Virus record (IMG/VR): IMGVR_UViG_3300026522_000002
Span: 36,575 to 100,574 of that record
Source of the DNA: a virus
Taxonomy: Duplodnaviria; Caudoviricetes
DNA: 64,000 nucleotides
Reading direction: 5' to 3' (one strand)
In this document: positions 1 to 64,000 of the stretch, piece after piece
Layout: the number at the start of each line of letters is the position of its first letter
Position numbering within the stretch: position 1 is the stretch's first letter
The notes under the pieces: model-generated
Database searches by the model: none
What the model saw: the letters and a program-made list of their open reading frames with translations, nothing else
Told to the model about the DNA's origin: nothing
Program-made: the position numbers and the translations under genes

Positions 1-109
1 TTGCTTTTTTACAATTTATACATGCAAATAGTGCACTATGTGTTTTTTTACATCGATATACATGTTTGCCAACTGTACATAATTGTCCAGGTTTTAGCTG
101 TTTTGCCAT
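1..109 (-). CDS. Small Cys-rich protein, KPGQL family (partial, runs off window start)
   Basis: ATG at 109 on minus strand gives MAKQLKPGQLCTVGKHVYRCKKTHSALFACINCKKA..., a paralog of 3172..3375 and 7956..8243. Not in the ORF track. Confidence 0.75.
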   Translation of the reverse strand, partial: MAKQLKPGQLCTVGKHVYRCKKTHSALFACINCKKA

Positions 110-122
110 ACACAATTGATTT

Positions 123-182
123 GCGGAGATCGAGGATTCGAACCTCTACACTCCTTGTTAATAATAACGTTAATAATCTCCG
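123..182 (-). ncRNA. Minimal tRNA-like element (acceptor stem and T arm only)
   Basis: CGGAGAT...GAGG TTCGAAT CCTC G ATCTCCG: perfect 7-bp acceptor stem and T loop, but only about 29 nt where the D and anticodon arms should be. Confidence 0.65.
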
Positions 183-317
183 TCCTCACTTTCGTAGTTA
201 GCACGTGACCACATCAGGCTGCCAGCTTGGTGTAGTCAGCAATATAAGAATTGCCAGTTATATAGTAATATCCCTTAATGTATTTCCTTCCACATACGAT
301 CAAAACCTGTCAGGCCC
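183..317 (-). ncRNA. ssrA: tmRNA coding piece (two-piece, permuted tmRNA)
   Basis: Starts GGGCCTGACAGGTTTTGAT at 317. Resume context ATAACT-GGC. Tag ORF 255->214 is GNSYIADYTKLAA-TGA. The 3' boundary is approximate. Confidence 0.9.
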
Positions 318-398
318 GATTGTAACCTTTTTCGCTCATGTCGCCGCCAAACTTAGCATTTACCGAATATCGCTATGGTTACATAAAAAGTCGCGTCG

Positions 399-465
399 GG
401 TGGACCTGGGGGTAGTCGAAACCCCGTCTCGCATGCGTATCTCATACAGGATAAAACTTCGATAG
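399..465 (-). ncRNA. ssrA: tmRNA acceptor piece (two-piece, permuted tmRNA)
   Basis: ...CGCATGCGAGACGGGGTTTCGACTACCCCCAGGTCCA. CAGGTCC pairs with GGGCCTG (317-311) including G3.U70, and CGCATGCG pairs with CGTATGTG (P2). The 5' boundary is approximate. Confidence 0.9.
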
Positions 466-499
466 AAACATAATTGATCAGATTATGCTCTAAACAGCT

Positions 500-590
500 C
501 ATAAATGGCTCTCTAAGCCACGATCTCCTTTAGGGTAGTTAGCTACTCCATCCTATTGGAAAAAGTGTCTCAGAGAGCGGTTTTGAAAAG
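500..590. repeat. Bipartite inverted element (copy of a dispersed family)
   Basis: CTCTCT 509-514 and AGAGAG 572-577 with extended imperfect arms and a 57-bp spacer. Same geometry at about 11260, 42740, 44077 and 57469. Confidence 0.5.
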
Positions 591-689
591 CTATTATTCT
601 TGTTGATACAGAGGCCACAGGCAGACTTAAAGTTCGGCAATGGTATGCATCCGCATTTTTTGATAAGAATATGAGTACTTCGTACGCAA

Positions 690-945
690 GGCTAACTTGA
701 TGACTAATACTGGCTCCAGGCTCACATATTCTGGTTAATTGATCAAAATGGACCTATAGTTTTACATCCGTAGGTTCAGATGCTATATACCCCTATTACT
801 GGCTTAAAGCTCTCAATAGATGTCGTTATTTCGACTATAGTTTCCGCTCATACATCTTACACGTCCGACTCAAACGGCCCCCGATGTAACTATTGCAGTA
901 AGGATTACTGGTTCAAGACTCTCAATCCTCGGTATAGTTTCCTTA
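690..945 (-). ncRNA. Putative structured RNA with three related units
   Basis: Three copies of AAACTATA...stem-G(A/T)GAG-N7-CCAGT-stem, with compensatory stems GGATT/AATCC, CTATT/AATAG and AATA/TATT. Confidence 0.6.
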
Positions 946-952
946 CGCTAAA

Positions 953-1570
953 TCAATAGCGCCAAGAATAATCATAGTAGTCCCCGAACTCGGCATCGAG
1001 GTTCTTGCGGTCTGTAGCGTACACTTTGTCGGCTTCAGACATCTTCTTCTTTGTCTCTTCGCCGATCTTCTTCTTCAACTCGTCATATGCGACATAGTTG
1101 ATGATTGGAGGAACGGTTTCACCGTCCTTGAAGGTCTTCTTCTTACCGTCCATCAGTACGATTTCAACGGTCTTCTTGTCGAAGTCGATCGTCTCTTTCT
1201 CGAAGAGAGTGTCCTTCAGTTTGCTTGCATGACGGAACTTGACGTCATTACAGTCAAACACAAAGCCCATCAGATAACGAGCTAAGCGGTCGCGCTGTGT
1301 CAATTCGTCATGCTGAATGTCGTGTACATCTCGCTCGTGGCGGAGCTTGATCAGGCCGGAGATAACTTGATAACGCGCTTCCTGATAACGACGTTTCATT
1401 TCACGCTGGGTATTCTCGTTTTTCTCCTTGTTGATTTCTGCGAGTACGGCTTCACTCATTTCTTGTGAGCCGATAGTACCTTTACCGAGTTTCTCGCGAA
1501 TGTTGTCTACAGTGATCTCCGTAGTTACTGATGTCTCAGCACCTTTTTTGTTTTTGTCTTCCTTTGCCAT
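953..1570 (-). CDS. Hypothetical protein (charged, coiled-coil)
   Basis: 205-aa ORF with an A-rich leader and no internal TAG. Confidence 0.85.
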   Translation of the reverse strand: MAKEDKNKKGAETSVTTEITVDNIREKLGKGTIGSQEMSEAVLAEINKEKNENTQREMKRRYQEARYQVISGLIKLRHERDVHDIQHDELTQRDRLARYLMGFVFDCNDVKFRHASKLKDTLFEKETIDFDKKTVEIVLMDGKKKTFKDGETVPPIINYVAYDELKKKIGEETKKKMSEADKVYATDRKNLDAEFGDYYDYSWRY

Positions 1571-1615
1571 TTTTGATAATTGGTTTTAAAGGATTAATAT
1601 TATGGTTAATTAACT

Positions 1616-1858
1616 CTATACGACTATTACGTTTTTCAATGACCATTCTTTTGGGAATTTCCATTGATTTACGCATAGCCATATTATCGCTTTACGTGCT
1701 GTTTGTGCAGCTTCTTTTGAGGGATAATACTTTGTGGTTATCAATTCTCCTCGATTTCCATTCTTATCTCTCTTATAAAGCTTTACTGGAAACATGTCGT
1801 CATACATAGTCTTCGTAACATTTGTGTTTATACTTGTCCTTTTTGTAAGGGCGTGCAT
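1616..1858 (-). CDS. Hypothetical protein
   Basis: 80-aa ORF in the operon; ends TAG with TAA two codons later. Confidence 0.6.
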   Translation of the reverse strand: MHALTKRTSINTNVTKTMYDDMFPVKLYKRDKNGNRGELITTKYYPSKEAAQTARKAIIWLCVNQWKFPKEWSLKNVIVV

Positions 1859-1914
1859 TTTTGTGTTGAGGCTTAGAATAGCTTTGTGCCTCGAATTTCT
1901 TTGTTTTACACATA

Positions 1915-2358
1915 TTACACAAGATTATTTTCGTACAACGACTTTAACATCACGTATACTGTTCGCTTTAGGCCAAACTTACCACCAAACAGGTGTTCTT
2001 GGTCAGGATATGTACAAATCAATGTGACTGCGTTTGCCCACCATTGTGGATCATCGCCGTCCATTCCTCGTAGTTTTCGAAGAATGTTTACAATGAATGC
2101 ACGTTCTTCCCCACACTGTTTGTATACTTCCATGATTGGCGCAATAGCCTTTCTCAGAGCATTGTCGATAGTTGACACCTCTGGATGTAACAGTAGCGCA
2201 ACATCGTCCGCATGTGGTGTTTCAGACCAACTCCATTGGTGAACAACAATGTTGTCGTTCGAGATTGCTTCGCTGGTAGCTATTTCGGTTACGATGCGAG
2301 CCAACAAGTCATGAGAAATTTCATCATGACCTGGGAGGATGAATGTCACCTGTCTCAT
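1915..2358 (-). CDS. Hypothetical protein
   Basis: 147-aa ORF with ATGA overlap with the upstream gene. Confidence 0.8.
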   Translation of the reverse strand: MRQVTFILPGHDEISHDLLARIVTEIATSEAISNDNIVVHQWSWSETPHADDVALLLHPEVSTIDNALRKAIAPIMEVYKQCGEERAFIVNILRKLRGMDGDDPQWWANAVTLICTYPDQEHLFGGKFGLKRTVYVMLKSLYENNLV

Positions 2359-2807
2359 AGCGCTTCAAATGGTATTATTTTGGCTGAATCGGTGGAATCG
2401 GGGACACTTTGTTGCATAGACGGCAAAGGCGTCTCAGGGAGAGCACTATAGATGCGTTTATTTGCACGATATTCGTATACAATGTCGGAAATGCCGTATG
2501 TCTTTTGTTGCTTCCCGAGCACCGTACAGATATTTGCAATAGTTTGGTCTGGTAGTGTCAATAGAATAGAATCGAATTCCAACTGCCTTCGTCGCTCTTG
2601 CTGGTATGCAATAACGTCTGTTGGACTGTCGAACTCGTACATCTTTTGTAACGCAATAGGCAGATATTCGTCTACCTGTTGTTTAAAAACACTGTCTGGC
2701 GGAGCGATCTCCTCTTTGATTCTTTCACAGGACGTTGTTGTAGCTATTCCTGCAATAAGAAGTCCACCAATTAAGGCGAACATCAAATACTTAATAAACT
2801 TTTTCAT
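2355..2807 (-). CDS. Putative lipoprotein
   Basis: MKK, hydrophobic stretch, then TTSC lipobox-like motif. Confidence 0.75.
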   Translation of the reverse strand: MKKFIKYLMFALIGGLLIAGIATTTSCERIKEEIAPPDSVFKQQVDEYLPIALQKMYEFDSPTDVIAYQQERRRQLEFDSILLTLPDQTIANICTVLGKQQKTYGISDIVYEYRANKRIYSALPETPLPSMQQSVPDSTDSAKIIPFEAL

Positions 2808-2878
2808 TGATTGATAGTTTTTAAGTTGATAATAATGTTAATTAACTCATGTCTGTCTTTCCAGACTGTCAAACGCTT

Positions 2879-2921
2879 GTCCCTAATGTGAGAATCGAAC
2901 TCACTTTAACCATTAAAGGGT
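2879..2921 (-). ncRNA. tRNA remnant / minihelix (T arm plus partial acceptor)
   Basis: CCCTTTAAT...GTGAG TTCGATT CTCAC ATTAGGG, intergenic. Confidence 0.45.
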
Positions 2922-2932
2922 GCGAGAGTGAG

Positions 2933-3175
2933 CTATTGCTCACCCTCGTTTTGTAAGATTTTACATAGTTCCTCATATTGTTGTGGCGAGAGGAACCATG
3001 CTCGTAAGTCTTCGGGTACCATACTATGTTGTACTCCGATAAACACTCGATGTTGACACCATCCGCATACCCAAGAACCATTGATATAATTATCGTCTGG
3101 TCCCATTACGGTCATTTTATTGTCGAAGGTAATTCGAACAAATTCGACAAAACTGATATTATGAATTGTTTTCAT
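2933..3175 (-). CDS. Hypothetical protein (CxxC)
   Basis: 80-aa ORF coupled to the upstream gene. Confidence 0.75.
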   Translation of the reverse strand: MKTIHNISFVEFVRITFDNKMTVMGPDDNYINGSWVCGWCQHRVFIGVQHSMVPEDLRAWFLSPQQYEELCKILQNEGEQ

Positions 3176-3375
3176 ACTTTAACAAAGATTAGACCGTCTA
3201 TATCACAATTCAGTGGATTTTTATTTTCCACATTCTGAAATGATATATTCGGGCACGAGAATGGATTGTTTAGAGCACATCCTGTGCAACTCATAAAGTT
3301 TTCAGGTGTTCTCTTCTTAGCACGATATAAAACCTTGTTAATCGTGCACAATTGACCAGGTTTTAAACGTTTCAT
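3172..3375 (-). CDS. Small Cys-rich protein, KPGQL family
   Basis: MKRLKPGQLCTINKVLYRAKK...CTGC...C...C. Confidence 0.8.
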   Translation of the reverse strand: MKRLKPGQLCTINKVLYRAKKRTPENFMSCTGCALNNPFSCPNISFQNVENKNPLNCDIDGLIFVKV

Positions 3376-3599
3376 GCTCTTGTTTGAAGAAATCTTCCTT
3401 CGATTTTACTGTTGTGTCTTTTGATGTAGCTCTCAATATACATCGCAAGAGAATCTGCAGCCAATGCTGTCATGCCTTTACACAATAGCATTGTATTCTC
3501 CCCAGATTTGAAGAACAGACGTACTTTTTGTTGGCAATCATACTTCAATCTTGGTTTACGATGCAGTTGATTCTGGTAGAAAGATACTGGCTTACTCAT
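3372..3599 (-). CDS. Hypothetical protein
   Basis: Likely start MSKPV at 3599, coupled to both neighbours. Confidence 0.7.
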   Translation of the reverse strand: MSKPVSFYQNQLHRKPRLKYDCQQKVRLFFKSGENTMLLCKGMTALAADSLAMYIESYIKRHNSKIEGRFLQTRA

Positions 3600-4209
3600 A
3601 GTCTTGCAGTTCATCAAATGCTTCGATTGCACGTTCTTTTGTTACTTCCAATTCATTTTCCAAAGATACTACTTTACATACCGTGTATATAAAGGTGCGG
3701 AGCAGTTTCTCAAATTTATCAAGATCCTTCTTCCTTGTACCAGTTGGGAAGGTTTTGGTGATTACAAGCATTGTAACCTTGTTACCTTCATGCATAACAA
3801 GTGCCTCAGTTACATTGAACTTTGCATCGTGTAGACCTGCAAGTACTCTTGTAGCTTGTCCGTGGTTGAAAAGTATTTTGCACTGCCATCCAATTGACTC
3901 TTCATCAATGCTATGAATGCTGACACCTAGCTCGTCATCTGTTATTTCTTGCAGCTTTCGCCTTTTTTCTGGTCCACAGACGTCGACAATGGTATAACTT
4001 ACATCATATGGCCTTGCTATTGCTTTGATCTGTTCTTCTGTTTTTTCTGAATCAATGACTACAGAGCGTTTTACGTGGGAGCCATTATTCTCCTTTGGAG
4101 GATTTTGTTCATCTATCAGATCTACTGTCTCTTTTAAGCAGAGGTTGGTCATTTCCTTTACAACTTTTGCTAAATGTAGTTTGTTGGAGGATTGTAATTT
4201 AACTTTCAT
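3592..4209 (-). CDS. Protein with N-terminal ribosomal L7/L12 C-terminal-domain-like region
   Basis: NKLHLAKVVKEMTNLCLKETVDLID resembles the bL12 pattern [24 protein letters not shown]. Confidence 0.6.
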   Translation of the reverse strand: MKVKLQSSNKLHLAKVVKEMTNLCLKETVDLIDEQNPPKENNGSHVKRSVVIDSEKTEEQIKAIARPYDVSYTIVDVCGPEKRRKLQEITDDELGVSIHSIDEESIGWQCKILFNHGQATRVLAGLHDAKFNVTEALVMHEGNKVTMLVITKTFPTGTRKKDLDKFEKLLRTFIYTVCKVVSLENELEVTKERAIEAFDELQDYE

Positions 4210-4270
4210 TTGTTTGTAATTTTGATAATTATCTACTTGCACAGGACTTTGCCACCTATGCTTGGTTTGC

Positions 4271-4510
4271 TTATTTTACGCGTTTTGGATAATTGAGTGG
4301 ACCACATATTGTAAGACAATCGAATTTCTCACGTCCGCTTCGTTCTGAATCTGCGATACATTTTGTTCGATTGTGTTTGATGTATTGTGCATTTGCTTTT
4401 TTGCAATCATCACACGTCCATCCATTTTTCCCAATAGAAGTTACAATGTATTTTTGGTTACGATACTTAAACTCTGCTCCAACTGGAAGTTCTTCTTTAA
4501 TCATTTTCAT
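4271..4510 (-). CDS. Small Cys-rich protein (distant KPGQL-like)
   Basis: LPVGAEFKY...CDDCKKAN...C...C...C. Confidence 0.7.
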   Translation of the reverse strand: MKMIKEELPVGAEFKYRNQKYIVTSIGKNGWTCDDCKKANAQYIKHNRTKCIADSERSGREKFDCLTICGPLNYPKRVK

Positions 4511-4576
4511 GTTTGTTTAAATGATAAAATAATAACCATAACGCGAAAAACACTATTCCAAGAAATATTTCATCTT

Positions 4577-4843
4577 TCATAGGCTTTCTCTTGCTTTGAT
4601 GTACTCATCGTACGCAGGTCCAGGATCATATGCATCAATCCAATTAAAGTTGGATTCAAGAGAGTCAAGCAACGTTTCTGATGCTTGGTAGTACTGTTGG
4701 TATTTGTGTAGTTCCTTTTTGGTAATACACGTTACTACAATCATTACAGCTGTAATTGAACACAGCATTGAGACGATAAAGATCATTCCGCCAATTGCAT
4801 GGAACAATCCTTTAATTTGGAAGATTAAGTCAGACTTTTTCAT
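4577..4843 (-). CDS. Membrane protein
   Basis: Long hydrophobic segment; likely start MKKSDL at 4843. Confidence 0.7.
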   Translation of the reverse strand: MKKSDLIFQIKGLFHAIGGMIFIVSMLCSITAVMIVVTCITKKELHKYQQYYQASETLLDSLESNFNWIDAYDPGPAYDEYIKARESL

Positions 4844-5034
4844 ATCTCGTTCGCTTTTACAAAAGACATTACTTTCTCCCATTCATTGTCTCTTGCAATG
4901 TGGATAGTTTCGCCATCAACCAAGTCAATTTCTGTGTTTTCTTCGTCTACATCCACAATTGTTTCCAGATTTACAATGTATTCTTCTATTTCATTGTAAT
5001 CATTTTCATGATGAACTTTTAAGAATGTTGCCAT
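4840..5034 (-). CDS. Hypothetical acidic protein
   Basis: 64-aa ORF with ATGA coupling. Confidence 0.75.
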   Translation of the reverse strand: MATFLKVHHENDYNEIEEYIVNLETIVDVDEENTEIDLVDGETIHIARDNEWEKVMSFVKANEI

Positions 5035-5038
5035 AATA

Positions 5039-5275
5039 CTACTTGATTTGTTGTTCTACAAGTTGTTCTGGAATTGGAATAAACACAGGACTGTCCTTGA
5101 ATTTAAGGTTTTTGTACCAACTTGATGGTAATGCCATCATTTCACAGGTCGCATTACATCTAAGTTCACCTAATTGTGTATTATAATCTTTACACTTTTT
5201 AGGCTTTGATGTGTAGGCATATAGGTGACCATTTTCGTCTCTGGCTATCCAGACACCTTTTTTAAATCCTCCCAT
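5039..5275 (-). CDS. Hypothetical phage protein (WIARD motif)
   Basis: WIARDENGHLYAYTSKP; ends at a TAG 4 nt before the next ATG. Confidence 0.75.
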   Translation of the reverse strand: MGGFKKGVWIARDENGHLYAYTSKPKKCKDYNTQLGELRCNATCEMMALPSSWYKNLKFKDSPVFIPIPEQLVEQQIK

Positions 5276-5321
5276 ATTGATTATGTTTTAGAGGTTAATT
5301 ATTTTCATGAGACTTCACCGC

Positions 5322-5486
5322 TCATGATCGGTATACATTTGCGTAAAACAAATATGCCATTATTAAGTTGTCTATTGCATATACCCATGAAGGCATCTGT
5401 TCTTTTGTAATAAAAGCTCCAATTGCAAAAGCGACATTGATAATTATGGCAAGAGTCGTAAACATTTTAATGATTTCTTTTGTCAT
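5322..5486 (-). CDS. Small two-TM membrane protein
   Basis: Likely start MTKEII; two hydrophobic helices. Confidence 0.6.
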   Translation of the reverse strand: MTKEIIKMFTTLAIIINVAFAIGAFITKEQMPSWVYAIDNLIMAYLFYANVYRS

Positions 5487-5812
5487 ATTTGATAGATTTT
5501 TTTGAATTCTAACCATCGTTTTTCTGGGTCTCTTTCCAATATTCTTTGAAATGTATAATTGTAATCTTCATATACTGTTTCATACGAATCATACTTCCAA
5601 AAAATAAGTTTATTTGCGAGGTATTCTACTGAAACTCCAGTCTTCCACATTCTATGGATAGTACACGCCTTTGACAATGATTTGTCGTTTATTAAATTGT
5701 AGGCAATTATTTTTTGAGGAGTCAGTTTATACCTTTTTAAGACTTTTGTACGATTTAAGAATTCAATTAAACCATCTCGTAATTGACAATAATGGTTGTA
5801 TGTAATTGTCAT
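5483..5812 (-). CDS. Hypothetical protein
   Basis: 109-aa ORF with AATCAATATG leader. Confidence 0.75.
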   Translation of the reverse strand: MTITYNHYCQLRDGLIEFLNRTKVLKRYKLTPQKIIAYNLINDKSLSKACTIHRMWKTGVSVEYLANKLIFWKYDSYETVYEDYNYTFQRILERDPEKRWLEFKKIYQI

Positions 5813-5839
5813 ATTGATTATGATTTGATTACTTGTTTT

Positions 5840-5996
5840 GTGATAGGTGATGGATTCGAACCACCATTTTCTTCAATACACCACTGTGTATGAGAGGACG
5901 TTCTTTTGGTGAATAAAGAGTTCTTTTATGAAAATCATTTAGAGTTCTTGAGAAAAGCCAAAAGTTTCACCGTTTGCCAATTGAACTAACCTATCA
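5840..5996 (-). ncRNA. Expanded tRNA-like RNA (about 157 nt)
   Basis: TGATAGG/CCTATCA acceptor, GGTGG TTCGAAT CCATC T arm, D stem GTTC...GAAC interrupted by a roughly 65-nt GGTGAA...TTCACC insert, and no canonical anticodon loop. Confidence 0.65.
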
Positions 5997-6000
5997 TTTG

Positions 6001-6073
6001 TTGCCCGTATGGGAGTTGAACCCATGTTTCCCAGATCAGATACTGGGCGCTCTCCCCGTTGAGCCATCGGGCA
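6001..6073 (-). tRNA. tRNA-Gln(CTG)-like with 8-nt anticodon loop
   Basis: TGCCCGA TG GCTC..GAGC G CCCAG TATCTGAT CTGGG AAAC ATGGG TTCAACT CCCAT ACGGGCA A. Confidence 0.7.
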
Positions 6074-6074
6074 T

Positions 6075-6215
6075 ACACTACACATTCAAAGTACATAGAC
6101 AACCACTTTTGTTTATAGTCTTTTTAGGTTATGCAGATTAACCTTAATTGGCTCTTTACAACCGGATCCCTTGTTGTGTAGAGATGCACTATTTGTTCTG
6201 CAGCATATGTAGTGT
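6075..6215 (-). ncRNA. Putative multibranch RNA between tRNA-like genes
   Basis: Closing stem ACACTACAT/GTGTAGTGT enclosing several hairpins (for example AGGTTA/TAACCT and ACAAC/GTTGT). Confidence 0.4.
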
Positions 6216-6218
6216 TTT

Positions 6219-6290
6219 GTGGGGTATGCAGAATCGAACTGCGTAGGCCATACCGAAGGATTTTTGTTTAAACCTACTCCAATTACCCCA
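6219..6290 (-). ncRNA. Degenerate tRNA-like RNA
   Basis: TGGGGTA/TACCCCA acceptor and GCAG TTCGATT CTGC T arm; D and anticodon region non-canonical. Confidence 0.6.
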
Positions 6291-6296
6291 TATTAG

Positions 6297-6366
6297 TGGA
6301 CCCTTGAGACTTGAACTCAAAACTTACGTCAATGACGCACGTGTTACCAATTATACACCAGAGTCC
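6297..6366 (-). ncRNA. Degenerate tRNA-like RNA
   Basis: GGACTCT/AGGGTCC acceptor, D arm, TGAG TTCAAGT CTCA T arm; anticodon arm collapsed (GCGTC ATT GACGT). Confidence 0.6.
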
Positions 6367-6458
6367 TTATAAAAACCTCATTATCTTCACAGACCATGAG
6401 GCTAAGAATAACTTAATGTCTTTTATACATCAACATGATTAATATAGTATTAATTGAG

Positions 6459-6527
6459 TACCGCTGTACCCAGACACTCTTGTGTTTCGCCTGAATTTCA
6501 CAGGCTCATCGGTGGGTTTTAGCGGTA
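6459..6527 (-). ncRNA. Type I hammerhead ribozyme (U4C core variant)
   Basis: TACCGCT aaa ACCCA CCGATGA GCCTG tgaaatt CAGGC GAAA CAC aaga GTG TC^TGGGT ac AGCGGTA. All three stems pair and the cleavage triplet is GUC. Confidence 0.9.
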
Positions 6528-6589
6528 AATACTACTATTCTCACGAACCGTAGCATCCAAATGAAAGAATGAAAGAAAAAGAAATATTT

Positions 6590-7135
6590 TTAACGTTGTA
6601 GTAATGGAGAGTCACTTAATGGAATTTTATCTAATGGGATTTCATCTCCAATGATTATTTTATTAGAGACGTATTCACCGTCTTCATTTAAGTAATATTC
6701 CGCTCCAGCAGGTATGAAACACTGCACTATTACATTATGATCATAAATCGACAGGTCCATAACGTTATATGCTACACCTGCTTCATTAGGGTGAAATACA
6801 TACTTATAACCACCTACGATTACCAATTCTTTCGTTAATGGTAGTCTTTTACGATAAACCGTTCCTTTTTGTAAGGAATGGAATCCGCAATAGATACGCC
6901 AGTCGCTTTGATAATCTGTACCAAAACATTCAATACATAAATGTTCGCCATGTAAGCCATCTGCAACAAGAATGTTGTGACGCATGTTGTAAAAGATTTT
7001 ATCTCTCTGCCATGGTGATGTTAAAGGCTCACTTTGGTTTACAAAATGTTTTTTTACGTAGAATTTCCACACTTCAATCTTTCTTTTTGCGATGCGCGGT
7101 CTTGTACGCCATTTTTGATTAGTAATCCAACACAT
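6590..7135 (-). CDS. Hypothetical phage protein
   Basis: 181 aa; MCW...GFHS...CFIPAGAEYYLNEDGEYVS pattern seen in Bacteroidota phage proteins. Confidence 0.85.
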   Translation of the reverse strand: MCWITNQKWRTRPRIAKRKIEVWKFYVKKHFVNQSEPLTSPWQRDKIFYNMRHNILVADGLHGEHLCIECFGTDYQSDWRIYCGFHSLQKGTVYRKRLPLTKELVIVGGYKYVFHPNEAGVAYNVMDLSIYDHNVIVQCFIPAGAEYYLNEDGEYVSNKIIIGDEIPLDKIPLSDSPLLQR

Positions 7136-7203
7136 TTTGATAACGTATTTTGAAACTATCAGAAAGAGGATACGCCATTGATTGGCTCAAGGAACGTAAT
7201 ATT

Positions 7204-7401
7204 CTATAAAGAAATGTTATTCTCTTTGAGAATACTGCATACAATTTGACCATATATCTCATCAGTTGTGGCGTTGATTCGACGTATGGCTGCAAATGAA
7301 TCATTCAATCTATCTGGAGAAAGATAAGATGGAACTTCACCTGCTTCTTCTGCTCGCTGATATTCAGCAAACATCCGACTTGCTTCTTTTGATAGTTTCA
7401 T
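7204..7401 (-). CDS. Hypothetical protein
   Basis: 65 aa to TAG; would extend to TGA at 7159 if TAG were read through. Confidence 0.7.
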   Translation of the reverse strand: MKLSKEASRMFAEYQRAEEAGEVPSYLSPDRLNDSFAAIRRINATTDEIYGQIVCSILKENNISL

Positions 7402-7626
7402 GTTGTTGATAGATGTTAATTAACTCTAAATGTTGCCGTGACCTTTCTTATTCCGAGCTGTCAACCCATTTGAGGCTGTGGTTCACCCCAGGTTTATCTC
7501 AACCTGATTTAGTATTCGATTCCCCAAATAATGTAATTGAAGAATGGCGTTAGGACTTTGCAAGCCATCACCAATATGATGGCACCTGCGATTAGCGTGA
7601 TTAATGCTAACCACAGGTTAATTTTG

Positions 7627-7971
7627 TCATTTGTGGTCAATGTTGGTTTCATAAGCCTTTTGGTTAATCATTTTCCCAATTTCTGGGAGATATCGATTAT
7701 ATTCTCGCCCTGTCTTTTGAGACGTAACCTTAATATAGGCTTTCCCTGTTTTAGAGAGATAGATGGGATAAGTTTCACCTTTCTTCGTTTTGTACGAGTA
7801 TTCGGTTTTTGTTCCCGCGTTAGACTGTCTGGCCTTGCTATTACTGACATTGTCAGTGAAGGTCTTACCAACTAAGACATATTTAGCCGTGTCTTTAGCG
7901 GCCTCCTGTGCAAAACTTGGAATACACAGGGTGAGCATCATGATGATGCTGAAGATCAATTTTTTACACAT
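7627..7971 (-). CDS. Putative secreted/periplasmic protein
   Basis: Signal peptide (…PSFA^QE); YPIYLSKTGKAYI...SQKTGREY. Confidence 0.8.
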   Translation of the reverse strand: MCKKLIFSIIMMLTLCIPSFAQEAAKDTAKYVLVGKTFTDNVSNSKARQSNAGTKTEYSYKTKKGETYPIYLSKTGKAYIKVTSQKTGREYNRYLPEIGKMINQKAYETNIDHK

Positions 7972-8243
7972 AGTGGATTTATTCTTATGAATTGTGGAAA
8001 TGAATCTTCTCTTATTAATTTACGACACGCTTCTGCATCGTGTTGTATTTTTCCTGGAAGTCCATATTCTGTTGGATTTTCTCTACTTTGGATACATAAA
8101 TATGGATGATCTGGATCTTTTATAAGATGAAATAATATACATCCTATACATCCACCATTTTCTCCTCCGCTTGGAATACCTTTTTTTATTCTATAAGTAT
8201 ATTTCCCAAATGTAACTAATTGACCTGGTTTGTATTTAGTCAT
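7956..8243 (-). CDS. Small Cys-rich protein, KPGQL family
   Basis: MTKYKPGQLVTFGKYTYRIKK...CIGC...C...C. Confidence 0.8.
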   Translation of the reverse strand: MTKYKPGQLVTFGKYTYRIKKGIPSGGENGGCIGCILFHLIKDPDHPYLCIQSRENPTEYGLPGKIQHDAEACRKLIREDSFPQFIRINPLCVKN

Positions 8244-8390
8244 ATGTTGTTTGAATTGATTTCAATGTGAATTGTCAAAATCCTTCGGTCAGGGGACTAC
8301 GCATCACCCCCGATGTAGCATACGCATTGCTTTTGCATAATATACCCTATGCCTGGATTATTTTGTTCCGTGAAACAAACTAAATAAAAT

Positions 8391-8428
8391 GGCACAACGT
8401 GCCCACCATTGAGGTGGGACACGTGTGC
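8391..8428 (-). terminator. Terminator-like hairpin
   Basis: GCAC-ACGTG-CCCACC ... GGTGGG-CACGT-GTGC hairpin followed by a T-rich tract on the minus strand, just after the 8441..9115 gene. Confidence 0.6.
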
Positions 8429-8440
8429 AAATTTACGAGA

Positions 8441-9115
8441 TTAGCTCTGACCTGCTGCTGCGAGGATAGCACGTGCTTTTGCAATCTCATCCTCTGGATT
8501 GACAGTTGGAGCTTCTGCTGGTGCCTCTGGAGCTGCTTGTGCTTCAACGCCTGGTGTAGGCGGATTGTACTGTTTGTAGTTGCGTGAAATCACATCGCGC
8601 ATAACATCTTCTGGCTCTCGCACCCAAACCCATTGTTGTGCAGGGTCTTGGATTTCTGCGTCGAAGCGCTTTTTGATGTACAGTGTGATTGTGTTCACAG
8701 GTACAATCTCTCCTTGGTCAGACTTGACGAATTCACCCTTCTTTGCCACGAGTTGACCATTGACGATGCGGTCTGATTTATGAACTCGCGCATAATACCC
8801 TGGCAGTGGAACTTTGACAGAGAAGATGTGGTCAATGTGCGTGAGGTCAAATATTTCACCTTTGGTTATGGCCTCTTTGAGTTTTGCTTCATCAATGGTG
8901 TACACCTTTTGCTCTGTAGACGTTCTTGTCTGGTCAAGCTTTGTGTAAGGCATCCACAATTTGACTACATCTTCTGATGTGTTGTAGTACACTGGTAGAG
9001 GGTCTGGGTTTGCGTATGGGTCTGCATCGAAGAACAGATTTGCAAACAGCCAACGGTAGTCACCTACTTTGTTGGTTCTCTCGTAAATTGTTACATTTTT
9101 CAATAAATAGCGCAT
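8441..9115 (-). CDS. Hypothetical early protein
   Basis: 224-aa ORF with a Pro/Ala-rich C-terminal linker. Confidence 0.85.
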   Translation of the reverse strand: MRYLLKNVTIYERTNKVGDYRWLFANLFFDADPYANPDPLPVYYNTSEDVVKLWMPYTKLDQTRTSTEQKVYTIDEAKLKEAITKGEIFDLTHIDHIFSVKVPLPGYYARVHKSDRIVNGQLVAKKGEFVKSDQGEIVPVNTITLYIKKRFDAEIQDPAQQWVWVREPEDVMRDVISRNYKQYNPPTPGVEAQAAPEAPAEAPTVNPEDEIAKARAILAAAGQS

Positions 9116-9371
9116 AGTTGTAATGTATTTAGTTTGTTAAACAATGTTTCAAATGCTGATAGGCTATATCTTAAATGCAACTGCTCGGTTTGCATCATGA
9201 GCTGGATGGAAATGTGGGGAATAGCTTGGACTCACCCCACTATGGACACTGTTCGCACTGCCTGTCCTTTGGACGGTTCATTTGTCTTGTGCTCGCTCCT
9301 GCCTCACCGACAACGTCAGGAACAATAATATAAAGAGATGAATAAATATAATCATCTCAACGCCTAACAGA

Positions 9372-9466
9372 AGAAACATTTGCACGTCAAAAACACCCTT
9401 AAATGATATCAAACGTCTGACGAGAAACATTTGCACGTCAAAGAGAATCTATTTTGATATCAAACG
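9372..9466 (-). promoter_or_regulatory. Tandem 51-bp bipartite motif (candidate early promoter/operator)
   Basis: AGAAACATTTGCACGTCAAA-N12-TGATATCAAACG occurs twice; a partial third copy is at 9862-9879. Confidence 0.55.
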
Positions 9467-9492
9467 ATTAAGAAGAGCTAAGAGAGCATGTT

Positions 9493-9609
9493 CTAAGACA
9501 TGCCCTCTTTTGCCATTTCTCTAAACACTCTTCGCATTCTTTCGTCTGCGTCTTCAAGAGCATCAATGAACTCATTTTGCTCTTTTGTAAGGTTTTCTTC
9601 GTGTATCAT
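9493..9609 (-). CDS. 38-aa hypothetical early protein
   Basis: MIHEENLTKEQNEFIDALEDADERMRRVFREMAKEGMS; AATCAATATG leader; TAG stop sits in a hairpin loop. Confidence 0.6.
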   Translation of the reverse strand: MIHEENLTKEQNEFIDALEDADERMRRVFREMAKEGMS

Positions 9610-9899
9610 ATTGATTATGTATTAATTGCAACAATTACTAGAAGCAATATAAAAAGAAATAGGAAGCCTACCTGCAGATAGGCCTCCCTGAGTATATCGC
9701 CACGTCTTCTTGAGGGTTTCATCCAGACACATGAATTGGCTGCTAGAGGTCCTATACGAATAGCTATTAAATATGCCAGCTCTGTGATGTTCTCAAGTTG
9801 TCCGTTGGGTCGATAGCATCAAGTGGTGTCAAAGACATATGATGCAACATTTACCAGAAGTAACATATGCACGTCAAAAGGAACAAAAGAAGCACAATC

Positions 9900-10109
9900 C
9901 TAAGACTGTGCTCCTTCTGGTGAATCAGCTACAAAGACTCTTTCCTGCATGAAGGAGACAATTGCTCCTGGATGCTTGGTGAGCCAATCTTTGTAGGCTG
10001 CAAAGACCTGTTCAATGGTGTCATAGAGTGGCGAATGATGCCACTTCTGCCAATTCTGCTTGTCGCGAATGGCTAAGCGGTGTTTGTAGACGTACATATA
10101 AAACAGCAA
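9900..10109 (-). CDS. Hypothetical early protein
   Basis: About 69 aa, start uncertain; TAG stop sits in the loop of a terminator hairpin. Confidence 0.65.
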   Translation of the reverse strand: MLFYMYVYKHRLAIRDKQNWQKWHHSPLYDTIEQVFAAYKDWLTKHPGAIVSFMQERVFVADSPEGAQS

Positions 10110-10179
10110 TGATGTGACATTGCAACAACTAAAAGGAGCAACTTTTGCAAGTCATAAGGCTGTACTGTGACAGCCAGGC

Positions 10180-10347
10180 TTATGCCTGGTCTGCCACAAA
10201 TACTGCAAAGTGTGTCTCAGCCTCTACAAACTCCTGCTGTCTGTTGAGGATGGCTGCATACTGACGAGCGTCTTCGAGCGTATCGAAGAACTCTTCGATG
10301 GAAGGTGATGCGTACTTCCACATCTTGATGACTACATACTGTCTCAT
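10180..10347 (-). CDS. 55-aa hypothetical early protein
   Basis: MRQYVVIKMWKYASPSIEEFFDTLEDARQYAAILN...; below the ORF-track cutoff. Confidence 0.7.
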   Translation of the reverse strand: MRQYVVIKMWKYASPSIEEFFDTLEDARQYAAILNRQQEFVEAETHFAVFVADQA

Positions 10348-10739
10348 GAGATAATTGGCAGTTGATATGACAACTGCGACAGATAGAAGAAGAATGCTTT
10401 GCAGGTCAAAGGCTTGGCGGGGGTATCTTCCCTCGCGACGATTGGGTGGGGGTCGGTTTTAGGGAGTTTCTCGTTTTTGTATATACAATACAGTTTCTCG
10501 TTTTTACGCACATAATACAACTTTTCAGAAAAAATAAAAAATTTTTATTTTCACCGTTTGCTTGCAAATGTTTGTGTTTTACGCAGTAAAATGTAAAAAT
10601 TTTAGGGACCCTCATTTCCGAGAATCCCTATTAGAAGTAGCGCATATTACATCTACGGCTACCATTATACACGAAACTAAGAGGAAAAGGCCCATTATTA
10701 GATCTTCCCCTCTTAGCTCTGAAATATTCTACATTGTTT

Positions 10740-10955
10740 TTATTTTTTATCCAATTCTTTGTATAAATCTATAAATCGTTGTCTTGCTTTTTCGTCTTTT
10801 ATAGGTTCAAATACATAATCCCAGTCTCTAGAACCGCTTTTATATCGTTCATACAATGCTCTTCCTTCATCCTCAGGGATTATTCTATTACCCTCATATG
10901 GGGATGGTTGTACGAGTTCTAGCATTACTAGGTTTCTTATACTTTCATTGTCCAT
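10740..10955 (-). CDS. Hypothetical protein
   Basis: 71-aa ORF. Confidence 0.65.
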   Translation of the reverse strand: MDNESIRNLVMLELVQPSPYEGNRIIPEDEGRALYERYKSGSRDWDYVFEPIKDEKARQRFIDLYKELDKK

Positions 10956-11092
10956 AAAGTTATAAAATTGTTGTACAAATTACGTGATTTCCTATGACGC
11001 GGAATTTACATCCTTTGCTAATCATTTCAACGGTGTTTTTTAAGAATTCCAATTGGAAGAATTTACACTCTTTAAATAGATATCCGCTCATG

Positions 11093-11518
11093 TTAAGCTG
11101 CCTCCTTTACTTCTGGTTTAACTTCTTCAAACTGTACATAAGTGTCTGGTTCATAGTTAGTTTCACGTTCTACAAGTTGTTCAGAATCAGCCTCTTTTAG
11201 CGCCTTTTCCACCTCTTCTAGGGTTGTCTTTTCTGCCATTGTAGAACCTTCAGGATTAGCCTCTTTTTGGAGCTTAGAAAGCTTGTTTATGAGGTAACTT
11301 GGGTTCTTTCTATACTGCTCAGAGAGCACAGAAAACACGTTATTTAGGCTTTGCGGATCCTTCACATTACCATTTTCATCCTTGTCTTTTGCAAGTTTGT
11401 CTACTAGATCTTCTAACTCGTTAATTGTGTATTTTTTAAGCTTTCCATCATCGCCTACATGGCGTATGAGATTGCCTTCCTTATCGTAAATATTAGCGTA
11501 TTTGTTAATTTTTCCCAT
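11093..11518 (-). CDS. Hypothetical protein
   Basis: 141-aa ORF ending KEAA. Confidence 0.8.
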   Translation of the reverse strand: MGKINKYANIYDKEGNLIRHVGDDGKLKKYTINELEDLVDKLAKDKDENGNVKDPQSLNNVFSVLSEQYRKNPSYLINKLSKLQKEANPEGSTMAEKTTLEEVEKALKEADSEQLVERETNYEPDTYVQFEEVKPEVKEAA

Positions 11519-11596
11519 AATTTACGTGTTTATGAAATAAACCTTCTATTGTGTATTTGTGCCTGTTTTAGACGCTCTAAAGCGTTCATATAGGCC

Positions 11597-12109
11597 TCAT
11601 TTTTTAGGAGATTTATGAGTGTATGACACTCTTGGGTCTGTATTTGTACCATATTCTGCGTGTGCTACGTATCTTGAGCACTGTGTTCGTTTGGGGTCTC
11701 CTTTTTCATCGATTTCTAAGTGAGTATAAACTTGATTATTTATCCACTTTTCGTACTATTTTATTGCTTCATTCTTCTCAAATTTGCTGCTATAGTAGTG
11801 GATGCAATTTAACATCTAATATGCATTAATAACACCTAAAGCAGCTAAATTACAGATATCTTTTACGTAAGATATAGCTCCTTCCTTACCAAATTTATCC
11901 TTTATTTGGTTATACTCTTTGTAGGACTATACGTAATAAGGGTTTTCTTCGTCATAGAAGGGCTATAGGTCTACTATATATGCGGAGTTTATAGGACTAC
12001 CATAGATAAAGTAGTACTTACAATTATCTGTTACAGTCTTACTTTCTTCTTTAAGACTTAAGTAATCAGCATAGTATAATATAGCATTTAGTTCTATTAT
12101 ATCTAACAT
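11597..12109 (-). CDS. Hypothetical protein (TAG-recoded, 170 aa)
   Basis: MLDIIELNAILYYADYLSLK...; open to TGA with 4 in-frame TAGs; absent from the ORF track. Confidence 0.8.
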
Positions 12110-12221
12110 GTTGTTCTACTAATTCTGAATAGCTATAGAGTAGCTATATATAATATAATATATATTTTCTTTGTCTTACTTTCTTTTATGTCAGTTTTTG
12201 AGCTGCTTTAAAGTACTAATA

Positions 12222-12280
12222 TAACGTAAAATATACTTTTTTTGTTGCACTTGCAACCCTTTTTATATCTTTTTACGTTA
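12222..12280. promoter_or_regulatory. Divergent pair of putative late promoters GCAAC-N17/18-CGTTA
   Basis: TAACG(12222)...GTTGC(12248) and GCAAC(12253)...CGTTA(12280) lie back to back exactly at the strand switch. Confidence 0.65.
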
Positions 12281-12313
12281 AGGGGGTGTTGTAATTAAAA
12301 ATTTATACACAAA

Positions 12314-12724
12314 ATGAGCAAGACTTTAAAGGTAATTACCCCGTTCTTTACACTTGGTATCGGGGATATATTAGAGCTCTCGGATGACGGGAACTTCTAC
12401 GAATTCAAACAAGAAGAGAAGTTCGGACAGAATACAGTCGACGGCGGTGATTATGAATCATTGTTTAGCACATCGCTGAGTATTTCTGTAGATCATGCGA
12501 AGGAGCTTATTAAAGAGGGCTACCTTTCAGAGGAAGTTGTTGCACAAGACAAGTTTGTCAACGTTTTTGATGAAATCGATGCTCTCTTGAAACAATATAA
12601 TCACGACCTTGACGAAGTTAATCAAGACAAAGCAGAAGTTCCAGCTTGTCTTAAAGTTGAGAAAACAACTGTATTGAGTAACCTCATTAAGGTGTTAACA
12701 CACTTAAAGAATCTCAAGAAATAA
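12314..12724 (+). CDS. Hypothetical protein
   Basis: 136-aa ORF, first gene of the rightward operon. Confidence 0.85.
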   Translation: MSKTLKVITPFFTLGIGDILELSDDGNFYEFKQEEKFGQNTVDGGDYESLFSTSLSISVDHAKELIKEGYLSEEVVAQDKFVNVFDEIDALLKQYNHDLDEVNQDKAEVPACLKVEKTTVLSNLIKVLTHLKNLKK

Positions 12725-12725
12725 T

Positions 12726-13148
12726 ATGGGAGAAGAAAAGATTATTGATCAATCGAAGTTGGCAAACGATGTTGCGAGCAAGATTCCTTACGAATTTACA
12801 GACTCATTCCTTGTTAAACTTCTGGATCCGATCAAAGTGAAGAAAGAGTTTCACGTTCCAGTTTCAAAAGATGAAACCCCAAAGAAAGATGAACACGGAA
12901 TTGCAGCGGTTGATTTCGATGAAACTAAGACAGAAACCAAAGAGGTAGACTCAGACTACAGAAAAGGTGTAGTTTTGAAGGTCCCTTATAGTTACACAGC
13001 ACAACTCTCAGACGAGAAGATTACATATGTTCCCAAGATTAACGTTGGAGATATAGTACTGTTTAGGGACGCTGCCGCACGATTCTTCGATCTTCTTAAA
13101 GATAGCAAACTTGTTAGACAATACGACATTATAGCAATCGAGAAGTGA
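12726..13148 (+). CDS. GroES-like co-chaperonin
   Basis: LVK...KGVVLKV...INVGDIVLF...LVRQYDIIAI matches the cpn10 beta-strand pattern. Confidence 0.7.
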   Translation: MGEEKIIDQSKLANDVASKIPYEFTDSFLVKLLDPIKVKKEFHVPVSKDETPKKDEHGIAAVDFDETKTETKEVDSDYRKGVVLKVPYSYTAQLSDEKITYVPKINVGDIVLFRDAAARFFDLLKDSKLVRQYDIIAIEK

Positions 13149-13363
13149 AAGATATCGAATATGTGATAAAAGAGGTTTCTAAGCGAACAGGCGCTGATAT
13201 AGAACTTGTAGATCAGATATGCAAACATGTGTTCAGATTTACAATAGATGTCATGAAAGACGAAAATGACTATCATGAAATACTGTTCAGTAAGTTGTTC
13301 AAATTCAAACTTAAAGGTAGATTTAAAGAAGATAAAACTAAACAATACAGTCCAAAGTTATGA
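13145..13363 (+). CDS. HU/IHF-like small DNA-binding protein
   Basis: IKEVSKRTG...V..I...F.F.I..M...I.F..LFKF fits an HU-like N-terminal fold. Confidence 0.55.
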   Translation: MKDIEYVIKEVSKRTGADIELVDQICKHVFRFTIDVMKDENDYHEILFSKLFKFKLKGRFKEDKTKQYSPKL

Positions 13364-13728
13364 ACAAATACATGATTAGAGAAGGTCTTCGCGGTTTATA
13401 CTATCTTGGCGAAGATGGAGAAATGGATGTGCAAGATTATACTCCTAGTCGTATAAACTACATGTACGTTGCAGATCATGACGGCAAGCTTACATACATT
13501 AAGCGAGACAATAGTAAAACCGAATTCGACGTTAAGAAGGGAGACCTTGTTTTGGAGTTCTATTCTGGATACGACTTTCCAAATCAGTGTATCGTCGTAC
13601 AAAGCGATCTCTGGAGAAACAACCTTGCGGCATACCAACTGGCGTGTTTAAAGCGAGCACAAAACAGTGTAACAAAAGAATGTTGTGATCAATGCGAGGC
13701 AAGTTCTACTTGTAATGGTGCAGCATGA
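13360..13728 (+). CDS. Hypothetical protein
   Basis: 122 aa, Cys-rich C-terminus ending AA. Confidence 0.8.
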   Translation: MNKYMIREGLRGLYYLGEDGEMDVQDYTPSRINYMYVADHDGKLTYIKRDNSKTEFDVKKGDLVLEFYSGYDFPNQCIVVQSDLWRNNLAAYQLACLKRAQNSVTKECCDQCEASSTCNGAA

Positions 13729-13774
13729 GATGAACGTGAGTATACTTGGGAAGTAATAATAAATAATTAAAACT

Positions 13775-14095
13775 ATGACAAAGAAGACTAAGAAGCCAGC
13801 ATTTAAGCCTGCGTTTGTAGCAGATTTTACGTGGTGCGAAACTGCTGAGGATGCATACGAAGAGTTGCTTACCGCAAAGTATGAGGCAAAGGTTCCTCTT
13901 ACTAATTATGAAGTAGGTAAGTTCTGTGAATACAAAATCGTTCAAGCATTGGATCAGTTTGTAGACGATCTGTTTGACGGTCACAATGCAGTCGTAATTG
14001 ACGATGATAAAGTTAAAGCATTTGATGCGTTTAAGGTAACAGTCAAGCAGCCTTGGTATAAGAGGCTTTGGAACTGGATTACGCGTAAGAAGTAA
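13775..14095 (+). CDS. Hypothetical protein
   Basis: 106 aa with amphipathic PWYKRLWNWITRKK tail. Confidence 0.8.
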   Translation: MTKKTKKPAFKPAFVADFTWCETAEDAYEELLTAKYEAKVPLTNYEVGKFCEYKIVQALDQFVDDLFDGHNAVVIDDDKVKAFDAFKVTVKQPWYKRLWNWITRKK

Positions 14096-14214
14096 TAAGT
14101 AACTGTTTTACAGTTCAGTAAAAACTGTGATTTTACGTTCATAATCTATAGGGTGGAAACGCGCAGATGTCTGCCTTTGGGTTCGAAAGAACTAAATGTG
14201 TGACCGCCCTATAT

Positions 14215-14303
14215 GCGAGGGAAGCTGAAACTTGGAGACTCAGCAGCTACAGCCGATAATCTGTGGGAGTAGAAGTTTGTTGGTTCGAATCCAACCCCTC
14301 GCG
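14215..14303 (+). tRNA. Atypical tRNA (GAT/Ile-like anticodon, 8-nt loop)
   Basis: GCGAGGG/CCCTCGC acceptor, GCTG/CAGC D stem, TACAG CCGATAAT CTGTG, GTTGG TTCGAAT CCAAC. Confidence 0.6.
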
Positions 14304-14432
14304 CTATCACCCTACGATGAAATAGGCGTAGGCTCGTGTCGAAAGACACTTACAGTCGGAGGTCAGCCTTGAAACTCTATCCCGACTATAACAAAGAGGG
14401 CCCAATACAGCTTATACGTGCTGTGAACGTAT

Positions 14433-14507
14433 TGCTCCATGGTGTAGCGGTAGCACGGGAGGCTCTAACCCTCCAGGTCCGGGTTCGACTCGATGGTGGG
14501 GCGACCA
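14433..14507 (+). tRNA. Amber suppressor tRNA (anticodon CTA), Gln-type body
   Basis: TGCTCCA TG GTGT AGCGGTA GCAC G GGAGG CT-CTA-AC CCTCC AGGT CCGGG TTCGACT CGATGG TGGGGCG A CCA. Confidence 0.92.
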
Positions 14508-14529
14508 ATAACTTAAACATAAGTATAAA

Positions 14530-15956
14530 ATGGAATTGAAGATTAAAAGACTAACTGAGGATGCAATCCTCCCAATTCGCGCCCATAAAGGAGACGCTGG
14601 AATTGATTTAACTTGTACAACAATTACTCAGGAAATTAACGAGTGTGGTCAGTTGATTATAGTATATCATACTGGCTTAGCAATTGAAATTCCTGAAGGT
14701 CATGTTGGGTTGTTGTTCCCTCGCTCAAGCATTGCAAACAAGTCATTGTCGCTTACGAATAGTGTAGGTGTAATAGACGCTAAACTCTGCATCGTTTTTT
14801 AACCTATCGATGCAACCAGTTCTATTATATTTTGCGTTATCTTTATATAACCAAAAAAGATATCGATATGCTTATAACAAAAACATGTTTAATGTGTGGA
14901 AAAGAGTTTCAAGTTCCACATTGGAGAAAAGATAGCGCAAAATATTGTTCCGTAGAATGTAGACAATCTGCATTACATGGAGAACTTAATTGTACGTGTG
15001 AAGTTTGTGGAAAAAGATTTCACATAAAAGAATCTCAATTAAACCGATATAAACATCATACATGCTCAAAGAAGTGTATGAATGAGTTAAAAAGAACATT
15101 ATATTCTGGAATTGGAAATCATCAATATGGTTTAAAAGGAGATTTAAATGCTTCGTTTAAAGGAAAAGAATTAACAAAGATCAACAACGATTTAGTAGAT
15201 ATTTACGTTTACTGTCCAGACCATCCGTATGCAAATAAAAACGGAAGAGTCGTTAAACACAGATTAATCGTAGAACAGCATTATGAATTGTTTGATTTTA
15301 AATACTTCGAAAAAGTAAAAGGGCGTGTAGTATTAAAAAAGACTACTCAAATTCATCATATAAACGAAGATCACAACGACAATAGAATAGAAAATTTAAT
15401 ACCCGTTACAAGGTCTGAACACAAAATAATACATAATCTTTTTAAAGATATTGTGAGGGATCCGAAAAACGGAAGAATAACTGGCGTCATTAAACAGGGT
15501 GAATTGCTGGAAAAGCCGGAAGCGGCCAATCAGCAGCCAAGCTTAGATGGTAACATCTCTGAAGGTTCAGAGACTAGCAGTCGAGTCCTTATTGAGGACG
15601 GTAATACTGCCAAGAGTGCCCTGCCCAGTAATACTGGTGAAGATATAGTCCGACCTGCAGATATAACAAACGAAACTGCAGAATTGCAGGATAAAGAGCC
15701 TGTAAGTTAACATATGGGTTATCGCGGTGAGGTTATGGCTAAGATGCGCTCCACTACAGATGTGGTTCCTGCAATCTACAAACCAGGCGAGCGATTCGCA
15801 CAACTTGTTATCGTTCCAATTCCAGAAGTAGAGATAACTGAAGTAGCCGAACTTAGCGAAACAGATCGTGGTGAAGGCGGCTTTGGTTCAACAGAAAATA
15901 CTACAGAAGCTCCCGCAGAGATGGACTCTGTAGAGCCAGCTGTGGCAGCTGAGTAA
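14530..15956 (+). CDS. dut: dUTPase, spliced: join(14530..14781,15717..15956), 163 aa
   Basis: Motifs GDAGIDL, PRSS, GVIDA|GYRGE, ERFAQL and RGEGGFGST; the exons join in frame. Confidence 0.95.
14812..14839 (+). promoter_or_regulatory. Putative late promoter inside the intron
   Basis: GCAAC-N18-CGTTA, the same motif as 12253-12280, 28 nt upstream of the HNH ATG. Confidence 0.6.
14868..15710 (+). CDS. Intron-encoded HNH homing endonuclease with N-terminal Zn-finger repeats
   Basis: CxxC...YCSxxC repeats; HP...HRLIVE...[16 protein letters not shown]...EHKIIH. Confidence 0.9.
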   Translation: MLITKTCLMCGKEFQVPHWRKDSAKYCSVECRQSALHGELNCTCEVCGKRFHIKESQLNRYKHHTCSKKCMNELKRTLYSGIGNHQYGLKGDLNASFKGKELTKINNDLVDIYVYCPDHPYANKNGRVVKHRLIVEQHYELFDFKYFEKVKGRVVLKKTTQIHHINEDHNDNRIENLIPVTRSEHKIIHNLFKDIVRDPKNGRITGVIKQGELLEKPEAANQQPSLDGNISEGSETSSRVLIEDGNTAKSALPSNTGEDIVRPADITNETAELQDKEPVS

Positions 15957-16006
15957 TCAGTAAAACAGCATGAACAAAATGTGTTCATAGTCCAAATTAT
16001 TTTTAG

Positions 16007-16044
16007 CAGGTATAGGGGATCCTTAGGGTCCCCATTACCTGTTT
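16007..16044 (+). terminator. Terminator-like hairpin after dut
   Basis: CAGGTA..GGGGATCC TTA GGGTCCCC..TACCTG TTT. Confidence 0.65.
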
Positions 16045-16073
16045 ATACACGTAAGCTAGTAATACTGTTTTGC

Positions 16074-16247
16074 GAAACGACTTTATGAACCCTTACGTTG
16101 TTTACGTAATCCTATAAGTTTCGCACATCTTGGACATGTGTTAAGGTTGATATTAAACACAGATGTAGGCCCGACTACTTATTCGGGATATAACGAGCCC
16201 CGCTTTAGGGGCTCTATTTTATCAACTTAATATTCAACCTTAATTCT
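16074..16247 (+). promoter_or_regulatory. Promoter-like motif plus structured leader with terminator hairpin
   Basis: GAAAC-N17-CGTTG; GAGCCCC/GGGGCTC-TATTTT at 16195-16220; 16141-16156 is complementary to 16227-16243. Confidence 0.5.
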
Positions 16248-17147
16248 ATGGAAAGTTCAAAAATTATGATGTTCCCCGAAGTTGGGAACAACTCGGGCAT
16301 TGACCCAAATCTGCTCTTAGCAATGAACAACAATGGTGGATTCGGTGGTAACAACTGGATCTGGATATTGTTTCTTTGGCTTATTTGGGGCGGCTACGGC
16401 TATGGTAATGGCGGCTTTGGAGGTGGCAACGGCGCCGGTTTCTTGTCTAATCAAATTAGCAACGACGCTGGCAGAGAGCTCCTCATGAACGCTATTCAAG
16501 GTAACAGAGATTCTATCAACAGCCTTGCTAATCTGTTGAACACAGAGGTAAGCACTGTACAGAACGGTATCTTTACTTTGAACAACGCTATTACTTCAGT
16601 AGGCACTCAAGTAGGTATGAGCGGTTTGTAGATCCAGAATGCTATCCAGGCAGGCAATGCTTCAATTGCTTCACAGATCTGTCAATGCTGCTGCGAGAAC
16701 CGTCTGGCTATTGCAAACCAGACAAATACACTCCAGTCTACTCTTGCTGCTAACCACGCTGCTGATCAGCTTGGTGTATGCCAGTAGACCAACACACTCA
16801 CGACACAAGCAGAGCGCAACACCCGTGATATTACGGATGCAATTAACGCTCAAAGTGTTATGATCAACGATAAGTTCTGCGATCTTGAAAAGCGTGAGCT
16901 TCAGAATAAGATCGACACTCTGACTGCAGATAACGCACTCTTACGTTCTAATGCAAATAACGATCGTCAGACTGTATTGATCAACAGCAGATTTAACGAG
17001 CTTGAAAATCAGCTTACTGCTATTAAGGCAGCACAGCCAAATACAGTTCCAGTACAGTGGCCTAACCTTACTGCTGTAAACACTACCCCATTTGCAGGTG
17101 GTTTTTATGGTTTCAATGGTTGGGGATCTAACAGTTTCTGGAATTAA
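16248..17147 (+). CDS. Gly-rich, TM and coiled-coil 'CCC' protein (TAG-recoded, 299 aa)
   Basis: Single frame through 2 TAGs; WIWILFLWLIWGG, QICQCCCENRL. Confidence 0.85.
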
Positions 17148-17164
17148 TCGGAAAGGAGGTACTT

Positions 17165-17521
17165 ATGTTTGGAAGTACTACTTATCCGTTTAATTTCTGT
17201 AACAGGAATGGTATTCCAATGTTGGAAACCAATCAGGTAACTGTTACTGCAGACAATGTGGTTCTTACCCTCCCAAATCGCGCGTTTAGATTCTTAAACG
17301 ACAAGGGGTTGGTATTGATACGATTAAATCAGTCTATACCTACTGGTACAACTGACACATTGCCAATTGTATTTTCATCAAATGATTTCACACAGCCTTT
17401 GACAAATGTAGGAGGCGAGGCTGTGACAGTAGCCCAATTCCTAGAACCTGGTGTATACTTAGTATATTATTCCAAAGAAGCGAATTTAATGTAGCTGCTG
17501 ACAACTCAAATTCCTGCATAA
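17165..17521 (+). CDS. Hypothetical protein (1 TAG)
   Basis: Reads through TAG 17492 to TAA 17521; preceded by GAAAGGAGGT. Confidence 0.8.
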
Positions 17522-17540
17522 CTTTAATTGATTATAACAT

Positions 17541-17846
17541 ATGATGGTAATTGAATTGCGCAAAGCAGCTCAAGATAAGGCATTCGAACTTCTCGATGAG
17601 ATCAAGGATCTTGGTCATCAAAAGAAGATGGTTCTGTGTGAACTCGAAGATGCTCTTTATGAGTGTTTTGAGTCTTCTGAAGAAGAGTACGAAGACTATG
17701 AAAAGGAGCCAGAAATGGACTTTCGTAGACGTGGTCAATATCGTTACAGTATGCGTAAAGGTATGAAGAACCGCGATTACGATGATTACGAAGACATGCA
17801 AATGCGTCGCGGAATGCGTATGCGTAGCGGTCGTCGTGCAGCTTAA
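17541..17846 (+). CDS. Hypothetical protein, acidic then Arg/Met-rich tail
   Basis: 101-aa ORF. Confidence 0.8.
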   Translation: MMVIELRKAAQDKAFELLDEIKDLGHQKKMVLCELEDALYECFESSEEEYEDYEKEPEMDFRRRGQYRYSMRKGMKNRDYDDYEDMQMRRGMRMRSGRRAA

Positions 17847-17909
17847 TAAAATTAACACGTGTCTAAGGGCGGGGAAACTCGCCCCGAAACACAATCCAAG
17901 ATTTATATT

Positions 17910-18431
17910 ATGTTTTTAGGATTACGTCAAGGAGCAACTCTTTACATATTAGATAAGAGTAAAGAACCTAGAGTTGTTATGGGGTATGTTGAAAGTATAA
18001 CAGCACCTCGTCCAATGTATAAAACTTATAATCCAGCGGTTAGCTTTGGTACTAATTTGCAGACCGTTGTGGATATAGTTGTTAAGTTAGATAATGAGAA
18101 GAAGGAGTTCGTAGGAATACCTAGTACAAATACGGTACATTCTTACGGAGATTTTGTCATTAGTGAAACTAGGGAAGGTATGATACAGGAAGTAGATGCA
18201 ATGCTACAGAATAGTAAGAATGTAGTGGCTAGTGTAAATCAGCACGAATCAAATATAAAGGCGTGCGAGAATATACTAAAGACGCTTAATCCTGTATACG
18301 CGAAAGAATCTGAGAGAGACGAAACGTTAGATAGCCTTACTAAGTAGGTAGACAATATGCAAAGTGTGCTTACTAGACTAGAATCTATAATAACTAAACA
18401 AAATACAAATGGAGACGTCTAGGCTATTTAA
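17910..18431 (+). CDS. Hypothetical coiled-coil protein (2 TAG)
   Basis: MFLGLRQGATLYILDK...; extends through TAGs to TAA 18431. Confidence 0.8.
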
Positions 18432-18789
18432 AAAGTACCAAAAACTATATGGGCCGCATTTTACAAAAGAATTGTGCAAGTTTGCTGTAAGTTTAATGGA
18501 AACCGAAAACGGACCAATTAAACCGTTTACAAAAGAAGAGATCGAACAAAAGCTAAACGCTTTTGGGATCAAGCTCGAATACAACAAGTTGTACGATTTT
18601 GTATATGTGGCGAATATGTGTAAGGCAGACTTTTTAGGCGATGCTGTACCAAACGATGACTAGCACTTATGTATGTACATAAAGAAAGTTGTTGATGATC
18701 CAGATGGTTATGATGGTTAGATATTTAACCGTTGGCTATCTGACATGAAGGGCATGAGAATACCTGTAGATTGGTCAGAATTCGTTTAA
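18409..18789 (+). CDS. Hypothetical protein (2 TAG)
   Basis: YGPHFTKELC...YDFVYVANMCKAD...DDPDGY...FNRW. Confidence 0.8.
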
Positions 18790-18790
18790 T

Positions 18791-19186
18791 ATGGCTGCTC
18801 AATATATACAATTAGGTAGAAGAGGCTGGAACGTGCTTGTGTATTACAATGTGGACGAAGACGACTTTGTGGAGATAGAGGACTCTTTAAGATAGTTAGA
18901 CTGTCCTACATAGGATGTTTAGAAAGCGTTTAAGGTGCTAACTAAAAGAAACACTGGATTCACATTTAGTAACTCCGAATACAAAATGAGTATTGTGTGT
19001 ATAGGCAAGACTACCAAAGTGGAAGAATTTGTAAATACCGCAATACACGAAGCAAAACATGTACAGTCTCACATATGTTCGTATTACGATATAGACGAGA
19101 GTAGCGAAAAAGCAGCTTACATTATAGGCTATCTTGTACAACGAATGTATAGATATTTTGCAAAACTTGTAAAACGATATGTTTGA
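18791..19186 (+). CDS. HExxH (zincin-like) protein (3 TAG)
   Basis: NTGFTFSN...NTAIHEAKH...E..AY. Confidence 0.75.
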
Positions 19187-19697
19187 CATTCAAGGAGATA
19201 AAATTCGGTTCAATACAGAAGATCTTGCAATACCTCCTTTCAAAGACCATTATAATAATGCGAAAGATAAGGGTCAAGCATTGAAGGAAATAGAATACGT
19301 TGTTTGGCTACATAAATGGAATACGCCATACGAGGCATATCCTGCAAACCAAAGAGCTGGCATTGTAGCCAAAGACGTGTTCAAAACTGACAAGTATATT
19401 CCTTCTGATGAAGTAAAGATGTTAGAATAGCGGTTTATAGAGTTTTAGGAAACCCCTGGAACAAGATTGCTTTCAGCATCACAAACTGCCGCAGAAGGTC
19501 TTATAGCAGCATTAAATGATTATTCTAGTGTAGCTATGGATATTGATACTGCTATAAAGGTTACGAGGATATTAAAAGATGTAGGTAACATAGTTAAGTC
19601 ACTCGATATTGCTATGAAACAGGCTAAAGCAGAGATGCTTGAGACTGGTAAAGTGAAGGGTGGCGGTACTATAGGATTATACGAAACTGTAAAATAA
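19179..19697 (+). CDS. Putative terminase small subunit (2 TAG)
   Basis: 172-aa in-frame join of two track ORFs, immediately upstream of TerL. Confidence 0.55.
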
Positions 19698-19698
19698 C

Positions 19699-21762
19699 AT
19701 GGTAGATTTTAACAAGCGAATACATAACAGCAAGAAATTCTCTCCAGCAGCAGAATTCTTCAAAGAGCACGGCTGTTATACACTGGCCCCACGAGGAACT
19801 ACCGATTATATTAGATATTGGGACCAGGAAACAGAAAGGTGCTTAAATGGATATATAGCGGATGACGGTGATGCAATAACAGGTTATCACTACTTTTATC
19901 TGAACTACAGTCCTATCATGTTGCTTAAGGAAAAAGAATATACAGACAGATATGGGCAAAAAAGAACCAGACGAGAACGTGTGTTTGACTTCCCTAGATT
20001 CTGGGATGGCGATTACTATTATTTTAACGCAATTGAAGAAGCTGAAGATGAAGGAAAGCACATGGCTGTACTCAAGGCCAGACAGAAAGGATACAGCTTC
20101 AAAGGGGCTTCTATGCTAGTGCGAAACTATGAACTCATACCAGGTTCTAAAAACTTCGCTGTGGCTTCTGAACAAAAGTTTCTTATTGGTGATGGCATCC
20201 TTACTAAGGCTTGGCAGATCATGGATTTCATAGATAAGAATACAGCATGGTCTAAACAAAGATTGACAAGTACTCGTATGGAACGAGTGTCTGGTTATAA
20301 AGTAACAGATGAATTTGGTAAGTAGACAGAGCAAGGTTATATGTCGTCTATTACCGGTATTACATTAAAGAACGACCCAGAACGACTCAGAGGTACCCGT
20401 GGTAAGCTTGTACTATTTGAGGAGGGTGGTAAGTTCCCAAATCTAGAAACCGCGTGGCGAGTAGAGCAACCTGCAGTAGAAACAGACGATGGTAAAGCAT
20501 TCGGCCTTCTTATAGCATTTGGTACTGGAGGCACGGAGGGCGCGTCCTTCGACGGTTTGAAAACAATGTTCTACAACCCAGATGCCTTCAACATATTAAG
20601 CTTTCCTAATATATGGGATGATGGTAGAGAAGATACCAAGTGTGCATTCTTCAGTCCCTCATATATGAATATGGAAAGTGTTGATGAGAACGGTAAATAG
20701 AGATTTATGGACGAGGACGGCAATAGTTTTAAAGAGAAAGCTATAGAAGAACTTATAAGTTAGCGCAATGTTATTAAAGACGGAGGTGCTACGCAGACAT
20801 CTATTGACCGTTTTATCTCGGAGCGCCCTACTAAACCACAAGAAGCCGTACTCGAACTTGGTAAAAACATTTTCCCACGTAAACTGCTAATGGATCAATT
20901 AACACGCATACGTACAAGTGAGAAACTAAAGAGTATGAAACACATTGTAGATCTCGTATGGGACGGTAATGGTAAAGTAGAAGCTAAGGAAAAGAAAAGT
21001 GGAGACATTACTACATATCACCTAAAGAAAGATGATAAACCGCACGGTAGTGTAGTAATATGGGAGTATCCAATAGAAGACCCACCGTTTGGGTTATATA
21101 TAGCAGGATGTGACCCTTATGACCACGACGAGTCGTTTACAAATTCACTTGGCTCTACATTTATATTTAAGCGTGTACAAGCTGGAGAAGCGTGGTCGGA
21201 TGTAATAGTGGCAGAATACTCTGGTAGACCAGATACCGCAGAAGAATACTATGAGAATGTAAGAAAACTGCTGGTATTATACAACGCAAGACTCTTGTTT
21301 GAGAACGAGCGTAAAGGTATATATCCATATTTCACAAACAAACATTGTGACTATTTACTGGCAGATTAGCCAGATAAGGTGATTACGGAAATCTTTAAAG
21401 ATAGTAAAGTGCAGCGCCGAAAAGGCTGCCACATGACAAAATCAATTAGGGCTTACGGGGAAGGATTGATCCTCGAATGGTTGATGGACGAATATGAACC
21501 AGGCCACCCTAATGTAGAGAGAATATACAGCGAACCACTGCTGGAAGAACTTATAGAAAATGACGGTATACGAAATGTCGACAGAGTCATAGCCTTGTGT
21601 ATGGTTATGATATACAGAGAAGAGTTGTTCTAGATTAAAGTGTCCGCTGCAAAAGAAAAAAATAAATAGGTTGAACTCTTTGAACTGCCACTGTTCGGCT
21701 CCAGATACTGGGAGCAGGACGACACGAGCACGTAGAGTGATGTACCTTTATTCACGTTTTAA
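19699..21762 (+). CDS. terL: Terminase large subunit (687 aa, 7 TAG)
   Basis: LKARQKGYS Walker A, LFEEGG Walker B, GTGG coupling motif, GCDPYD nuclease motif, NVDRVIA. Confidence 0.95.
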
Positions 21763-21764
21763 CG

Positions 21765-24245
21765 ATGATAAGAATAGAAGACAACTTATACAACTCTTCG
21801 TTCCCTCAACAGAAGGTTTCGCTTAAAAAGAAGAACGAGAAGTGGCAACACGATTGCGTAAACTACATCATTGGTGAGGGCAATGTGGTATCTGGAGGAC
21901 AGACGAAAACCAGATACGGAGAGATGCAAACCTATTATAATCTATATAATAGTATATTCGACGAAAAGGATTTTAAGAGAATTACAAATCCGTTTAAAGT
22001 CGAAGATGGTTTCCCAGTTACTCCACAAGATTTTAACATTATCAGACCAAAGGTGGATCTGCTTATTGGAGAGGAAACCAAACGACCTCTTAACTTTAAA
22101 GTAGTTAGGACGTCACAAGATGCTGTATCTGAGCTTCAAGAGAAAGGTAAGGAGATGCTCCTTAACTACATCATGGCTTCCATTACTGCTCGCATGAGTG
22201 AAGAAGAAGCGGCTCAGTATCAGCAACAATTAGACAATGGCGAAATAATGCCGCCTGAAGAGATAGGCAAATATCTCGACAAGAGTTATAAAGACGTTAT
22301 TGAGAATACAGCCTATCATACACTTACATACTTGAGAGAAAAGCTTAACTTTGATAACGAGTTTATCAAGGGGTGGAAGGACGCTCTTATTGCAGGTACA
22401 GAAATATATTATGTAGGAGTACTTAATAGTGAGCCGTATTTGGAACGAGTAAATCCGTTATATTTTTCTTACGACAAGAGTCCAGATCTCGAGTTTATCG
22501 AAGATGGCACATGGTGTTGCCGTAGAATGCGTATGCCTTATACTGAGATATACGATAGATATTATGATAAACTTACAGAAAAAGATTTGAACAAACTTGA
22601 AGAGATGATGACTGGCAGACCGTCAAACGACATTGGTGACAAAGGCCCGATAGATAATGTAAACCATATCAACATGCATATCTACGACAATCCAATGTAC
22701 GATCAAAATACAAGATATAATATTAATGTTTGGCACTGCTGCTGGAAGTCATTTAAGAAGATTTACTATGTTACATATTTGGATGAAACGGGCACTCCGC
22801 AGGTTGAAATAGCCAACGAAGACTACTAGAAAACTGGCCAAGAGATTTCAGTAGAGCCTGATTGGGTGGTTGAAGTCTGGGAAGGTTACAGAGCTGGAAC
22901 TGATCTCTACTTTGGTATACAGCCTTTAGAGTATCAGCATGTTTCAATTGACAATCCTAATTCTCAAAAGCTGCCCTACACTGGAGCTGTCTACAGTAAT
23001 ACTAATAGTAAACCCCGTTCTCTTGTTAGCATTCTTAAGCCTCTGTAGTACATGTATATTGTTCTCTGGTATCGTCTCGAACTTGCTATTGCCAGAGACA
23101 AGGGAAAAGTAATCAACATGGATATTGCTCAGATACCTAAGTCTATGGGTATTACACCAGAGCGTTGGTTACACTACCTTTCTTCAGTCGGCGTTAACTT
23201 TATCAACCCGTATGAAGGCAACCCTTCAGATCCAAACGGTAGTAGAGCCTCATCGTTCAATCAATTCTCATCTGTAGACCTTACGATGGGTAACGTGATT
23301 GCTGAGTATATACAACTGATGGATAAGATAGAATACCTCGCGGGTGTTATTTCTGGTATTACAGAACAACGTCAAGGACAGGTAAGTACACATGAACTTG
23401 TAGGTAATGTGGAACGAAGTGTCCTTCAATCTTCACATATTACAGAGCCTCTGTTCTGGGTACATGCGCAGTGTAAACGTAGAGCGCTAAACATGCTTCT
23501 TAATACTGCTAAAGGTGCCTGGGAAGAGACTGGTAAGAAGAAGTTGTCATATGTATTCGATACTGGCGAACGTGCATTCTTAGATATTGATCCTAGATTC
23601 TACTATGAAGACATGGATGTGTTCGTAAGTGATACTTCTAAGGATCTTGAGAACTTGCAAGCTCTTAAACAACTTATTCAACCTGCTATGCAAAACGGGG
23701 CATCACTCCTTGAAGCAGCTGAGGTACTTACTACAGATAACCTCAACCTCCTTAAGCAGAAGCTTATGGATATGCAGAAGCGTCAAGAAGAAGCTCAACA
23801 ACAACAGCAACAAGCAGAACAAGAGCAAGCAGTACAATTGCAGCAAATGCAAAATGAGCAACGTGAACAAGAGCTCATGCTTGAAGAAGCTAAGATGGAT
23901 CTTGAAAGATATAAGATTGATCAAGACAACCAGACTAAGATTGTTGTGGCAGAAATCAGTGCATATCGTGGTACTGAGGATAAGGATATCAACAACAATG
24001 GTATTCCAGATCCTGAAGAATATGCTAAACAAGCTCTTGAACAACGTAAGATAGATTCTGCAGAGTATACTAAGAGATACGAACAACGTCAGAAGAAAGA
24101 GATTGAAGATAAAAAGATTCAACTTGAAAAAGAAAGGATGAAGCATGAGATGGAGTTACAGAAGCAGAAGGATACCGCTGCAATGGAGCGAGAAAAGCTT
24201 AAAGCAAGAACATAGCTTAAAAACAAGGTTCCTGGAGAAAAGTGA
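21765..24245 (+). CDS. Portal protein (826 aa, 3 TAG)
   Basis: FPQQK, NIIRPKVDLLIGEE, EVWEG, LAIARDKGK and GITEQRQG; follows TerL. Confidence 0.9.
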
Positions 24246-24402
24246 TGAACTTCTTGAGTTGACTAGAGAAAACAACCAAATGCTTCATTGGATTATGTCA
24301 TATCTGATGCACGAGAGTTAGCACGACGATACACAAGACTTTGTATAGAACGTTGTTGCTAACCTCGTGTCTAACAGAGTAGATTTTAGGAGGGATGTGT
24401 GA
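24232..24402 (+). CDS. Possible small protein (2 TAG, start uncertain)
   Basis: …SDELLELTRENNQMLHWIMSYL...DFVqNVVANLVSN; fills the gap with TGATG coupling to the next gene. Confidence 0.45.
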
Positions 24403-25754
24403 TGAAAGATTCTACAGAATTTAAACAACGGTTTAAAAGATGGCAAGAAGGAGAAAAGGTATATGAAGCCGGTAAGATTCTTCCTAAATACGACGATGGT
24501 ACAGACGATAAGACATATCTTCCAGAATACGAATATGAAGCCACTGTTACACCACAAGGTACTTCATTAGAGAAACATAAGCGTATAACTAATGAAGAAG
24601 ATTGGTAGAAGTATTGGGGTGATGTTGGGGCTGGTTATGTGAGTTAGGCATAGGAAGCCGCTGCCCCTGTTGTACTTAATGGAATGTCTATGTTGATGGG
24701 TAACCCGTTGGGGGCATTTGGTGGTTTAGTAGGAAGTACAGTTGGAGAAGAACTTGGCGCTAATTTGGGACCTACTGGTAGAACTATAGGAGGTCTTGTT
24801 GGCGGAGTAGTGTTGGACCCAGCAAACATCAGATCTTCTATTGATTATATAAAAAGAATAGGCCCACACATTGCTGCCAAATCTGCAAGACAAGGTGCTG
24901 CATTTGCGTATTAGTTTTTCCCAAACAAAACGGAAAATTTATATAAAAGGCTGTTAAGTGGTATAGACATCGGAGACGAATTAACACCGTTGCATAAAGA
25001 TATCGATGTTTACGCAGTAAAAAAAGGAGTTTCTGTAGATCCTAGATATATTGGTAATGGTTCCATGCATGTTGTTGTACAAAACCCAAATAATCCAAAC
25101 ACTGTCTTAAAATTTGGAACGGAGCCGATATCAAAAGAACGGTTACAACGTAGAATATTATCTTTGCGCAGAGTAAAAGATTTTAAATATTTGGAGCCAG
25201 AAAAATATATAGGGTACACAAGAGATACAAAATATCCATAGCTGTTTTATGAAGTTCTGGAATAGAACAAAATTGTTCCAAAAGACAAAACGTAGATTTT
25301 TGATAATATTACAAAGAGAATGAAATCTGAGAAAGTATTATCTTAGGAAGATAAAGAACAGTATGACATATTAAACGGAATTTATAAATCTGCAACTCAG
25401 AACGGAGCTGACACAAGAGCTTTTGAAGACATGCATTATATTAACCACAACGGATCTACTATTTTGGATTTTGGTCATAGGCATAATATTGGGTATAATC
25501 AAAAAGGCGAACCAATAATATTTGATCCGCAAATATCTACGCCTAAGCATGTGGGATTAGTAGACATGCTTTTTCCGCGATTAATCGGGTATGACAAAGG
25601 TAAGTCTATACACATCAATCCCGCTAATAGGGGTAAGTTTAAAGCCACTATGAAGAGAACTGGTAAGTCTGCAGAAGAGTTATCTCATAGCAAGAATCCT
25701 TTAACTCGTAAGAGAGCAATTTTCGCACTCAATAGTCGTAAATGGTCCAAGTAA
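24402..25754 (+). CDS. Putative virion cargo protein with Gly-zipper and protein-kinase-like domain (450 aa, 8 TAG)
   Basis: Four track ORFs share one frame; IGNGSMHVV, VLKF, DFGHRHNIG, IIFDP; basic C-terminal IHINPANRGKF...KRAIFALNSRKW. Confidence 0.75.
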
Positions 25755-25760
25755 TATATT

Positions 25761-26189
25761 ATGAAAACAAACAATATTAACATTCCAACATGGTTACTGA
25801 GATTTAGCAGTACGCCGTTGATCGTATATACAACTTTTAAAGAATTTGGTTTCTTTAAAGGATTGAAAATACTGTATAATTATACTCACGTATATTTCTA
25901 TTTCTGGTTTATTAGAAACTGTAAATGGTATAGAAATAAATTACACAAGAGATTGAAAAATCTCTGCGGTGAAGAGGGTGAAATATTGTTTGACATGATG
26001 GTTGATATGCCAAATTGTGATCCGAAAAAGATATTAAACAAGTATCCAAAATTTAGGTAGGAGTTTATTAAAAAATTTGAGGAGAATAAACAATCCATTA
26101 TTGATGATCACATAAAATCTGGCGAATTAAAGACCGAAGAAGAAATTCAAGAATTTAGCGAACAGCTCAAACTTGAGAATTTTATTTGA
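25761..26189 (+). CDS. Hypothetical protein (1 TAG)
   Basis: Extends through TAG 26058 to TGA 26189. Confidence 0.7.
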
Positions 26190-26190
26190 C

Positions 26191-26571
26191 ATGGCAAAGA
26201 TAAAAACAATACCGTGTGATATCTATAGATAGAATATAGATGTCTTCTTGGGTACGCATGAGGAATTTAGAAAATACGTATATAAAAAATACAGGAAAGA
26301 TAAGGAACTTCAAGACATAGTAGATAATGAAGAACCTGGCATAGGTGATTTCTACTATGGACCAGGTGTGTTAATAGTTCGTATAGGAGGATTCCCTACT
26401 ACACCTAAAGAGATAGGTACAGCATCACATGAAGCACTACACGCGGCTATGTGGATACTTAATTGGGCTGGTGTACATTATGAAAACAAAGATGCGGACG
26501 AAGCGTTGACTTACTTACAAGAATGGATTCTTACAAATATATTAGAAAAGAAAGGATATAAGAAGGTATGA
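26191..26571 (+). CDS. HExxH (zincin-like) protein (1 TAG)
   Basis: GTASHEALHAA...DEALTYL. Confidence 0.75.
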
Positions 26572-27140
26572 TACTAGGGAGTCATAATAGTTGGAGTTAT
26601 CTACCTCCAAAGAAATGGTACATGAAGCCATTTAGATTTACAGCACAGTGTCAAGATTGGGACATAAAAACTCAATATGAACACGGAGTGCGCTGCTTTG
26701 ATTTACGATTGTAGTATGATAAAGATACACTACACGTTGTACACGGATCAATGATATACAAAATTACATGTGCAGAATTGCTAAAAGACCTCGAATGGTT
26801 GAATAAACATGGTGATGTATATGTAAGAGTATTACATGACGCTCGTACTAAGAAATTGCACAATGAAAGAGCTGTAAAGAACTTTCAGAATGATTGTGCA
26901 GCATTTGAACAACTTTACCCAAATATTAAATTCTGGTGCGGCAAGAACCTATATAATTGGACAAACGACTATGAATTCAAAAATAACCCTTCTTGCGCGG
27001 AGTATTATAGTTCTGTTGTTCTTCCTAAAATCGATGACCTTTATCCGAGGTGTTATGCGAAAAAGAACAACAAAATGATCTACGAAAAGGGTACTGATAA
27101 AGATATACTATTGTTAGATTTTGTAAACTATGTGGTTTAA
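26568..27140 (+). CDS. PI-PLC X-domain-like phosphodiesterase (190 aa, 1 TAG)
   Basis: GSHNS...CQ...I.TQYEHGVRCFDLR...HG. Confidence 0.8.
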
Positions 27141-27351
27141 AGAAAGTAATAGAGACAAGCACTTCCTTTACGCTATACCGTGCGGATTAATAGGAACAGA
27201 GCTGTTTGTAGCTGGTCTTGCTACAGGAATGGAATTTAAAGATAAATCATACGGCAATAAATGGGATTGGATTGACTGGTTGATGACAATGGCCGGTGGT
27301 CTAATTGGACAAGCTATATAGGCAGGCATTATTTATGCTATAGTAAAATAA
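27130..27351 (+). CDS. Small membrane protein (1 TAG)
   Basis: RDKHF...E.KD...WDWID...GG; hydrophobic. Confidence 0.7.
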
Positions 27352-27404
27352 CGCAACAATAAGCGTACACAAATATTGACACATAATTATATTATTATAA
27401 TAAT

Positions 27405-28568
27405 ATGAAGAAGAAACAAAATATTCCATCTGCGTTTGATGACGTGATGAGTGGTCTTGGTTATGATAACCCAGAAGGGGCTGCAAGTGTAACCAATATG
27501 GACCAACAGGATACGTTTGTAGATGTGGAACCACCTAAGAATGAACCAGGTCCAGCACAGGAACCTGTGGAAGAGAAGAAGGATGATGAACCCGCAAAGA
27601 CGTCAACCAATGACGAAACGGACATCCCTGAAGAAGTGTTGGCCAGAATGAATGGTCAGAAAGTAGATAACGAACCGAACAGCACCGACGACAATGCTGA
27701 CGATGAGCCCACGAATGCTGAAGTAATCGAAGCAGAGCAAGTTGGAGCATTGTTTGACGCCATTGGTGAACAGTTTGGTTGGGATATGAATGAGATCGAG
27801 GAAGATACTCGTCCAGTAACAGTAGAAGGTCTGACAGACTATATTAGGCAAGTAGTGGATCAAAACTCTGTGCCTGAGTATGCCGATGAGCGTATACAAG
27901 CTCTCGATGCATATGTGAAGAATGGAGGACGCTTTGAAGACTTCTATGCTGCTCAACAGCAAGCAGTCAACTATGACAACATCAACCTCGAAGATGAGAA
28001 TAATCAACGAACAGTTATACGTGACCTCCTTAAAGCAAACGGCTATACTGACGAACAGATTAACAATAAGATTGATCGTTATGAGTCAGCCGACATGCTT
28101 GAAGAAGAAGCCGAAGATGCCTTGAGTCGTCTTAAGGTGATTAAACAGCAGGAAACCGAGAGGCTTCAGCAACAGCAGGAAGCTGCGATGAAGCGTCAAC
28201 AAGAAGAAACAAAGGCTTTCTATAACACGATGTATAAAGATATTAGCGGTCTTACAAATATTCGAGGGATAAACATTCCCAAAGAAGATCGCAAACAATT
28301 GTTTGACTATATCTTTAAACAGGATGCTGATGGTCTTACACAATATCAAAAAGACTTCAATAAGAATTTGACAAAGAATTTGATTGAATCAGCATACTTC
28401 ACAATGAAAGCAGATTCCTTTATCACTGAAGCTAAGAAAACAGGGGAAACGACAGCTGCTCAAAAACTTAGACAAATGTTGAGGCATAAGAGCAAGAATC
28501 ATTCTGCGTTCAATGCCGATGAAGATAAACAGAGGTCAGCTTTGGAAATAGCGTCAATGTTCCAATAA
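27405..28568 (+). CDS. Putative capsid scaffolding / assembly protein
   Basis: Acidic N-terminus and coiled coil; immediately upstream of the MCP. Confidence 0.75.
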   Translation: MKKKQNIPSAFDDVMSGLGYDNPEGAASVTNMDQQDTFVDVEPPKNEPGPAQEPVEEKKDDEPAKTSTNDETDIPEEVLARMNGQKVDNEPNSTDDNADDEPTNAEVIEAEQVGALFDAIGEQFGWDMNEIEEDTRPVTVEGLTDYIRQVVDQNSVPEYADERIQALDAYVKNGGRFEDFYAAQQQAVNYDNINLEDENNQRTVIRDLLKANGYTDEQINNKIDRYESADMLEEEAEDALSRLKVIKQQETERLQQQQEAAMKRQQEETKAFYNTMYKDISGLTNIRGINIPKEDRKQLFDYIFKQDADGLTQYQKDFNKNLTKNLIESAYFTMKADSFITEAKKTGETTAAQKLRQMLRHKSKNHSAFNADEDKQRSALEIASMFQ

Positions 28569-28597
28569 TGACAGCATATTTAATCAATATATAATTT

Positions 28598-30121
28598 ATG
28601 GTAAACAATTTACTTAACAACCTTCAGCTTTATCGCGGTCGTCGTTTTAGCGACTTGGTTGATGAGAACATGATTTCTAATGCCCTGCTCACTAAGCCAC
28701 ATGAAGTAGCAGGTCTTCTTTCACTTGTTTTTGGTACTAAGGATGACGGTGTTTCTACAGCTATCGACTTGATTACAGGTGGTCTTGGTAAGACTATGAT
28801 CATCGAAAATCGTGAATACGAGTGGTCTGTGATGATTGATTCTGAACATGCAGTTAACATTCGCTATGCTAAGTGGAATGGTCAGGAGATCAATTCTTCT
28901 AACTACCAGACTGTTACTCCAGGTCTCAACGGTACTCCAATCTATCTTGGTTTGGAAGAAAGATGGTTCGGTCCAGGTGCAGTGCTCTCTTTCGATAATG
29001 TAAACTTCCAGGTACGTGTTTCCGGCCTTCCTTATCAGGATGGTTCTACTTGGGTATATGAGTGCTATGTTGCAGAGGGTTTCGCCGGTTCTTATATTCC
29101 AGGTGATTACCTCCTCCCAGGTCGTCAGGTAAGCCGTATCGGTTCTGCTTATGAAGAGTACAGCGACGAGGCAGATATCATCAACTATCAGACTCCATTT
29201 AAGATGCGTAACAACCTTACGACTCTTCGTCTGACTTACGATATCACCGGTGATGCTTACAGCACAGTTCTCGCTATCGCTTTGACTGATCCTGAAACTG
29301 GCAAGAAGTCTTACCTCTGGTCTGACTACCAGTATTGGATTGCTCTTCGTGAATGGAAGCGTCGTGAAGAGAAGTTCCTCTTGTTCTCTCACTCTAACCG
29401 TAACGCTGACGGTACTTATGCACTTAAAGGCACGAACGGACGTCCTGTTGCTATTTCTGCAGGTCTGTTCGAGCAGATTAGCCCTGCAAACGTACGTTAC
29501 TACACTAAGCTTACTGCAGAACTCTTCGAGGATTACCTCTTCGATCTTTGCTACAATCTCCTTGGTACTAATGAGCGTAAGTTCATTGCACTGACTGGTG
29601 AAATGGGCATTCGTGAATTTGACCGTATCTTGAAGGAGAAGGCAGCTAGCTTCAACCTTATCGATACTAAGTTTATCACTGGTTCTGGTCAGGAGTTGAC
29701 TCTCGGTGGTCAGTTCACTACTTATAAGATGACCAACGGTATCGAGCTGACAGTTAAGCGTTGCGCTCTCTTTGACAACATGGAGCTCTTCCGTCAGCTT
29801 CACCCACTGACAGGTAAACCACTGATGTCTTATACATTCCTCTTCGTTGATCTTGGCCAGCGTGATGGTCAGGCTAACGTAGTTAAGGTATGTCGTAAGG
29901 GTCGTGAATTTGTACAGTGGTTCACTGGTGGTTCTGTAGCACCTAACGGCTACGCTAACAGCATTAACACGCTACGTTCTAACAGCCGCGATGGTTACCA
30001 AGTTCACTTCCTTGGTGAAATGGGTATCATGCTGCGTAATCCACTGTCTTGCGGTATTCTGTACTGTGATGCAGAGGATGCTGAGATCCAGAACGACCTT
30101 AGCGGTATGACTGGCGCGTAA
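28598..30121 (+). CDS. Major capsid protein
   Basis: 507 aa with strong high-expression codon bias; crAss-type motifs (YEEYS, FKMRN, GLFEQI, TGEMG.REF, SRDGYQVHFLGEMG). Confidence 0.92.
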   Translation: MVNNLLNNLQLYRGRRFSDLVDENMISNALLTKPHEVAGLLSLVFGTKDDGVSTAIDLITGGLGKTMIIENREYEWSVMIDSEHAVNIRYAKWNGQEINSSNYQTVTPGLNGTPIYLGLEERWFGPGAVLSFDNVNFQVRVSGLPYQDGSTWVYECYVAEGFAGSYIPGDYLLPGRQVSRIGSAYEEYSDEADIINYQTPFKMRNNLTTLRLTYDITGDAYSTVLAIALTDPETGKKSYLWSDYQYWIALREWKRREEKFLLFSHSNRNADGTYALKGTNGRPVAISAGLFEQISPANVRYYTKLTAELFEDYLFDLCYNLLGTNERKFIALTGEMGIREFDRILKEKAASFNLIDTKFITGSGQELTLGGQFTTYKMTNGIELTVKRCALFDNMELFRQLHPLTGKPLMSYTFLFVDLGQRDGQANVVKVCRKGREFVQWFTGGSVAPNGYANSINTLRSNSRDGYQVHFLGEMGIMLRNPLSCGILYCDAEDAEIQNDLSGMTGA

Positions 30122-30149
30122 TCTGATATAAAAATATAACAATGACCGA

Positions 30150-30176
30150 GCATGGGTTCCTTCAAGGAACCTGTGC
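30150..30176 (+). terminator. Stable hairpin after MCP
   Basis: GCATGGGTTCC/GGAACCTGTGC; no clear U tract. Confidence 0.45.
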
Positions 30177-30208
30177 GTCCGGCATTGCAACATACTAATT
30201 AAACAATT

Positions 30209-30961
30209 ATGGTAGTTGAATTAAAAATTAAGAAGAAGAATCCCTGGGCAGGGTTGATCAAATATAAGTCTTGTTTTGACTATATTTCTCCTTACTTTAC
30301 CCGATCCGGGTCGATCTATACGGGGCTTACCCCAGATGATGAAAAATATTATGAGAAAGCTCTTGGTTATCCAGAGGGACATTTGGCAAAGTCTAGTGAT
30401 TTCTGGAACACCTTCTGTGTAAAAGTTGGATCTAGAACAGTTCTATTGGACGATTCTATTCCACGACAGGCTATGATCATCAAGTTCCTTAGCGGTCACA
30501 AGCGTGTTGCTACATCGCTTGACAAGATGGATGCAGGTAAAGATTATCTGCTGATCAACCGTGAAGCAGAAGCGATAGAAGCAAATAAGATTAACAAGCT
30601 TCGTAGAGACGCCATCAAAGAGTTTGATAAACTTACTCTTGAGCAGATGCGTAAATGTTTGCGTATCTTGGGTGTCAAGGCTGATACAATGTCAAACGAA
30701 CTTGTAGAATCTACATTGTTCAATATGGTAGACAAGAATCCTAAGCAGTTTTTCCTTAAGTGGGTTGATAACAAATCCAAGGAAACAGAGTTCTTGCTCG
30801 AATCCGCTATCGCAAAAGGTGTTATCCGTAAGGATCGCACTCAGTACTACTATGGTACAGAGATGTTTGCAGATTCTCTTGACGAAGCTATTGCTTATCT
30901 GGACTCAAAGAAAAACCAAGACTTGAAGCTTTCTATTATTAATCAAGTAGAAAACAAGTAA
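30209..30961 (+). CDS. Conserved crAss-like protein downstream of MCP
   Basis: 250 aa, in the conserved position after the MCP. Confidence 0.8.
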   Translation: MVVELKIKKKNPWAGLIKYKSCFDYISPYFTRSGSIYTGLTPDDEKYYEKALGYPEGHLAKSSDFWNTFCVKVGSRTVLLDDSIPRQAMIIKFLSGHKRVATSLDKMDAGKDYLLINREAEAIEANKINKLRRDAIKEFDKLTLEQMRKCLRILGVKADTMSNELVESTLFNMVDKNPKQFFLKWVDNKSKETEFLLESAIAKGVIRKDRTQYYYGTEMFADSLDEAIAYLDSKKNQDLKLSIINQVENK

Positions 30962-30980
30962 TTATATCATATAACGACAT

Positions 30981-31859
30981 ATGACGCATAAAGATATTTA
31001 TACTAAGTTTATGATCGAATATGACAAAGCTGGTGCTTCAACGTCATATCCGTCGTTAACAGAATACGAAGTTGCTACTGTTCTTGACAAAGCGTACAAT
31101 GCATTAATTGCACAGAAGGTTACAGGTAATAATGTTCGTAGATCTACTGTTGAATCAGATATCAAGTCTATTGCAGATCTTGGGCCATTGACAAAAACGG
31201 TCGATATTAGGTATGACGAAGATTATTATTTGAATAGATCTTTCGGAGATGCTCCAGAAGATATGTTGTATTTTTTACAAGCCTCTATGTGGTATTCAGA
31301 TGGTTCCAAATGGACACCATTTGATAACGGAAAAACCGATGAAGGAGAAGATGAAACAAATCCGGATAGAATGAAATATAACCCTGCGGATAATCATACA
31401 AAAAGACTTCTGCCAATAAAATTAGTAAATCATGAGATTGCTTAGAAGTTTTTTGTTTCTGCATACAATCTACCTTGGATTAAACAACCGATTTGTTATC
31501 TAGAAGATAGAAAAATCTATATCGTATACGATCCGTTAAATGTTCCAGAAGATAGCGGAAATGATTTGTAGGTTACTTATATTAAGAGACCTATGCCTTT
31601 TGTAAAAGATCTTCCAGAAACTCTTCCAGAAGGAGTATAGTATGCATCGTATTTTGATTATAAAGGTACCGGTACTACTCCTTGGAACGGTGGTGATAAG
31701 GTAGAAACTGGAAATCCTACTTATGCGAAACGATATGAGTTTGAATGTAACAGCACTGTTGCAGAAGAACTGATTAGCCTTGCTGTAGCATTTGCATTAG
31801 AGAACGTAGAATCATCGAGACTTAATTCTAAACTTAACATGAGAGGACTTGAAGCATGA
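30981..31859 (+). CDS. Putative tail ring protein (292 aa, 3 TAG)
   Basis: F..EYDK...E....LDKA...TYIKRP...EELISLAV pattern shared with the next two genes. Confidence 0.7.
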
Positions 31860-32695
31860 CATTAGCCGATACTAGAAGATTAGGTATTGAATTCGAGCGT
31901 CGAGTTCAGACCATGATTCCGGATACAGAATTTCTGGATAAGTTAGACACAGAGACGATTTACTCTTTCTTAAATCAATATCAGGATAAGTATATCCACG
32001 AGATATACAGAAATCTTGACCAAATTTAGTCAGGTTCACATTTGTCCGCACATGTCGAGTCTGTTTTGCAGTCATTAATGGGAGAAAAAGAATTACTGAT
32101 AAGCAACGAGAACGATGTTGTAGAAGATACTACTACTACAATGACAATTGGAGAAGGAACTATAGGAGCAACTGGTCGTTCCGTTTCGTATAGACTTCCT
32201 GGTGATTTTTATATGTATATCAGAAGTGTTTCTAACGTAAGTAAAACTTTTGCATTTAAATAGAATGTAAACACCGGACAGGAAAGCAGTTAGCTGCCAA
32301 TTAGAGTAATTCCAAATCAACTTACATCTCAGTCTGATGTATGGAAATTAATAGAGACTCCACACGATACTTTACGTATATTGAGATATCCTGCAGCAAC
32401 ACTTGGTAACATCGATGATAAGAAAGTTCTTACGGTTATATATGACCAATATACAACTCCGGTTGGCATCAAATTGTCGTATTATAAGCAACCGGCACAC
32501 TTTAATCTTATGACTTCTACAAAATGTGAGTTGCCGCTTGATGCTTTTGAAGAGCTTGTATCTGGTGCAGTAGATCTTTATGTACAATATGTTGCAGGAG
32601 CTGAAGCTCGTAAGAGACAGCTTGATGAGGCTCGCAGATAGGCGGCTAAGGAACAAGAGGCCAACAACGCAAGACGTGGTAGAAATAACGAATAA
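31856..32695 (+). CDS. Putative tail ring protein (279 aa, 4 TAG)
   Basis: FLNQYQ...LPGDFYMY...YYKQP...CELP...EELVSGAV. Confidence 0.7.
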
Positions 32696-32697
32696 TT

Positions 32698-33387
32698 ATG
32701 AGGTGCATAGATTTAATAGCAGCATTCGAACTTGAAATAAACAAGCTTGACAATGCGTTAGAAAAGCCTGTTACAGACGACAGTATCTATTGGATCAACC
32801 AGGCGATGATGAAGTTTGTCAAAGAACGTTTCAATGGCAATGCTCCTCATTATACTTCGTACGAACAAACAGAAAAGCGTACTAAGGATCTTATAAATCT
32901 GTTAAGGGAGTCTATAATGACGACCCCAGAACCAGATACCACACATCCTTCTTATGATAGTTACGAATATAATTATCCAGCAGATATGCTATATGTTCTC
33001 AATGAAGACATAATTATATCTGACAACGAAGGTAATAATCCGTTAGATGTGTGCGTGTTTGAATGTACAGCTGATAGCTTCATGTATAGGGTGATGAATA
33101 AGCTTACAGACTTTCATTACAGGTTTAAGAGAGCCAGACCATTACGCGTAAAAACAAAAGATGGATTTCGTCTGTTAACGGACAAAAATTACACAATAAA
33201 CAAATATACTTTAGGCTACCTTAAAGTGCCTGAAGAAATAACGAATACGGATCCTTATACCGAATATAAGGACTTCGATGACCATATTTGGTCGGAGATT
33301 ATAAAAATAGCAGCACAGATGTATGTTGAAAACCAATCTGATCCGCGATATAAGACTCTGACCAATGAGGTATTAACTCAAGAATAA
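32698..33387 (+). CDS. Putative tail ring protein
   Basis: WINQA...EQTEKR..DL...YPADMLY...GYLKVP...EIIKIA. Confidence 0.7.
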   Translation: MRCIDLIAAFELEINKLDNALEKPVTDDSIYWINQAMMKFVKERFNGNAPHYTSYEQTEKRTKDLINLLRESIMTTPEPDTTHPSYDSYEYNYPADMLYVLNEDIIISDNEGNNPLDVCVFECTADSFMYRVMNKLTDFHYRFKRARPLRVKTKDGFRLLTDKNYTINKYTLGYLKVPEEITNTDPYTEYKDFDDHIWSEIIKIAAQMYVENQSDPRYKTLTNEVLTQE

Positions 33388-33462
33388 TTTTAACGTGGAA
33401 ACCCCAGCTCTTTAGGTGGAGACATAGTAGATAGGGGGAGTAGAAAAAATTAATTTAATTAT

Positions 33463-34509
33463 ATGATTACATATGTTAATACGGTGCTCGTTGGTAAAGG
33501 CGTTGGCACCATTGCAACTGATCCTGCTACAGCTTCTGCAGGTCAATATATTTTCATGAACCTTGACGGTTCTATTAACAAGGGTTATCTTTCTGCAGAT
33601 GAACTCGCTCAGGCAAATGAGATCAAAATCGGTCTTGTTACCTCTAATAGCACTAAGTATACAAAACGAGACGGGACTGTTGCTACTACGCCAGTGATCA
33701 AGTGGTCTAACAACATTAAGCGTGCAGACATCAAGGCTCTTACATATTCTACATATCAGGATGATGTGCAAGAAAAGGTTGTTGTAGATTTTACTAAAAT
33801 GACTCAAGACGTTTTGCACACTATCGATGACGGTGGTTTCTGTCTGACTCTTCGCATTACGTATAAGGACCTTCCAACTCGCTATCGTAAGTGGACCGAT
33901 TCTTACAATTACGTAACTGTTGCAGGTGATACCGCTACTGAGATTGCAGCTGGTTTTGCTAAAGATATTGCTAAGAATGCCAAGCGTTCTCGCGTATCGG
34001 CTGTTGCAGAGGCAGGTGTGTTGACTCTTACGGCTCTGCCATATGACGATGATGATTCTGTAGATACCATCAACTGGGCTGGTCAGGTTCGTTTCAACGC
34101 GAACGTGTACTACACTAATCCTAACGGTGTTGGTTTTACTTCTAAGAATAAGTATAGCCTCGACGGTGTAAAGATTACGAAGACTCCTGGTGACATGTAT
34201 ACGGCTTCTGCTAAGCTTGTACGCGACCGTGAGGCTCAGGCTATGGGTTACGAAGGTATCCTGAACCGTGGTGAGGGTACTTGGCCAATCATCAAGCCTG
34301 CAATGCAGACAGACTTGTCTAAGCAATATGATGCAGTTACTCTCGAATTCGAGAACATGTATCGCGCAGCTGATGACATCTTCCGCAAGACTAAGCAGAC
34401 TGTTGAGATTTATGAGGAGACCGGTAAGGCTACTAATATCTACGACGCATTGAAGAACTTTGCAGGTGTTGACAGTGACAATATCGCCCCAATTGAGGTC
34501 GGAGACTAA
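33463..34509 (+). CDS. Abundant structural protein (auxiliary capsid protein-like)
   Basis: 348 aa with MCP-like codon bias, no TAG and its own terminator. Confidence 0.65.
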   Translation: MITYVNTVLVGKGVGTIATDPATASAGQYIFMNLDGSINKGYLSADELAQANEIKIGLVTSNSTKYTKRDGTVATTPVIKWSNNIKRADIKALTYSTYQDDVQEKVVVDFTKMTQDVLHTIDDGGFCLTLRITYKDLPTRYRKWTDSYNYVTVAGDTATEIAAGFAKDIAKNAKRSRVSAVAEAGVLTLTALPYDDDDSVDTINWAGQVRFNANVYYTNPNGVGFTSKNKYSLDGVKITKTPGDMYTASAKLVRDREAQAMGYEGILNRGEGTWPIIKPAMQTDLSKQYDAVTLEFENMYRAADDIFRKTKQTVEIYEETGKATNIYDALKNFAGVDSDNIAPIEVGD

Positions 34510-34520
34510 TTTTAAACCAT

Positions 34521-34568
34521 AATACACTGCGGCGGCCATAAGCGCCGCTGTGGTGTATTTTTATTTTA
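34521..34568 (+). terminator. Rho-independent terminator
   Basis: AATACACTGCGGCGGC...GCCGCTGTGGTGTATT followed by a T tract. Confidence 0.75.
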
Positions 34569-34575
34569 TATAGAT

Positions 34576-35034
34576 ATGGGAATACAAACAAATATCGTAG
34601 CAAAAAACGGTAATCCCCCTATTTCTTATAACATTCTTCAAGGCGAATCTAATGAATACCCTAGAAACATCATCTTCGATGCGAACTGTGTAGAAGATAT
34701 ACGTATCGACGTACAGTCTAAGATAGACAAAGTAGACGCAAAGACAGGTATATCAGATGTTGTTGCTAGCAAGGTTGAATTAGATGACTACGACCGAAGT
34801 AAGTTAAAGAACGGCGACATTATTAAAGTCATGATAGATTTTACACACGATGACGCTACAACTTATTATAGATGGTCGCAAGAAAAAGGAGAATTTGAAT
34901 ATGCTGGTGAGTTTGCCCCATATTACACACAGTCTGAAACAGACGCTCTTCTGTCCGTAATACATGAAAGAATTGACAATTATACGGCAGTAGATGAATC
35001 ACAAGAAACAATCTTATTTAATCAACAGTCATGA
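34576..35034 (+). CDS. Hypothetical structural protein
   Basis: 152-aa ORF in the fibre region. Confidence 0.7.
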   Translation: MGIQTNIVAKNGNPPISYNILQGESNEYPRNIIFDANCVEDIRIDVQSKIDKVDAKTGISDVVASKVELDDYDRSKLKNGDIIKVMIDFTHDDATTYYRWSQEKGEFEYAGEFAPYYTQSETDALLSVIHERIDNYTAVDESQETILFNQQS

Positions 35035-36176
35035 GACAAGAAAATCATATTTTCGACAATTCTAAAAGTAAGATATCGTACGCCAAAGTCGGCTCAGAAA
35101 AATATGAAATTGTCGATAAACAGGGACGTGAGTAGATAGCCATAAATACTAACAACATTGACGATCTTTATGATATTGTTGCAGGCGGTGTGCACTATAG
35201 AGGTAAAACTACGTCTAATATATTTGATGGCGCCGATGTAAACCCAATTATAATTAATGGCGAGCCTTATACAGCATAGGTTGGAGATCTTGTTATAAAA
35301 GATGTCGAAGGTAGAGAATCGTTGGAATTTGTATTCGACGGTACTATTTGGTCTGAATTAGGTTCTACTGGAGTTTTAGGTACACTTGCTTATAAAGATA
35401 ATGCTAGCACGCAGTATAAACCGAAAGGTTCTGTTACAACCACCCTTTCTCAAACAAATACACAAGCAACACTGACTAAAGGTGATTATACGCCAGCGGG
35501 TAAAAATGCAGCCAGTTCGATTACTCTTTCAGGTGGAACAACATCCAAACTCGTCACAACTACTATAAAGGGAGTTGCTGGGACTACAACTTTGCACGAT
35601 ACTCCCACTTTGAATACTACAAATGTTGGTAGTGCTAGTGGTTGGAATGCTGGTTCACTTCCATCTCTCGGTGCCCCAACAACTGGTTCATTTGGAACAT
35701 CGCTTACAGCAGGTACAGCGGTTTCTGTAGATACAGATGGCGTTAAGTGTAGTGTTCCTACATCTGGAGATGATGTGGAAACACTTGTTTTCTCAAGTGC
35801 AAGCAAGACTACTTTGCACGATACCCCGACATTAAACAAAGCCAACGCTGTAACCGCACAAGGTACATTTAGCAAAGGCACTCTACCATCACTCACTATC
35901 ACAAGTACAGCTGTTGGTAATGAACTTGTTGCAGGTACCGCTACGGTTGTTGCTACCGCAAGTGCAAATGCGACAACGGTTGCTACTGGTGCTGTTGCAA
36001 ATACTGGTACTGGTGCTACTGTAGCAACAGCATTGCACACTGGAGGTACTGCTGCTGCACAAACATTTACAGGAACGAAAGCAGAAAACATACTTGTAAC
36101 CGACGTTAAGTACGACAAAACGACAGGCGCCTCGTCTACATTCAATGGAATTCAAGAGACAATAACAGTCTCGTAA
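35031..36176 (+). CDS. Fibre-like protein (381 aa, 2 TAG)
   Basis: Thr/Gly-rich; LGTLAYKD, YTPAG, TFTG, and TTLHDTPTLN twice. Confidence 0.75.
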
Positions 36177-36195
36177 TCACTAAAAACACATTGTC

Positions 36196-38463
36196 ATGAA
36201 TATTAAATATATAAGAACAACGGATAAGAAAAAATACGATCTTCGTGACAAGCGTATAACTGACACAGATACAGGTGTTGCAACACAATCTGCAAACGGT
36301 CTTTTGAGTTCAACAGATAAGAAAAAATTGGACGGCATTGCTAGCGGTGCAGAAGTAAATCAAAACGCATTTAGCAACATTAAGATTGGCAATACAACAA
36401 TTGCGGCGGATGGTGAAACAGACACGGTTGAACTTACCGCGGGAAATAATATAACCATTACACCAGACGCAACAAACGATAAGATTACAATAGCCGCAAC
36501 AGATACAAATACCACATATACGTTTGCGGGCGGCACAAATAAGTTTACAGTTACACCTTCAAATGGAACTGCACAAACAGTATCTGTTACTCCTAGTATT
36601 GCGAACAATGTAACTGGGTCTGATCTTACAGCAAACACAATTATACTTGGTAATGGAAATTCTGGTGTAAAGAAGTCTGGAAAAACTATTGTGACAACAT
36701 TGGGTAGTGACGACACTACACTTCCTACATCAAAAGCCGTTAAAGCGGCAATAGATGCCCTTCCAGAACCAATGATATTTAAGGGTACTCTCGGTACTGG
36801 AGGTACGATTACTTCTCTACCAACAGCCGCTGCAAGCAATGAAGGGTATACGTACAAGGTAATCACTGCCGGTACATACGCGTCACAGTCTGCAAAAATA
36901 GGAGATGTGTTTATATCTAACGGTAGTTCGTGGAACTTAATACCTTCTGGAGACGAGCCTGATGGTACAGTTACAAATATTGCTACAGGTACAGGTCTTA
37001 TAGGCGGTCCAATTACATCAAGCGGTACTATCTCTCATGCTGATACTAGTTCTCAAGCAAGTGTTTCAAACAGCGGTAGAACTTATATCTAGAGTATTAC
37101 ATTAGATGGTATGGGACATGTCACGGGAATTGCAAGTGCTACAGAAACTGTAACTAATACAGATACAAAAGTAACTCAACGCCTATACACCGGAGATGGG
37201 CTCATGCCTTTGCTTTTTGCCGCAGGACAACATAATGACACCACCGCAGATATTACAGATATCACGTATCGCAATAATTCTATGTATGTCCTTCCGTCAC
37301 GGGGTTGGATATTTGCGAATAGATTTGTTGGTAATTTAGAGGGGACTGTATATGGAACTGCACATATGGCACACCAACTAGAAAGCACCACGAGCGTAGG
37401 TAGCGAAACACAACCGGTGTATTTCAAACAAGGTGTACCAACTGCTTGCTCGTATCAACTAAACAAGACAGTACCATCGAATGCAGTATTCACGGACACG
37501 ACATATTCAAGTAAGTCAGAAGCAAGTGGAGGTACAGATGTTTCCCTTGTAACGACTGGTGAAAAATATACATGGAATCATAAATCAAATCTGGCTCTTG
37601 GTAATACAGCATCTACTGCTTTGGCAGGTAATACTAAATATGCTGGTTCTTCTACTCAGGGTGGAGCTGCAACTAGTGCTGAAAAGTTAACTAATACATC
37701 AAAAATTGGTAATACTAATCAACCAGTCTATTTTACTACTGGTGGTGTTCCAACTGCAATTAGTTATACAATCAATAAATCAGTTCCAAGTAATGCTGTT
37801 TTTACTGATACTCATTATACTACTCATCTATATGCTGGAAGTGGTACTGCGGCTAATGCTGCAACAACTAACGGTAATACCAAGTTGACCGTTGTAGATA
37901 ACACTACTACAAGAAACAGTGTAACGATTAAAGGTACAGGCGGAACAGCTGTCACAAGTGACGCAAACGGTGTTGTCACGATAAACAGCACAGATGTGTA
38001 CTCAAAACAGTTTAATTTTGCTTCTCCTTCCAAACAAGATGGAGGTTTTTATTTTATAATATGTCCGTCAGGAACTAATAAAAATACTCCTGGTAGTACA
38101 TGTTATTCTATAGAAATAAATGCAGTGCTACAAAGTTCTCCAGGTAATTATGTGGCAAGTTCTGCAAAATTTGTTACATGGTGTTACTGGTATACTTCTA
38201 ATGCTGGTCTTAGAACAACTAGTCCTATATACCATAATTCAGTGGTACCAACATATTATCATGACAAAGCAGAAGGTGCTGGTGTAGGAACCGAAACTGG
38301 TAGTAATAATGTGTGCAGCATTCCATTTAGAATTGAAAATGTTGAATAGTTGATTGCTGTAAACATTAAAGTTGAAGGTCCGGATGTATCAGAATGCACT
38401 TGTTCGAGATCGTATACACATTTTGAATGGTCAGAAGCAGAACCTGGCTGGTCAGCTATTTAA
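36196..38463 (+). CDS. Tail fibre protein (755 aa, 2 TAG)
   Basis: GLLSSTDKKKLDGIA, AEVNQNAFS, duplicated QPVYF..GVPTA...VPSNAVFTDT. Confidence 0.85.
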
Positions 38464-38474
38464 TTATATTAAAT

Positions 38475-39743
38475 ATGAATTCATGCAATACTTGTTGCAA
38501 TCCAAAAACACCGGATTGCAATTCTATAGAAATGAGCAACTTGCAACGTTGCCACGGTGTTACAATGCACGGATGTGGTAATCCTATGTATAATGTATAC
38601 TGTTGGGATCATGCACATCCAATGTGCCACAAGCCTGAACCTGTAGCTATAGAACACCTGTGCGCTTATCTGAGAAAAGACGAAGCGTCGCATATCTATG
38701 CTACAAAACAAGGCATCTTTGATTTACAAACTATCATCTCCAACACGTATCAAACTAAGGAAGACGCTGCTGGCATGGATCAAAAAGTCGATCAAGAAAT
38801 TGTTGACAGGTCTAATGGCGATACTAGATTGGAGGGAGAGATTCAAGCTCAGTCTGTTATCCTTGAAGGAGTAATTAGTGCAGAATCTACGCGAGCAAAA
38901 GCTGCAGAACAAACACTACAGAACAACATTGATAGTGAAGCATCTAGAGCACAAACTGCTGAACAAAATCTTAACAATGCTGTTAATTCTGAAATAAGTA
39001 GAGCTACTGGTCGTGAAGATGAATTGCATCAAGCCATTCAATCTGAAGCAACTCGTGCTATAACAAAGGAAACTGAACTGCAGTCTACGATTAATGCAGA
39101 AACAAACAGAGCGGTCTCTACAGAAAACGCCTTGCAGAACAGTGTTACTGCTGAAAAAAATCGTGCTCAAAACGCAGAAGCGATTCTTGATACAGCAGTA
39201 CAGTCTAATACTTCTGCTATACGCAACGAGGCGACGAGGGCTCAAACTGCAGAACAGAACGTAGCTTCCGCAGTATCTACTTTAAACAACAGAGTGTCTA
39301 CAGATGTTGTACATTCTGCTGATTACGATTCTGCAAACAAGCAGATTGTCTTTAAGAACTCCGAAGGTACAATAATCGATTCTATTGATGCTTCTCAGTT
39401 TGTAAAGGACGGTATGGTAAGCAATGTGCGTATTGTAAACGGCGTGCTCAAGATTACATTTAATACAGATGCGGGTAAGCAAGATATTGATATTCCTGTT
39501 TCTGACATCTTTGATGCAAACAATTATTACACCAAGTCGCAATGCGACAGCAAGTTTGCAACAAAGGCGTCTATCGAAGACTATTATACAAAGTCTGAAA
39601 TCGACGCAATGATTCAACAGGCAATACAGGACGCAATAGCAGGAGTAGATCTTAGCGGGTATTACACTAAGGGCGAGACGGATTATAAATTTAACAATTA
39701 TTATACAAAATCGCAAACTGATGCTAAATTTGCAGCAGTTTAA
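38475..39743 (+). CDS. Coiled-coil fibre protein
   Basis: Repeated E..RA..AE..L units and YYTK repeats; Cys/His-rich N-terminus. Confidence 0.8.
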   Translation: MNSCNTCCNPKTPDCNSIEMSNLQRCHGVTMHGCGNPMYNVYCWDHAHPMCHKPEPVAIEHLCAYLRKDEASHIYATKQGIFDLQTIISNTYQTKEDAAGMDQKVDQEIVDRSNGDTRLEGEIQAQSVILEGVISAESTRAKAAEQTLQNNIDSEASRAQTAEQNLNNAVNSEISRATGREDELHQAIQSEATRAITKETELQSTINAETNRAVSTENALQNSVTAEKNRAQNAEAILDTAVQSNTSAIRNEATRAQTAEQNVASAVSTLNNRVSTDVVHSADYDSANKQIVFKNSEGTIIDSIDASQFVKDGMVSNVRIVNGVLKITFNTDAGKQDIDIPVSDIFDANNYYTKSQCDSKFATKASIEDYYTKSEIDAMIQQAIQDAIAGVDLSGYYTKGETDYKFNNYYTKSQTDAKFAAV

Positions 39744-39758
39744 CAATACTAAACAGGT

Positions 39759-41735
39759 ATGGAAATTAAACAATTAAAACTTAACGGTACAGCGTTTTAT
39801 CCAAAGGTCGGCGTTGACAGTATTGTTAATGCTGCAGGTGAGGCAAGCGCTGTAGATACGGTTGTTACGGAAAATAGTTCAAACCTTATTACATCAGGCG
39901 CCGTGTATGACGCCATTCAAGAAGGTGGTGGAGGTGGCGGATCTGCAAACGTCGAGGTTTATGATTTCACTGCAATGAACAAATGGGGTTATAATGATAA
40001 CGGGTGGTAGTTTTTGCAGTTCCGCGGTGCGGCAGCAATCGACATGTTCGACAACTTCTCCGACGGCTATCCAAAAAAACCGTGCTTAATGAAGCTCACG
40101 TATGTAGATGGCGGTATTCTTACATTAACCCCCACTTATGTTAAAAAAGATGATTCAGGGCCGTATTATACAATTTATCTTCAAGCCACCGAAACCGACA
40201 CTCAAGGACTCATGAACAGGTCAGTTTTGTATACGTATGCTATAAGCATTTATAACGGTACCTATACCTGTTTTTTGTATAGAAAACAGGTGCCCATTAT
40301 AACTGATGACGCTTTGGATGCAAATTCTACAAATCCAGTACAAAATAAGGTTGTAAATGGTGCGATTTCCAGCCTTCATCAATCTATTGTCGGTAAACAA
40401 GACACTCTCGTTAGTGGTACAAATATTAAGACTATTAACAATCAATCCATTCTTGGTTCTGGTAACATTGATATACAAGGTGGTGGTTCTGCGGACATAA
40501 AAATTCTTCACACAGATGACGAACACGATGTATCTCTAGCAGGTACTGGTACAGTAGGCTTCCAAGGCACGACTGGTATTGTAACATCGTCTAATGGTTC
40601 AAATCTTGTAATAAGCCTCACCTCACAAATGACCGACACTATTGCAGGTAAGGCTAATCAGTCAGAGGTAACCAATCTCGCTACAACTGTTGGAAATAAT
40701 GCTTCTGCTATCACAGCATTAAATACTGCAGTATTTAAAAACGGCGACAACCAGTTCAATGTTGTAAATGGTCGTATAGATAGTATTAGTAGCGTGCTTG
40801 ACAGTGCTCTTACAGATATTGAAAATGTAGAAACGGCTGTTGCAGATAAGCAAGATACGCTGGTTAGTGGTACTAATATTAAGACCGTAAACGGAAACAG
40901 TTTGCTTGGTAGTGGCAACATCGAGATTGGTGGAAGTGGAACTGTGGATTCACAGATGAGCAATTCTTCTGCAAATCCTGTACAAAACAAAGTTATAACA
41001 GAGAATATTCTTTCGATTATTCCTATTATTAAATCTGAATCAAGTTTCGGAAGTTCTTGCATTTAGGTAATAGATCAATTGCGTATCAGCGGAACACAAA
41101 TAAACCCTTGGCAAAAAGAAGGCCAGGCTACTTTTAATCCAGCGTTGGTTGAATTTACAGTAGGAGTTGTTGATATTAATTCCTCCACAAGAGCTTTGAA
41201 TAAACACACGTTCTCATATACCATTTCTCCAGGAGAAGGTACAGAGCCTACTGTAAGCGGAAGAGAATATAATTACCAGTCGCTAGTTGACAAGTTTGTA
41301 AGCGACCTGTGTGAATATTATGCAGGTTTTAGTAACGGCGGTTCTAATTCTATGATTATTCGTAAAACCAGAGATGAAAGTTACGCAAACGTAGAACTTG
41401 TAATAAATATTACTAGTACTTCTTCCAGCTCAAAACATTATCAGATTGTATTGTCTTCGTTCGAACTTGCTGGGTACGATACTACAGGAAAGGATAATAA
41501 GGTGATTTCACTCGGGCTTACTTCTAGTTCTAGTGAATCAGAGTGGAACTCTGATATATTCTATAAGACAATGAATATATCAAAAGGAGACCTTGGCATG
41601 ATAGTAACAAATCCACAAACTATGTGGTTTAATACAACTATTAATCATTTGATGATACTTGACGGACAAGGTAGTATATATGACTGTACTACCGGAAGTA
41701 AGTTCACATTCGCCACTAATTATCAACAATCATGA
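39759..41735 (+). CDS. Tail fibre / receptor-binding protein (658 aa, 2 TAG)
   Basis: KQDTLVSGTNIKT.N..S.LGSGNI twice and NPVQNKV twice. Confidence 0.8.
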
Positions 41736-42196
41736 AATTGACATTAAAGCGTATCGCCAAACGTGATACATACACCATAGGTAGATTATACATAAATGGT
41801 GAATACTTTTGTGATACGTTGGAAGACAAAGACCGAGGATTGAAGCAGAGTATGTCTTTAAGCGAAATAAAAGCCAAAAAGGTGTACGGGAAAACAGCTA
41901 TACCGGCCGGAGAATATGAAGTAACATTGCATATAATTTCTCCTAAATACAGCAAAAAGCCGTGGTTTGTTAAGTTCTGTGGCGCAAAGATGCCAAGAAT
42001 TTTAAACATACCTGGGTATGATGGTGTACTCATCCATGAAGGAAATTCTGACAAGGACACGTGCGGCTGTATATTGGTTGGTAAGAATACTGTAGTTGGT
42101 AAGGTTTTGGAGAGTAAAAACACTTTTGCAAAGCTTTATCCAATCCTCAAGGCAGCTTCTGACAAAGGAGAACGCATCACAATAAATATCAAATGA
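41732..42196 (+). CDS. Putative endolysin (DUF5675-like)
   Basis: TIGRLYI...CDTLE...TAIPAGEY...GVLIHEGN...DTCGCILVG; first gene of the lysis cassette. Confidence 0.75.
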   Translation: MKLTLKRIAKRDTYTIGRLYINGEYFCDTLEDKDRGLKQSMSLSEIKAKKVYGKTAIPAGEYEVTLHIISPKYSKKPWFVKFCGAKMPRILNIPGYDGVLIHEGNSDKDTCGCILVGKNTVVGKVLESKNTFAKLYPILKAASDKGERITINIK

Positions 42197-42714
42197 CAAA
42201 CCTATTTTAGTCTATAGGACACATGTTCCACGGTCTTAGTGGCAATACATGGTTTGGTAAAGTCGCTATAGCTGGTGGGGCATTGTTAGCATCGTATTTC
42301 ACCCCGATTACGGGTCTACTTATCGCATGTTTTAGTTGTTCTGTAGTAGACATGTGCTACGGTATAAATGTGGCAATAAAAAAGGGTAAAAAGATAACAA
42401 GCAGGAAAAACTGGAAAGGAACTCTTATAAAAATAAAAGACGAATTTGCTCTTATCTTACTTGCACATCTTATTGAATATGTACTCTTTGGTGAAAATGC
42501 TACGTTATGGCTGAGCGGTGGTATTACAGCAATTGTAACATTGACAGAACTTTGGTCTATACTCGAAAATCTTAACACTCTAAACCCAGACGGTCCATGG
42601 AGAATGTTAAGCAAATTCTTAAAGGCCAAAGGTGAAGAATATACAGGAATTGAACTAGATTTAAACAAAGATTCAGATGGCAACAATAATAGCTTGGTTG
42701 CTGAAGAATTATAA
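42193..42714 (+). CDS. Holin (1 TAG at codon 6)
   Basis: Multiple TM segments; ITSRK...T..K, ELWSILEN. Confidence 0.8.
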
Positions 42715-43330
42715 GACTGTTTTAGGGGCCGTTTTGGGGCTCTCTGTGGCACTTTTGCTTGGTTGGGGTATAATGCTCCACAAGTAGAATAAAAAGCTCT
42801 CAGAGAGGCTGGAAACGGCCTTTAATAATATAGAGGCATATTAGGGTATGGTATCTAACAACGAGAAGGACAAACTCACTCTTCAGTTAACTATACAAGA
42901 TATGCAAGAATCAAAAGACAGACTACTTCAGCAATTAGACAGCGTAAGGGCTGCGAATAAGATAAAACCTTCTGCATTAACCAGTGCTGCAACTTAGACG
43001 CAACACGTAAACGTTAATGGGGGTAAGGGGGTATAGGGAGACCTTACAGTTATACTAAAAGATACTACATATACAGATAGTATATCCTACAATCCTCTTA
43101 CTAAAGTATACTATACTATAGGTAAAGATACAGTAGATATAGGTATAGATTTACAAAATACTTAGTATTTGTATGCTTACAAACATAAAGAATATAAGAA
43201 TAAGAAAAGTTTTATCAAGAGACTCTTTACATTAGACTTCAAGAAGGTTACTAAAAGTAGGTACGAAATAGTAAATACAAACGACCTTATTAACACTTCT
43301 GATGTAAGAGTTGTAGAAATAATTAAGTAA
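42677..43330 (+). CDS. Putative spanin (217 aa, 5 TAG)
   Basis: N-terminal TM anchor and coiled coil; follows the holin; absent from the ORF track. Confidence 0.7.
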
Positions 43331-43331
43331 C

Positions 43332-44018
43332 ATGAGTATGTTTTCACTTCGTACTCTTGTTGACGATATACTGCTCATCGTTCGCAATAATAACATTAGC
43401 GAATCCGAAGACTTCTCTAGAGCATAGATTATAGCATGGATAATGCACTACAAAGCTCTTTTGACCAAAGAAGAGAAAGAGAAGAAAGAGAACGAAGACG
43501 GAAGCGATGATTACTTTGACGAAGAGCTCACGAAAACCGTGGGCCCTTTACAGTTGGAGATGGTCGAATCACTCGACTGCACTCCACTGTTCTTAAGGAG
43601 AACCGTAGATGAGGTTCCAGATCTGTTCGAGACAGACCCTAAGAACATAGTATCGGTATTCGATCAAGAAGGGTGCCCATTATAGCCGATGAACAAAGTG
43701 CGTAGGCATTTTCATTGGCATAGGAAATACACAGGTAGAGATCTGACTTGGTACTATTCAAATGGTCATATTTATGTACAAGGTAACCTTGATTGTATGT
43801 ACCTTGGTTACATTTGGATGTCGTACATTGCAGAAGAAAATGTAGATGAGAATACAGATGAAGACGACATTAACATTCCTGGTTGGATGATACCTGAAAT
43901 AAAGAATAGAATATTTAAAAATGAGCTGGCGTTCATGGTTCGTATGCCTAGCGATGATGACAACAACGCTACGCTTGACGGAATTAAACCACATGGACCA
44001 CAAGATCAGGAAAAATAA
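43332..44018 (+). CDS. Putative tail ring / neck protein (2 TAG)
   Basis: SLRTLVDDILLIVRNNNISESED...; one frame to TAA. Confidence 0.7.
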
Positions 44019-44451
44019 AAAAGCGTATACGTTCTACGATATGTACCGAGAAACCCCTGTTTTGGCCCCATACAGCCTCTATAAGCGCATTTTAGATGAA
44101 ATGTGTTAGATTATCCAGGAGATAGTTTTAGAGCGCTCAGAAGGCTTTAAAATGCCGTATGGATTGGGTTTCATATAGGTGGTTAAATATAGACCGAAAA
44201 GCCTTACTCCAAAGTCACTATCTGTAGACTATAAAGCGAGTAAAGAATATGATAAGAAGATATATCACCTAAACGAGCACTCTGATGGTTATAAGTTTAG
44301 ATTATACTGGTCTAAATTACCACAGACGTTCCCAGATAGGTATAGGTATTAGCTCGGCTTGGTACGATAGAACAAACGCAAATTAGCTCAACTAATTTTT
44401 AACAAACACGATTATATAAATATCGATGATATACAATTATACAAGATGTGA
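43993..44451 (+). CDS. IHF/HU-like protein (152 aa, 4 TAG)
   Basis: FKMPYGLG.I...VDYKASK...IYHLNEHSDGYKFRLYWSK. Confidence 0.75.
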
Positions 44452-45373
44452 GTCCGTTATAGCAAAGATTATGGCAGACTTAGACTTGTCAGAAAAGAAT
44501 GTCCGCATAACAGATATAAAAGAATGGATATTTGAAGCTGTTGAAAAGATTGGAGCCCCAACATAGTACGAAGTAGTTGAATCTGGGGAAAAAGGTGAGC
44601 CAATCTTAAAGATAGCAGACAGACAGGTCCCAATCCCTAGGGGATTATAGTTCTTGGAAGGTGTTGCATATAGTCCAAATCCTGGTGGTCCGTGGTATCC
44701 GATGAGAAAAGATACTGGAATATTCCACAATCTTGGACCTCATCATCACCCAAAGTGGCATAGTGACAGCGATGCTTGTTGCTGCCATCACCGAGAATGG
44801 GTAGAAAAGTATCACGTACCGTGCATACATGACCATTACCACGAAGGGTTTATAGAACATCCTACGACAATGAACGCACAAGTTTGGACTAGGAATGGAA
44901 TGAAATATGTCGACACGATGTTCCCAAAAGGTGTTCCTTTTAGAGATCTCACATACTTTATTAAACCTGGATGGATTGTGGTTAATATGCCCAAAGGTTA
45001 CATTAAGCTTTCGTACAAACGCATACTTACAGACGAAAAGGGATACCCAGTAATTCCAGATTTACCATCTTATCAAGAGGCTATATATTGGTATGTAGTA
45101 ATGAAACTCAGCTTCCCTAAATACCTTAAAGGTAAACTTGGAGGTAAGAAAGGAGTTAATACTGCAGCTAATACATATTAGTACATACAACAGCAATGGC
45201 ATTTCTATCGTAATCAAGCATATGCTGAATGCATGATGCCTGATGAAGGCGAAATGAGGGCTATAAAGAATGATTGGACAAAGCTTATCCCAGATTGGGA
45301 TTCTGACGATACGTTCTTTAGACATGCTGGAGATAGACAAACTATTATAAACGATTATTATTATGGATACTAA
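44426..45373 (+). CDS. Tail tubular protein / ring 1 (315 aa, 3 TAG)
   Basis: DIKEWIFEAVEKIG...GYIKLSY...TDEKGYPVIPD..SYQEAIYWYV. Confidence 0.8.
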
Positions 45374-48300
45374 TCAACGAACTGCAAATAATTATCAGGT
45401 TAATACCTTTACAAAAGGTATGAACTCTGATACATCATATGACATGATAGGTGCGGATCAGTACTTGTTTGGTTAGAATATCCGCATCACTAATAATACA
45501 TTGTTGTGGGGAGATTTAAACCCTAATAATACAGAGATGGTTGTGGCTCCTGTACCTGCTGGCAAATCGTTTACAAGTGGAGTAATTACATCGGCAGATA
45601 AGATTCTAGCAGTAGATTCAATAGAGAATATTGGCATTGTTATTGTAAAAAATACGGATAATAAATGGGAAGTATACAAAGCCATATATTCTACAAACGA
45701 TGTTGTTTTCAAGTCTATATATGTTTCACAAAACGAGCCAAAATTACCAAAGTTTTCTACTGTAATGATCAAAGAAGTAGAAAAAGAAGACGGTGAAAGT
45801 GTAATAAAAGTATATATAGCGGACGGTCAAGGGGCGCCTATTTGTTTATTTGTGAACGGTGGATTTAATGTAAACAATATACCGGAAGATTATTTAAGGT
45901 CGAATGCATATTTTCCTAGTTCTAAACCCAGATTACAAAAAACTAGTGGAAATCTTAAGACACAACAAGTACAATATGCCTATAGATTTTATACCAAATA
46001 TTCATACGTTAGTAAATTGTCTCCACTAACCAACAAAATACATGTGATAGGAACGAACAGAGGTATTGAAACTGGCAATGCGGAAGATACAGTAACAGAC
46101 ATAGGTATTAAATTGACCATTACTCCTGACGAATTGGCAAATAAAATATTTGATAAAATACAAATATTTAGAATAAGTTATATTAGGCCAAATTAGCAGC
46201 CGGATATATACTTAATCGCGGACGAGTATTTTACAAAAAACGAGTAGTATTTATTTGTAGATAACGGAACTACAAATTTACAAAAATATTCATTGGACGA
46301 ATTCTCCGCATTATAGACATACACTCTTGTTCCGTAGGTAATAGAATCCAGCTAGGGGTATTTGTTCGAAAGTAATATCAAGGATGAAACAATTATCTAG
46401 GAAAATCCACATTTTACAGTAATTCCTAGAGCTTGCGAGTTTTCTATTAAGATAGACGATTCCGAATATTATGATGAAACGTTACATAAGGATTTAAAAC
46501 CGTCCGTGTCGAATTATACAAAAACTACAGACGACAGTAATCTTATAGGAAATTATTTTTATCAATGTGGTATAGATTATTCCGGAGACGTTTCGTATAA
46601 TGAAATGTTTACATCCAGTTTGTTAAGGTCTCTTAGATATGGTGAAAAGTATGAATATGGCATAGTATATTACGATAAATATGGCAGAAGAACGGATGTA
46701 AATCAAATAAAATATAATAATTCTGCGCACATTACTGTAAATTCTAGTGTAGAGGATACAGGATCGCTTGGATTTGCTAACAGACCATTTTATAACAAAG
46801 GTTTTGCGAATCCGTATGGTGTAGAATTTTAGATAAGCACCGAAAATGATTGGGGCGATTTTGTAGGATTTGAAATCGTAAGAAGAGAAAAATCTTACAA
46901 CCACACGAAAACTTTATTACAAGTTGCATTATCCAGGCCCTCTAGGCAGGCTAAATTTGCAAATCCGTCATATAGAACGCCCTATTATCCAAACGTACTG
47001 TTATCTACCAATTTCGTATATTATGTATCTAGTAGATCGCAACAAATAAATTTTACAGGCGATCGTGTGTATGAATTGTGGACACCTACTCTCTCCTATG
47101 GAGAAAATGTACCGTATTTTGATTATGGTGCAACAAATGTGGAAAATGCTACTCTTTATCAAGCATTTGCCCCTGAAATAAATATAACACAAAATGATGT
47201 ATTGTCATAGTTATCTGCAGGTTAGATATTTCTTAATCCGGTATCTTACTTTATAAAGAAGGTGTAGTTATCTGATATAGAATAGGAAGGTGAAGATAAT
47301 GCAATAGATTATGCTACGAGATCAATGGTATATGATCCTGGTAATCCCTAGAAAGTAATTGCGCCTATCGATGGAGATAGCCCATACCAGTCTACAATAC
47401 CCGGTTTGGATACTCATGAAATTGATGAAGGTGTTTATTTATTCAGAAAATATGAACTATCTCCTGGTTATGGAGGGAATGACGATCCGTATAGCAGTGA
47501 ATTTAGAGATGTCTCTGAAAAAGTAACAAGAGCCACTATATTTAAATTGGACTATAAAAGTCAAGACTTTAATAATGTTTCACACCCGTTGATAACCGCT
47601 GTTGCACAAGTTAAAAATCCCAATTGGGAAAATGCATTTTCCTCAATTTAGTTGGGAGAAGATAAAATGAAGGTTATATCTGCTGTAAAACAATATAAGG
47701 CTTATAACACTAACGTTGGCGATTTGGAATATAACAATTGGGCGTCGACAGGGATGTACGATTTGGCTGCTACAGAAAGCGAAGCTGCTGCACAACCTGG
47801 ATAGATGGACGGCATTACACGTAAAAATTACGTATATCATATCCAAGGGGAAGATGTGTCTTTTAATAGTCGAGGATGGATAGGTCCAGGCCCAGTTTGT
47901 ATGTTATTGAACATAGAAGCTCCGGAAATAGGATCTTGCCTACGCTAGCAAATTCAACCAAAATTTATAGGCACAATTGTTGCAAATGTAGAGCATCCTA
48001 CTATAGATTATTCTCCGTATGACGCATACTTTGGATTTGGAAACTATTTTGAATTGCCGAAAGGACAAAATACGGTTACTTGTAAAGTATTTGATGGAGA
48101 TGTGTATTAGAATTTTTCAGAATTTGTAAATCTGTTTAAAACGTATGATTTCAATGATAGAAAGTACACACTGTAGTCTGGACAAGTTGTTTATTATATT
48201 CCTACTGAATCTAAAATAAATGTAGCATTTGATTATGGTATGAATTATAACAACACCGGGTCAGCTAATCTTACCTTAGAACCTGGAAAAATAGAAGGGA

Positions 48301-49520
48301 TTTCATCACAAAATAGGCCGTTGCATCAATACAATCTGATATATTCAGATAACGATTGGAGTATAAGCTCATATACCCCAATTGTAGAAAAAGAGTTAGA
48401 TAGTATTTCCTATCCACAACGTATTTGTTATTCACAATTAAAAACAAATGGAGAGTCGATAGATAATTGGCAAATATTTAGACCGGCTGATTTTATAGAT
48501 ACGGATTCTAGATATGGGGAAATAACAGAATTGTTGTCTGTAGATAATAATCTTTATTTTTGGCAAACGGGAGCATTTGGAAAACTTAGTGTGAATGAAA
48601 GAAGTCTTGTCACCGACAATGCTGGCGAAACCATCCAATTGGGATAGGGCGGCGTACTTCAAAGAGTGGATTATTTAAGTACAAAATACGGCATAAGAAA
48701 ATACGACTATTGTGCAACAAGTACAGAAGATGCCTTGTATTGGATAGATGTTCTAAATAAAGCAATCTTAATATGCAGACAAAACCAGGTTGCTAATTAC
48801 GGTGAACAACTAAATGTACAAAATATAATAAACAAATACATTTATAAAGACGACATTAGTATAATTCCACGCATACACTACGATATACAAACCAACGAAT
48901 TATTGTGTCAGTGTTTAAAAGACGAAGAAGGTGAAAAGCAATTGGTGTTTAATACTAAATATAATATTGCTACTTCTCTATATACAAGAAGATATTCAGA
49001 TATAATATTATTTAATAACGTACTCGTGTCTCTTGTAAAGGAGGGAACAAACATTTTTCCAAATTAGTTAAATTATATAAATACAGTATCTGGATATTTG
49101 AATCCAACAATATTATAGTTTGTAGTAAATTCATCGCCATCTCAAACAAAAGTATTTGATAATCAAAAAGTAGTTACTTTGAATAGGAACAATTGGGAGG
49201 AGGAAGAATATGAAGATGCCGAGAATGACGTCCACATGAAATCAAAAACATTTTGGGATAAACATGGGCCATATTTTACTGCGTACATTTTGAGCAAGGA
49301 ATACGAATTCTCTACAGATATACGTAATACAAATAATAAACCGAACGCTGTTACAGATCGAGAGGGCAATATTGTATATGACATACCTAGAACTGGGAGT
49401 AATGATTGGGGAGATCGTTTGAGAGGTAAGTGGATGAAAGAAACAATTACAGATACTCAGCCAAGACAAGATTACTGTATTTCTCACATAATCACTAAAT
49501 TTAGACAATCGTATAGTTAA
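45363..49520 (+). CDS. Tail stabilisation / muzzle protein (1385 aa, about 21 TAG)
   Basis: QVNTFTKGMNSD start; SLRYGEKYEYGIV, FDGD, GESIDNW, YGEIT, NERSL, RLRGKW; six track ORFs share one frame. Confidence 0.88.
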
Positions 49521-49522
49521 CA

Positions 49523-51559
49523 ATGAAAGAAATTGATTATAAACAACTTAAAAAATATTCTAATTTGCCAAAGTTTGACATAGGCACTAGACCGATTGGT
49601 AGTGGTTATTAGAGAAATGCCGATCAAACTCAAACTGGATATTTTACACAGACCGCAGAGCCAGTCACAAATGCATTTGTTCCTCGAGCGATATCTTCTG
49701 GTATACAGAATGTTGCAAGCCCATTACTATCTCTTGGTAAAAATGCAGCCAATTATATAAGTACATATAATAATACAATGCAAGAAATTGGCGCAAAATA
49801 TGGAAAATTGGCAGCGCAGCAAGTAAGTGATGAGGCTAGGAACGCGGTATATAATGAAGGTTTAAATGTTGCCAAATCTAGCGCAAAGTCTGCGGCTAGC
49901 AAAGCTCTTGGTGCTGCAAACATCGCACTCAATGCATATGGAGCAATACACGGAGGAATAGACCTTCTTAATAACTGGAATGACAGCTCTACTCTTTCTT
50001 CTGGAGACCTGTCTAATATGGCATCAAGATCTACAGAATATGTAAACGGAGTGGCGTATGATAGAATGGGAGGATATGATTCTTCTGGAGTAGATAAATA
50101 CGTCAGCGATCAAAACAAAGCGTCTAAAATCGAAGGCATTACTTCAGGTCTTGAAACTGGAGCAGGAATTGGTGGTCTTATTGGTTCTATATTTCCAGGA
50201 GCTGGTACATTGATCGGATCAGGGATTGGTGCTGTAGTTGGAGCAATTGGCGGATTATTTGGAGGAGATAGTGCAAGAAGAAAACGAGAGCGCGCTATTG
50301 CGGAGGCAAAACGTAATTATGCAAATGCAGCAGATGCGTATAATTCACAAAGTGAATCCGAGGCAGCATCTACAGGCATGCGAAACATGTATTATGCTAC
50401 ACATGCCGATAAAGGTCTGAATGCAGGAGAAGAGCCAAACGCGTTGGTAAACAACAAGGAGGTTTTAGGCACTGTTAAAAATGGGAAGGTAAAACAGGCA
50501 TTTACTGTAGATTCAAATCTTCCGGATAGATACGACGGCATTCCTGCAAATTTAGGACCAAATGATTTTGTGATAGGGCACAAGATAGGACCAGACGGAA
50601 TTGAGCTGAATGAAAAGGCTCAGATATATGAGAGAATGTTTAACAGTCACGATCCAAGATTGCAAAAGATTGGAGAAGAGGGGTTGCTTTAGACATTAAA
50701 AACTTAGAAACGTACGCCGGATAATAATCCAAACCCGTGGGATTTGTTTACGGCTGACAGAGGTAAAAATATGAAGAGATGTAATATAGGCAAATGTCTA
50801 CCAATGTTTGATAGCGGCCTTTGGAAAAGTTCTGAGCTTCCAATTGCAAACTATTTGTTAAACTATGTAGATAACAATGCTAGAAGAAAATAGATTGAAC
50901 GCGAGCCAATTTAGGTAAACGAATCTTACGCGCCAAATCCGTACGTATCACAAGCTGGAGCTCTTATGCCGACAATGGTCGACATTTCTCCAGAATTATC
51001 AGATCTGAACGATCAGGTAAGAATGGCGAATTATGCTATCAACCAGTCTGCTTATACGCCTGGTCAAAGAATGGCAATGCTGAGCCAACTTTATAATAAT
51101 TCGATCAAGAACCGATCTAAGATTATTGCAAGCAAGACCGATAGAGAAAATGCCATGAGACAGCAATACGCACAGTGGCTTAGTCAAGTAGGGGAATCTG
51201 ATGCTGCGCGCAGACAACAATCCAGAGCCGCATATAATCAGAGTAAACAACAGGCATATGCATAGAAGAGGTTGCTTCTTGATAACATTGCAAAAGATAG
51301 ACGTGTGGATCTCAACAACTTCTTCCAAAATTTAAGCAATATTTATTGGGGTAATAAAAATATAAATCTGTATCAACAAGACTTAGATCGTAAAGACAGA
51401 GAACTCTTGAAAAGCCTTAATAATAAACCCGTTGCCAAATCTACACTTGCGCACGCTATAGATTCATTAAAATTTAATCCAACTTATAAGTTATTTAATC
51501 CAACTTATAGTTTATCTGATGCGATGTTTGGTAATTATTCACCGTTTAAAATACGTTAA
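49523..51559 (+). CDS. Virion cargo (ejection) protein 1 (678 aa, recoded)
   Basis: Gly-zipper membrane segment GAGIGGLIGSIFPGAGTLIGSGIGAVVG; directly after the muzzle gene. Confidence 0.7.
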
Positions 51560-51561
51560 TT

Positions 51562-53292
51562 ATGGCATTTATGGGATATGAAACTCCTGTGGAGATGCCT
51601 TCTATGGGGATATATAATACAGACCTCATGAAGATGTACATTGCAGGAGTAAAAGACCAATATGAAAAAGGTCAAGAAGAAATGAAGGACTTTATGAAGT
51701 TGTATGGAGACTTCTATAGTCCTATCGCCGGCGATACTTAGAGATACAACGATATGACCGTTGGTGGAGCAAGGGATATGATTAATCAAATGCTCACCAA
51801 CGGCATCGATCCTTATAAGAGTCCTGAAGCTAGAGCCGCTATTAGTAGATATATCAACAGTGTTCCTACAGGTGTGCTAAATGCCATGAAGTAGAATGCA
51901 GAGAATAGAAAGAAATATGACGAAGCTGTGGCATAGGCTAGATTAGCCGGTAAGTTAGATCCGGAATATGAAACATGGGCGTTAAAACAAGCAGGTCTAG
52001 ATAATTTTAGTACAATCGGTCCTAATGGAGAAATAAGGACATGGGACAGACTTGCTCCGGAAATTGCATCAGATATGACGACAGTAGCTACTCCATATTT
52101 TGACAAATTTAAGAAAGACGAAAAGTTAAAGAGTGATATCACTGGGTATACTAAATGGGGAGTGAGCGATGAAAATCAAAAACAAGCTATAGACTCTGCT
52201 GTAGAACATCTTGGTGATACATCTTGGGGTAGATACAAAATTGCTCAAGCTAATGAACAAGCTGCTGCTATATTAGGTCCTACGAGCACTGCAGAAGAAC
52301 GTAATGCTTTAGCGAATAAACTTATAAGAGACCAAGTACATGGTGTTGCCACTTAGTATTTTCAACCAAAATATGAAGTAGATCCGTATTATAAATCAGA
52401 CTATGAGACTGCTAATAATATAAGACAGTATTGGGCTACTACTGGTTCTAATACTACTCCTGGCGGAGGCAGTCGTGTGAAAAATAACGGTACCTCTAAA
52501 GGTGGTGCGCACGGAGATTCGGGAAAATGGTCTAGATATGCGTCTATTACATATAGTACAATGGGCAACAGAGATGATTTTGCTGCAAAAAATAAAATAC
52601 CTGTATATAGCATAGCGGATAAAAAGACTGGCAAAAAACAGTATCGTTATGGAGAATGGATTACTGTTCCTGGAACTAATTAGAAAGCCTTGATGGTATA
52701 GATTGAACATGGCGGACAAGTCATTAATGGAAAACATTATAGACTTGTTACAGATGCTGAAATTCAAAAACACATGTTCACACAAGAAATTGCTAAGAAT
52801 AAGGCCAACAACAAACCAACTTCTTCTTGGGATCTTTGGAACACTCAAGCAGTTAAGACGGGAAATGACGAAGATCTTACACAAATAACATATACTCCAT
52901 CTACTGCAAAATATTTATACGACGTGAGCGATGTGATGGCTTAGGCAATTGGTTCTGGAGCAAAGGCCACTGGACGTACTCATGGTTTACGAGACTATGC
53001 TAAAAAGATGCACAAGGTTAAAGCTGCCGATGGAACCGAAATGGAAGCGCCTACTACAATATACGATACCCACGAAGCCGCGGATATAGAACTTAAGAAC
53101 GGTCATACTGGTAAGTATACAAGAGTGGTAGTAGATTTTGGGCGCGGTCCTGTTGAAATGTTATATAAGCTCGGAGAATATGATGAAAACGGACACATGG
53201 TTTCGTCATGGGCTACTAGAATGTCAGAAAACGACAGAATTATGTCAGAAGAAACTGTTGGCGCTTCTGATGCTGTAGAAATATACAACTAA
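51562..53292 (+). CDS. Virion cargo (ejection) protein 2 (576 aa, recoded)
   Basis: One frame from ATG 51562 to TAA 53292 through TAGs. Confidence 0.7.
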
Positions 53293-53307
53293 TAACACGT
53301 TATACAT

Positions 53308-56300
53308 ATGATACAAAATCATGATGATGTGTATAAATACGCTGCGGAAAGAGGTAGAATCAGAAAACAAATATCTATCGCTGCTGCGCAAGATGAAAGG
53401 CGCAGATAGTACAACGCGTATATACAGGAAATGAAAAAATAGGAGGCGAGCAGTCGTGTCGAGACACCTGCAGTAGAAACTCCAACTACTGTAAAGGCTG
53501 ATACACTTCTTCCAAAGAATACCAGTAGCTCTGAGCCCGTCGCCGAAACACAGACACGAAATAACAAACCCGTAGAAAAGAAATCTACGGATAAAAAAAT
53601 AGACAACAAGGGTAAACAACAGCCTAAAAAGAATATATAGGACGAGATATCCAAATGGGCTCCTTCTTGGCACGTTCCAACAACTCAGGACTATTCTAAA
53701 TTTGCGGAGGAGAATAGAAAACAAATGTATCTCGACTATCATAATCTTGTACCTCTTGCGGAAGGCCCTACTACAAATGTAACTAGTAAGGCTATGTAGG
53801 ATCGAGCCGTTGCCGAAGAAAAGCGCCTTTTGGATTCTGATTATACAAAACGTAAAAGACTTCTTGAACAACAGAGGAGAGACGCTGTAAATAGTCAAGC
53901 AGCAAACGCTAGTAATCCATCTGTAGCAGAACAATATAGTAGGGAAGCGGATAGAATAACTCAAAAGCTTGAAACACTCGATCAAGAATATCTTGCTGCT
54001 AATGAGAGATTGGCATCTGGTATAGACCGTGGTACAATCGCAATGAAGTCTTGGCAAAAGCTTTCAGATTCTTTGACAAGAGATTTATACGCACAGCTCA
54101 ATACACAACGTGCACAATATAATCAGCTAGACAAAAATCCGAATGCAGATAGTGCGTCAAAACAAAAATTACAAGAGCAAAATGATAGGCTTGTAAAAAA
54201 GATAAACGCGTTGGAGAGCAAAGCTGGTCTATTAGATAAATGGATTCGTAAGAATGGTATTCCAAAAGATTTGAATCAACTTCCTCAAGAATTAAGAGGA
54301 ATGGCTGAGCAAATTGTACGAAACGGCGGCACTCTCGATACAGGTTTTAGAACTCCACAACAAGTCAAAGAAGAAGGGGAAAAGGTACGAAAAAGCGCAT
54401 TTGATCAAAAAGGTAGTACTGTAGAGACTAATGTTAATAGCGATCTAATGGTGGATTATAGAGATAAGCTTATTGCTCAAGCCAGAATGATCGAAGATAA
54501 ACACGGCATTAGTCGAGCTTATGCAGACTTTGAAAATACAGATTCTAATGACGGCGTTACAGGACGTTTGCTTCATGCTGTAAGATCTACTCCTCTTGGG
54601 TGGCTTAACACAGGTGCTTATCAACTTCGCCTAGGTGAAGATAGAGAACAATATAATCAAATAATAGAAGCTATACATTCTATCGACAAAGCTCTCAAGT
54701 ATAAAGACATTAACGATTCGTTCTACAAAACATCAGACTCCAATAGATATTGGAATAAAAATGAAGCCGCAAACGTAGTCAGATCTTTTTGGAACACTGC
54801 TACAGACACCTCTATTTGGGACTTCGGTGCACAAGATTTTAGTAAGTCCATGTTAGTAAATGGTATCAGAGAAGCTCAAGATAGAGGCGATAGATTTACA
54901 GTTGCTCAAAGAGACATGCTTAACGCTATGGCTATTGATGCCGTAATGCACGATAAGTATAGCGAATATGAAGATGCGTGGGGTGTTAGAGCCGGTTCCA
55001 CTGTTGGGCAATCTCTACCTTTTATACTTGACATGCTTATTGGAAGTCATGGTCTTGCAGCCGCTGCCAGAGTTGGAGAAAAGACAGCTGTCGCCAAAGT
55101 AGCCAAATTCTTGATAGGTGAGACGGGTAAAGCAATGCAGAGACAAGCTTTGCGCGAAGCTATAGAACAGTACGGCGTACGTGGTGTAGAAGCAGCAATG
55201 GCCCGTAATATAAAGCAAATTCCAGGCCTTCTTACAAGACTTAGCGGTGATGCCACATATGCGCTCCTACTTGCAAATACCGTACAAGGCGCCAAAACGG
55301 CATCGGATGTTCTTAATCTACACAACGGTCTTGTAGACTATAAGATCAACGAAGACGGCAGTATTACAGGTACCGGCCTTAAACAAGGTCTTGAGTGGGG
55401 AGAAGCTGTGCGTCAAGCAGAAACTAGGGCTTGGATTGAAAACTTCTCAGAAGCACTTGGAGAGTATGACATATTTACAAATATGTTTAAACCTCTTACA
55501 AGAAAATTAGCTAAAGCCAATTATGCTCTTAAGACCGGAAAACAACTTAGCGATATAGCAGGAATTGATGTTGTAGCGAAGAATATTTTGCGCGGAGGTA
55601 AAGCTGTTAAAGAAGGATTTGACGCAATAAACAAATATAATCCGTTTGCAGGCGGTAAGATGCGTGACTTTTTACATGCTGCTAGATATCACGGTGTTAT
55701 AGGTGAATCTCTTGAAGAGTACTATGGTATGGCATTAGAACACGCTATGGGCGTAAGCGATTCTGGTAAATCTTTTTGGGAAGATCTTGTTAGTGAAGAT
55801 AACTTCTGGGATATTGTAGGTGGTATAGCGCTATCTCAAGCGTTTTTAGGTTCTGCTGGTGGTATTAACGTACTTTCGTCTAGAAATAGATATAAGTATG
55901 CACAAAGCAGAGCGGCTAAGTAGTTTGGAGATAGCTGGAAGCCAATGGAAGATGCTATTATAAACGCATCTAGCGAGAATGTGGCAAGAGTTGTCAATTC
56001 CATGGCAGCAGCTACAAAATCTATAGAAGACAAGCAAGCGTTATTTGATTACTATACCGAACTGATGTCCTATCGTGGAGCGTCATATGCCGAACAACAA
56101 GCACAAGATGCACGTAATAGTTCTAATCATGCTAAAGCCATAAGAGATTCCTATGAGACTGGTTATATGGTTAGTACTCAGAACGCACGTAATGACATGG
56201 ATCGTGCAATCGAAGGTGTAAGACAAAACCTTAATCAGGCATTCGGGGTTGAAGACATAGATCAAGCTATCGAAGATAATGGTGGAGTTGATGAACTTGC

Positions 56301-59300
56301 TTCCAGACTCGACGACAATCAACTTAGAAACGTACTTGTTGCTTACGATAACATGCTGGCTACAAGGGATGGTATGACACAGCGTCAAAACGACGACCTT
56401 GATATTATGCTTCAACAAGCAACAGATGATGTAATGCATTTGCGTTATCGCGACGGTAGCAATAAAATCGTAGCTGCTCAACTTAAGAACGGCCGGACAG
56501 TATTTATCACAAACGGTTTACACGACGATTATCAAAGCGGTAAAATTCTTGCTACAGGATTTGATGGACAACGATTTGAATTGGATCGCGATCAGATTGC
56601 TGAAGACGAAAAAGGTAGAGAAATCATAGATGAATATGATGTACAAAGCTTCATAAATAGTCAGCAGCAAAAGATCCTCGAAGACTATCTGATTACAGAC
56701 GAAAACAGAAACCAGCGTAATCCAGAAGTTAAAACAGGTACTGTAGTACGTTTACAAGATGGTGGAATACTTACTGTGTTAGGTACAGCTAGAGATGGTG
56801 GAGTGTTGTATTCTATTAGAGAATATAACAACGATAAGCAAACAAGTGTAAAAGAAACAACGCTTAAAGCCGAATCTACTGCACAGATGGCAGAGATTAT
56901 TAGAGACGCTAATGCAGATAGATAGAACGCCATTGCTATTAAATTCATCGAAAACGCTGCTAAAGAAAATAGCAAACAACAATCTATTCCTGCAGAACAA
57001 CCTGTTGTAGACGATCAAGTTGCTCAAGAACTTGCAGATCAAATGAATCTCCGCGTAGAAGAGGCTCTGCGTAAACCTACGGATTTTATTCCATCCGGTC
57101 GTAGAGGAACTAGCGAGGCTAATGATGGCGGATTTATTCCAAATAGAGGAAATGCACAGAAGACGTATAACAACGCAGTAAATGCAGTAAAACACGCTTC
57201 TACTGCTAAAGACTACACAGAGTTTACACAAAAACTTGAACAAGCTGGTTTTGCTGTGCCATTCCAATACGGCGGTAGACTACAAACTTTGTATAAAGCA
57301 TATCAAGCTGGACAAATAAGCGATAAAGAGCTTGCGTTAGTCTTTGTTCCTAATGAAGAACGTAAGAATGTAGCAGGTAAAAAGCTTGCAAAACGTTTCG
57401 AAAATCTTGAATTTGACTCTGAGGGTAACATAATATCGTCTAGAAGGCCTAAAACGGCCCCAAATAAGCCCGTAGAGAGCACTTCTCCAGCAGAGCCTGC
57501 AGTTGTGCCACCTGCTGAAAAAAATACCATCAGCAGGGCTGATTTGGACGAGTCTGACACAATGACCAAATTCGTAGCAGATTGGATTGATCAAGATCCT
57601 AATGGTGGACAAGCCACTGTTGTTTCTTCTGATGGAAAAACAGCCACCGTTGAGTATTATACGAGAGATATCAATAATGAAAAAACAAAACGTACTGCTA
57701 CTGTAAGACTTAAACAGCATTCGGACGATACTATTACTCCGGAAGGGCCTACAGAACCTCCTGTAGAAGAAAAACAACCCAAAAAGCAGTATATAAAACC
57801 CACAACAACGATTACAGCTAAACCTGCTCCAGAATCAACTAATGCGGGAACCGTAGAAGCTGTAGATCAAGTATTGCAAGACAATCCACAGCAGGCTGCT
57901 ATAGATGCCATCATGAGTAAAATTGCAGCAGATAAAGCGGCTGTGAAAATAGACTTGCGTACTGGGCATGATTACTTTATTGAGGTTGGTGGCAAATTGG
58001 TGATGTACCCTCGTGTACACAGCATACTTGACCCACAATACCCAGATAGATCTACAAAGGTAAATAATAAACAGACGTTCTTAAATCAACTTCGTGCTGC
58101 CAGAAAAAATACAGAAGAGTGGAATAAACTTGCAGAAAAATTAGCAAAAGATCACAACAATCGTTGGCCAAATGAGGAGCCAGTTGATGTTTCTACATAC
58201 ATTAAATATGCTAAAGACAATCCTAATGAGATTGACGCAGTAGAAGAAGCTATAGCGGATTTATGTAGCAACGAAGATACGCATGTATCTGTTAAGTATG
58301 GTAATATTATCGATAGATTGTGCAGGGATTTCTTTGGAAACAGATTGATGGGATATTGGCAATATAAAGACGTAATGGATGAGAAGTTGTATTACAAAAT
58401 ACTACAACAATTAGACTCAATAAGACAAATTTATATTGCTAGAGGATGGAAACTTATAACAGAACCTGTATATTTGCATTCTGAGTTACAAGATGCACAA
58501 GGTAATATTGTGAGAGTTGCTGGAGAAACTGATATGATAGCAGTCGATAAAGACGGTAATTATCACATCATAGACTTCAAAACGGCATATAGAAAATTCG
58601 TACCAGAGATACTTGGAAGCGATAACAAAAAATATACATACGATCGTTTTTCTGAAGCGTTTCCTACAATTGAAAGCATGTCTGTTGAACCTAGAACAGC
58701 AAAGCGTACATATAGGCAGCAATATTCCAACCAGCTTACAATGTACAGTGTTATGGCTGAAGACAACTTAGACAGAAGTATTAAGTCGATATCGTTATTA
58801 CCATGGCACTTGTCTTACGAATTAGACCCTTCTACAGTTTGGCTCAAAGATGCTACTAATTTCGAATCTGTAGTAAATCAAGAAGGTACTGATTATATAA
58901 GAGATGGCGAGAACACTCCTATTTAGAAACCTGTGCTTCTAGAATTGGATAAAACGTCTGATGTGCTTAACAGATTTACACCTCCAACTCAAGCTGAACC
59001 AGAAAAGACCGAAGCTGCAAATACTGTTGCATAGGGCGAAATAAGCGCTATGAGCGACGTTCTTGCAGAGGAGGCTGATTCTATCACGGACGACATTAAA
59101 AACGCAGCAGCGGGGCTTGTAGAGGCCCAAGATGCTGTAGTAGAAGGTGCTTAGAATACCGGAGATGCAAAAGCTCATGAAAATGCGCAAAAACAGTCTG
59201 AATAGAACGCTGCAGCAGCCCAAGAATTGCAACAAATCGCAGAACAATAGGCTACAGAAGCTGCGCAAGCAGAATTGAACGCAAAAGATGCTGAGACAAA

Positions 59301-62300
59301 AGCAGAACAACAAAAGCAAGAAGTTGTACAAGATTGGACTCAACATACTACTACTCATACACACACGCTTGACAATTCTATAGGCATCGAAGAAGCTACC
59401 GCCATAGACGATGCTTCGAAGAAACTTAAGTATGTTACAGGAGAACCTGATTTTGTAGCTAATTCAAGATTCATATTCGGTGTTACAAATATAAATGGGC
59501 AAGAAAAACTTACAGTATAGGTTGTATACAAAGGCGTTACATACCAACCTGTTACAATTAGCACAGCAAACAATCCTCTCGGTAGAAAATTTTATGGTAA
59601 AGTAAGGCGTGCATTAAGGTAGGCAAATTCAAAATAGGTTGTAGTGGCAACATCTGTAAAAAGAACTAGCGGTAGAATGCATGCCGGTACCGCGCATTTG
59701 ATGACGGAAGCAGCTCCTGGACAAAAAGCATTAGTGTCTACCAAACGTGGCGAAGGAGAAGTATATTTATATGATGTACAACTTGGTCCACAATTCGGCC
59801 GTGTTACAGAGCAAGGTAATATGTACAGTGTCGTTGTTCCTGGAGTAAACGGTGGTGTGTACATGTTCAACAACAATATAGAAGGTCTTGCTGGCACATA
59901 CGCAATGGTGCTAAACAGACACTTCTCGGAGAATGAAAAACAAGCTGTACCTATCAATATGCGCCATGCTAAAATGACCGAAGGAGACGCGGATCTTATT
60001 ATAGATATTCTCAACGGTAAACATTCTGCAGACGGTTCTAAGATGCAAGCTGCTTTATCGAAACATTTTATAGATGGCAATGTAGATTATGGAATGACCA
60101 ATCTGTAGGTACTTAACTTACTTATACAGGTAGGTCAACCAAAAGGAGCCCCTAGATTACATCTTGAGTTCGATACAATGAGCCCAGATGTAATACGTAT
60201 AGTAGGTAAAGTAGAAGGTAGTGATATTACAGATAGATAGTTCTATTTGAATTCTGATACTGGCAGAGCGGCACTTAAGCAGTTCCTTACCTAGAGTGTA
60301 ACCAAGCAGCTGAGCGACACTGTAATGTAGCACAGACTTGGTAAAAATACTACGTCTGCAACACAACCTTTCCACGGCATACTAAATTTTGTAAGAACTG
60401 CAAGCGGTCAACAGATGCTGCAACAGAAAGGCCAAATCCAATTTGGTAAGAGTAGTATCATATTCGATCTCGCAGATTTCAAAGATCCAGAGAATCCAAA
60501 CGACAAGCTTGGTCTTACAGGTTTGGGATGGTACATGAAGAGAGGATTTATAGAGACGTTGTTTGATGGTATTGACGACACGTTGCTTGATTTCGACAAT
60601 ACTGCAGACGTACGTATTGAAGATGATAATCTTCCACCAGCCCCACCAGTACAACAAGTAGTCAATAATCCTGTTGAAACAGGTGTTGTAGAGGCAACTT
60701 CTGAAATGCAAGTTGATCAACTTCCTGACATATTTGATTATGACCAGAATGATTGGGATGTAGAAGGATTTGATAAGCGCATATCAAGACGCGAAAAGAC
60801 TAACGGAACAATAAAAGAAGACGAAGCTAGAAAGAATCTTGAAAAAATCTTTGGTGAAAATGGTGTAAAAGTAGAATTTGTAGACAACGTGATTGCCATG
60901 ATGCGCCGTGGGGCCAGAGTTGTTGGTAGATGTTACGCAGACTCTATTATACTTTCTAGAAGAGCTGACGCTGGTGTAGAATATCACGAAGCATTCCACA
61001 GAGTTGTAGAACTGTTGCTTACAGAAAAACAGAGGGCTAAAGTATATGCTGCATTTAGAAATGCTAAGAAAGGTAGAAAAAATCTGACAGACAGATAGAT
61101 TGCAGAAGCTCTTGCTGATAATTTCATGTACTTTATGCAAAACAGACCTGCATTTAAGTTTACATTCAATCTAAAAAAGATGTTTACGCAGATCTCTGAT
61201 TGGGTTAAAATGCTACATGATATCGGCAGCTTCAGACTTACATACTTGTATCTTGTCACAGCTAATGGCAGATTTAGAAACGTACAACCAACTGCAGAAG
61301 CGCAAGCTAGATTTAAAGCATTTGCTAAACACGGGCTTAACTTTACAAAACGCGGCACTGATTTACAACACACGTTAAACGAGCACCATTATCGTACCCT
61401 TGTAAAGAGTCTTACATACTTGTTCATGAATCCAGCCACACAAAAGATAGAGTGGACTGGTGCAAACATATCTGAGCTCAAAATAGACAAAGAAACAGCT
61501 ATGAAGTCTCAGATATGGAAACAATGGATGGAGCCTATGGGTATGAAAGACGGCAAACCTGTTTATAGAGTACCATATGAGACCAGAGCTGCTTTACAAG
61601 AGATAATGGACAATTGGGATGCGGTACAACCAGATGTAGCATCTAAGATTGCCCAGTTCTCTACAGACTTCAAGGTTAAGTATGAGGATGCAAATCATAC
61701 GCAATTAGATACTGCTGTGCCAGATGTACAAAACGAACTAGATGCAGAAGGTAATCTAAATGACGATGATCCTGCAAGTGCTGGAGCAGAAGCTACAGAT
61801 GGACATATTAAGGCTTCGTATGAGTTTAATCCATTCAGTAGAGCTAGTGAGAAAGTCAAGTTCTTCTTTGCGGGTATTCCAGATTATACATTTGATGCAA
61901 ATGGGAGAAAGCGTCCAGTGCTGAATGAATGTGGATTACCACAACTTATGTCTGCAACACAAGTATATGCAAGAATGCTCAACGATATGCATACCATTAA
62001 GGACGTAAATGAACTTCGTAGAGAACTTGCAAGACTTGGACAAAACGATTACATGTACGCTACTATTTCTAGACGTTTTGAACAATTGTATCAAGCTATT
62101 ATACCGGAAAAGGGCAAAGAAGTTGATTATGACGCAGAACAGCTTATAGCGCAAATCACTCAAACTGTAAGACAGAATAAAAACGTGTTTGAAATTGCTA
62201 AGACCCGTAAAACAGATGAGGGATTTACAGTAGATATTATACCTTCCGACGCTGGTTATACTGCACGTAAATTTACAGAAGATTGGTCACAACAATTTGC

Positions 62301-64000
62301 TGCAGGTGCAGGATTATTTATTAAACAGAATGAACGTGGAGAATATGTAATGAAACAAGGCCTTACTCCTTGGGTGTTTACAACAGTGTATAGAATGTAT
62401 GCTGGAAATAATAACCAGGGTGGCATGATACAGGCATTGTCTCCTACAAATCAGAATCCAACTTCTTTCAATCTAAACGGCGTAGAAATCGATATAAATA
62501 ATCCAGAACACATAGATATGTGTAAACATCAGATTGTGCGCACATTGAGATGGTTTGGGATTAACTTCGAAAAAGAAGCACTCGATTATACATTGGTCCA
62601 TAAGTATGGCGGTAAGGGAGCTAACGAACTCTATTAGTTCTTGACAGATACTAAATTTGGCGGATTTAAGAGTTTCTTAAACCTTGTAAGTTCGTTGAAT
62701 TATAATGAAACTCTCAACCTCGAAGGCAATACGGTTCCATTCTTACACAAGCGTAATGGTGATCCTGTACAAGTAGACGAGATGTTCTCTTACAACGGAT
62801 TTGTCAAATCTCTTGCAAGTCGTAAATATGCATATAGACATTCGTTCGATCAAATGAGCGTACTTGCTACAAATAATAAGCAATTCTACGAGATGTCTGA
62901 AAACAACTTCTTAACAGACAGATTATTCGAGATGCAGACGGATCCTAATGAATTAGCCAGCGCTAAGGCAGACCCATACATCTATGTAGAAGAAGAGCAA
63001 CTTGTAGGAGAGAACTCTAAATACGGCAGCCTTATTGTAGAACACATAGACGAAGGTAAAGGACCGTTGGAAATCGCTACGTTGATCGGATTTAGTAGTT
63101 ATGAAGCTGGTGCAGACGATGTGGATTATGCTCAGATGAGTGCTCGAGAAGATTACATTGCTAAATTCTCGGCATTGCTTTCAGGTAGAATGATATTCCC
63201 AACACAGTCTGATAAAAAGACTTGGGGATATGTTAAAGGTCTTATGCTTCCTGGATTAAACTTTAATAATCTGGCAGAAACAATGCCTACTAAGAAAGGC
63301 AGAATTGTAAGCGATGCAGTACTTGATAGACTTATAGCTTATGCTAAAACAGAAGATGCTGCAATTAGTAGATTCTTAGAAGAACACGATAGTATTCCAG
63401 AAGAACAGCGAATAGAAAACTACGATGAAGGATCTGAAGTAGAAGAAACGCTCGCTACTGGAGAGAAAGTAAAGCATCGTGTATTACAAGGCGGTAGATA
63501 TAGTGCATTGCTTGGTGTGTGGGACGGAGATACATTCATAGAGTTCAATAGATTGTTCGACGAAAACGGTGTATATCAAGACGAAAGAATGTGTCAGCAG
63601 CGTGCTCATGAATATTTCTTCAGTAAATCTCCTGAGGAACAGAGAGATATAATGAACACAATTCTGTTGAAGCAAACAGAACAAGAGCTCGAATATATTT
63701 GTGAACTTGGTCTCATTAATGGTGTGCCAAAACAAAAGACCGATGATTCTAACATGCTTGCATATAAGAATATTGGTCTAGACTATCGTAAAGTAGACGC
63801 TGTATATAATCTTCTTGCTGCTGCTTATCCTAATGGTGATCAAGAAAGATTAAGAAGAACAGCTCTCATGATGGTTGTTGGAGATGTTGTTGCTAAAGGC
63901 ATTGTTTCTATGAACGAGTACGAAAGAGTTTTCTGCGGTCAACCTTCATTCTTTAAATTTAAGTATGACGAAGAAGGGCATTTGATTAATCGTACTGACG
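53308..64000 (+). CDS. Giant virion polyprotein (>3500 aa, partial) with PD-(D/E)XK nuclease and zincin domains; probable virion RNA polymerase
   Basis: Track ORFs at 53830, 55945, 57043, 59275, 59644, 60415 and 61126 are all in frame with ATG 53308. Contains VAGETDMI...IIDFKT...YSNQL and YHEAFHRV. The RNAP catalytic motif was not seen within the window. Confidence 0.8.

Follow-up and report, generated by a model that had tools for sequence, protein, structure and literature searches.

The window analyzed here, a 64,000-nt stretch of viral DNA, belongs to a TAG-recoded crAss-like phage of the Suoliviridae (Oafivirinae-like). It carries an amber suppressor tRNA, a two-piece tmRNA, a hammerhead ribozyme, a set of tRNA-shaped RNAs and a bL12-CTD-like protein, all of already known kinds. 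A first-pass annotation had interpreted this combination as an integrated translation-takeover system. The parts do exist, and each of them concerns translation, but as a set they neither co-occur nor track recoding among relatives; the suppressor tRNA is the sole part that tracks recoding. Because the tmRNA, the bL12-like domain, the hammerhead and the tRNA-like array are each distributed differently among relatives, the integrated reading is unsupported. We consider it fairly probable that the segment represents several independent accessories acting on host translation, which were gained and lost separately.

Genome layout and the amber suppressor tRNA

TAG is read in-frame in rightward genes only, from ~16.2 kb onward and at 7.9 per 1000 codons (81 in-frame TAGs among 10,274 late codons), and allowing TAG read-through lifts ORF coverage from 0.61 to 0.94. 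The leftward ORFs are whole under the standard code, with TAG serving as the terminal codon of five of the 26. This leftward block probably comprises the early genes, as we infer their expression timing to be, and the segment 123-14507 would thus span the leftward, standard-code block and the beginning of the rightward one. To speak of one genome segment, as had been done, overstates the case, since the parts are spread across 14 kb, with about 30 small ORFs between them, on two divergent strands. The source setting of the phage is the gut.

The claimed amber suppressor tRNA was confirmed at 14433-14507 (+), where ARAGORN and RF00005 (35.9 bits, cut-off 29) identify a tRNA with anticodon CTA and an encoded CCA end. 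Its T stem is irregular, bearing a G52.G62 mismatch and a bulged A in place of a regular 5-bp stem, a feature also found in the relatives L215, L219 and L221. The gene heads the rightward block, with the first TAG-containing gene 1.7 kb further on, a position that does not obviously make the suppressor "late", as it had been called. Placed ahead of every TAG-containing gene, the tRNA would decode the roughly eight in-frame TAGs per 1000 codons. Among relatives, ARAGORN detected suppressor tRNA(CTA) in recoded genomes only. TAG-to-Gln recoding ("code 15") with a phage suppressor tRNA is known from crAss-like phages (Yutin et al. 2021, PMC7886860; Borges et al. preprint 10.1101/2021.08.26.457843). 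The present phage resembles these in its CUA tRNA, its standard-code early block and its TAG-rich late block, but differs in the mismatched and bulged suppressor T stem, which is subclade-wide, and in the location of the tRNA, which opens the rightward block.

A two-piece tmRNA that is a family-wide trait

The ribosome-rescue RNA claimed for the phage is a permuted (two-piece) tmRNA at 123-491 (-), called by ARAGORN as tmRNA* and scoring 51.4 bits against RF04321 (cut-off 47). In the ARAGORN layout, the 3' tRNA domain (gene positions 55-93) precedes the 5' domain (175-201), and the RF04321 alignment begins at 460. Accordingly, an acceptor piece with the T arm and 3' acceptor strand (399-460, -) comes first, followed by a segment separating the two pieces (318-398, -), which appears as an insertion in the RF04321 alignment, and then by a coding piece (183-317, -) that starts with the 5' acceptor strand GGGCCUG and continues into the tag ORF. 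Direct reading of the sequence pairs GGGCCUG with CAGGUCC and places the alanine identity pair G3.U70 in the acceptor stem. A resume codon leads into the short tag ORF (214-255, -), which encodes GNSYIADYTKLAA with a hydrophobic end in AA and terminates at UGA.

With the two-piece tmRNAs of RF04321 it shares the order of acceptor piece, intervening segment and coding piece, the G3.U70 pair and a tag that ends in LAA, and it scores higher than the Rfam cut-off. Unlike these, the RNA is phage-borne without a phage SmpB and is followed by a tRNA-like minihelix at a fixed distance after the coding piece, an arrangement seen family-wide. A domain search of the phage genome found neither an SmpB domain nor a release-factor domain; given the missing SmpB, we infer that the tmRNA uses SmpB of the host. 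Phage tmRNAs have been described (PMC7162821), and RefSeq annotates "transfer-messenger RNA, SsrA" in the crAss-like phages cr272_1 (NC_055903.1) and cr273_1 (NC_055904.1), the former with its tmRNA in the same position with respect to the early genes as that of the window. A literature search found no paper discussing the tmRNAs of crAss-like phages.

Permuted tmRNAs were found in 35 of 36 recoded genomes and in 11 of 23 standard-code Suoliviridae; some of the entries scored as absent may be false negatives, as Infernal overlooked a tmRNA in cr115_1 that ARAGORN called. Close relatives carry it almost without exception (27/28), as do 9 of 17 standard-code Boorivirinae-like IMG/VR genomes, while three of 14 other standard-code crAss-like phages (phi14:2, FpV4 and cr106_1) possess a one-piece tmRNA. 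Homologous tags occur family-wide. In particular, standard-code Suoliviridae including cr50_1 and cr10_1, which use the standard code genome-wide, harbor homologous permuted tmRNAs with tags of the same GN..DYT.. family. The tmRNA is thus a family-wide trait, and since standard-code relatives carry intact homologues of it, recoding was not the reason for its origin.

These distributions bear on the proposal that code switching and the tmRNA are functionally coupled, along with the tRNA mimics and bL12-like protein: the tmRNA would buffer the stalling or run-through expected once UAG turns from a stop into a sense codon, and would therefore have been selected in recoded phages. Its higher retention in recoded genomes is in line with this proposal, as are the apparent losses, which fall nearly all in standard-code lineages, the recoded genome G002 (no tmRNA match) being the exception. 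Moreover, ribosomes would run past the ends of the five TAG-terminated leftward ORFs as soon as the suppressor appears. However, intact homologous tmRNAs persist in standard-code relatives, and a tree of the MCP contains only two independent recoding contrasts (sign-test p 0.5-1), so that the enrichment in recoded genomes cannot be tested. In addition, ribosomes that encounter UAG while no suppressor is present yet would terminate through RF1 instead of stalling. Considering also the distributions of the remaining parts (see below), we regard coupling to recoding as unlikely.

Independent accessories remain our preferred reading, although the tmRNA, given its clearly higher retention in recoded genomes, may bring a functional benefit under recoding.

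tRNA-shaped RNAs as putative processing punctuation

At least six non-canonical tRNA-like RNAs had been proposed, and six were found, all without a canonical anticodon arm. A strict scan for a T arm plus a 7/7 acceptor stem recovered eight elements in the genome as compared to 0.5 in shuffles. None of the six folds as a canonical cloverleaf, in which a D arm is present and the anticodon loop has 7 nt; they exhibit an 8-nt loop, a 3-nt loop, no D arm, neither D nor anticodon arm, or large inserts. In the scan, acceptor stems and T arms were flawless.

The smallest element (123-182, -) is armless, consisting of an acceptor stem and a T arm according to its fold and the scan, and starts about 30 nt past the tag stop of the tmRNA. 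As a T arm or an entire tRNA lies 70-90 nt past the tag stop at all eight Suoliviridae tmRNA loci (8/8), this position is held across the family, and the element is a probable RNase P/Z punctuation mark.

Four further elements are arrayed on the same strand. The first (5841-5995, -; RF00005 37.1 bits; also recovered by the scan) carries inserts of 53 nt in the D loop and 35 nt in the anticodon loop and is about 96% identical in L253, a near relative; its fold, computed for 5846-5995, is no better than those of shuffles. Next to it, a tRNA with an 8-nt anticodon loop, UAUCUGAU (6000-6073, -; RF00005 45.2 bits), shows U33 followed by CUG and one additional 5' base; the same slot is occupied by a canonical tRNA-Ile(UAU) in L253. 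A 131-nt spacer RNA (6085-6215, -), flanked by tRNA-shaped elements, is about 95% conserved in L253, with a fold that does not exceed shuffles (z = -0.9). The following element (6219-6290, -), recognized by fold and scan, lacks a D arm and is 100% identical in L253 despite diverged flanks. The last (6296-6367, -), identified by its fold, displays a 3-nt loop atop an extended anticodon stem; it is missing in L253 and is therefore dispensable. Both of these elements possess a T arm and an acceptor stem, as do the mini element and the sixth tRNA-shaped RNA (14215-14304, +; fold z = -2.3; scan), which is located 130 nt before the suppressor tRNA. In seven of 14 relatives, the 600 nt preceding the suppressor tRNA contain T-arm/acceptor elements, one of them being a canonical tRNA-Met. 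The array itself was recovered in two near relatives only, both of the same genus, and gave no sequence match in 20 IMG/VR relatives.

Position and shape suggest that the tRNA-shaped elements behave as processing punctuation combined with swappable tRNA cargo. RNase P and RNase Z would recognize them, and their processing would free the tmRNA coding piece, the spacer RNA and the exchangeable cargo tRNA. In phage T4, processing of the tRNA cluster likewise yields small stable RNAs (species 1 and 2) besides tRNAs. The array resembles such clusters of large phages in that a spacer RNA is interspersed among tRNA and tRNA-shaped units of the same strand; it differs in being headed by a hammerhead and in that most of its units lack a usable anticodon arm.

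One could also envisage that the tRNA-shaped RNAs and the 8-nt-loop tRNA are decoys or escape variants directed against host defenses that target tRNAs, such as anticodon nucleases, which phage tRNAs evade by loop changes. In line with this idea, all six elements keep acceptor stem and T arm but have an aberrant anticodon arm, and in several of them the D arm deviates as well; the cargo tRNA slot, moreover, turns over fast. Yet several elements have no anticodon arm at all, the element behind the tmRNA is fixed in position, and no anticodon-nuclease target or host defense was identified, leaving a decoy function very improbable.

A clade-restricted hammerhead ribozyme

The self-cleaving ribozyme claimed upstream of the tRNA-like RNAs is represented by a type I hammerhead fold at 6468-6517 (-). 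It constitutes the minimum-free-energy structure (z = -3.5), with stems I-III, a GUC triplet and a predicted cut after GUC, between 6473 and 6472. The GAAA core element is present, but the expected CUGAUGA reads CCGAUGA (U4C), and scores fall far below the Rfam cut-offs (RF00008 14.7 bits, cut-off 48.5; RF03152 16.2 bits, cut-off 56.3). This predicted ribozyme thus shares three stems, GAAA, the GUC triplet and an open stem I with the known phage hammerheads (RF00163/RF00008/RF03152 RAGATH-1), while its core and its low scores set it apart. Copies in L253 and L254 are identical to that of the window. Canonical CUGAUGA hammerheads occupy the same leftward early block in cr272_1 and six IMG/VR relatives, where stems I and II vary yet stay paired. 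Hammerheads were present in only seven of 72 genomes, all of one clade. Three of nine relatives' copies are followed within about 250 nt by a tRNA or tRNA-like element, and a fourth by a tRNA at about 680 nt. The hammerhead would head a non-coding transcript, cutting it loose from the upstream mRNA, but the U4C variant may be inactive.

An alternative is that the hammerhead and most of the odd tRNA-shaped RNAs are decaying remnants of ribozyme and tRNA genes, now functionless. Consistent with decay, U4 is conserved in all relatives' hammerheads but altered in the window, the 5846-5995 and spacer folds are at shuffle level, and neither the 6296-6367 element in L253 nor the array in the 20 IMG/VR relatives has a counterpart. 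On the other hand, the window and L253 do not differ at all in the hammerhead and the 6219-6290 element (100% identity), although the region as a whole shows 87-90% identity; acceptor stems and T arms are without flaws, and the element after the tmRNA holds its position throughout the family. We therefore consider decay improbable and retain the view of separately acquired accessories. The restriction of hammerhead and array to a subclade also argues against coupling of these parts to recoding.

A bL12-CTD-like domain without a ribosome anchor

The proposed bL12-CTD-like protein is encoded at 3592-4209 (-), in the probable early block. The ORF itself scores only 20.2 bits against PF00542, under the cut-off of 25.9, but 24 of 41 members of its protein family match PF00542 (best 1e-8), and an AlphaFold model (pLDDT 87.7) shows a beta-alpha-alpha-beta-alpha-beta fold, supporting the assignment. 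A structure comparison retrieved the M. tuberculosis L7/L12 CTD at Z 5.3 and 22% identity, on a par with ClpS (Z 5.7), which has a similar structure. The family alignment sets the start of the 205-aa protein at M12 of the ORF, so that the bL12-like domain begins with the first residues, followed by a ferredoxin-like domain and a long C-terminal helix. The N-terminal dimerization/uL10-binding domain and the flexible hinge of bL12 are absent.

bL12 (PF00542) domains within larger phage proteins have been reported (Mizuno et al. 2019, PMC6375957). The protein has in common with these the stalk CTD fold, the LKE..DL helix-5 motif and the embedding in a larger protein, but has neither the N-terminal domain nor the hinge of bL12 and is fused to the ferredoxin-like domain and long helix. 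Its bL12-like domain belongs to an early-gene domain family of the Suoliviridae that is not in PHROGs. PF00542 matches were obtained in 14 of 23 standard-code Suoliviridae as compared to eight of 35 recoded genomes. Being commoner in standard-code relatives, the domain cannot be tied to recoding as had been proposed, and the coupling reading thereby loses a further component.

Implications for translation in the infected host

The fusion would offer the factor-binding face of the ribosomal stalk without the ribosome-anchoring N-terminal domain, and its most likely binding partners are translational GTPases away from the ribosome. The tmRNA would be charged with alanine by virtue of G3.U70, depending on SmpB, AlaRS and EF-Tu of the host, and would, in the infected cell, release ribosomes that have stalled on broken or non-stop mRNAs, tagging their products with GNSYIADYTKLAA. 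As an ancestral trait of the family, it would work with or without recoding.

TAG recoding and phage identity

The phage record is complete at 100,574 bp, and the window covers its bases 36575-100574. The major capsid protein (MCP; 28595-30121) shares 82-89% identity with its counterparts in Dulem virus 42, cr272_1, cr124_1, cr7_1 and a Bohxovirus; the matches looked up for taxonomy (cr272_1, cr124_1 and Bohxovirus) belong to the Suoliviridae, subfamily Oafivirinae. Stop-codon recoding is well documented in gut phages. In the rightward late region, reading TAG as sense raised long-ORF coverage from 0.61 to 0.94, while TGA read-through gave no gain there, and among the 10,274 codons of the late ORFs, 81 are in-frame TAGs. 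Between 953 and 11521, the 26 leftward ORFs are uninterrupted under the standard code, five of them with TAG as the stop; rightward, in-frame TAGs begin at 16629. Yutin et al. (PMC7886860) and Borges et al. (10.1101/2021.08.26.457843) described "code 15" crAss-like phages, of which the window phage is an ordinary example.

Two further genomes gave separate observations. The deposited annotation of PV686213.1 (Bohxovirus sp. 'endotrachealis') is broken into tiny ORFs; TAG read-through opens its capsid region only partly (0.31 to 0.56) and TAA read-through performs comparably (0.59), which suggests either a wrong code in the annotation or sequence errors. The reference phage cr115_1 (NC_055898.1) is TAG-recoded, with coverage rising from 0.44 to 0.85 over the whole genome, in which ARAGORN found no CUA tRNA.

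Distribution of the permuted tmRNA

A permuted tmRNA was called at 123-491(-) by both ARAGORN and Rfam; it bears G3.U70 and encodes the tag GNSYIADYTKLAA followed by UGA. We assessed its co-occurrence with recoding in 28 near-complete close relatives from IMG/VR, 26 reference crAss-like genomes (12 in full length) and 18 Boorivirinae-like IMG/VR genomes. A tmRNA is found in 27 of the 28 close relatives, and all 27 with a scorable MCP locus are TAG-recoded; the remaining one, G001, whose MCP locus was not scored, has a CTA tRNA. All six recoded reference genomes likewise carry a tmRNA, that of cr115_1 (42525-42886) being called by ARAGORN only. As Infernal with strict filters missed this copy, absences that rest on Infernal are soft.

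The reference phages cr50_1 and cr10_1 use the standard code throughout and lack a CTA tRNA, yet they possess clearly homologous permuted tmRNAs (60.3 bits, tag GNNFVTDYTAIGA, and 49.6 bits, tag GNNFVTDYTQLAVA, respectively). These homologies indicate that the tmRNA is older than recoding and would function without it. Moreover, 9 of 17 standard-code Boorivirinae-like genomes have a permuted tmRNA, and its presence varies between Boorivirinae-like genomes with 99-100% identical capsid proteins. Outside the Suoliviridae, one-piece tmRNAs occur in the standard-code phages cr106_1, FpV4 and phi14:2. Altogether, tmRNAs are found in 35/36 recoded genomes, 11/23 standard-code Suoliviridae and 3/14 other crAss-like phages; the permuted form is nearly universal among recoded Suoliviridae and present in about half of the sampled standard-code members, where loss appears to have been repeated.

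The first-pass annotation had suggested a check of whether the tmRNA accompanies recoding. The counts agree with such a co-occurrence, but homologues in standard-code relatives speak against a dependence. On a capsid tree, recoding requires two state changes and tmRNA presence twelve; the tree offers only two independent contrasts for the enrichment in recoded genomes, with a p of 0.5-1. The stop codons of the tag ORFs were uninformative as a recoding signal, all being TAA or TGA in recoded and standard-code phages alike.

Phage tmRNAs are on record (PMC7162821), and the RefSeq entries of cr272_1 and cr273_1 have theirs annotated; the literature searched held no paper dedicated to crAss-like tmRNAs. 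Neither an SmpB nor a release-factor domain was found in the phage genome.

Upstream of the tmRNA, at 690-960(-), we read by eye three related units of ~70 nt, each starting with AAACTATA and holding a ..GAG..CCAGTAAT.. stretch, in a block that is 87% identical in the near relative L253. In the near relatives L253 (8755-9318) and L255 (6712-7275), a gene of the leftward block ~1 kb downstream from the tmRNA encodes a 187-aa ECF-type sigma-70 factor (PF04542, PF08281, PF04545); the matching place lies just ahead of the window start.

The suppressor tRNA and a split dUTPase gene

The T stem of the suppressor tRNA (14433-14507(+); anticodon CUA; 35.9 bits) is irregular, with one A bulged out and a G.G mismatch. 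A sequencing error is excluded by three relatives that have the same irregularity despite differences elsewhere. The neighboring dUTPase gene (14530-15956(+)) is split into exon 1 (14530-14802; PF00692 positions 3-71) and exon 2 (15714-15956; positions 72-128); the interruption contains a group I intron core (15429-15670; RF00028, 64.7 bits) and an ORF for an HNH endonuclease (14832-15710).

tRNA-shaped RNAs and an associated hammerhead

Six RNAs in the window are tRNA-shaped: acceptor stem and T arm are properly formed, but the anticodon arm is never canonical. One lies at 123-182(-) and another at 14215-14304(+). The other four form a leftward array: an insert-bearing element (5841-5995(-); ~96% identical between the window and L253), a tRNA with an 8-nt anticodon loop (6000-6073(-)), an element without a D arm (6219-6290(-); 100% identical to L253) and one that is missing from L253 (6296-6367(-)). 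Eight elements in the genome passed a strict scan that required a T arm and, after it, a 7/7 acceptor stem, as compared to a mean of 0.5 and a maximum of 2 in block shuffles. The array is recognisable only in L253 and L254, two ENA relatives with 87-90% identity; neither blastn of the array nor megablast of window positions 1-15000 gave a match to the reference phages.

The 8-nt loop spells U-A-U33-CUG-A-U: a CUG anticodon carrying an additional base on its 5' side. The tRNA may decode, frameshift, escape a nuclease or be decaying. A glutamine tRNA akin to the UUG tRNA trailing the hammerhead of the IMG/VR relative G005 was considered and rejected, identity to Gln tRNAs being only 42-56%. The 8-nt-loop tRNA is closest to the canonical tRNA-Ile(UAU) that occupies the same slot in L253 (66% identity). 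An exact search of IMG/VR for the anticodon arm gave 17 matches, none inside a tRNA and in a number near the estimated chance level.

At the head of the array, the minimum free energy structure of 6468-6517(-) is a hammerhead fold (z = -3.5). Its core reads CCGAUGA, it scores far under the Rfam cut-offs, and it is 100% identical in L253. Hammerheads with the canonical CUGAUGA core occur in cr272_1 and six IMG/VR relatives, and their stems I and II differ from those of the window while pairing is kept, which argues that the window hammerhead is real. The cr272_1 copy, the only one located, lies in the leftward early gene block, as in the window. Hammerheads were found in 7 of 72 genomes, all within the recoded Oafivirinae-like clade, of which they cover only a quarter. 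A tRNA or tRNA-shaped element follows within ~250 nt in cr272_1, G025 and G005 (in the last a canonical tRNA-Gln(UUG)), and a tRNA-Met ~680 nt downstream in G028. Such a probable hammerhead-then-tRNA processing module is a recurrent feature of relatives, a subject on which we found no dedicated paper for phages in the literature searched.

Eight Suoliviridae tmRNA loci were read, from recoded and standard-code phages, and each has a T arm or whole tRNA 70-90 nt past the tag stop; reading of the cr50_1 and cr10_1 sequences revealed a further T-arm-like stretch within the tmRNA intervening segment. The simplest reading, from placement, shape and conservation, is that the tRNA-shaped elements are modules recognised by RNase P and RNase Z. 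These would act as punctuation in a non-coding transcript whose 5' end the hammerhead would free; one element would determine where the coding piece of the tmRNA ends on its 3' side, and others would flank a swappable cargo tRNA.

A 26-28-nt motif directly upstream of the hammerhead (~6525-6552(-)) has three copies in the early region of G001 (~330-354, 6424-6449 and 6574-6601; 92-96% identity) and may be a promoter or processing signal. Ahead of the window, two more tRNA-shaped elements (genome positions 19493-19626, 134 nt, and 26328-26416, 89 nt) directly adjoin canonical tRNA-Asn and tRNA-Met, and the same leftward strand carries canonical tRNA-Thr, tRNA-Leu(UAA) and possibly tRNA-Tyr between 19648 and 35592.

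A bL12-CTD-like domain in early proteins

The ORF at 3592-4242(-) matches the bL12 CTD domain (PF00542) with only 20.2 bits. Its family has 120 homologues and starts at M12; 24 of 41 aligned homologues match PF00542 (best 1e-8), and the family profile matches Thermotoga L7/L12 in the PDB via the LKEAKDL helix (E = 0.0055). In an AlphaFold model (pLDDT 87.7), residues 12-87 adopt a beta-alpha-alpha-beta-alpha-beta arrangement, which VIA-align superimposes on the Mycobacterium tuberculosis L7/L12 CTD with a Z of 5.3 over 67 residues (22% identity). ClpS, which has the same fold, ties in Z but lacks the sequence support that PF00542 has. Whole-chain Foldseek returned spurious two-domain matches only, the N-terminal domain match coming from VIA-align alone. 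Unlike bL12, the protein lacks the bL12 N-terminal domain; the remainder is made up of a ferredoxin-like domain and, C-terminally, a helix of 45 residues. PHROGs holds no family for it, and tblastn with the 216-aa protein returned no close homologue from the 12 panel genomes or the 20 IMG/VR relatives.

The domain itself is widespread in Suoliviridae early genes: small early ORFs match PF00542 in 14/23 standard-code Suoliviridae, 8/35 recoded genomes and 0/14 other crAss-like phages. Away from the ribosome, such family-wide free domains may capture translational GTPases. bL12 domains of phages have been described within larger proteins, acquired many times (PMC6375957); a paper on those of crAss-like phages was not found in the literature searched. 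The top stalk-domain match among the 72 crAss-like genomes is a 252-aa early ORF of an IMG/VR relative (G019:C1:10728-11195) with two tandem PF00542 domains (54.3 and 22 bits).

Separate parts rather than one system

Sequence, folds and homology bear out the catalogue of parts in the first-pass annotation, namely a tmRNA, a suppressor tRNA, six tRNA-shaped RNAs, a hammerhead and a bL12-like protein. Their union into a single recoding-driven system is not borne out, as tmRNA, bL12-CTD, hammerhead and array each have their own distribution among relatives: the bL12 domain is commoner in standard-code than in recoded genomes and does not track recoding, and the tRNA-like array is recognisable only in two near relatives. 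To judge from these comparisons, the segment is a collection of parts of known kinds.

What stands out is a family-wide permuted tmRNA with a conserved tRNA-like end-marker, undiscussed in the literature searched; the hammerhead-tRNA processing modules and free stalk-CTD proteins are also worth following. So is a possible lock-in of the tmRNA, although we consider it unlikely: extra trans-translation might become near-indispensable once UAG is sense, so that recoding would lock in an ancestral, otherwise dispensable phage tmRNA. The case of the tmRNA in recoded phages bears on how translation in an infected cell proceeds while two codes are in use.

What the first reader, a model, noticed from the sequence alone, without database searches (positions are those of the whole stretch)
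183..465. Phage-encoded circularly permuted (two-piece) tmRNA
On the minus strand the tmRNA 3' acceptor piece (T arm plus CAGGTCCA, ending at 401) comes first. An 83-nt intervening segment follows (stem TGTAACC/GGTTACA), and then the 5' piece (GGGCCTG at 317) carrying the tag GNSYIADYTKLAA-TGA. The acceptor stem pairs 7/7 with the alanine G3.U70 wobble and A73. P2 pairs across the two pieces, and the ATAACT-GGC resume context matches Bacteroidota tmRNA. Two-piece tmRNAs are established in Alphaproteobacteria, some Betaproteobacteria and cyanobacteria. I know of none in Bacteroidota or their phages, so this may be an independent permutation. It is also very compact, with little room for pseudoknots. 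The tag ends in TGA, so it is unaffected by the phage's TAG recoding.
Basis: partly seen in the sequence, partly recalled or inferred. Interest (0 to 1): 0.95.

Follow-up and report, generated by a model that had tools for sequence, protein, structure and literature searches.

The report
Split tmRNA gene in crAss-like phage
This rumen crAss-like phage carries a real, very small two-piece version of the ribosome-rescue RNA (tmRNA). The gene is shared by most of its phage family and is already labelled in a public record, but I found no paper describing it, and a conserved tRNA-like hairpin follows it.

Summary
ARAGORN and Rfam RF04321 (51.4 bits, cut-off 47) both call a circularly permuted tmRNA on the minus strand. 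It comprises the acceptor piece (460-401), an 83-nt spacer (400-318) and the coding piece (from 317), with tag GNSYIADYTKLAA and stop TGA.

On 30 diverged relatives the acceptor stem, T arm and the helix joining the two pieces covary strongly: 94.9% paired against 67.2% in shuffles. G3.U70 and A73 are invariant. Synonymous codon changes show the tag is translated.

The gene is not unique to this phage:
- 17 of 18 near-complete close relatives have it.
- Three subfamilies of Suoliviridae (Crassvirales) have it.
- RefSeq NC_055895.1 already annotates it as tmRNA. I found no paper that discusses it.

Host-family bacteria have only one-piece tmRNAs. The phage RNA shares their GGC resume codon and UUUGA motif, which favours a separate origin of the split form.

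New here:
- A tRNA-like minihelix (182-123), or a real tRNA in some relatives, always follows the coding piece. It is probably a processing signal.
- The RNA is about half normal size, and I found no pseudoknot.

The gene does not track TAG recoding. This scan has noted many two-piece phage tmRNAs on other DNA.

The parts
475..481 (-). Conserved CTGATCA motif about 55 nt upstream of the T arm. It may be a transcription-start or processing signal; its function is unknown.
   Evidence: Present in nearly all Oafivirinae copies in the acceptor-piece alignment. Absent in Boorivirinae. No sigma-70-type promoter was found.
401..460 (-). Acceptor piece. It holds the P2b 5' strand (449-444), P2a 5' strand (436-429), GAC (428-426), T arm (425-409), acceptor 3' strand CAGGTCC (408-402) and discriminator A401. 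CC follows, but the CCA is not complete. The 5' end at 460 is only where the Rfam model starts.
   Evidence: Rfam alignment, ARAGORN 3' tRNA domain, covariation on alignment A2 and cofold.
318..400 (-). Intervening segment (83 nt), predicted to be cut out.
   Evidence: It is not conserved: 16-231 nt in relatives. It holds a tRNA-His gene in cr114_1 and tRNA-like hairpins in cr50_1, cr10_1 and cr130_1. Its own fold is no better than shuffles.
183..317 (-). Coding piece. It holds the acceptor 5' strand GGGCCTG (317-311), GGTTTTGA (307-300), P2a 3' strand (299-292), P2b 3' strand (283-278), resume codon GGC (255-253), tag ORF (255-217), stop TGA (216-214), P5 helix (237-231 with 213-207) and the small hairpin CTAC-GAAA-GTG (197-187). 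The 3' end at 183 is inferred.
   Evidence: ARAGORN, Rfam, covariation, P5 duplex test, codon analysis and cofold.
123..182 (-). tRNA-like minihelix. It has a 5' strand CGGAGAT (182-176), a 28-nt middle, a T arm (147-131, loop TTCGAAT), a 3' strand ATCTCCG (130-124) and C123. It is the proposed RNase P / tRNA-processing signal that sets the 3' end of the coding piece.
   Evidence: It folds as acceptor plus T arm. It is conserved in position, 24-49 nt after the stop, with covarying stems in 41-51 relatives. It is not a tRNA by ARAGORN or Rfam. A real tRNA-Gln sits in the same slot in L153.

Best explanation
Window 460-123 (minus strand) is a functional, circularly permuted tmRNA gene of a crAss-like phage (Crassvirales, Suoliviridae, Oafivirinae-like; rumen). 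It is followed by a tRNA-like processing element.

Shown:
- The gene order is acceptor piece, disposable spacer, coding piece.
- The two pieces can pair into an alanine-type tRNA-like domain: a 7-bp acceptor stem with G3.U70 and A73, a T arm, and helix P2.
- The tag frame is under amino-acid-level selection.

Inferred:
- The gene is transcribed as part of a longer early-region transcript, because no promoter or terminator of its own was found.
- Host RNase P cuts 5' of G317 and 5' of the minihelix (about 183/182). This releases a coding piece of about 135 nt.
- Host tRNA 3'-end enzymes trim after A401 and the CCA is completed.
- Host AlaRS charges the RNA, and host SmpB and EF-Tu deliver it to stalled ribosomes. 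The phage encodes no SmpB.
- Translation resumes at GGC and adds (A)GNSYIADYTKLAA, whose LAA end resembles the host degradation tag.
- The likely benefit is extra ribosome-rescue capacity in the infected cell, not a service specific to TAG recoding.
- The gene most likely descends from a Bacteroidota-type one-piece tmRNA. If so, the permutation arose separately from the alpha-, beta-proteobacterial and cyanobacterial ones.
For: Identity:
- ARAGORN calls a permuted tmRNA.
- RF04321 scores 51.4 bits, above the cut-off of 47.

Conservation:
- Full-length RF04321 matches in 5 of 5 named relatives.
- Matches in 17 of 18 near-complete IMG/VR relatives.
- Matches in Boorivirinae and Uncouvirinae.

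Structure:
- On a MAFFT alignment of 30 diverged copies, 94.9% of cells pair against 67.2% in shuffles (0 of 500 shuffles reach it).
- 22 of 26 pairs change on both sides.
- The covariation score is 0.681, against 0.156 or less for slid registers.
- U70.G3, C71-G2 and C72-G1 are invariant in 30 of 30.
- Cofolding the predicted pieces recovers P1, P2a, P2b, the T arm and P5, with z -2.8.

Translation:
- D-Y-T is invariant across 32 distinct tags.
- Thr is coded by ACT, ACG, ACA and ACC, and the last Ala by 4 codons.

Processing element:
- It sits 24-49 nt after the stop in nearly all copies.
- 41 of 51 copies have a perfect 7/7 acceptor stem, against 16% in shuffles.
- 27 distinct stem combinations occur, and the middle is only 0-39 nt in most.
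- Real tRNAs occupy the same slot or the spacer in some relatives.
- No terminator or sigma-70 promoter was found.

Origin:
- 30 of 30 host-family tmRNAs are one-piece.
- The GGC resume codon occurs in 27 of 27 host tmRNAs and in most phage copies.
- TTTGA occurs in 26 of 32 phage and 28 of 29 host sequences, against TTCGA in the three non-Bacteroidota references.
- Only a partial, sub-threshold hit to beta_tmRNA was found, and none to the alpha or cyano models.

No SmpB is encoded in the phage.
Against: - There is no direct RNA evidence. The ends, charging and tagging are all inferred.
- No PK1-PK4 pseudoknot was found. PK1 matters in E. coli, so function with only about 24 nt before the resume codon is an assumption.
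- Most relatives' tags end in VA rather than AA, so degradation tagging may not be the outcome in them.
- The window's minihelix has a mismatched first T-stem pair, and its fold z is only -1.5.
- The closest relative by capsid protein (G001) and the Loutivirinae lack a detectable copy. The gene is therefore dispensable.
- The origin signatures are two short features. They could instead reflect adaptation to host SmpB and ribosomes after horizontal transfer.
Confidence: 0.8

Rival explanations
1. The tmRNA is an accessory of the TAG-recoding programme. Once the phage's amber suppressor tRNA acts, host genes ending in TAG are read through. Host tmRNAs whose own tag ends in TAG are also read through. 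The phage therefore supplies a rescue RNA with a TAA or TGA stop.
For: - 0 of 32 distinct phage tags end in TAG: 21 end in TAA and 11 in TGA.
- 3-4 of 30 host-family tmRNAs use a TAG stop, including both Segatella copri MAGs.
- The window is TAG-recoded and carries a CTA-anticodon tRNA.
Against: The distribution does not track recoding:
- cr50_1 and cr10_1 use the standard code and have the tmRNA.
- cr56_1, cr4_1 and G001 are TAG-recoded and have no detectable copy.
- Only a minority of sampled host tmRNAs end in TAG.
- The absence of TAG stops is weak evidence, because the tags are related to each other.
Confidence: 0.2
2. The gene was acquired by horizontal transfer from a bacterium or phage that already had a two-piece tmRNA (alpha-, beta-proteobacterial or cyanobacterial type). 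It later adapted to Bacteroidota hosts. On this reading it is not an independent permutation.
For: - A partial hit to beta_tmRNA over the tRNA-like domain: 36.6 bits, cut-off 84.
- Two-piece tmRNAs are common in marine phages (PMC9004378).
- Many relatives' tags contain NNIV and end in VA. From memory, this recalls cyanobacterial tags.
Against: - No hit to the lineage-specific parts of the alpha, beta or cyano models.
- The GGC resume codon and TTTGA motif are shared with Bacteroidaceae tmRNAs and not with the RF04321 consensus.
- The 5' tRNA-like part is closer to host-family sequences (0.63 mean, 0.73 best) than to the permuted consensus (0.57).
Confidence: 0.25
3. The RNA is a decoy that blocks host trans-translation rather than performing it. 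The tag-less tmRNA-like RNA of mycobacteriophage DS6A works this way.
For: - A tag-less phage tmRNA-like RNA inhibits endogenous tmRNA in E. coli (cited in PMC11915505).
- The phage RNA lacks pseudoknots.
- Most family tags lack the canonical AA end.
Against: - The tag frame is intact in every copy.
- The resume codon is conserved.
- Peptide-level selection is visible from synonymous codon changes.
- The window's tag ends in LAA, like the host tag ALAA.
Confidence: 0.07
4. The tRNA-like element downstream is only a decaying neighbouring tRNA gene and has no role in tmRNA maturation.
For: - Real tRNA genes lie next to or inside the tmRNA gene in some relatives.
- The window holds other tRNA-like minihelices elsewhere in its early region.
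Against: - The acceptor and T stems are kept by compensatory changes while the middle shrinks to 0-39 nt.
- The distance to the tag stop stays at 24-49 nt across subfamilies.
- No terminator offers another way to end the RNA.
Confidence: 0.3

Closest known systems
Two-piece (circularly permuted) tmRNAs of Alphaproteobacteria, some Betaproteobacteria and cyanobacteria (Rfam RF04321; RF01849-RF01851; Keiler et al. 2000; Sharkady and Williams 2004, as reviewed in PMC3985003 and PMC11915505)
   Same: - The gene order is acceptor piece, then spacer, then coding piece.
- The tRNA-like domain is formed by pairing the two pieces.
- G3.U70 is present.
- The tag frame lies in the coding piece.
- Maturation is presumed to use tRNA-processing enzymes.
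   Different: - The hosts (Bacteroidota) have only one-piece tmRNAs in the 30 genomes sampled.
- The sequence fails the lineage-specific models.
- The coding piece is about 135 nt with no supported pseudoknot. Known two-piece forms typically keep PK1 and PK2 (PMC3985003).
- The resume codon is GGC and the motif is UUUGA.
- A tRNA-like minihelix follows the coding piece.
Phage-encoded two-piece tmRNAs of marine T4-like phages (OM43 phage Melnitz, pelagimyophages, cyanophages; PMC9004378)
   Same: It is a phage-borne permuted ssrA gene without a phage SmpB. It is presumed to support or redirect ribosome rescue during infection.
   Different: - Those genes group with the two-piece tmRNAs of alphaproteobacterial or cyanobacterial lineages and can carry a glutamine riboswitch.
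- This one is in gut and rumen Crassvirales.
- It resembles the host phylum's one-piece tmRNA in its signatures.
- It is smaller.
One-piece tmRNA of Bacteroidaceae (for example Segatella copri MAGs; 395-400 nt, tag GENNYALAA)
   Same: - GGC resume codon.
- GG(A/U)UUUGAC motif after the acceptor strand.
- T arm and acceptor end GGAC...UCCA.
- CCA not fully encoded.
- The tag starts with G and is N-rich. In this window it ends in LAA.
   Different: The host gene is not permuted, is twice as long and has the full set of pseudoknot regions. The phage tag is longer and carries the family-specific D-Y-T.
tRNA-like 3'-end processing signals (MALAT1 mascRNA; tRNA punctuation of mitochondrial transcripts). 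Recalled from general knowledge.
   Same: An acceptor/T-arm mimic placed right after a functional RNA would let RNase P create that RNA's 3' end.
   Different: This has not been shown here. The context is bacterial and phage, and the element seems to derive from co-transcribed phage tRNA genes.

Membership tests
tmRNA (SsrA) | A 7-bp acceptor stem formed by the 5' end and the 3' end, with G3.U70 and discriminator A73 (alanine identity). | tested here: met
   317-311 pairs with 408-402, followed by A401. In 30 diverged relatives G3.U70, G2-C71 and G1-C72 are invariant, and pairs 4-7 covary. The same holds in 53 parsed copies.
tmRNA (SsrA) | A T arm with a TTCRANY loop directly before the acceptor 3' strand, and no anticodon arm. 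| tested here: met
   425-409. All 5 pairs are 100% paired and all change on both sides.
tmRNA (SsrA) | Helix P2 connecting the tRNA-like domain to the mRNA-like domain. | tested here: met
   P2a: 8 of 8 pairs change on both sides, 95.7% paired. P2b: 4 of 5 pairs do, 91.5% paired. Both are recovered by cofold.
tmRNA (SsrA) | A tag reading frame with a resume codon and an in-frame stop, under coding constraint. | tested here: met
   ARAGORN tag at 255-214. Synonymous codon variation keeps D-Y-T and the terminal Ala across 32 distinct tags.
tmRNA (SsrA) | Pseudoknots (PK1 before the tag, PK2-PK4 after it). | tested here: inconclusive
   Only about 24 nt lie between P2b and the resume codon, and about 31 nt between the stop and the minihelix. 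After the tag I found only P5 and one small hairpin. No pseudoknot-aware search was run.
tmRNA (SsrA) | Curated Rfam score threshold. | tested here: met
   RF04321 scores 51.4 bits against a gathering score of 47.
tmRNA (SsrA) | Alanylation, SmpB binding and tagging of stalled peptides. | not testable with these tools
   No SmpB gene is in the phage genome. Host SmpB use is inferred.
Permuted (two-piece) tmRNA | The acceptor piece is encoded upstream of the coding piece and separated from it by a dispensable segment. | tested here: met
   Order 460-401, 400-318, 317 onward. The spacer is 16-231 nt and unconserved in relatives.
Permuted (two-piece) tmRNA | The mature RNA exists as two molecules. 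| not testable with these tools
   Only assembled contigs of RNA libraries were available, and they cannot prove ends.
alpha_tmRNA / beta_tmRNA / cyano_tmRNA lineages | A match to the lineage-specific Rfam models (RF01849, RF01850, RF01851). | tested here: not met
   Only a partial beta_tmRNA hit, at 36.6 bits against a cut-off of 84, covering the tRNA-like domain alone. No alpha or cyano hit at E up to 10 was listed, though the tool withheld one lower-scoring hit of the same clan.
tRNA (for the element at 182-123) | A cloverleaf with a D arm and an anticodon arm. | tested here: not met
   Only 28 nt lie between the acceptor 5' strand and the T arm. ARAGORN makes no call. The only Rfam match is a tRNA-Sec hit of 16.3 bits, E 3.1. 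The middle is 0-39 nt in most relatives.

The most novel reading that the evidence does not exclude
Suoliviridae phages carry a fourth, independently permuted tmRNA lineage. It is derived from a Bacteroidota one-piece tmRNA and stripped to a pseudoknot-free minimum of about 200 nt. Its pieces are released from a longer transcript by flanking tRNA or tRNA-like minihelix 'punctuation'. This would be a maturation layout not described for any tmRNA.
Probability: 0.45. Interest if true: 0.7.

Novelty: new variant of a known kind. Interest (0 to 1): 0.55.

Why it matters
- **Reach.** crAss-like phages are among the most abundant viruses of the human and animal gut. A conserved phage gene for ribosome rescue implies that trans-translation capacity limits, or is manipulated during, infection of Bacteroidales.
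- **A minimal natural test case.** If this RNA works, it shows how little of a tmRNA is needed: no evident pseudoknots and about 200 nt in two pieces.
- **Evolution.** It would add a further independent origin of gene permutation.
- **RNA processing.** The recurrent tRNA-like minihelix suggests a simple, testable rule for how phages cut stable RNAs out of long transcripts.
- **Database hygiene.** Phage contigs with this gene are binned into bacterial MAGs labelled Segatella, Lachnospiraceae and Succinatimonas. This may explain some stray 'permuted tmRNA' counts in non-proteobacterial phyla in tmRNA surveys.

Tried and rejected
- **blastn, distant mode.** Searching 100-520 against the phage collection found nothing. 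The RNA is too short and diverged for that, and homologues were found by covariance model and pattern instead.
- **Exact 25-mer of the T arm and acceptor.** No match in IMG/VR.
- **The genome search 'relatives'.** Not available for a virus record.
- **RNA-library contigs.**
  - In X2, one contig starts exactly at 401 and another ends at 305.
  - A contig from a second study (X17) ends at 304.
  - X3 (same sample as X2) spans the spacer and carries an adapter junction at 177.
  - These are assembled contigs and DNA carry-over is possible. I treat the coincidence with A401 as at most a weak hint, not as evidence of processing.
- **RNAalifold on the post-tag region.** It gave an unhelpful register. 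P5 was tested by duplex energies instead.
- **Pairing between the loop after P2b and the post-P5 region.** I looked by eye for a pseudoknot. It was not consistent across relatives.
- **Pairing between the 3' tail of the coding piece and the 5' tail of the acceptor piece.** I looked by eye and found nothing consistent.
- **attP-type fragment of a host tRNA.** Considered for the minihelix and rejected, because both strands of its acceptor stem covary.
- **Closest relative G001.** No syntenic locus or tmRNA was found.
- **Older primary papers.** PMC16621 and PMC516066 could not be read.

Full report
**What is there**

On the minus strand of window 1-500 the sequence reads, 5' to 3':
- a T arm (425-409);
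- CAGGTCC plus A (408-401);
- 83 nt of spacer (400-318);
- GGGCCTG (317-311);
- a short A/U-rich stretch;
- the frame GGC...TGA (255-214).

ARAGORN calls this a permuted tmRNA with tag GNSYIADYTKLAA. Rfam's merged model for permuted tmRNAs (RF04321) matches 460-214 over its full length, at 51.4 bits (cut-off 47) and E 3.7e-7 for the window.

**The genome**

The window is the right-hand 64 kb of a 100,574-bp IMG/VR virus with direct terminal repeats.
- Its capsid, portal and terminase proteins are crAss-like.
- The capsid protein is 83-89% identical to Suoliviridae/Oafivirinae phages cr272_1, cr124_1, cr7_1, cr131_1 and cr130_1.
- Late genes need TAG read as sense, and a CTA-anticodon tRNA lies at 14433-14507.
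- The DNA occurs in bovine, sheep and goat gut samples.

**Is it real and selected?**

All five named relatives searched have a full-length RF04321 match and an ARAGORN permuted tmRNA. A pattern scan found 51 IMG/VR loci. Of 18 near-complete relatives picked by capsid protein, 17 have a match.

I aligned 30 diverged copies with MAFFT, without reference to structure. I then counted the pairs of P1, the T arm, P2a and P2b:

| Measure | Observed | Control |
|---|---|---|
| Cells forming a standard pair | 94.9% | 67.2% in shuffles (0 of 500 reach it) |
| Pairs with changes on both sides | 22 of 26 | 16.2 mean in shuffles |
| Covariation score | 0.681 | 0.156 or less with partners slid 1-3 columns |

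The three pairs that define alanine identity never vary: G1-C72, G2-C71 and G3.U70. A73 is also invariant. Cofolding the predicted mature pieces of this window recovers P1, P2a, P2b, the T arm and P5 (-62.9 kcal/mol against -53.6 +/- 3.3 with a shuffled partner).

The tag is under peptide-level selection. Across 32 distinct tag sequences D-Y-T is invariant, while Thr uses four codons and the final Ala uses four codons. The D-Y-T codons also form the 5' strand of a P5-like helix that encloses the stop (z below -2 in 18 of 28 copies).

The spacer is disposable. It is 16-231 nt long, unconserved, and in some relatives holds a tRNA-His gene or tRNA-like hairpins.

**What is not new**

- RefSeq NC_055895.1 (cr7_1) already carries a feature 'tmRNA ... 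transfer-messenger RNA, SsrA', with an overlapping 'tRNA-Cys'.
- Two-piece tmRNAs in phages are established for marine phages. A published survey found 53 two-piece forms among 133 unique phage tmRNAs (PMC9004378).
- This scan has itself noted many phage two-piece tmRNAs on other DNA and one look-alike in another genome.
- Even so, six full-text searches found no paper that discusses a tmRNA in crAss-like phages. The large crAss survey PMC7886860 does not contain the word.

**What seems new**

1. *Distribution.* The gene is in Oafivirinae, in Boorivirinae (cr50_1 at 60 bits, cr10_1 at 50 bits) and in Uncouvirinae (cr114_1 at 51 bits). It is absent or doubtful in Loutivirinae and cr118_1. It is therefore an old, widespread and dispensable trait of Suoliviridae.

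2. *Origin.* In 30 genomes of the host family, every tmRNA is one-piece (395-400 nt). All 27 with a normally called tag resume at GGC, and 28 of 29 carry GG(A/U)TTTGAC after the acceptor strand. That family was reached through Segatella copri MAGs that hold a related phage contig.
   - The phage RNAs share both signatures.
   - The RF04321 consensus and two non-Bacteroidota tmRNAs have TTCGAC, and the consensus resumes at GCA.
   - The lineage-specific alpha, beta and cyano models do not match beyond the generic tRNA-like domain.
   - This favours a separate permutation event, but it rests on short features.

3. *Size.* The predicted mature RNA is about 135 + 63 nt, half the host's. Only about 24 nt lie before the resume codon, and only P5 plus a tetraloop hairpin follow the tag. 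I found no supported pseudoknot.

4. *A tRNA-like minihelix.* It begins 31 nt after the stop, at 182-123.
   - It has a 7-bp acceptor-like stem and a T arm with loop TTCGAAT, but only 28 nt in between.
   - It is not a tRNA by ARAGORN or Rfam.
   - The element is in the same place in nearly every relative. 41 of 51 have a perfect 7/7 stem, against 16% for shuffled strands.
   - There are 27 distinct stem combinations, and the middle is 0-39 nt in most.
   - In one relative the slot holds a real tRNA-Gln, and in Boorivirinae a near-complete tRNA-like gene.
   - No intrinsic terminator or sigma-70 promoter lies within 1 kb.
   - The simplest reading is that RNase P cleavage at this element makes the 3' end of the coding piece, and that the element descends from a co-transcribed tRNA. 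This is inference.

**Function**

The phage encodes no SmpB, so it must use the host's.

I tested the idea that the tmRNA serves TAG recoding.
- In favour: no phage tag ends in TAG (0 of 32), and both S. copri MAG tmRNAs do end in TAG.
- Against: two standard-code phages have the gene, and three recoded genomes lack it.

I therefore prefer a general role, namely extra ribosome-rescue capacity during infection. The window's LAA-ending tag probably still marks peptides for proteolysis. Most relatives' tags end in VA, and their fate is unknown.

**RNA data**

Only assembled contigs of RNA libraries were available. One contig starts exactly at 401, and contigs of two studies stop at 304/305. Another contig crosses the spacer. 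I do not count this as evidence.

**Verdict**

This is a genuine, conserved, probably functional two-piece tmRNA. As an annotation it is already public. As biology it is undescribed, and it differs from known two-piece tmRNAs in its likely origin, its size and its tRNA-like flank. It is of moderate interest.

Noticed in passing
window 6001-6073 (-): A tRNA with an 8-nt anticodon loop (UAUCUGAU). ARAGORN gives 'tRNA-???' with a four-base anticodon tctg, and Rfam tRNA scores 45.2 bits. It could be a Gln(CUG)-like tRNA with an extra loop base, or a quadruplet decoder.
   Followed up: no
window 14433-14507 (+): A CTA-anticodon (amber suppressor) tRNA at the start of the TAG-recoded late region. 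ARAGORN labels it tRNA-Pyl.
   Followed up: partly
window 15429-15670 (+): A group I intron (Rfam RF00028, 64.7 bits), lying within the span of the mechanically listed ORF 14832-15710. A similar intron is in relative G001 (L208:307-553, 65.9 bits).
   Followed up: no
window 2918-2880 (-), 6367-6296 (-), 14215-14303 (+): Further tRNA-like acceptor/T-arm elements that ARAGORN does not call as tRNAs. One is a bare 39-nt minihelix, one is about 72 nt and one about 89 nt. The early region may be punctuated by such elements.
   Followed up: partly
L220:1679-1751 (cr114_1); L219 and L218/L221 spacers: In cr114_1 a tRNA-His(GTG) gene lies inside the tmRNA spacer. cr130_1, cr50_1 and cr10_1 have tRNA-like T-arm hairpins in their spacers.
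   Followed up: partly
L153:1799-1870: In one IMG/VR relative, the slot of the minihelix (33 nt after the tag stop) holds a normal tRNA-Gln(TTG).
   Followed up: partly
L174, L175 (Segatella copri MAG tmRNAs): The host-type one-piece tmRNA tag GENNYALAA ends with a TAG stop in both S. copri MAGs and in one other genome of the family. An amber-suppressing phage would read through it.
   Followed up: partly
L167-L171 (GTDB genome contigs): Phage contigs carrying this tmRNA (three of about 100 kb, two shorter at 39 kb and 2.6 kb) are binned into MAGs labelled Segatella copri, Lachnospiraceae, Succinatimonas and 'bacterium'. Such mis-binning may explain some of the few 'permuted' tmRNAs tabulated for Bacteroidota and Bacillota in PMC11915505, Table S2.
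   Followed up: partly
G001 (L066; IMG/VR contig of 101,232 bp): The closest relative by capsid protein (91%) is TAG-recoded. It has no detectable tmRNA, and ARAGORN calls no suppressor tRNA in the 100 kb examined.
   Followed up: partly
L002 (Dulem virus 42), L006 (cr131_1), L212 (cr50_1): The major capsid gene of several relatives is split into two or three pieces by HNH or other endonuclease genes.
   Followed up: no

Follow-up and report, generated by a model that had tools for sequence, protein, structure and literature searches.

Gene order and setting of the gap

The window, that is the whole 64,000-nt stretch analysed here, corresponds to G000:36575–100574, G000 being a 100,574-bp IMG/VR virus record with direct terminal repeats. 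Its major head protein shares 88% identity with the counterpart in the crAss-like phages cr272_1, cr124_1 and cr7_1, which their records place in Crassvirales, Suoliviridae, Oafivirinae. On the minus strand the gene order runs from a 205-aa ORF (953–1570) through a non-coding gap, a circularly permuted tmRNA and two small ORFs to an ECF-type sigma factor. The tmRNA and a tRNA-like minihelix beyond it are treated as the setting of the RNA that fills the gap and are not counted as part of it. The 205-aa neighbour consists of a coiled coil and a small β domain. It has 21 homologues with 62–96% identity, and the family reaches other genera weakly. This protein matched neither a PHROG or Pfam family nor an Atlas or PDB fold, no family matched the proteins near the gap, and PADLOC gave no match for six neighbouring proteins.

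The intervening segment of the permuted tmRNA, from the CCA end of the acceptor piece to the coding piece (window 318–400, minus strand), is nearly absent in some close relatives and reaches about 250 nt in others, and the T arm and acceptor stem covary strongly among relatives. The tRNA-like minihelix beyond the coding piece (Table 1) shows no encoded CCA and no G3:U70, and its acceptor stem is compensatory in the relative L035. Elements homologous to it follow the tmRNA in cr131_1 and cr124_1, and cr272_1 has tRNA genes downstream. The minihelix may be a 3′ processing signal.

Some further features lie within the window. A 216-aa protein encoded 2.6 kb upstream of the RNA (3592–4242, minus strand) weakly resembles the C-terminal domain of ribosomal L7/L12 (E = 7.7e-4, short of the Pfam cut-off), and the same weak match is recorded for its homologues in relatives. 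ARAGORN reports an odd tRNA with a four-letter anticodon (tctg) at 6000–6073 on the minus strand and a suppressor tRNA with a CUA anticodon at 14433–14507 on the plus strand, and in a portal-like ORF only the second half of the PHROG profile is matched. Together these three observations suggest that TAG is read as a sense codon in part of the genome.

Fold of the RNA and its covariation

The first-pass annotation had described three related minus-strand units at 690–945, within a non-coding gap of about 470 nt. The extent of the gap and its non-coding nature stand, but the conserved structure spans all of 957–463. A single folded RNA of about 470 nt extends on the minus strand from the stop codon of the 205-aa ORF (953–955) to the first tmRNA helix (460). 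The three cores lie where they had been placed on this strand, at 904–926, 795–817 and 706–728, and every core is preceded by the octamer AAACTATA (933–940, 836–843 and 755–762), which has six copies in the 64-kb window, three of them here. Both CATC...GATG hairpins are present as well (852–887 and 764–783). All three units are real, and a fourth, degenerate unit (core 625–635) must be added to them.

The structure was derived from alignment A1 of 15 related sequences with RNAalifold and hand curation. The relatives are contigs of homologues of the 205-aa protein plus three metagenome contigs found by DNA pattern. The alignment represents some ten independent lineages; a further six genomes, at genus level, were examined alongside it by eye and by script. 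A1 contains 84 pairs in 16 helices, with 98.5% of the cells paired. Compensatory changes are found in 37 of the 84 pairs, against 2–5 when the partners are slid by 1–3 columns, and the observed covariation score is reached by none of 500 shuffles, which bears out the earlier claim of selection on RNA structure. The G–U wobbles are compatible with the minus strand only. Since the folding energy by itself does not stand out (z = −1.3), the argument depends on the comparison with relatives. Each related locus carries one to four canonical cores.

Table 1. Positions of the structural features in the window, in minus-strand order
Feature	Positions	Strand	Basis or remark
Hairpin 0, CGCUA-UUGAUU-UAGCG, with the UGA stop of the 205-aa ORF in the loop	946–961	−	Read from sequence
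AAACUAUA copy 1; UAUACC (936–931) in long-range helix with GGUAUA (791–786)	933–940	−	RNAalifold
Unit 1: outer helix 930–923/907–900, internal loop AGA (922–920)/CAG (910–908), mini-hairpin 919–911	900–930	−	Covariation, model R1
Hairpin T1 (ACAUC...GAUGU), apical CCG-UUUGAGU-CGG, T-loop-like 7-nt loop	852–887	−	Covariation
AAACUAUA copy 2 (843–836) and hairpin GUCG-AAAUAA-CGAC (835–822)	822–843	−	Alignment
Unit 2: outer helix 820–814/798–792, mini-hairpin 810–802	792–820	−	Covariation, model R1
H-type pseudoknot: stem 1 GCAUCUG/CGGAUGU (783–764); ACCUA (775–771) pairs with UAGGU (756–752)	752–783	−	Covariation of helix 8
Single-stranded palindrome UUGAUCAA	739–746	−	Sequence conservation
Unit 3: three-way junction, outer helix 731–725/673–667, mini-hairpin 721–713, inserted hairpin closed by AGU (711–709)/ACU (676–674)	667–731	−	Covariation
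Unit 4: helices 651–646/610–605 and 643–640/618–615, mini-hairpin 633–625	605–651	−	Covariation
Long hairpin H5, apical 9-nt loop AGUAGCUAA (547–539) with palindrome UAGCUA	509–577	−	Helices 15–16
Terminal hairpin GCAUAAU-CUGAUCA-AUUAUGU, directly 5′ of the first tmRNA helix	468–488	−	Stem covariation
Circularly permuted two-piece tmRNA, tag GNSYIADYTKLAA	214–460	−	Rfam RF04321, 51.4 bits; ARAGORN 123–491
tRNA-like minihelix: 7–8 bp acceptor stem, linker, canonical GGUUCGAAUCC T arm	124–182	−	Follows tmRNA coding piece

The units have a common anatomy. An outer helix of 5–8 bp leads to an internal loop, with AGA on the 5′ side, CAG on the 3′ side and an invariant G·U pair next to it, and then to a mini-hairpin. 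The mini-hairpin is formed by the pairs G5–C13, Y6–R12 and Y7–R10 with A11 bulged and a 2-nt loop, and all three pairs covary. The 17 nt that had been described as a loop of fixed nucleotides are really this internal loop together with the covarying mini-hairpin. Compensatory changes occur in 5 of 11 pairs in unit 1 (helices 1–2), 7 of 10 in unit 2 (helices 5–6), 6 of 13 in unit 3 (helices 9–11) and 7 of 13 in unit 4 (helices 12–14). The closing stem AATAT/ATT proposed for unit 3 gives way to an outer helix of GAAUAUG with CAUAUUC, which encloses the junction. The internal loop of unit 4 is degenerate in this genome and has the canonical form GAGAG..CCAG in the relatives L033 and L036. The units are 70–83% alike and are spaced by about 81–109 nt, not head-to-tail.

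As had been foreseen, a covariance model built on the units (R1) can be used for search. In the genome it matches these three units alone (unit 1 with 49.8 bits, unit 2 with 52.9 bits), and elsewhere in the 100.6-kb genome the core has only one poor match at two or fewer mismatches. A chance repeat is ruled out by the confinement of the core to the gap and the specificity of R1. The statement that no family can be assigned holds for Rfam 15 with cmscan, and none of the known RNA families in it fits. In window positions 1–3000 (E up to 10), the tmRNA is the sole hit in or near the gap, while for six related loci (E up to 1) only the tmRNA, tRNAs and chance matches outside the gap are returned. 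The Rfam models for ROOL, GOLLD, self-cleaving ribozymes and ToxI give no match to the gap.

Several likenesses to known motifs were considered and set aside. The K-turn and sarcin-ricin (bulged-G) readings of the internal loop are both excluded by the register that the covarying T0–A18 pair fixes, as reasoned by hand. A likeness to hairpin and hammerhead ribozymes finds no Rfam support, and the likeness of GGCUUAGAGAGCC (521–505) to helix 43 of the 23S rRNA GTPase centre involves a loop that is not conserved. For mimicry of a host RNA, R1 gave one weak match in 151 Bacteroidota genomes among the part of the candidates that was scored.

The segments between the units are also structured. Hairpin 0 is found in L039 as UGGUA-UUAAUU-UACCA, with a compensatory stem and UAA in the loop. 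The long-range helix UAUACC/GGUAUA is invariant in A1; in the distant relative L047 it reads, by eye, UAUAUC with GAUGUA, with one compensatory change and one wobble. In hairpin T1, two of three pairs are compensatory (helix 3), and the outer stem varies among relatives while pairing is kept (by eye). The hairpin at 835–822 is invariant, and here covariation is mute either way. Two further helices were tried. Pairing of AACUAU in module 1 with AUAGUU is lost in relatives, and that of the second CUAUA with UAUAG (788–784) met mixed evidence (U–A and C–G pairs, A·A in L036, no fit in L047) and was left out.

The pseudoknot is kept with unusual freedom of sequence: 11 lineages carry 11 different complementary combinations of loop and 3′ strand. 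The third copy of AAACUAUA (762–755) provides its loop 3 and the start of stem 2. The UAGG of the 3′ strand (752–756) has another potential partner, the CUUA in the GGCUUAGAGAGCC hairpin loop (509–521); five cells fit, mostly with wobbles, and this may be an alternative fold or chance. After the pseudoknot GAUCAA is kept in the lineages examined (AAUCAA in Dulem). A possible partner of the palindrome UUGAUCAA is the CUGAUCA loop at 481–475, or another molecule. The stem of the terminal hairpin covaries between genera and in L036/L040, and its 20-mer occurs once in the genome.

The palindrome in the H5 loop is UAGCUA in most relatives, CAGCUG in L024 and L025, and UAAUUA in cr124_1. Every such change requires two symmetric substitutions. 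The format of the loop (two purines, palindrome, one purine) also resembles that of the HIV-1 dimerisation loop. A 6-nt palindrome kept through symmetric double changes suggests a dimer contact, and the H5 loop is probably a symmetric kissing contact that joins two RNA molecules. A self-complementary loop kept by symmetric covariation, as found here, is a feature looked for in homo-oligomeric ornate RNAs of the OLE, ROOL and GOLLD kind, and the same kind of evidence was used for the intermolecular kissing loops of OLE and GOLLD (Kretsch et al., 10.1101/2024.12.08.627333).

The covariation also bears on whether the locus acts as DNA, for example as origin iterons, operator palindromes or promoters. 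Direct repeats spaced 89 and 109 bp apart and two TGATCA palindromes would suit such a feature. However, the compensatory stem changes include G–U wobbles on one strand only, a pseudoknot is present, and the palindromes change sequence yet stay self-complementary, where protein-bound DNA sites would keep their sequence. We regard a DNA-level feature as highly improbable.

Relatives of the locus and the core at start codons

The same layout (CDS, gap of about 390–500 nt, tmRNA, two CDS, sigma gene) is shared by other crAss-like phages of Oafivirinae, RefSeq genomes included: cr272_1, cr273_1, cr131_1, cr124_1, a Bohxovirus and Dulem virus 42. These annotated phage records were reached by following the sigma-factor gene, and the tmRNA is the sole feature annotated in them at these loci. 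In each gap the core GA-[R Y Y, 2–3 nt, R, A, R Y]-C is carried by three or four hairpins, and the pseudoknot, then GAUCAA, and the terminal hairpin with a CUGAUCA-like loop are conserved across them. L047, a 99.9-kb IMG/VR genome, was found by a pattern from the sequence just upstream of the tmRNA. A blastn search of the gap against phage records gives no match, because the relatives are too diverged. Pattern scans for the unit or a pair of units in IMG/VR, JGI metagenomes and GTDB genomes gave three true relatives; all else was chance or unrelated tandem repeats. The contigs of relatives come from animal-gut and wastewater samples according to run or record labels, where runs with a small share of words were left out. 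We found no description of the RNA in the literature, and bulk catalogues of candidate phage RNAs (e.g. PMC10690425) might list parts of it. In the Bohxovirus record PV686213, a sub-threshold match to the type-P1 twister ribozyme lies near tRNA genes (L106:464–544, plus strand; 36.3 bits against a gathering score of 67.2, E = 2.3e-4).

The core was also searched for outside the RNA, as GA-RYY-N2-3-R-A-RY-C with three pairs required; this definition was written by hand after the units had been seen. ORF starts were assigned mechanically, as the first ATG of ORFs of at least 80 or at least 100 aa with TAG read through. The genome has 18 core matches outside the RNA, and five of these are at the first ATG of an ORF. 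The expectation is 0.31 for ORFs of at least 100 aa and 0.50 for those of at least 80 aa (P = 1.7e-4). The five sites are all on the minus strand (G000 26312, 21314, 19482, 17889 and 16083) and belong to a DNA polymerase (phrog_1252), a primase (phrog_12622), a clamp-loader-like AAA ATPase (phrog_2376, PF00004) and two ORFs of no assigned function. At most sites the core ends 0–10 nt ahead of the AUG; at one, the AUG is in the loop of the mini-hairpin.

Pooled over seven genomes, each searched with its own motif type, 26 start-site matches are found versus 2.4 expected, while the other motif type, as a control, gives 1 versus 1.5 expected. The enrichment rests on a core motif that is short, degenerate and post hoc. 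The starts that bear the core across genomes are those of DNA polymerase, primase, AAA ATPase, a RecA-like gene and the sigma-factor gene. At orthologous polymerase and primase sites the hairpin is kept through compensatory changes.

The clearest correspondence between RNA and mRNAs is seen in cr124_1. All four of its units read GU-AUC-UUY-G-U-AU-C, and GU..U is likewise found at the starts of its RecA-like gene, its sigma-factor gene and one more, with no start carrying GA..A. The unpaired letters A4 and A11 have thus switched jointly in the RNA units and the mRNA start sites, which is what a common recognition partner predicts. This holds for the unpaired letters only: concerted evolution of the paired core letters had been considered as a specificity signal and is weakened by G153, in which the starts have GAACU..AAGUC and the units GAAUC..GAAUC. 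The suggestion in the first-pass annotation of a multivalent protein sponge therefore gains support that is specific and indirect, both from the start-codon enrichment on replication genes and from the joint change of GA..A to GU..U.

What the units and start sites have in common is the core of 12–13 nt, without the outer context. R1, built from whole units, gives low scores at the start sites (best E = 0.36). In isolation the start-site hairpins have no folding advantage over shuffled sequence (z from +0.5 to +2.2), so they would need a ligand to form.

Some other occurrences were recorded near this motif. Three genera have an identical core, GAACTATTAAGTC, within the 3′ end of their sigma-factor gene, about 55 nt before the start of the next gene and so farther from an AUG than the other sites (NC_055903 96768–96780, PV686213 82292–82304, PP511876 83903–83915). 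A perfect GTATCTTCGTATC core in cr124_1 (NC_055899 28325–28337, minus strand) is 107 nt upstream of the nearest annotated start (gp68) and may mark an unannotated ORF start or another RNA. Two motif-bearing ORFs (G000 21291 and 19469, minus strand) both begin with AUG UAU AGU ACA AAA ACA GCA. Their UAUAGU is complementary to ACUAUA of the thrice-repeated AAACUAUA, and a short antisense contact between AAACUAUA and these two ORF starts is conceivable.

An element so close to the AUG might also enhance translation starts on the ribosome, possibly a phage-modified one, with the RNA as a docking scaffold that brings the tmRNA; or the RNA might form an RNA-only assembly like ROOL and GOLLD. Bacteroidota are thought to start translation largely without Shine-Dalgarno pairing, and the distance of 0–10 nt to the AUG suits an enhancer. 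The RNA lies in a stable-RNA island with the tmRNA and, in relatives, tRNAs, its palindromic kissing loop is like those of OLE and GOLLD, and the weakly L7/L12-like protein encoded upstream would also be in keeping. However, structure that encloses an AUG usually hinders initiation, a feature of the host ribosome would not explain the change from GA to GU in one phage genus, and an assembly of the ROOL/GOLLD kind is disfavoured by the lack of an Rfam match. We see rather little chance for these readings.

Linkage to the tmRNA and alternative roles

The RNA adjoins the tmRNA directly upstream and on the same strand in all lineages examined, and the gap has no terminator-like site. TTTAGAGCATAATCTGATCAATTATGTTTCTA had been considered as the tmRNA promoter, with Bacteroidota −33/−7 boxes. 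It is really an RNA hairpin, with a stem that covaries between genera and in L036/L040, and with this reading dropped no conserved promoter is left between RNA and tmRNA. With neither a conserved promoter nor a terminator between them, the RNA and the tmRNA very probably share one primary transcript. The region is represented in contigs of four RNA runs. Since whole-phage contigs are present in those runs too, this coverage is no proof of a discrete transcript or of its ends. One contig of a size-fractionated RNA library spans exactly 565–937.

Such a linkage is expected if the RNA is a structural 5′ domain of the phage tmRNA, as part of the precursor or of the mature acceptor piece, at the permuted position of PK2–PK4. 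It would then serve folding, stability or ribosome docking, and the likeness to the start-codon hairpins would be secondary. This reading accounts for the constant place directly upstream of the tmRNA on the same strand and for a gap that has neither a terminator-like site nor a conserved promoter beside the tmRNA. The RNA is just 5′ of the P2 3′ strand and the T arm, where PK2–PK4 of a one-piece tmRNA would come to lie after permutation; this would fit a permutation with the break after the tag, and an H-type pseudoknot is present. The PK2–PK4 string of tmRNA is about 170–200 nt, whereas the RNA here has about 470 nt, consists mostly of hairpins with internal loops, unlike known tmRNA pseudoknot strings, and shows no detected pairing to the coding piece. 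A scan of the whole locus for covarying columns found no supported helix between the RNA and either tmRNA piece (14 sequences, with limited power), RNAduplex of the region against the 3′ part of the tmRNA was uninformative, and three Bacteroidota tmRNAs have no similar motif or sequence likeness. A dimerising loop would be odd in an RNA that enters the ribosome singly, and the start-codon motif and the joint switch in cr124_1 are left unexplained. As the whole explanation we consider a tmRNA domain unlikely. It is the main rival of the decoy reading set out below and is compatible with it; the two are not mutually exclusive.

The hairpin could also mark sites of cleavage or processing by an endoribonuclease comparable to T4 RegB, which would cut early mRNA starts and process the RNA ahead of the tmRNA. 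The same element is found at AUGs and, repeated, in the pre-tmRNA leader, every module opens with the shared AAACUAUA, and the library contig with ends at 565 and 937 is a weak hint in this direction. In spacers that are simply discarded, however, covariation would not preserve long-range helices, a pseudoknot and a palindromic loop, and no nuclease candidate was found nearby. We consider a processing signal quite unlikely.

The reading we prefer is that of a decoy. The units represent three of the four paralogous arms of a folded, non-coding minus-strand RNA about 470 nt long, which is probably read together with the ORF upstream and the permuted tmRNA downstream. Every arm presents a mini-hairpin of R-Y-Y, a 2–3 nt loop, R, a bulged A and R-Y, closed by an internal loop with AGA on its 5′ and CAG on its 3′ side. 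The same G-A-[mini-hairpin]-C element on or beside the AUG of replication genes, and of the sigma-factor gene in one genus, would be bound by a putative factor that controls translation of these mRNAs. The factor is most likely phage-encoded, since the letter switch is found in one phage genus, and repression is a likelier direction than activation because the AUG sits inside the structure. The RNA would be a four-site decoy or reservoir that titrates or stores the factor, similar to CsrB/RsmZ with CsrA and acting on a regulon like that of T4 RegA, and two RNA molecules joined by the palindromic kissing loop (probably) would offer eight sites. Starting from the observed fold, its conservation, the enrichment at start codons and the joint letter switch in one genus, we infer that a factor binds the element, that it is a protein, that it represses, and that the RNA titrates it. 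By position only, the upstream coiled-coil protein of 205 aa is a candidate. CsrA (PF02599) is absent from the phage genome, and RegA (PF01818) has no match in six frames (E up to 1).

A scaffold RNA that displays four decoy copies of a translational operator for a putative factor is a reading we hold with slightly better than even confidence. The wider proposal is more tentative, and we would put it somewhat below an even chance: Oafivirinae would time the translation of their replication module through the operator hairpin and the putative factor, buffered by a self-dimerising, four-armed decoy RNA fused to a two-piece tmRNA, and at least one change of the recognition code would have taken place, from GA..A to GU..U in Burzaovirus. 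The sponge model gives no account of the invariable fusion of the RNA to the tmRNA, which raises the question why it should be coupled to ribosome rescue.

Crassvirales belong to the most abundant viruses of the gut, and to our knowledge almost nothing is known of their post-transcriptional gene regulation. If the decoy model is true, a conserved operator on the starts of polymerase, primase, ATPase, RecA-like and sigma genes would be the first translational regulon proposed for Crassvirales. The element is short, defined and present in RefSeq genomes, and so is directly testable.

Among known systems, type III antitoxin RNAs of the ToxI kind and the pseudo-ToxI mimics of phages are like the RNA described here in that repeated RNA units are found in a phage. 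The antitoxin mimic proposed earlier is not upheld, since the units are neither identical nor arranged as head-to-tail tandem repeats, no ToxN-like or defence protein is encoded nearby (PADLOC), and no antitoxin RNA in Rfam matches. With ROOL, GOLLD and OLE the RNA shares its large size, a pseudoknot, rich covariation and a place in a phage stable-RNA island, and ROOL and GOLLD are located near phage tRNA islands (10.1101/2024.12.08.627333). Its palindromic loop with symmetric double substitutions is like the kissing loops of OLE and GOLLD (10.1101/2024.12.08.627333). Unlike them, it matches no Rfam model, is built of four paralogous arms and belongs to Crassvirales of Bacteroidota, and its oligomer is predicted from sequence. 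It is an added candidate for the small set of large, possibly self-assembling phage RNAs.

The regulon of T4 RegA is similar in that a phage signal overlaps the AUG of many early or replication genes, here those of polymerase, primase, ATPase and a RecA-like protein. It differs in that the present operator is a defined hairpin, not a loose sequence, and that the genome has no RegA homologue (PF01818). We know of no decoy RNA in T4. The CsrB/RsmZ RNAs with CsrA/RsmA supply this part of the comparison. Their motif has GGA in a loop bound by CsrA/RsmA, whereas the one here is GA-[mini-hairpin with bulged A]-C, for which binding is predicted. The RNA here is encoded by a phage whose genome lacks CsrA, is fused to a tmRNA, has a far more elaborate fold and is probably a dimer. 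Like CsrB and RsmZ, it carries several copies of a short hairpin motif on one structured RNA (three to four units), and the same motif overlaps the start regions of target mRNAs (26 against 2.4 expected), which makes a titration circuit plausible. If so, phages would possess, in this multi-copy decoy RNA beside a tmRNA, an equivalent of bacterial sponge RNAs.

Follow-up and report, generated by a model that had tools for sequence, protein, structure and literature searches.

The minus strand of the 64,000-nt window analysed here, which comprises bases 36575–100574 of an IMG/VR virus record that is 100,574 bp long and has direct terminal repeats, contains a complete type I hammerhead at positions 6527..6459, including an outer 7-bp extension of stem I. 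By sequence comparison, this element is a homologous member of a widespread and covarying family of phage type I hammerheads, and it carries C in place of U at core position 4 (U4C). We consider it fairly probable that the element is an active hammerhead that would cut the early-strand transcript and separate upstream mRNA from the non-coding RNAs encoded downstream.

The element shows the helices and core residues expected of its class. Read along the minus strand, an outer stem I of 7 bp (UACCGCU, 6527–6521, paired with AGCGGUA, 6465–6459) is separated by an internal loop (AAA, 6520–6518, opposite AC, 6467–6466) from an inner stem I of 5 bp (ACCCA, 6517–6513, paired with UGGGU, 6472–6468). 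The core sequence CCGAUGA (6512–6506) is followed by a 5-bp stem II (GCCUG/CAGGC, loop UGAAAUU; 6505–6489), the residues GAA (6488–6486), a 4-bp stem III (ACAC/GUGU, loop AAGA; 6485–6474) and C17 (6473), and the three helices meet in a central junction as the class requires. The core residues C3 (C6512), G5, A6, G8 and A9 (GAUGA, 6510–6506), G12, A13 and A14 are all present, together with the A15.1–U16.1 pair (A6485/U6474) and a non-G residue at position 17 (C6473), while the U4 of the strict consensus is replaced by C6511. The scissile bond predicted from the GUC triplet after stem III lies 3' of C17 (6473) and 5' of U1.1 (6472), the same position as in the original prediction.

When the element was folded alone with RNAfold, both the minimum free energy (MFE) and the centroid structures were this three-way junction, with an energy of -25.9 kcal/mol (z = -3.5) that was matched by none of 200 shuffled sequences, and the junction was kept as both the MFE and the centroid structure within 227 nt of context. 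The sequence reading, the MFE fold and the finding that this site is the sole descriptor match in the window thus agree with the original prediction of a complete minus-strand hammerhead having type I topology, a CCGAUGA core with C replacing U4, GAAA, a GUC triplet and a bulged, extended stem I. The loop II sequence UGAAAUU and an A-rich segment of stem I (UAAAA, 6521–6517) correspond to two elements that family members share, namely loop II of the form UGAAA(A)UU and an A-rich stretch located 5' of a stem I of 5–6 bp, which are putative elements of a tertiary contact between stem I and loop II. The outer extension of stem I, at -16.1 kcal/mol, exceeds 90 of 91 distinct family members in strength. 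As a separate observation, the 5' end that cleavage would generate (6472–6455, minus strand) can refold into a 7-bp hairpin (UGGGUAC, loop AGCG, GUACUCA); such refolding would sequester a stem I strand and cap the 5'-OH end in this model, and it may be a chance pairing.

The genomic setting of the element was defined next to its structure. The major head and portal proteins of the virus match crAss-type PHROGs, the reading of TAG as a sense codon merges the plus-strand late genes (19699–63999) into long ORFs (among them 45363–49520, with 21 TAGs in 1385 aa, and 53308 to beyond 63999, with 20 TAGs in more than 3564 aa), and a fitting tRNA with anticodon CUA is encoded at 14433–14507; the virus is therefore a crAss-like phage whose late genes are TAG-recoded. 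The window also encodes a permuted two-piece tmRNA (214–460, minus strand; Rfam RF04321, 51.4 bits; ARAGORN tag GNSYIADYTKLAA) and a group I intron (15429–15670, plus strand; RF00028, 64.7 bits).

The hammerhead lies within a minus-strand block of small ORFs, where the surrounding ORFs and RNA genes are all on the same strand. In the order of transcription, an ORF of 181 aa (7135..6590, with a weak match to phrog_13450), whose stop codon is located 33 nt before a first GUGA-tetraloop hairpin, is followed by this hairpin 1, the hammerhead, an AT-rich spacer, a second GUGA hairpin with a U-run, a tRNA/tRNA-like array and the next ORF. The array (5841..6366, minus strand), delineated with ARAGORN, Rfam tRNA matches and folds, consists of a cloverleaf with a tiny anticodon loop (6366–6297), an acceptor/T-arm element (6290–6220) that precedes a structured spacer of 145 nt, a tRNA with an 8-nt anticodon loop containing CUG (6073–6001), and a tRNA scaffold with large inserts (5995–5841). 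The proposal that the hammerhead heads this tRNA-like cluster was correct as to position, and the related genome G003 shows the same order, with a hairpin, a hammerhead, a further hairpin and a tRNA-Gln(UUG) about 75 nt downstream; however, hairpin 2 and its U-run (6403–6371) intervene between the ribozyme and the array.

To place the element among known hammerheads, both descriptors and covariance models were used. A hand-written descriptor (core C[CU]GANGA, stems of at least 4 bp, GAAA and U-H) returned a single site on both strands of the 64-kb window, at 6527..6459, and none in 100 dinucleotide shuffles. The comparison with Rfam hammerhead models, put forward in the original prediction as a check, gave no support: no hammerhead match was obtained at the site at the gathering score, a search of the genome with RF00163 at E ≤ 10 did not recover it, and the best Rfam match at E ≤ 10 was a partial, permuted alignment to RF00008 (Hammerhead_3) with 14.7 bits against a threshold of 48.5. 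A canonical type I hammerhead of a sister phage (L118:734–788) reaches only 23.6 bits with RF00163, whose gathering score is 34, and since this canonical relative also falls below it, the Rfam threshold is uninformative for the clade. The whole phage hammerhead family is invisible to a standard Rfam scan at gathering thresholds.

Pattern scans of IMG/VR recovered 48 stretches with the CCGAUGAG version of the motif and more than 118 with the CUGAUGAG version, and a model denoted R1 aligned 83 strong matches (69 distinct) from foreign viral contigs in these scans. The alignment of the 83 sequences was 94.9% paired and had a covariation score of 0.72, whereas shuffles scored 0.15 and slid controls no more than 0.09. 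A covariance model constructed exclusively from those 83 hammerheads of other contigs, with the query left out (R2), scored the window hammerhead at 63.9 bits (rough E-value of ~2e-22), covering 6467..6518 of the minus strand, and the element at 6459..6527 was its only match in the 64-kb window and in the whole 100,574-bp genome. Membership in the hammerhead lineage is secure because R2, built without the query, assigns the site this score. Searches for other hammerhead types in the same genome found none. Some weaker candidates were discarded in the course of these scans: an RF00163 match of 14.3 bits (G000:6752–6798) was not confirmed by R2, and weak CCGAUGAG matches in G014 and G031–G034, which have no GAAA, were rejected as hammerheads.

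A blastn search with positions 5700–7200 gave no match in the INPHARED phage collection, and neither the protein of the upstream ORF nor an exact 29-mer found relatives in IMG/VR. Kin were collected through the major capsid protein, which yielded 496 related loci, and 27 near-complete relatives were scanned with the pattern C[CT]GATGAG...CGAAA. Seven hammerhead-like sites were identified in six of these genomes, all with the CUGAUGA core, and their stems II show compensatory changes (GUCUU/AAGAC, GUCGU/ACGAC and GUCUC/GAGAC, versus GCCUG/CAGGC in the window). Model R1 found further sites, type I and type III hammerheads both occur among the crAss-like relatives, and two of the type III sister elements pass the RF00008 gathering score.

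The substitution at position 4 was singled out in the original prediction as a core variant that deserves testing. C4 is unique among 48 related crAss-like records, whose hammerheads have the canonical CUGAUGA core. The same U4C substitution is already documented in a viroid, according to PMC3088659. Moreover, U4C recurs in IMG/VR, where at least 13 distinct, well-paired hammerheads (stem I of at least 5 bp, stem III of at least 3 bp and many pair types per stem position) were found among the CCGAUGAG matches, at loci L146, L150, L151, L152, L154, L157, L159, L168, L171, L176, L179, L187 and L188. Since some U4C sub-lineages have diverged in stems I and III and kept C4 throughout, the variant persists through divergence. 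As judged from these comparisons, U4C is a naturally maintained variant and not a case of obvious decay, and we count it as a core variant within the class because the U4C viroid hammerhead works in vivo and 13 examples exist in IMG/VR. The pipeline of Perreault et al. 2011 discarded core-mutated matches by rule (PMC3088659, Methods), and U4C may consequently be under-reported, given that curated hammerhead searches excluded core mutants.

The same substitution raises the question of whether the element is still catalytic. One could envisage a hammerhead by descent that was recently inactivated by U4C, is now catalytically dead or nearly so, and persists as a structured spacer, an explanation that we regard as unlikely but worth serious weight. 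It draws on the uniqueness of C4 among the 48 clade records and on the 17 metagenome hammerheads that share the exact stem II/loop II of the window, all 17 of which have U4, leaving C4 a singleton among these 18; in addition, about 20 of the 27 complete relatives have no hammerhead at all, which suggests that its function is dispensable in the clade. The biochemical precedent is two-sided, as the passage in PMC3088659, citing Ambros and Flores 1998, describes the activity of the U4C viroid hammerhead as considerably lower in vitro and its support of infectivity as retained. Against inactivation, the remaining core nucleotides of the window element, its three stems, loop II and the A-rich element of stem I are intact, the stem I extension is exceptionally stable instead of eroded, and U4C is maintained across diverged lineages elsewhere. 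The presence of the same loop in 17 metagenome hammerheads also indicates that the 7-nt loop II is the standard form and involves no deletion. Taken together, we regard C4 as a tolerated natural variant that probably slows catalysis.

Whether structural features of the element make up for C4 was addressed by comparing stem I among family members. The outer extension of stem I is not a general compensation for U4C (Mann-Whitney p = 0.70), and contiguous stem I is slightly longer in U4C hammerheads (median of 6 versus 5 bp, p = 0.004). As U4C members generally have no such clamps, the strong outer clamp is particular to the window copy, and it may or may not compensate for C4; in the favoured model, the clamp together with the retained loop II and A-rich stem I elements may offset the substitution.

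According to the reading that we favour, that of an active hammerhead, transcription of the minus (early-gene) strand would be followed by folding of the three-way junction and self-cleavage on the 3' side of C17 (6473|6472). Such a cut would give a 5' product consisting of the upstream mRNA, which would terminate in hairpin 1 and the compact body of the ribozyme and bear a 2',3'-cyclic phosphate; the 3' product, with a 5'-OH at its first residue U6472, would comprise the spacer, hairpin 2 and the tRNA/tRNA-like array. The mRNA and the non-coding RNA precursor would thereby have independent fates, with no host nuclease required. Cleavage activity, co-transcription with the neighbouring genes and consequences for RNA stability are inferred.

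The GUGA hairpins that flank the hammerhead bear directly on which RNAs such a cut would separate. Hairpin 1 (6528..6557, minus strand), which abuts the outer stem I when folded in context, consists of a variable outer stem of 8 bp, then a G.A mismatch, and a GUUC/GAAU inner stem capped by the GUGA loop. Hairpin 2 with its UUU(UU) tail (6371..6403, the hairpin itself at 6403–6374, minus strand) is situated 9 nt upstream of the first tRNA-like element, and its inner stem has covaried to GUCU/AGAU. A further copy of the GUGA hairpin is located outside the window (G000:32382–32395). The 14-mer GGTTCGTGAGAATA occurs in one to three copies in 19 of the 27 relatives and almost never in the reversed control, and the outer stems of the hairpins covary among relatives (L084–L117). 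Across the region 5000–8000, only hairpin 1 and the hammerhead (6549–6473) align to relatives, with 77–78% DNA identity, and the flanks do not. Within the wider hammerhead family, a GUGA hairpin adjoins 2 of the 122 matches listed, both of them clade relatives. These hairpins could be terminators, promoter-linked elements or protein-binding RNA sites; if hairpin 1 or hairpin 2 acted as a terminator or promoter, different RNAs would be joined in the transcript. In a separate comparison, two GUGA hairpins that precede the hammerhead of G025 (L118:643–736) together matched the Bacteroides sRNA family BTnc201 (RF04177) with 20.7 bits, which is not significant (E = 0.2), and this is a possible hint of similar hairpins in Bacteroides hosts.

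A promoter function of hairpin 1 would give the ribozyme a different task. Transcription would then start at or just before the hairpin, and the hammerhead, although active, would separate no upstream mRNA; it would cut off a 5'-triphosphate leader made up of the hairpin and the ribozyme and leave an RNA with a defined 5'-OH end, much as synthetic ribozyme insulators do. We consider both the promoter-proximal start and this leader-removing role to be improbable. In many relatives the hairpin is found 0–11 nt before hammerheads, tRNAs, tmRNA-like RNAs and some ORFs, hairpin and hammerhead form one conserved module between unrelated flanks, and many family members are located about 30 nt upstream of a ribosome-binding site (RBS) and ATG, all of which would suit such a role. 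However, a scan for sigma-70-type promoters found nothing special at the hammerhead locus, the upstream ORF ends on the same strand only 33 nt before the hairpin, and the hairpin, often followed by a U-run, could equally well be a terminator or a protein-binding RNA site.

A broader scheme, which we offer as a speculation of low probability, is that in this group of TAG-recoded crAss-like phages GUGA hairpins mark the points at which early-strand non-coding RNAs are processed, with RNase P making the cut where a tRNA or tmRNA follows and a built-in hammerhead doing so elsewhere. The cassette would then be a mobile, host-independent punctuation module, and U4C combined with the clamp would represent a tuned, slower version that sets when the tRNA-mimic array is released with respect to the code switch. 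Finally, a chance match to the short hammerhead consensus, unrelated to ribozymes, has only the missing Rfam gathering match and the best Rfam score of 14.7 bits in its favour, and it is refuted by the R2 score, the absence of descriptor matches in shuffled sequence and the DNA homology of hairpin and hammerhead to relatives, RF00163 under-scoring a canonical relative as well, so that we assign it practically no weight.

With respect to known systems, the closest structural counterparts of the active hammerhead that we propose are the type I hammerheads of bacteria and phages (RF00163), whose occurrence in phages, also stated in the original prediction, is well documented (PMC3088659, PMC6155905). 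The window element shares with them an open stem I and closed stems II and III, the GAUGA...GAAA core, the A15.1–U16.1 pair, the GUC triplet and an intergenic location in a phage, as well as two features putatively engaged in tertiary contact, the conserved loop II and the A-rich portion of stem I. It differs from them in C4, in a sub-threshold score (which canonical relatives also show), in an unusually long outer clamp and in its fusion to a clade-specific GUGA hairpin. The U4C viroid hammerhead has the same core substitution, but it processes multimeric replication intermediates of a circular plant-pathogen RNA, whereas the element described here lies in the transcript of a dsDNA phage.

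The closest functional analogy, should the hammerhead cleave as proposed, would be the theta (minimal HDV-like) ribozymes that are found beside tRNAs in TAG-reassigning gut phages and for which a role in tRNA precursor processing that is independent of host enzymes was proposed (Kienbeck et al. 2024, PMC10879173). In both cases a small ribozyme is encoded beside tRNA genes in a TAG-recoded gut phage. Theta ribozymes nevertheless belong to another ribozyme class and cleave at their own 5' end, so that tRNA 3' ends are trimmed, whereas the window hammerhead would cut close to its 3' end; it precedes the array, and a distance of about 100 nt that includes a hairpin separates it from the first tRNA-like element.

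Sister phages carry type III (RF00008) and RAGATH-1 (RF03152) hammerheads that resemble the window element in clade, in their conserved stem II/loop II and in similar intergenic positions, some of them after a GUGA hairpin (L090) or near tRNAs (L121, L124); they differ in that their topology is circularly permuted or an additional domain is present, and the core is the canonical CUGAUGA in every case. In two relatives, G027 (L121:1501–2237) and G041 (L124:125–1568), a type I hammerhead, a RAGATH-1 hammerhead (67.7 and 57.6 bits with RF03152 at L121 and L124, respectively) and a tRNA (Met or Gln) are encoded on one strand. Other hammerheads of the clade precede ORFs. No link to tRNAs was found across the wider family, in which a tRNA lies within 300 nt downstream in 5 of the 122 matches listed and within 1 kb in 9 cases downstream versus 10 upstream.

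Literature searches retrieved no description of a crAss-like phage in which a hammerhead stands at the head of a tRNA array, an absence that is not proof of novelty. With hammerheads already familiar from phages and U4C on record as a natural variant, the element is a solid but fairly ordinary find. Its interest lies in the biological role of phage hammerheads, which are abundant and whose function is still called an open question (PMC6155905). The single hammerhead of this genome, fused to a clade-conserved hairpin, provides a compact natural test case for that role, at a locus that forms the boundary between mRNA and a tRNA/tRNA-like array in a phage whose TAG codons change from stop to sense. 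The recurrence of U4C is relevant to how rigidly ribozyme annotation should hold to the core consensus, and type I hammerheads of phages are under-called by Rfam RF00163.

An additional observation concerns the relation between hammerhead topologies in this clade. The hammerheads at L085 (G022:18680–18737) and L086 (G017:48661–48699) are located about 30–40 nt before what is seemingly the same ORF (MAKK...). Their topologies differ (type I in one, type III in the other), and this suggests a topology swap or an independent acquisition of ribozymes at one gene.
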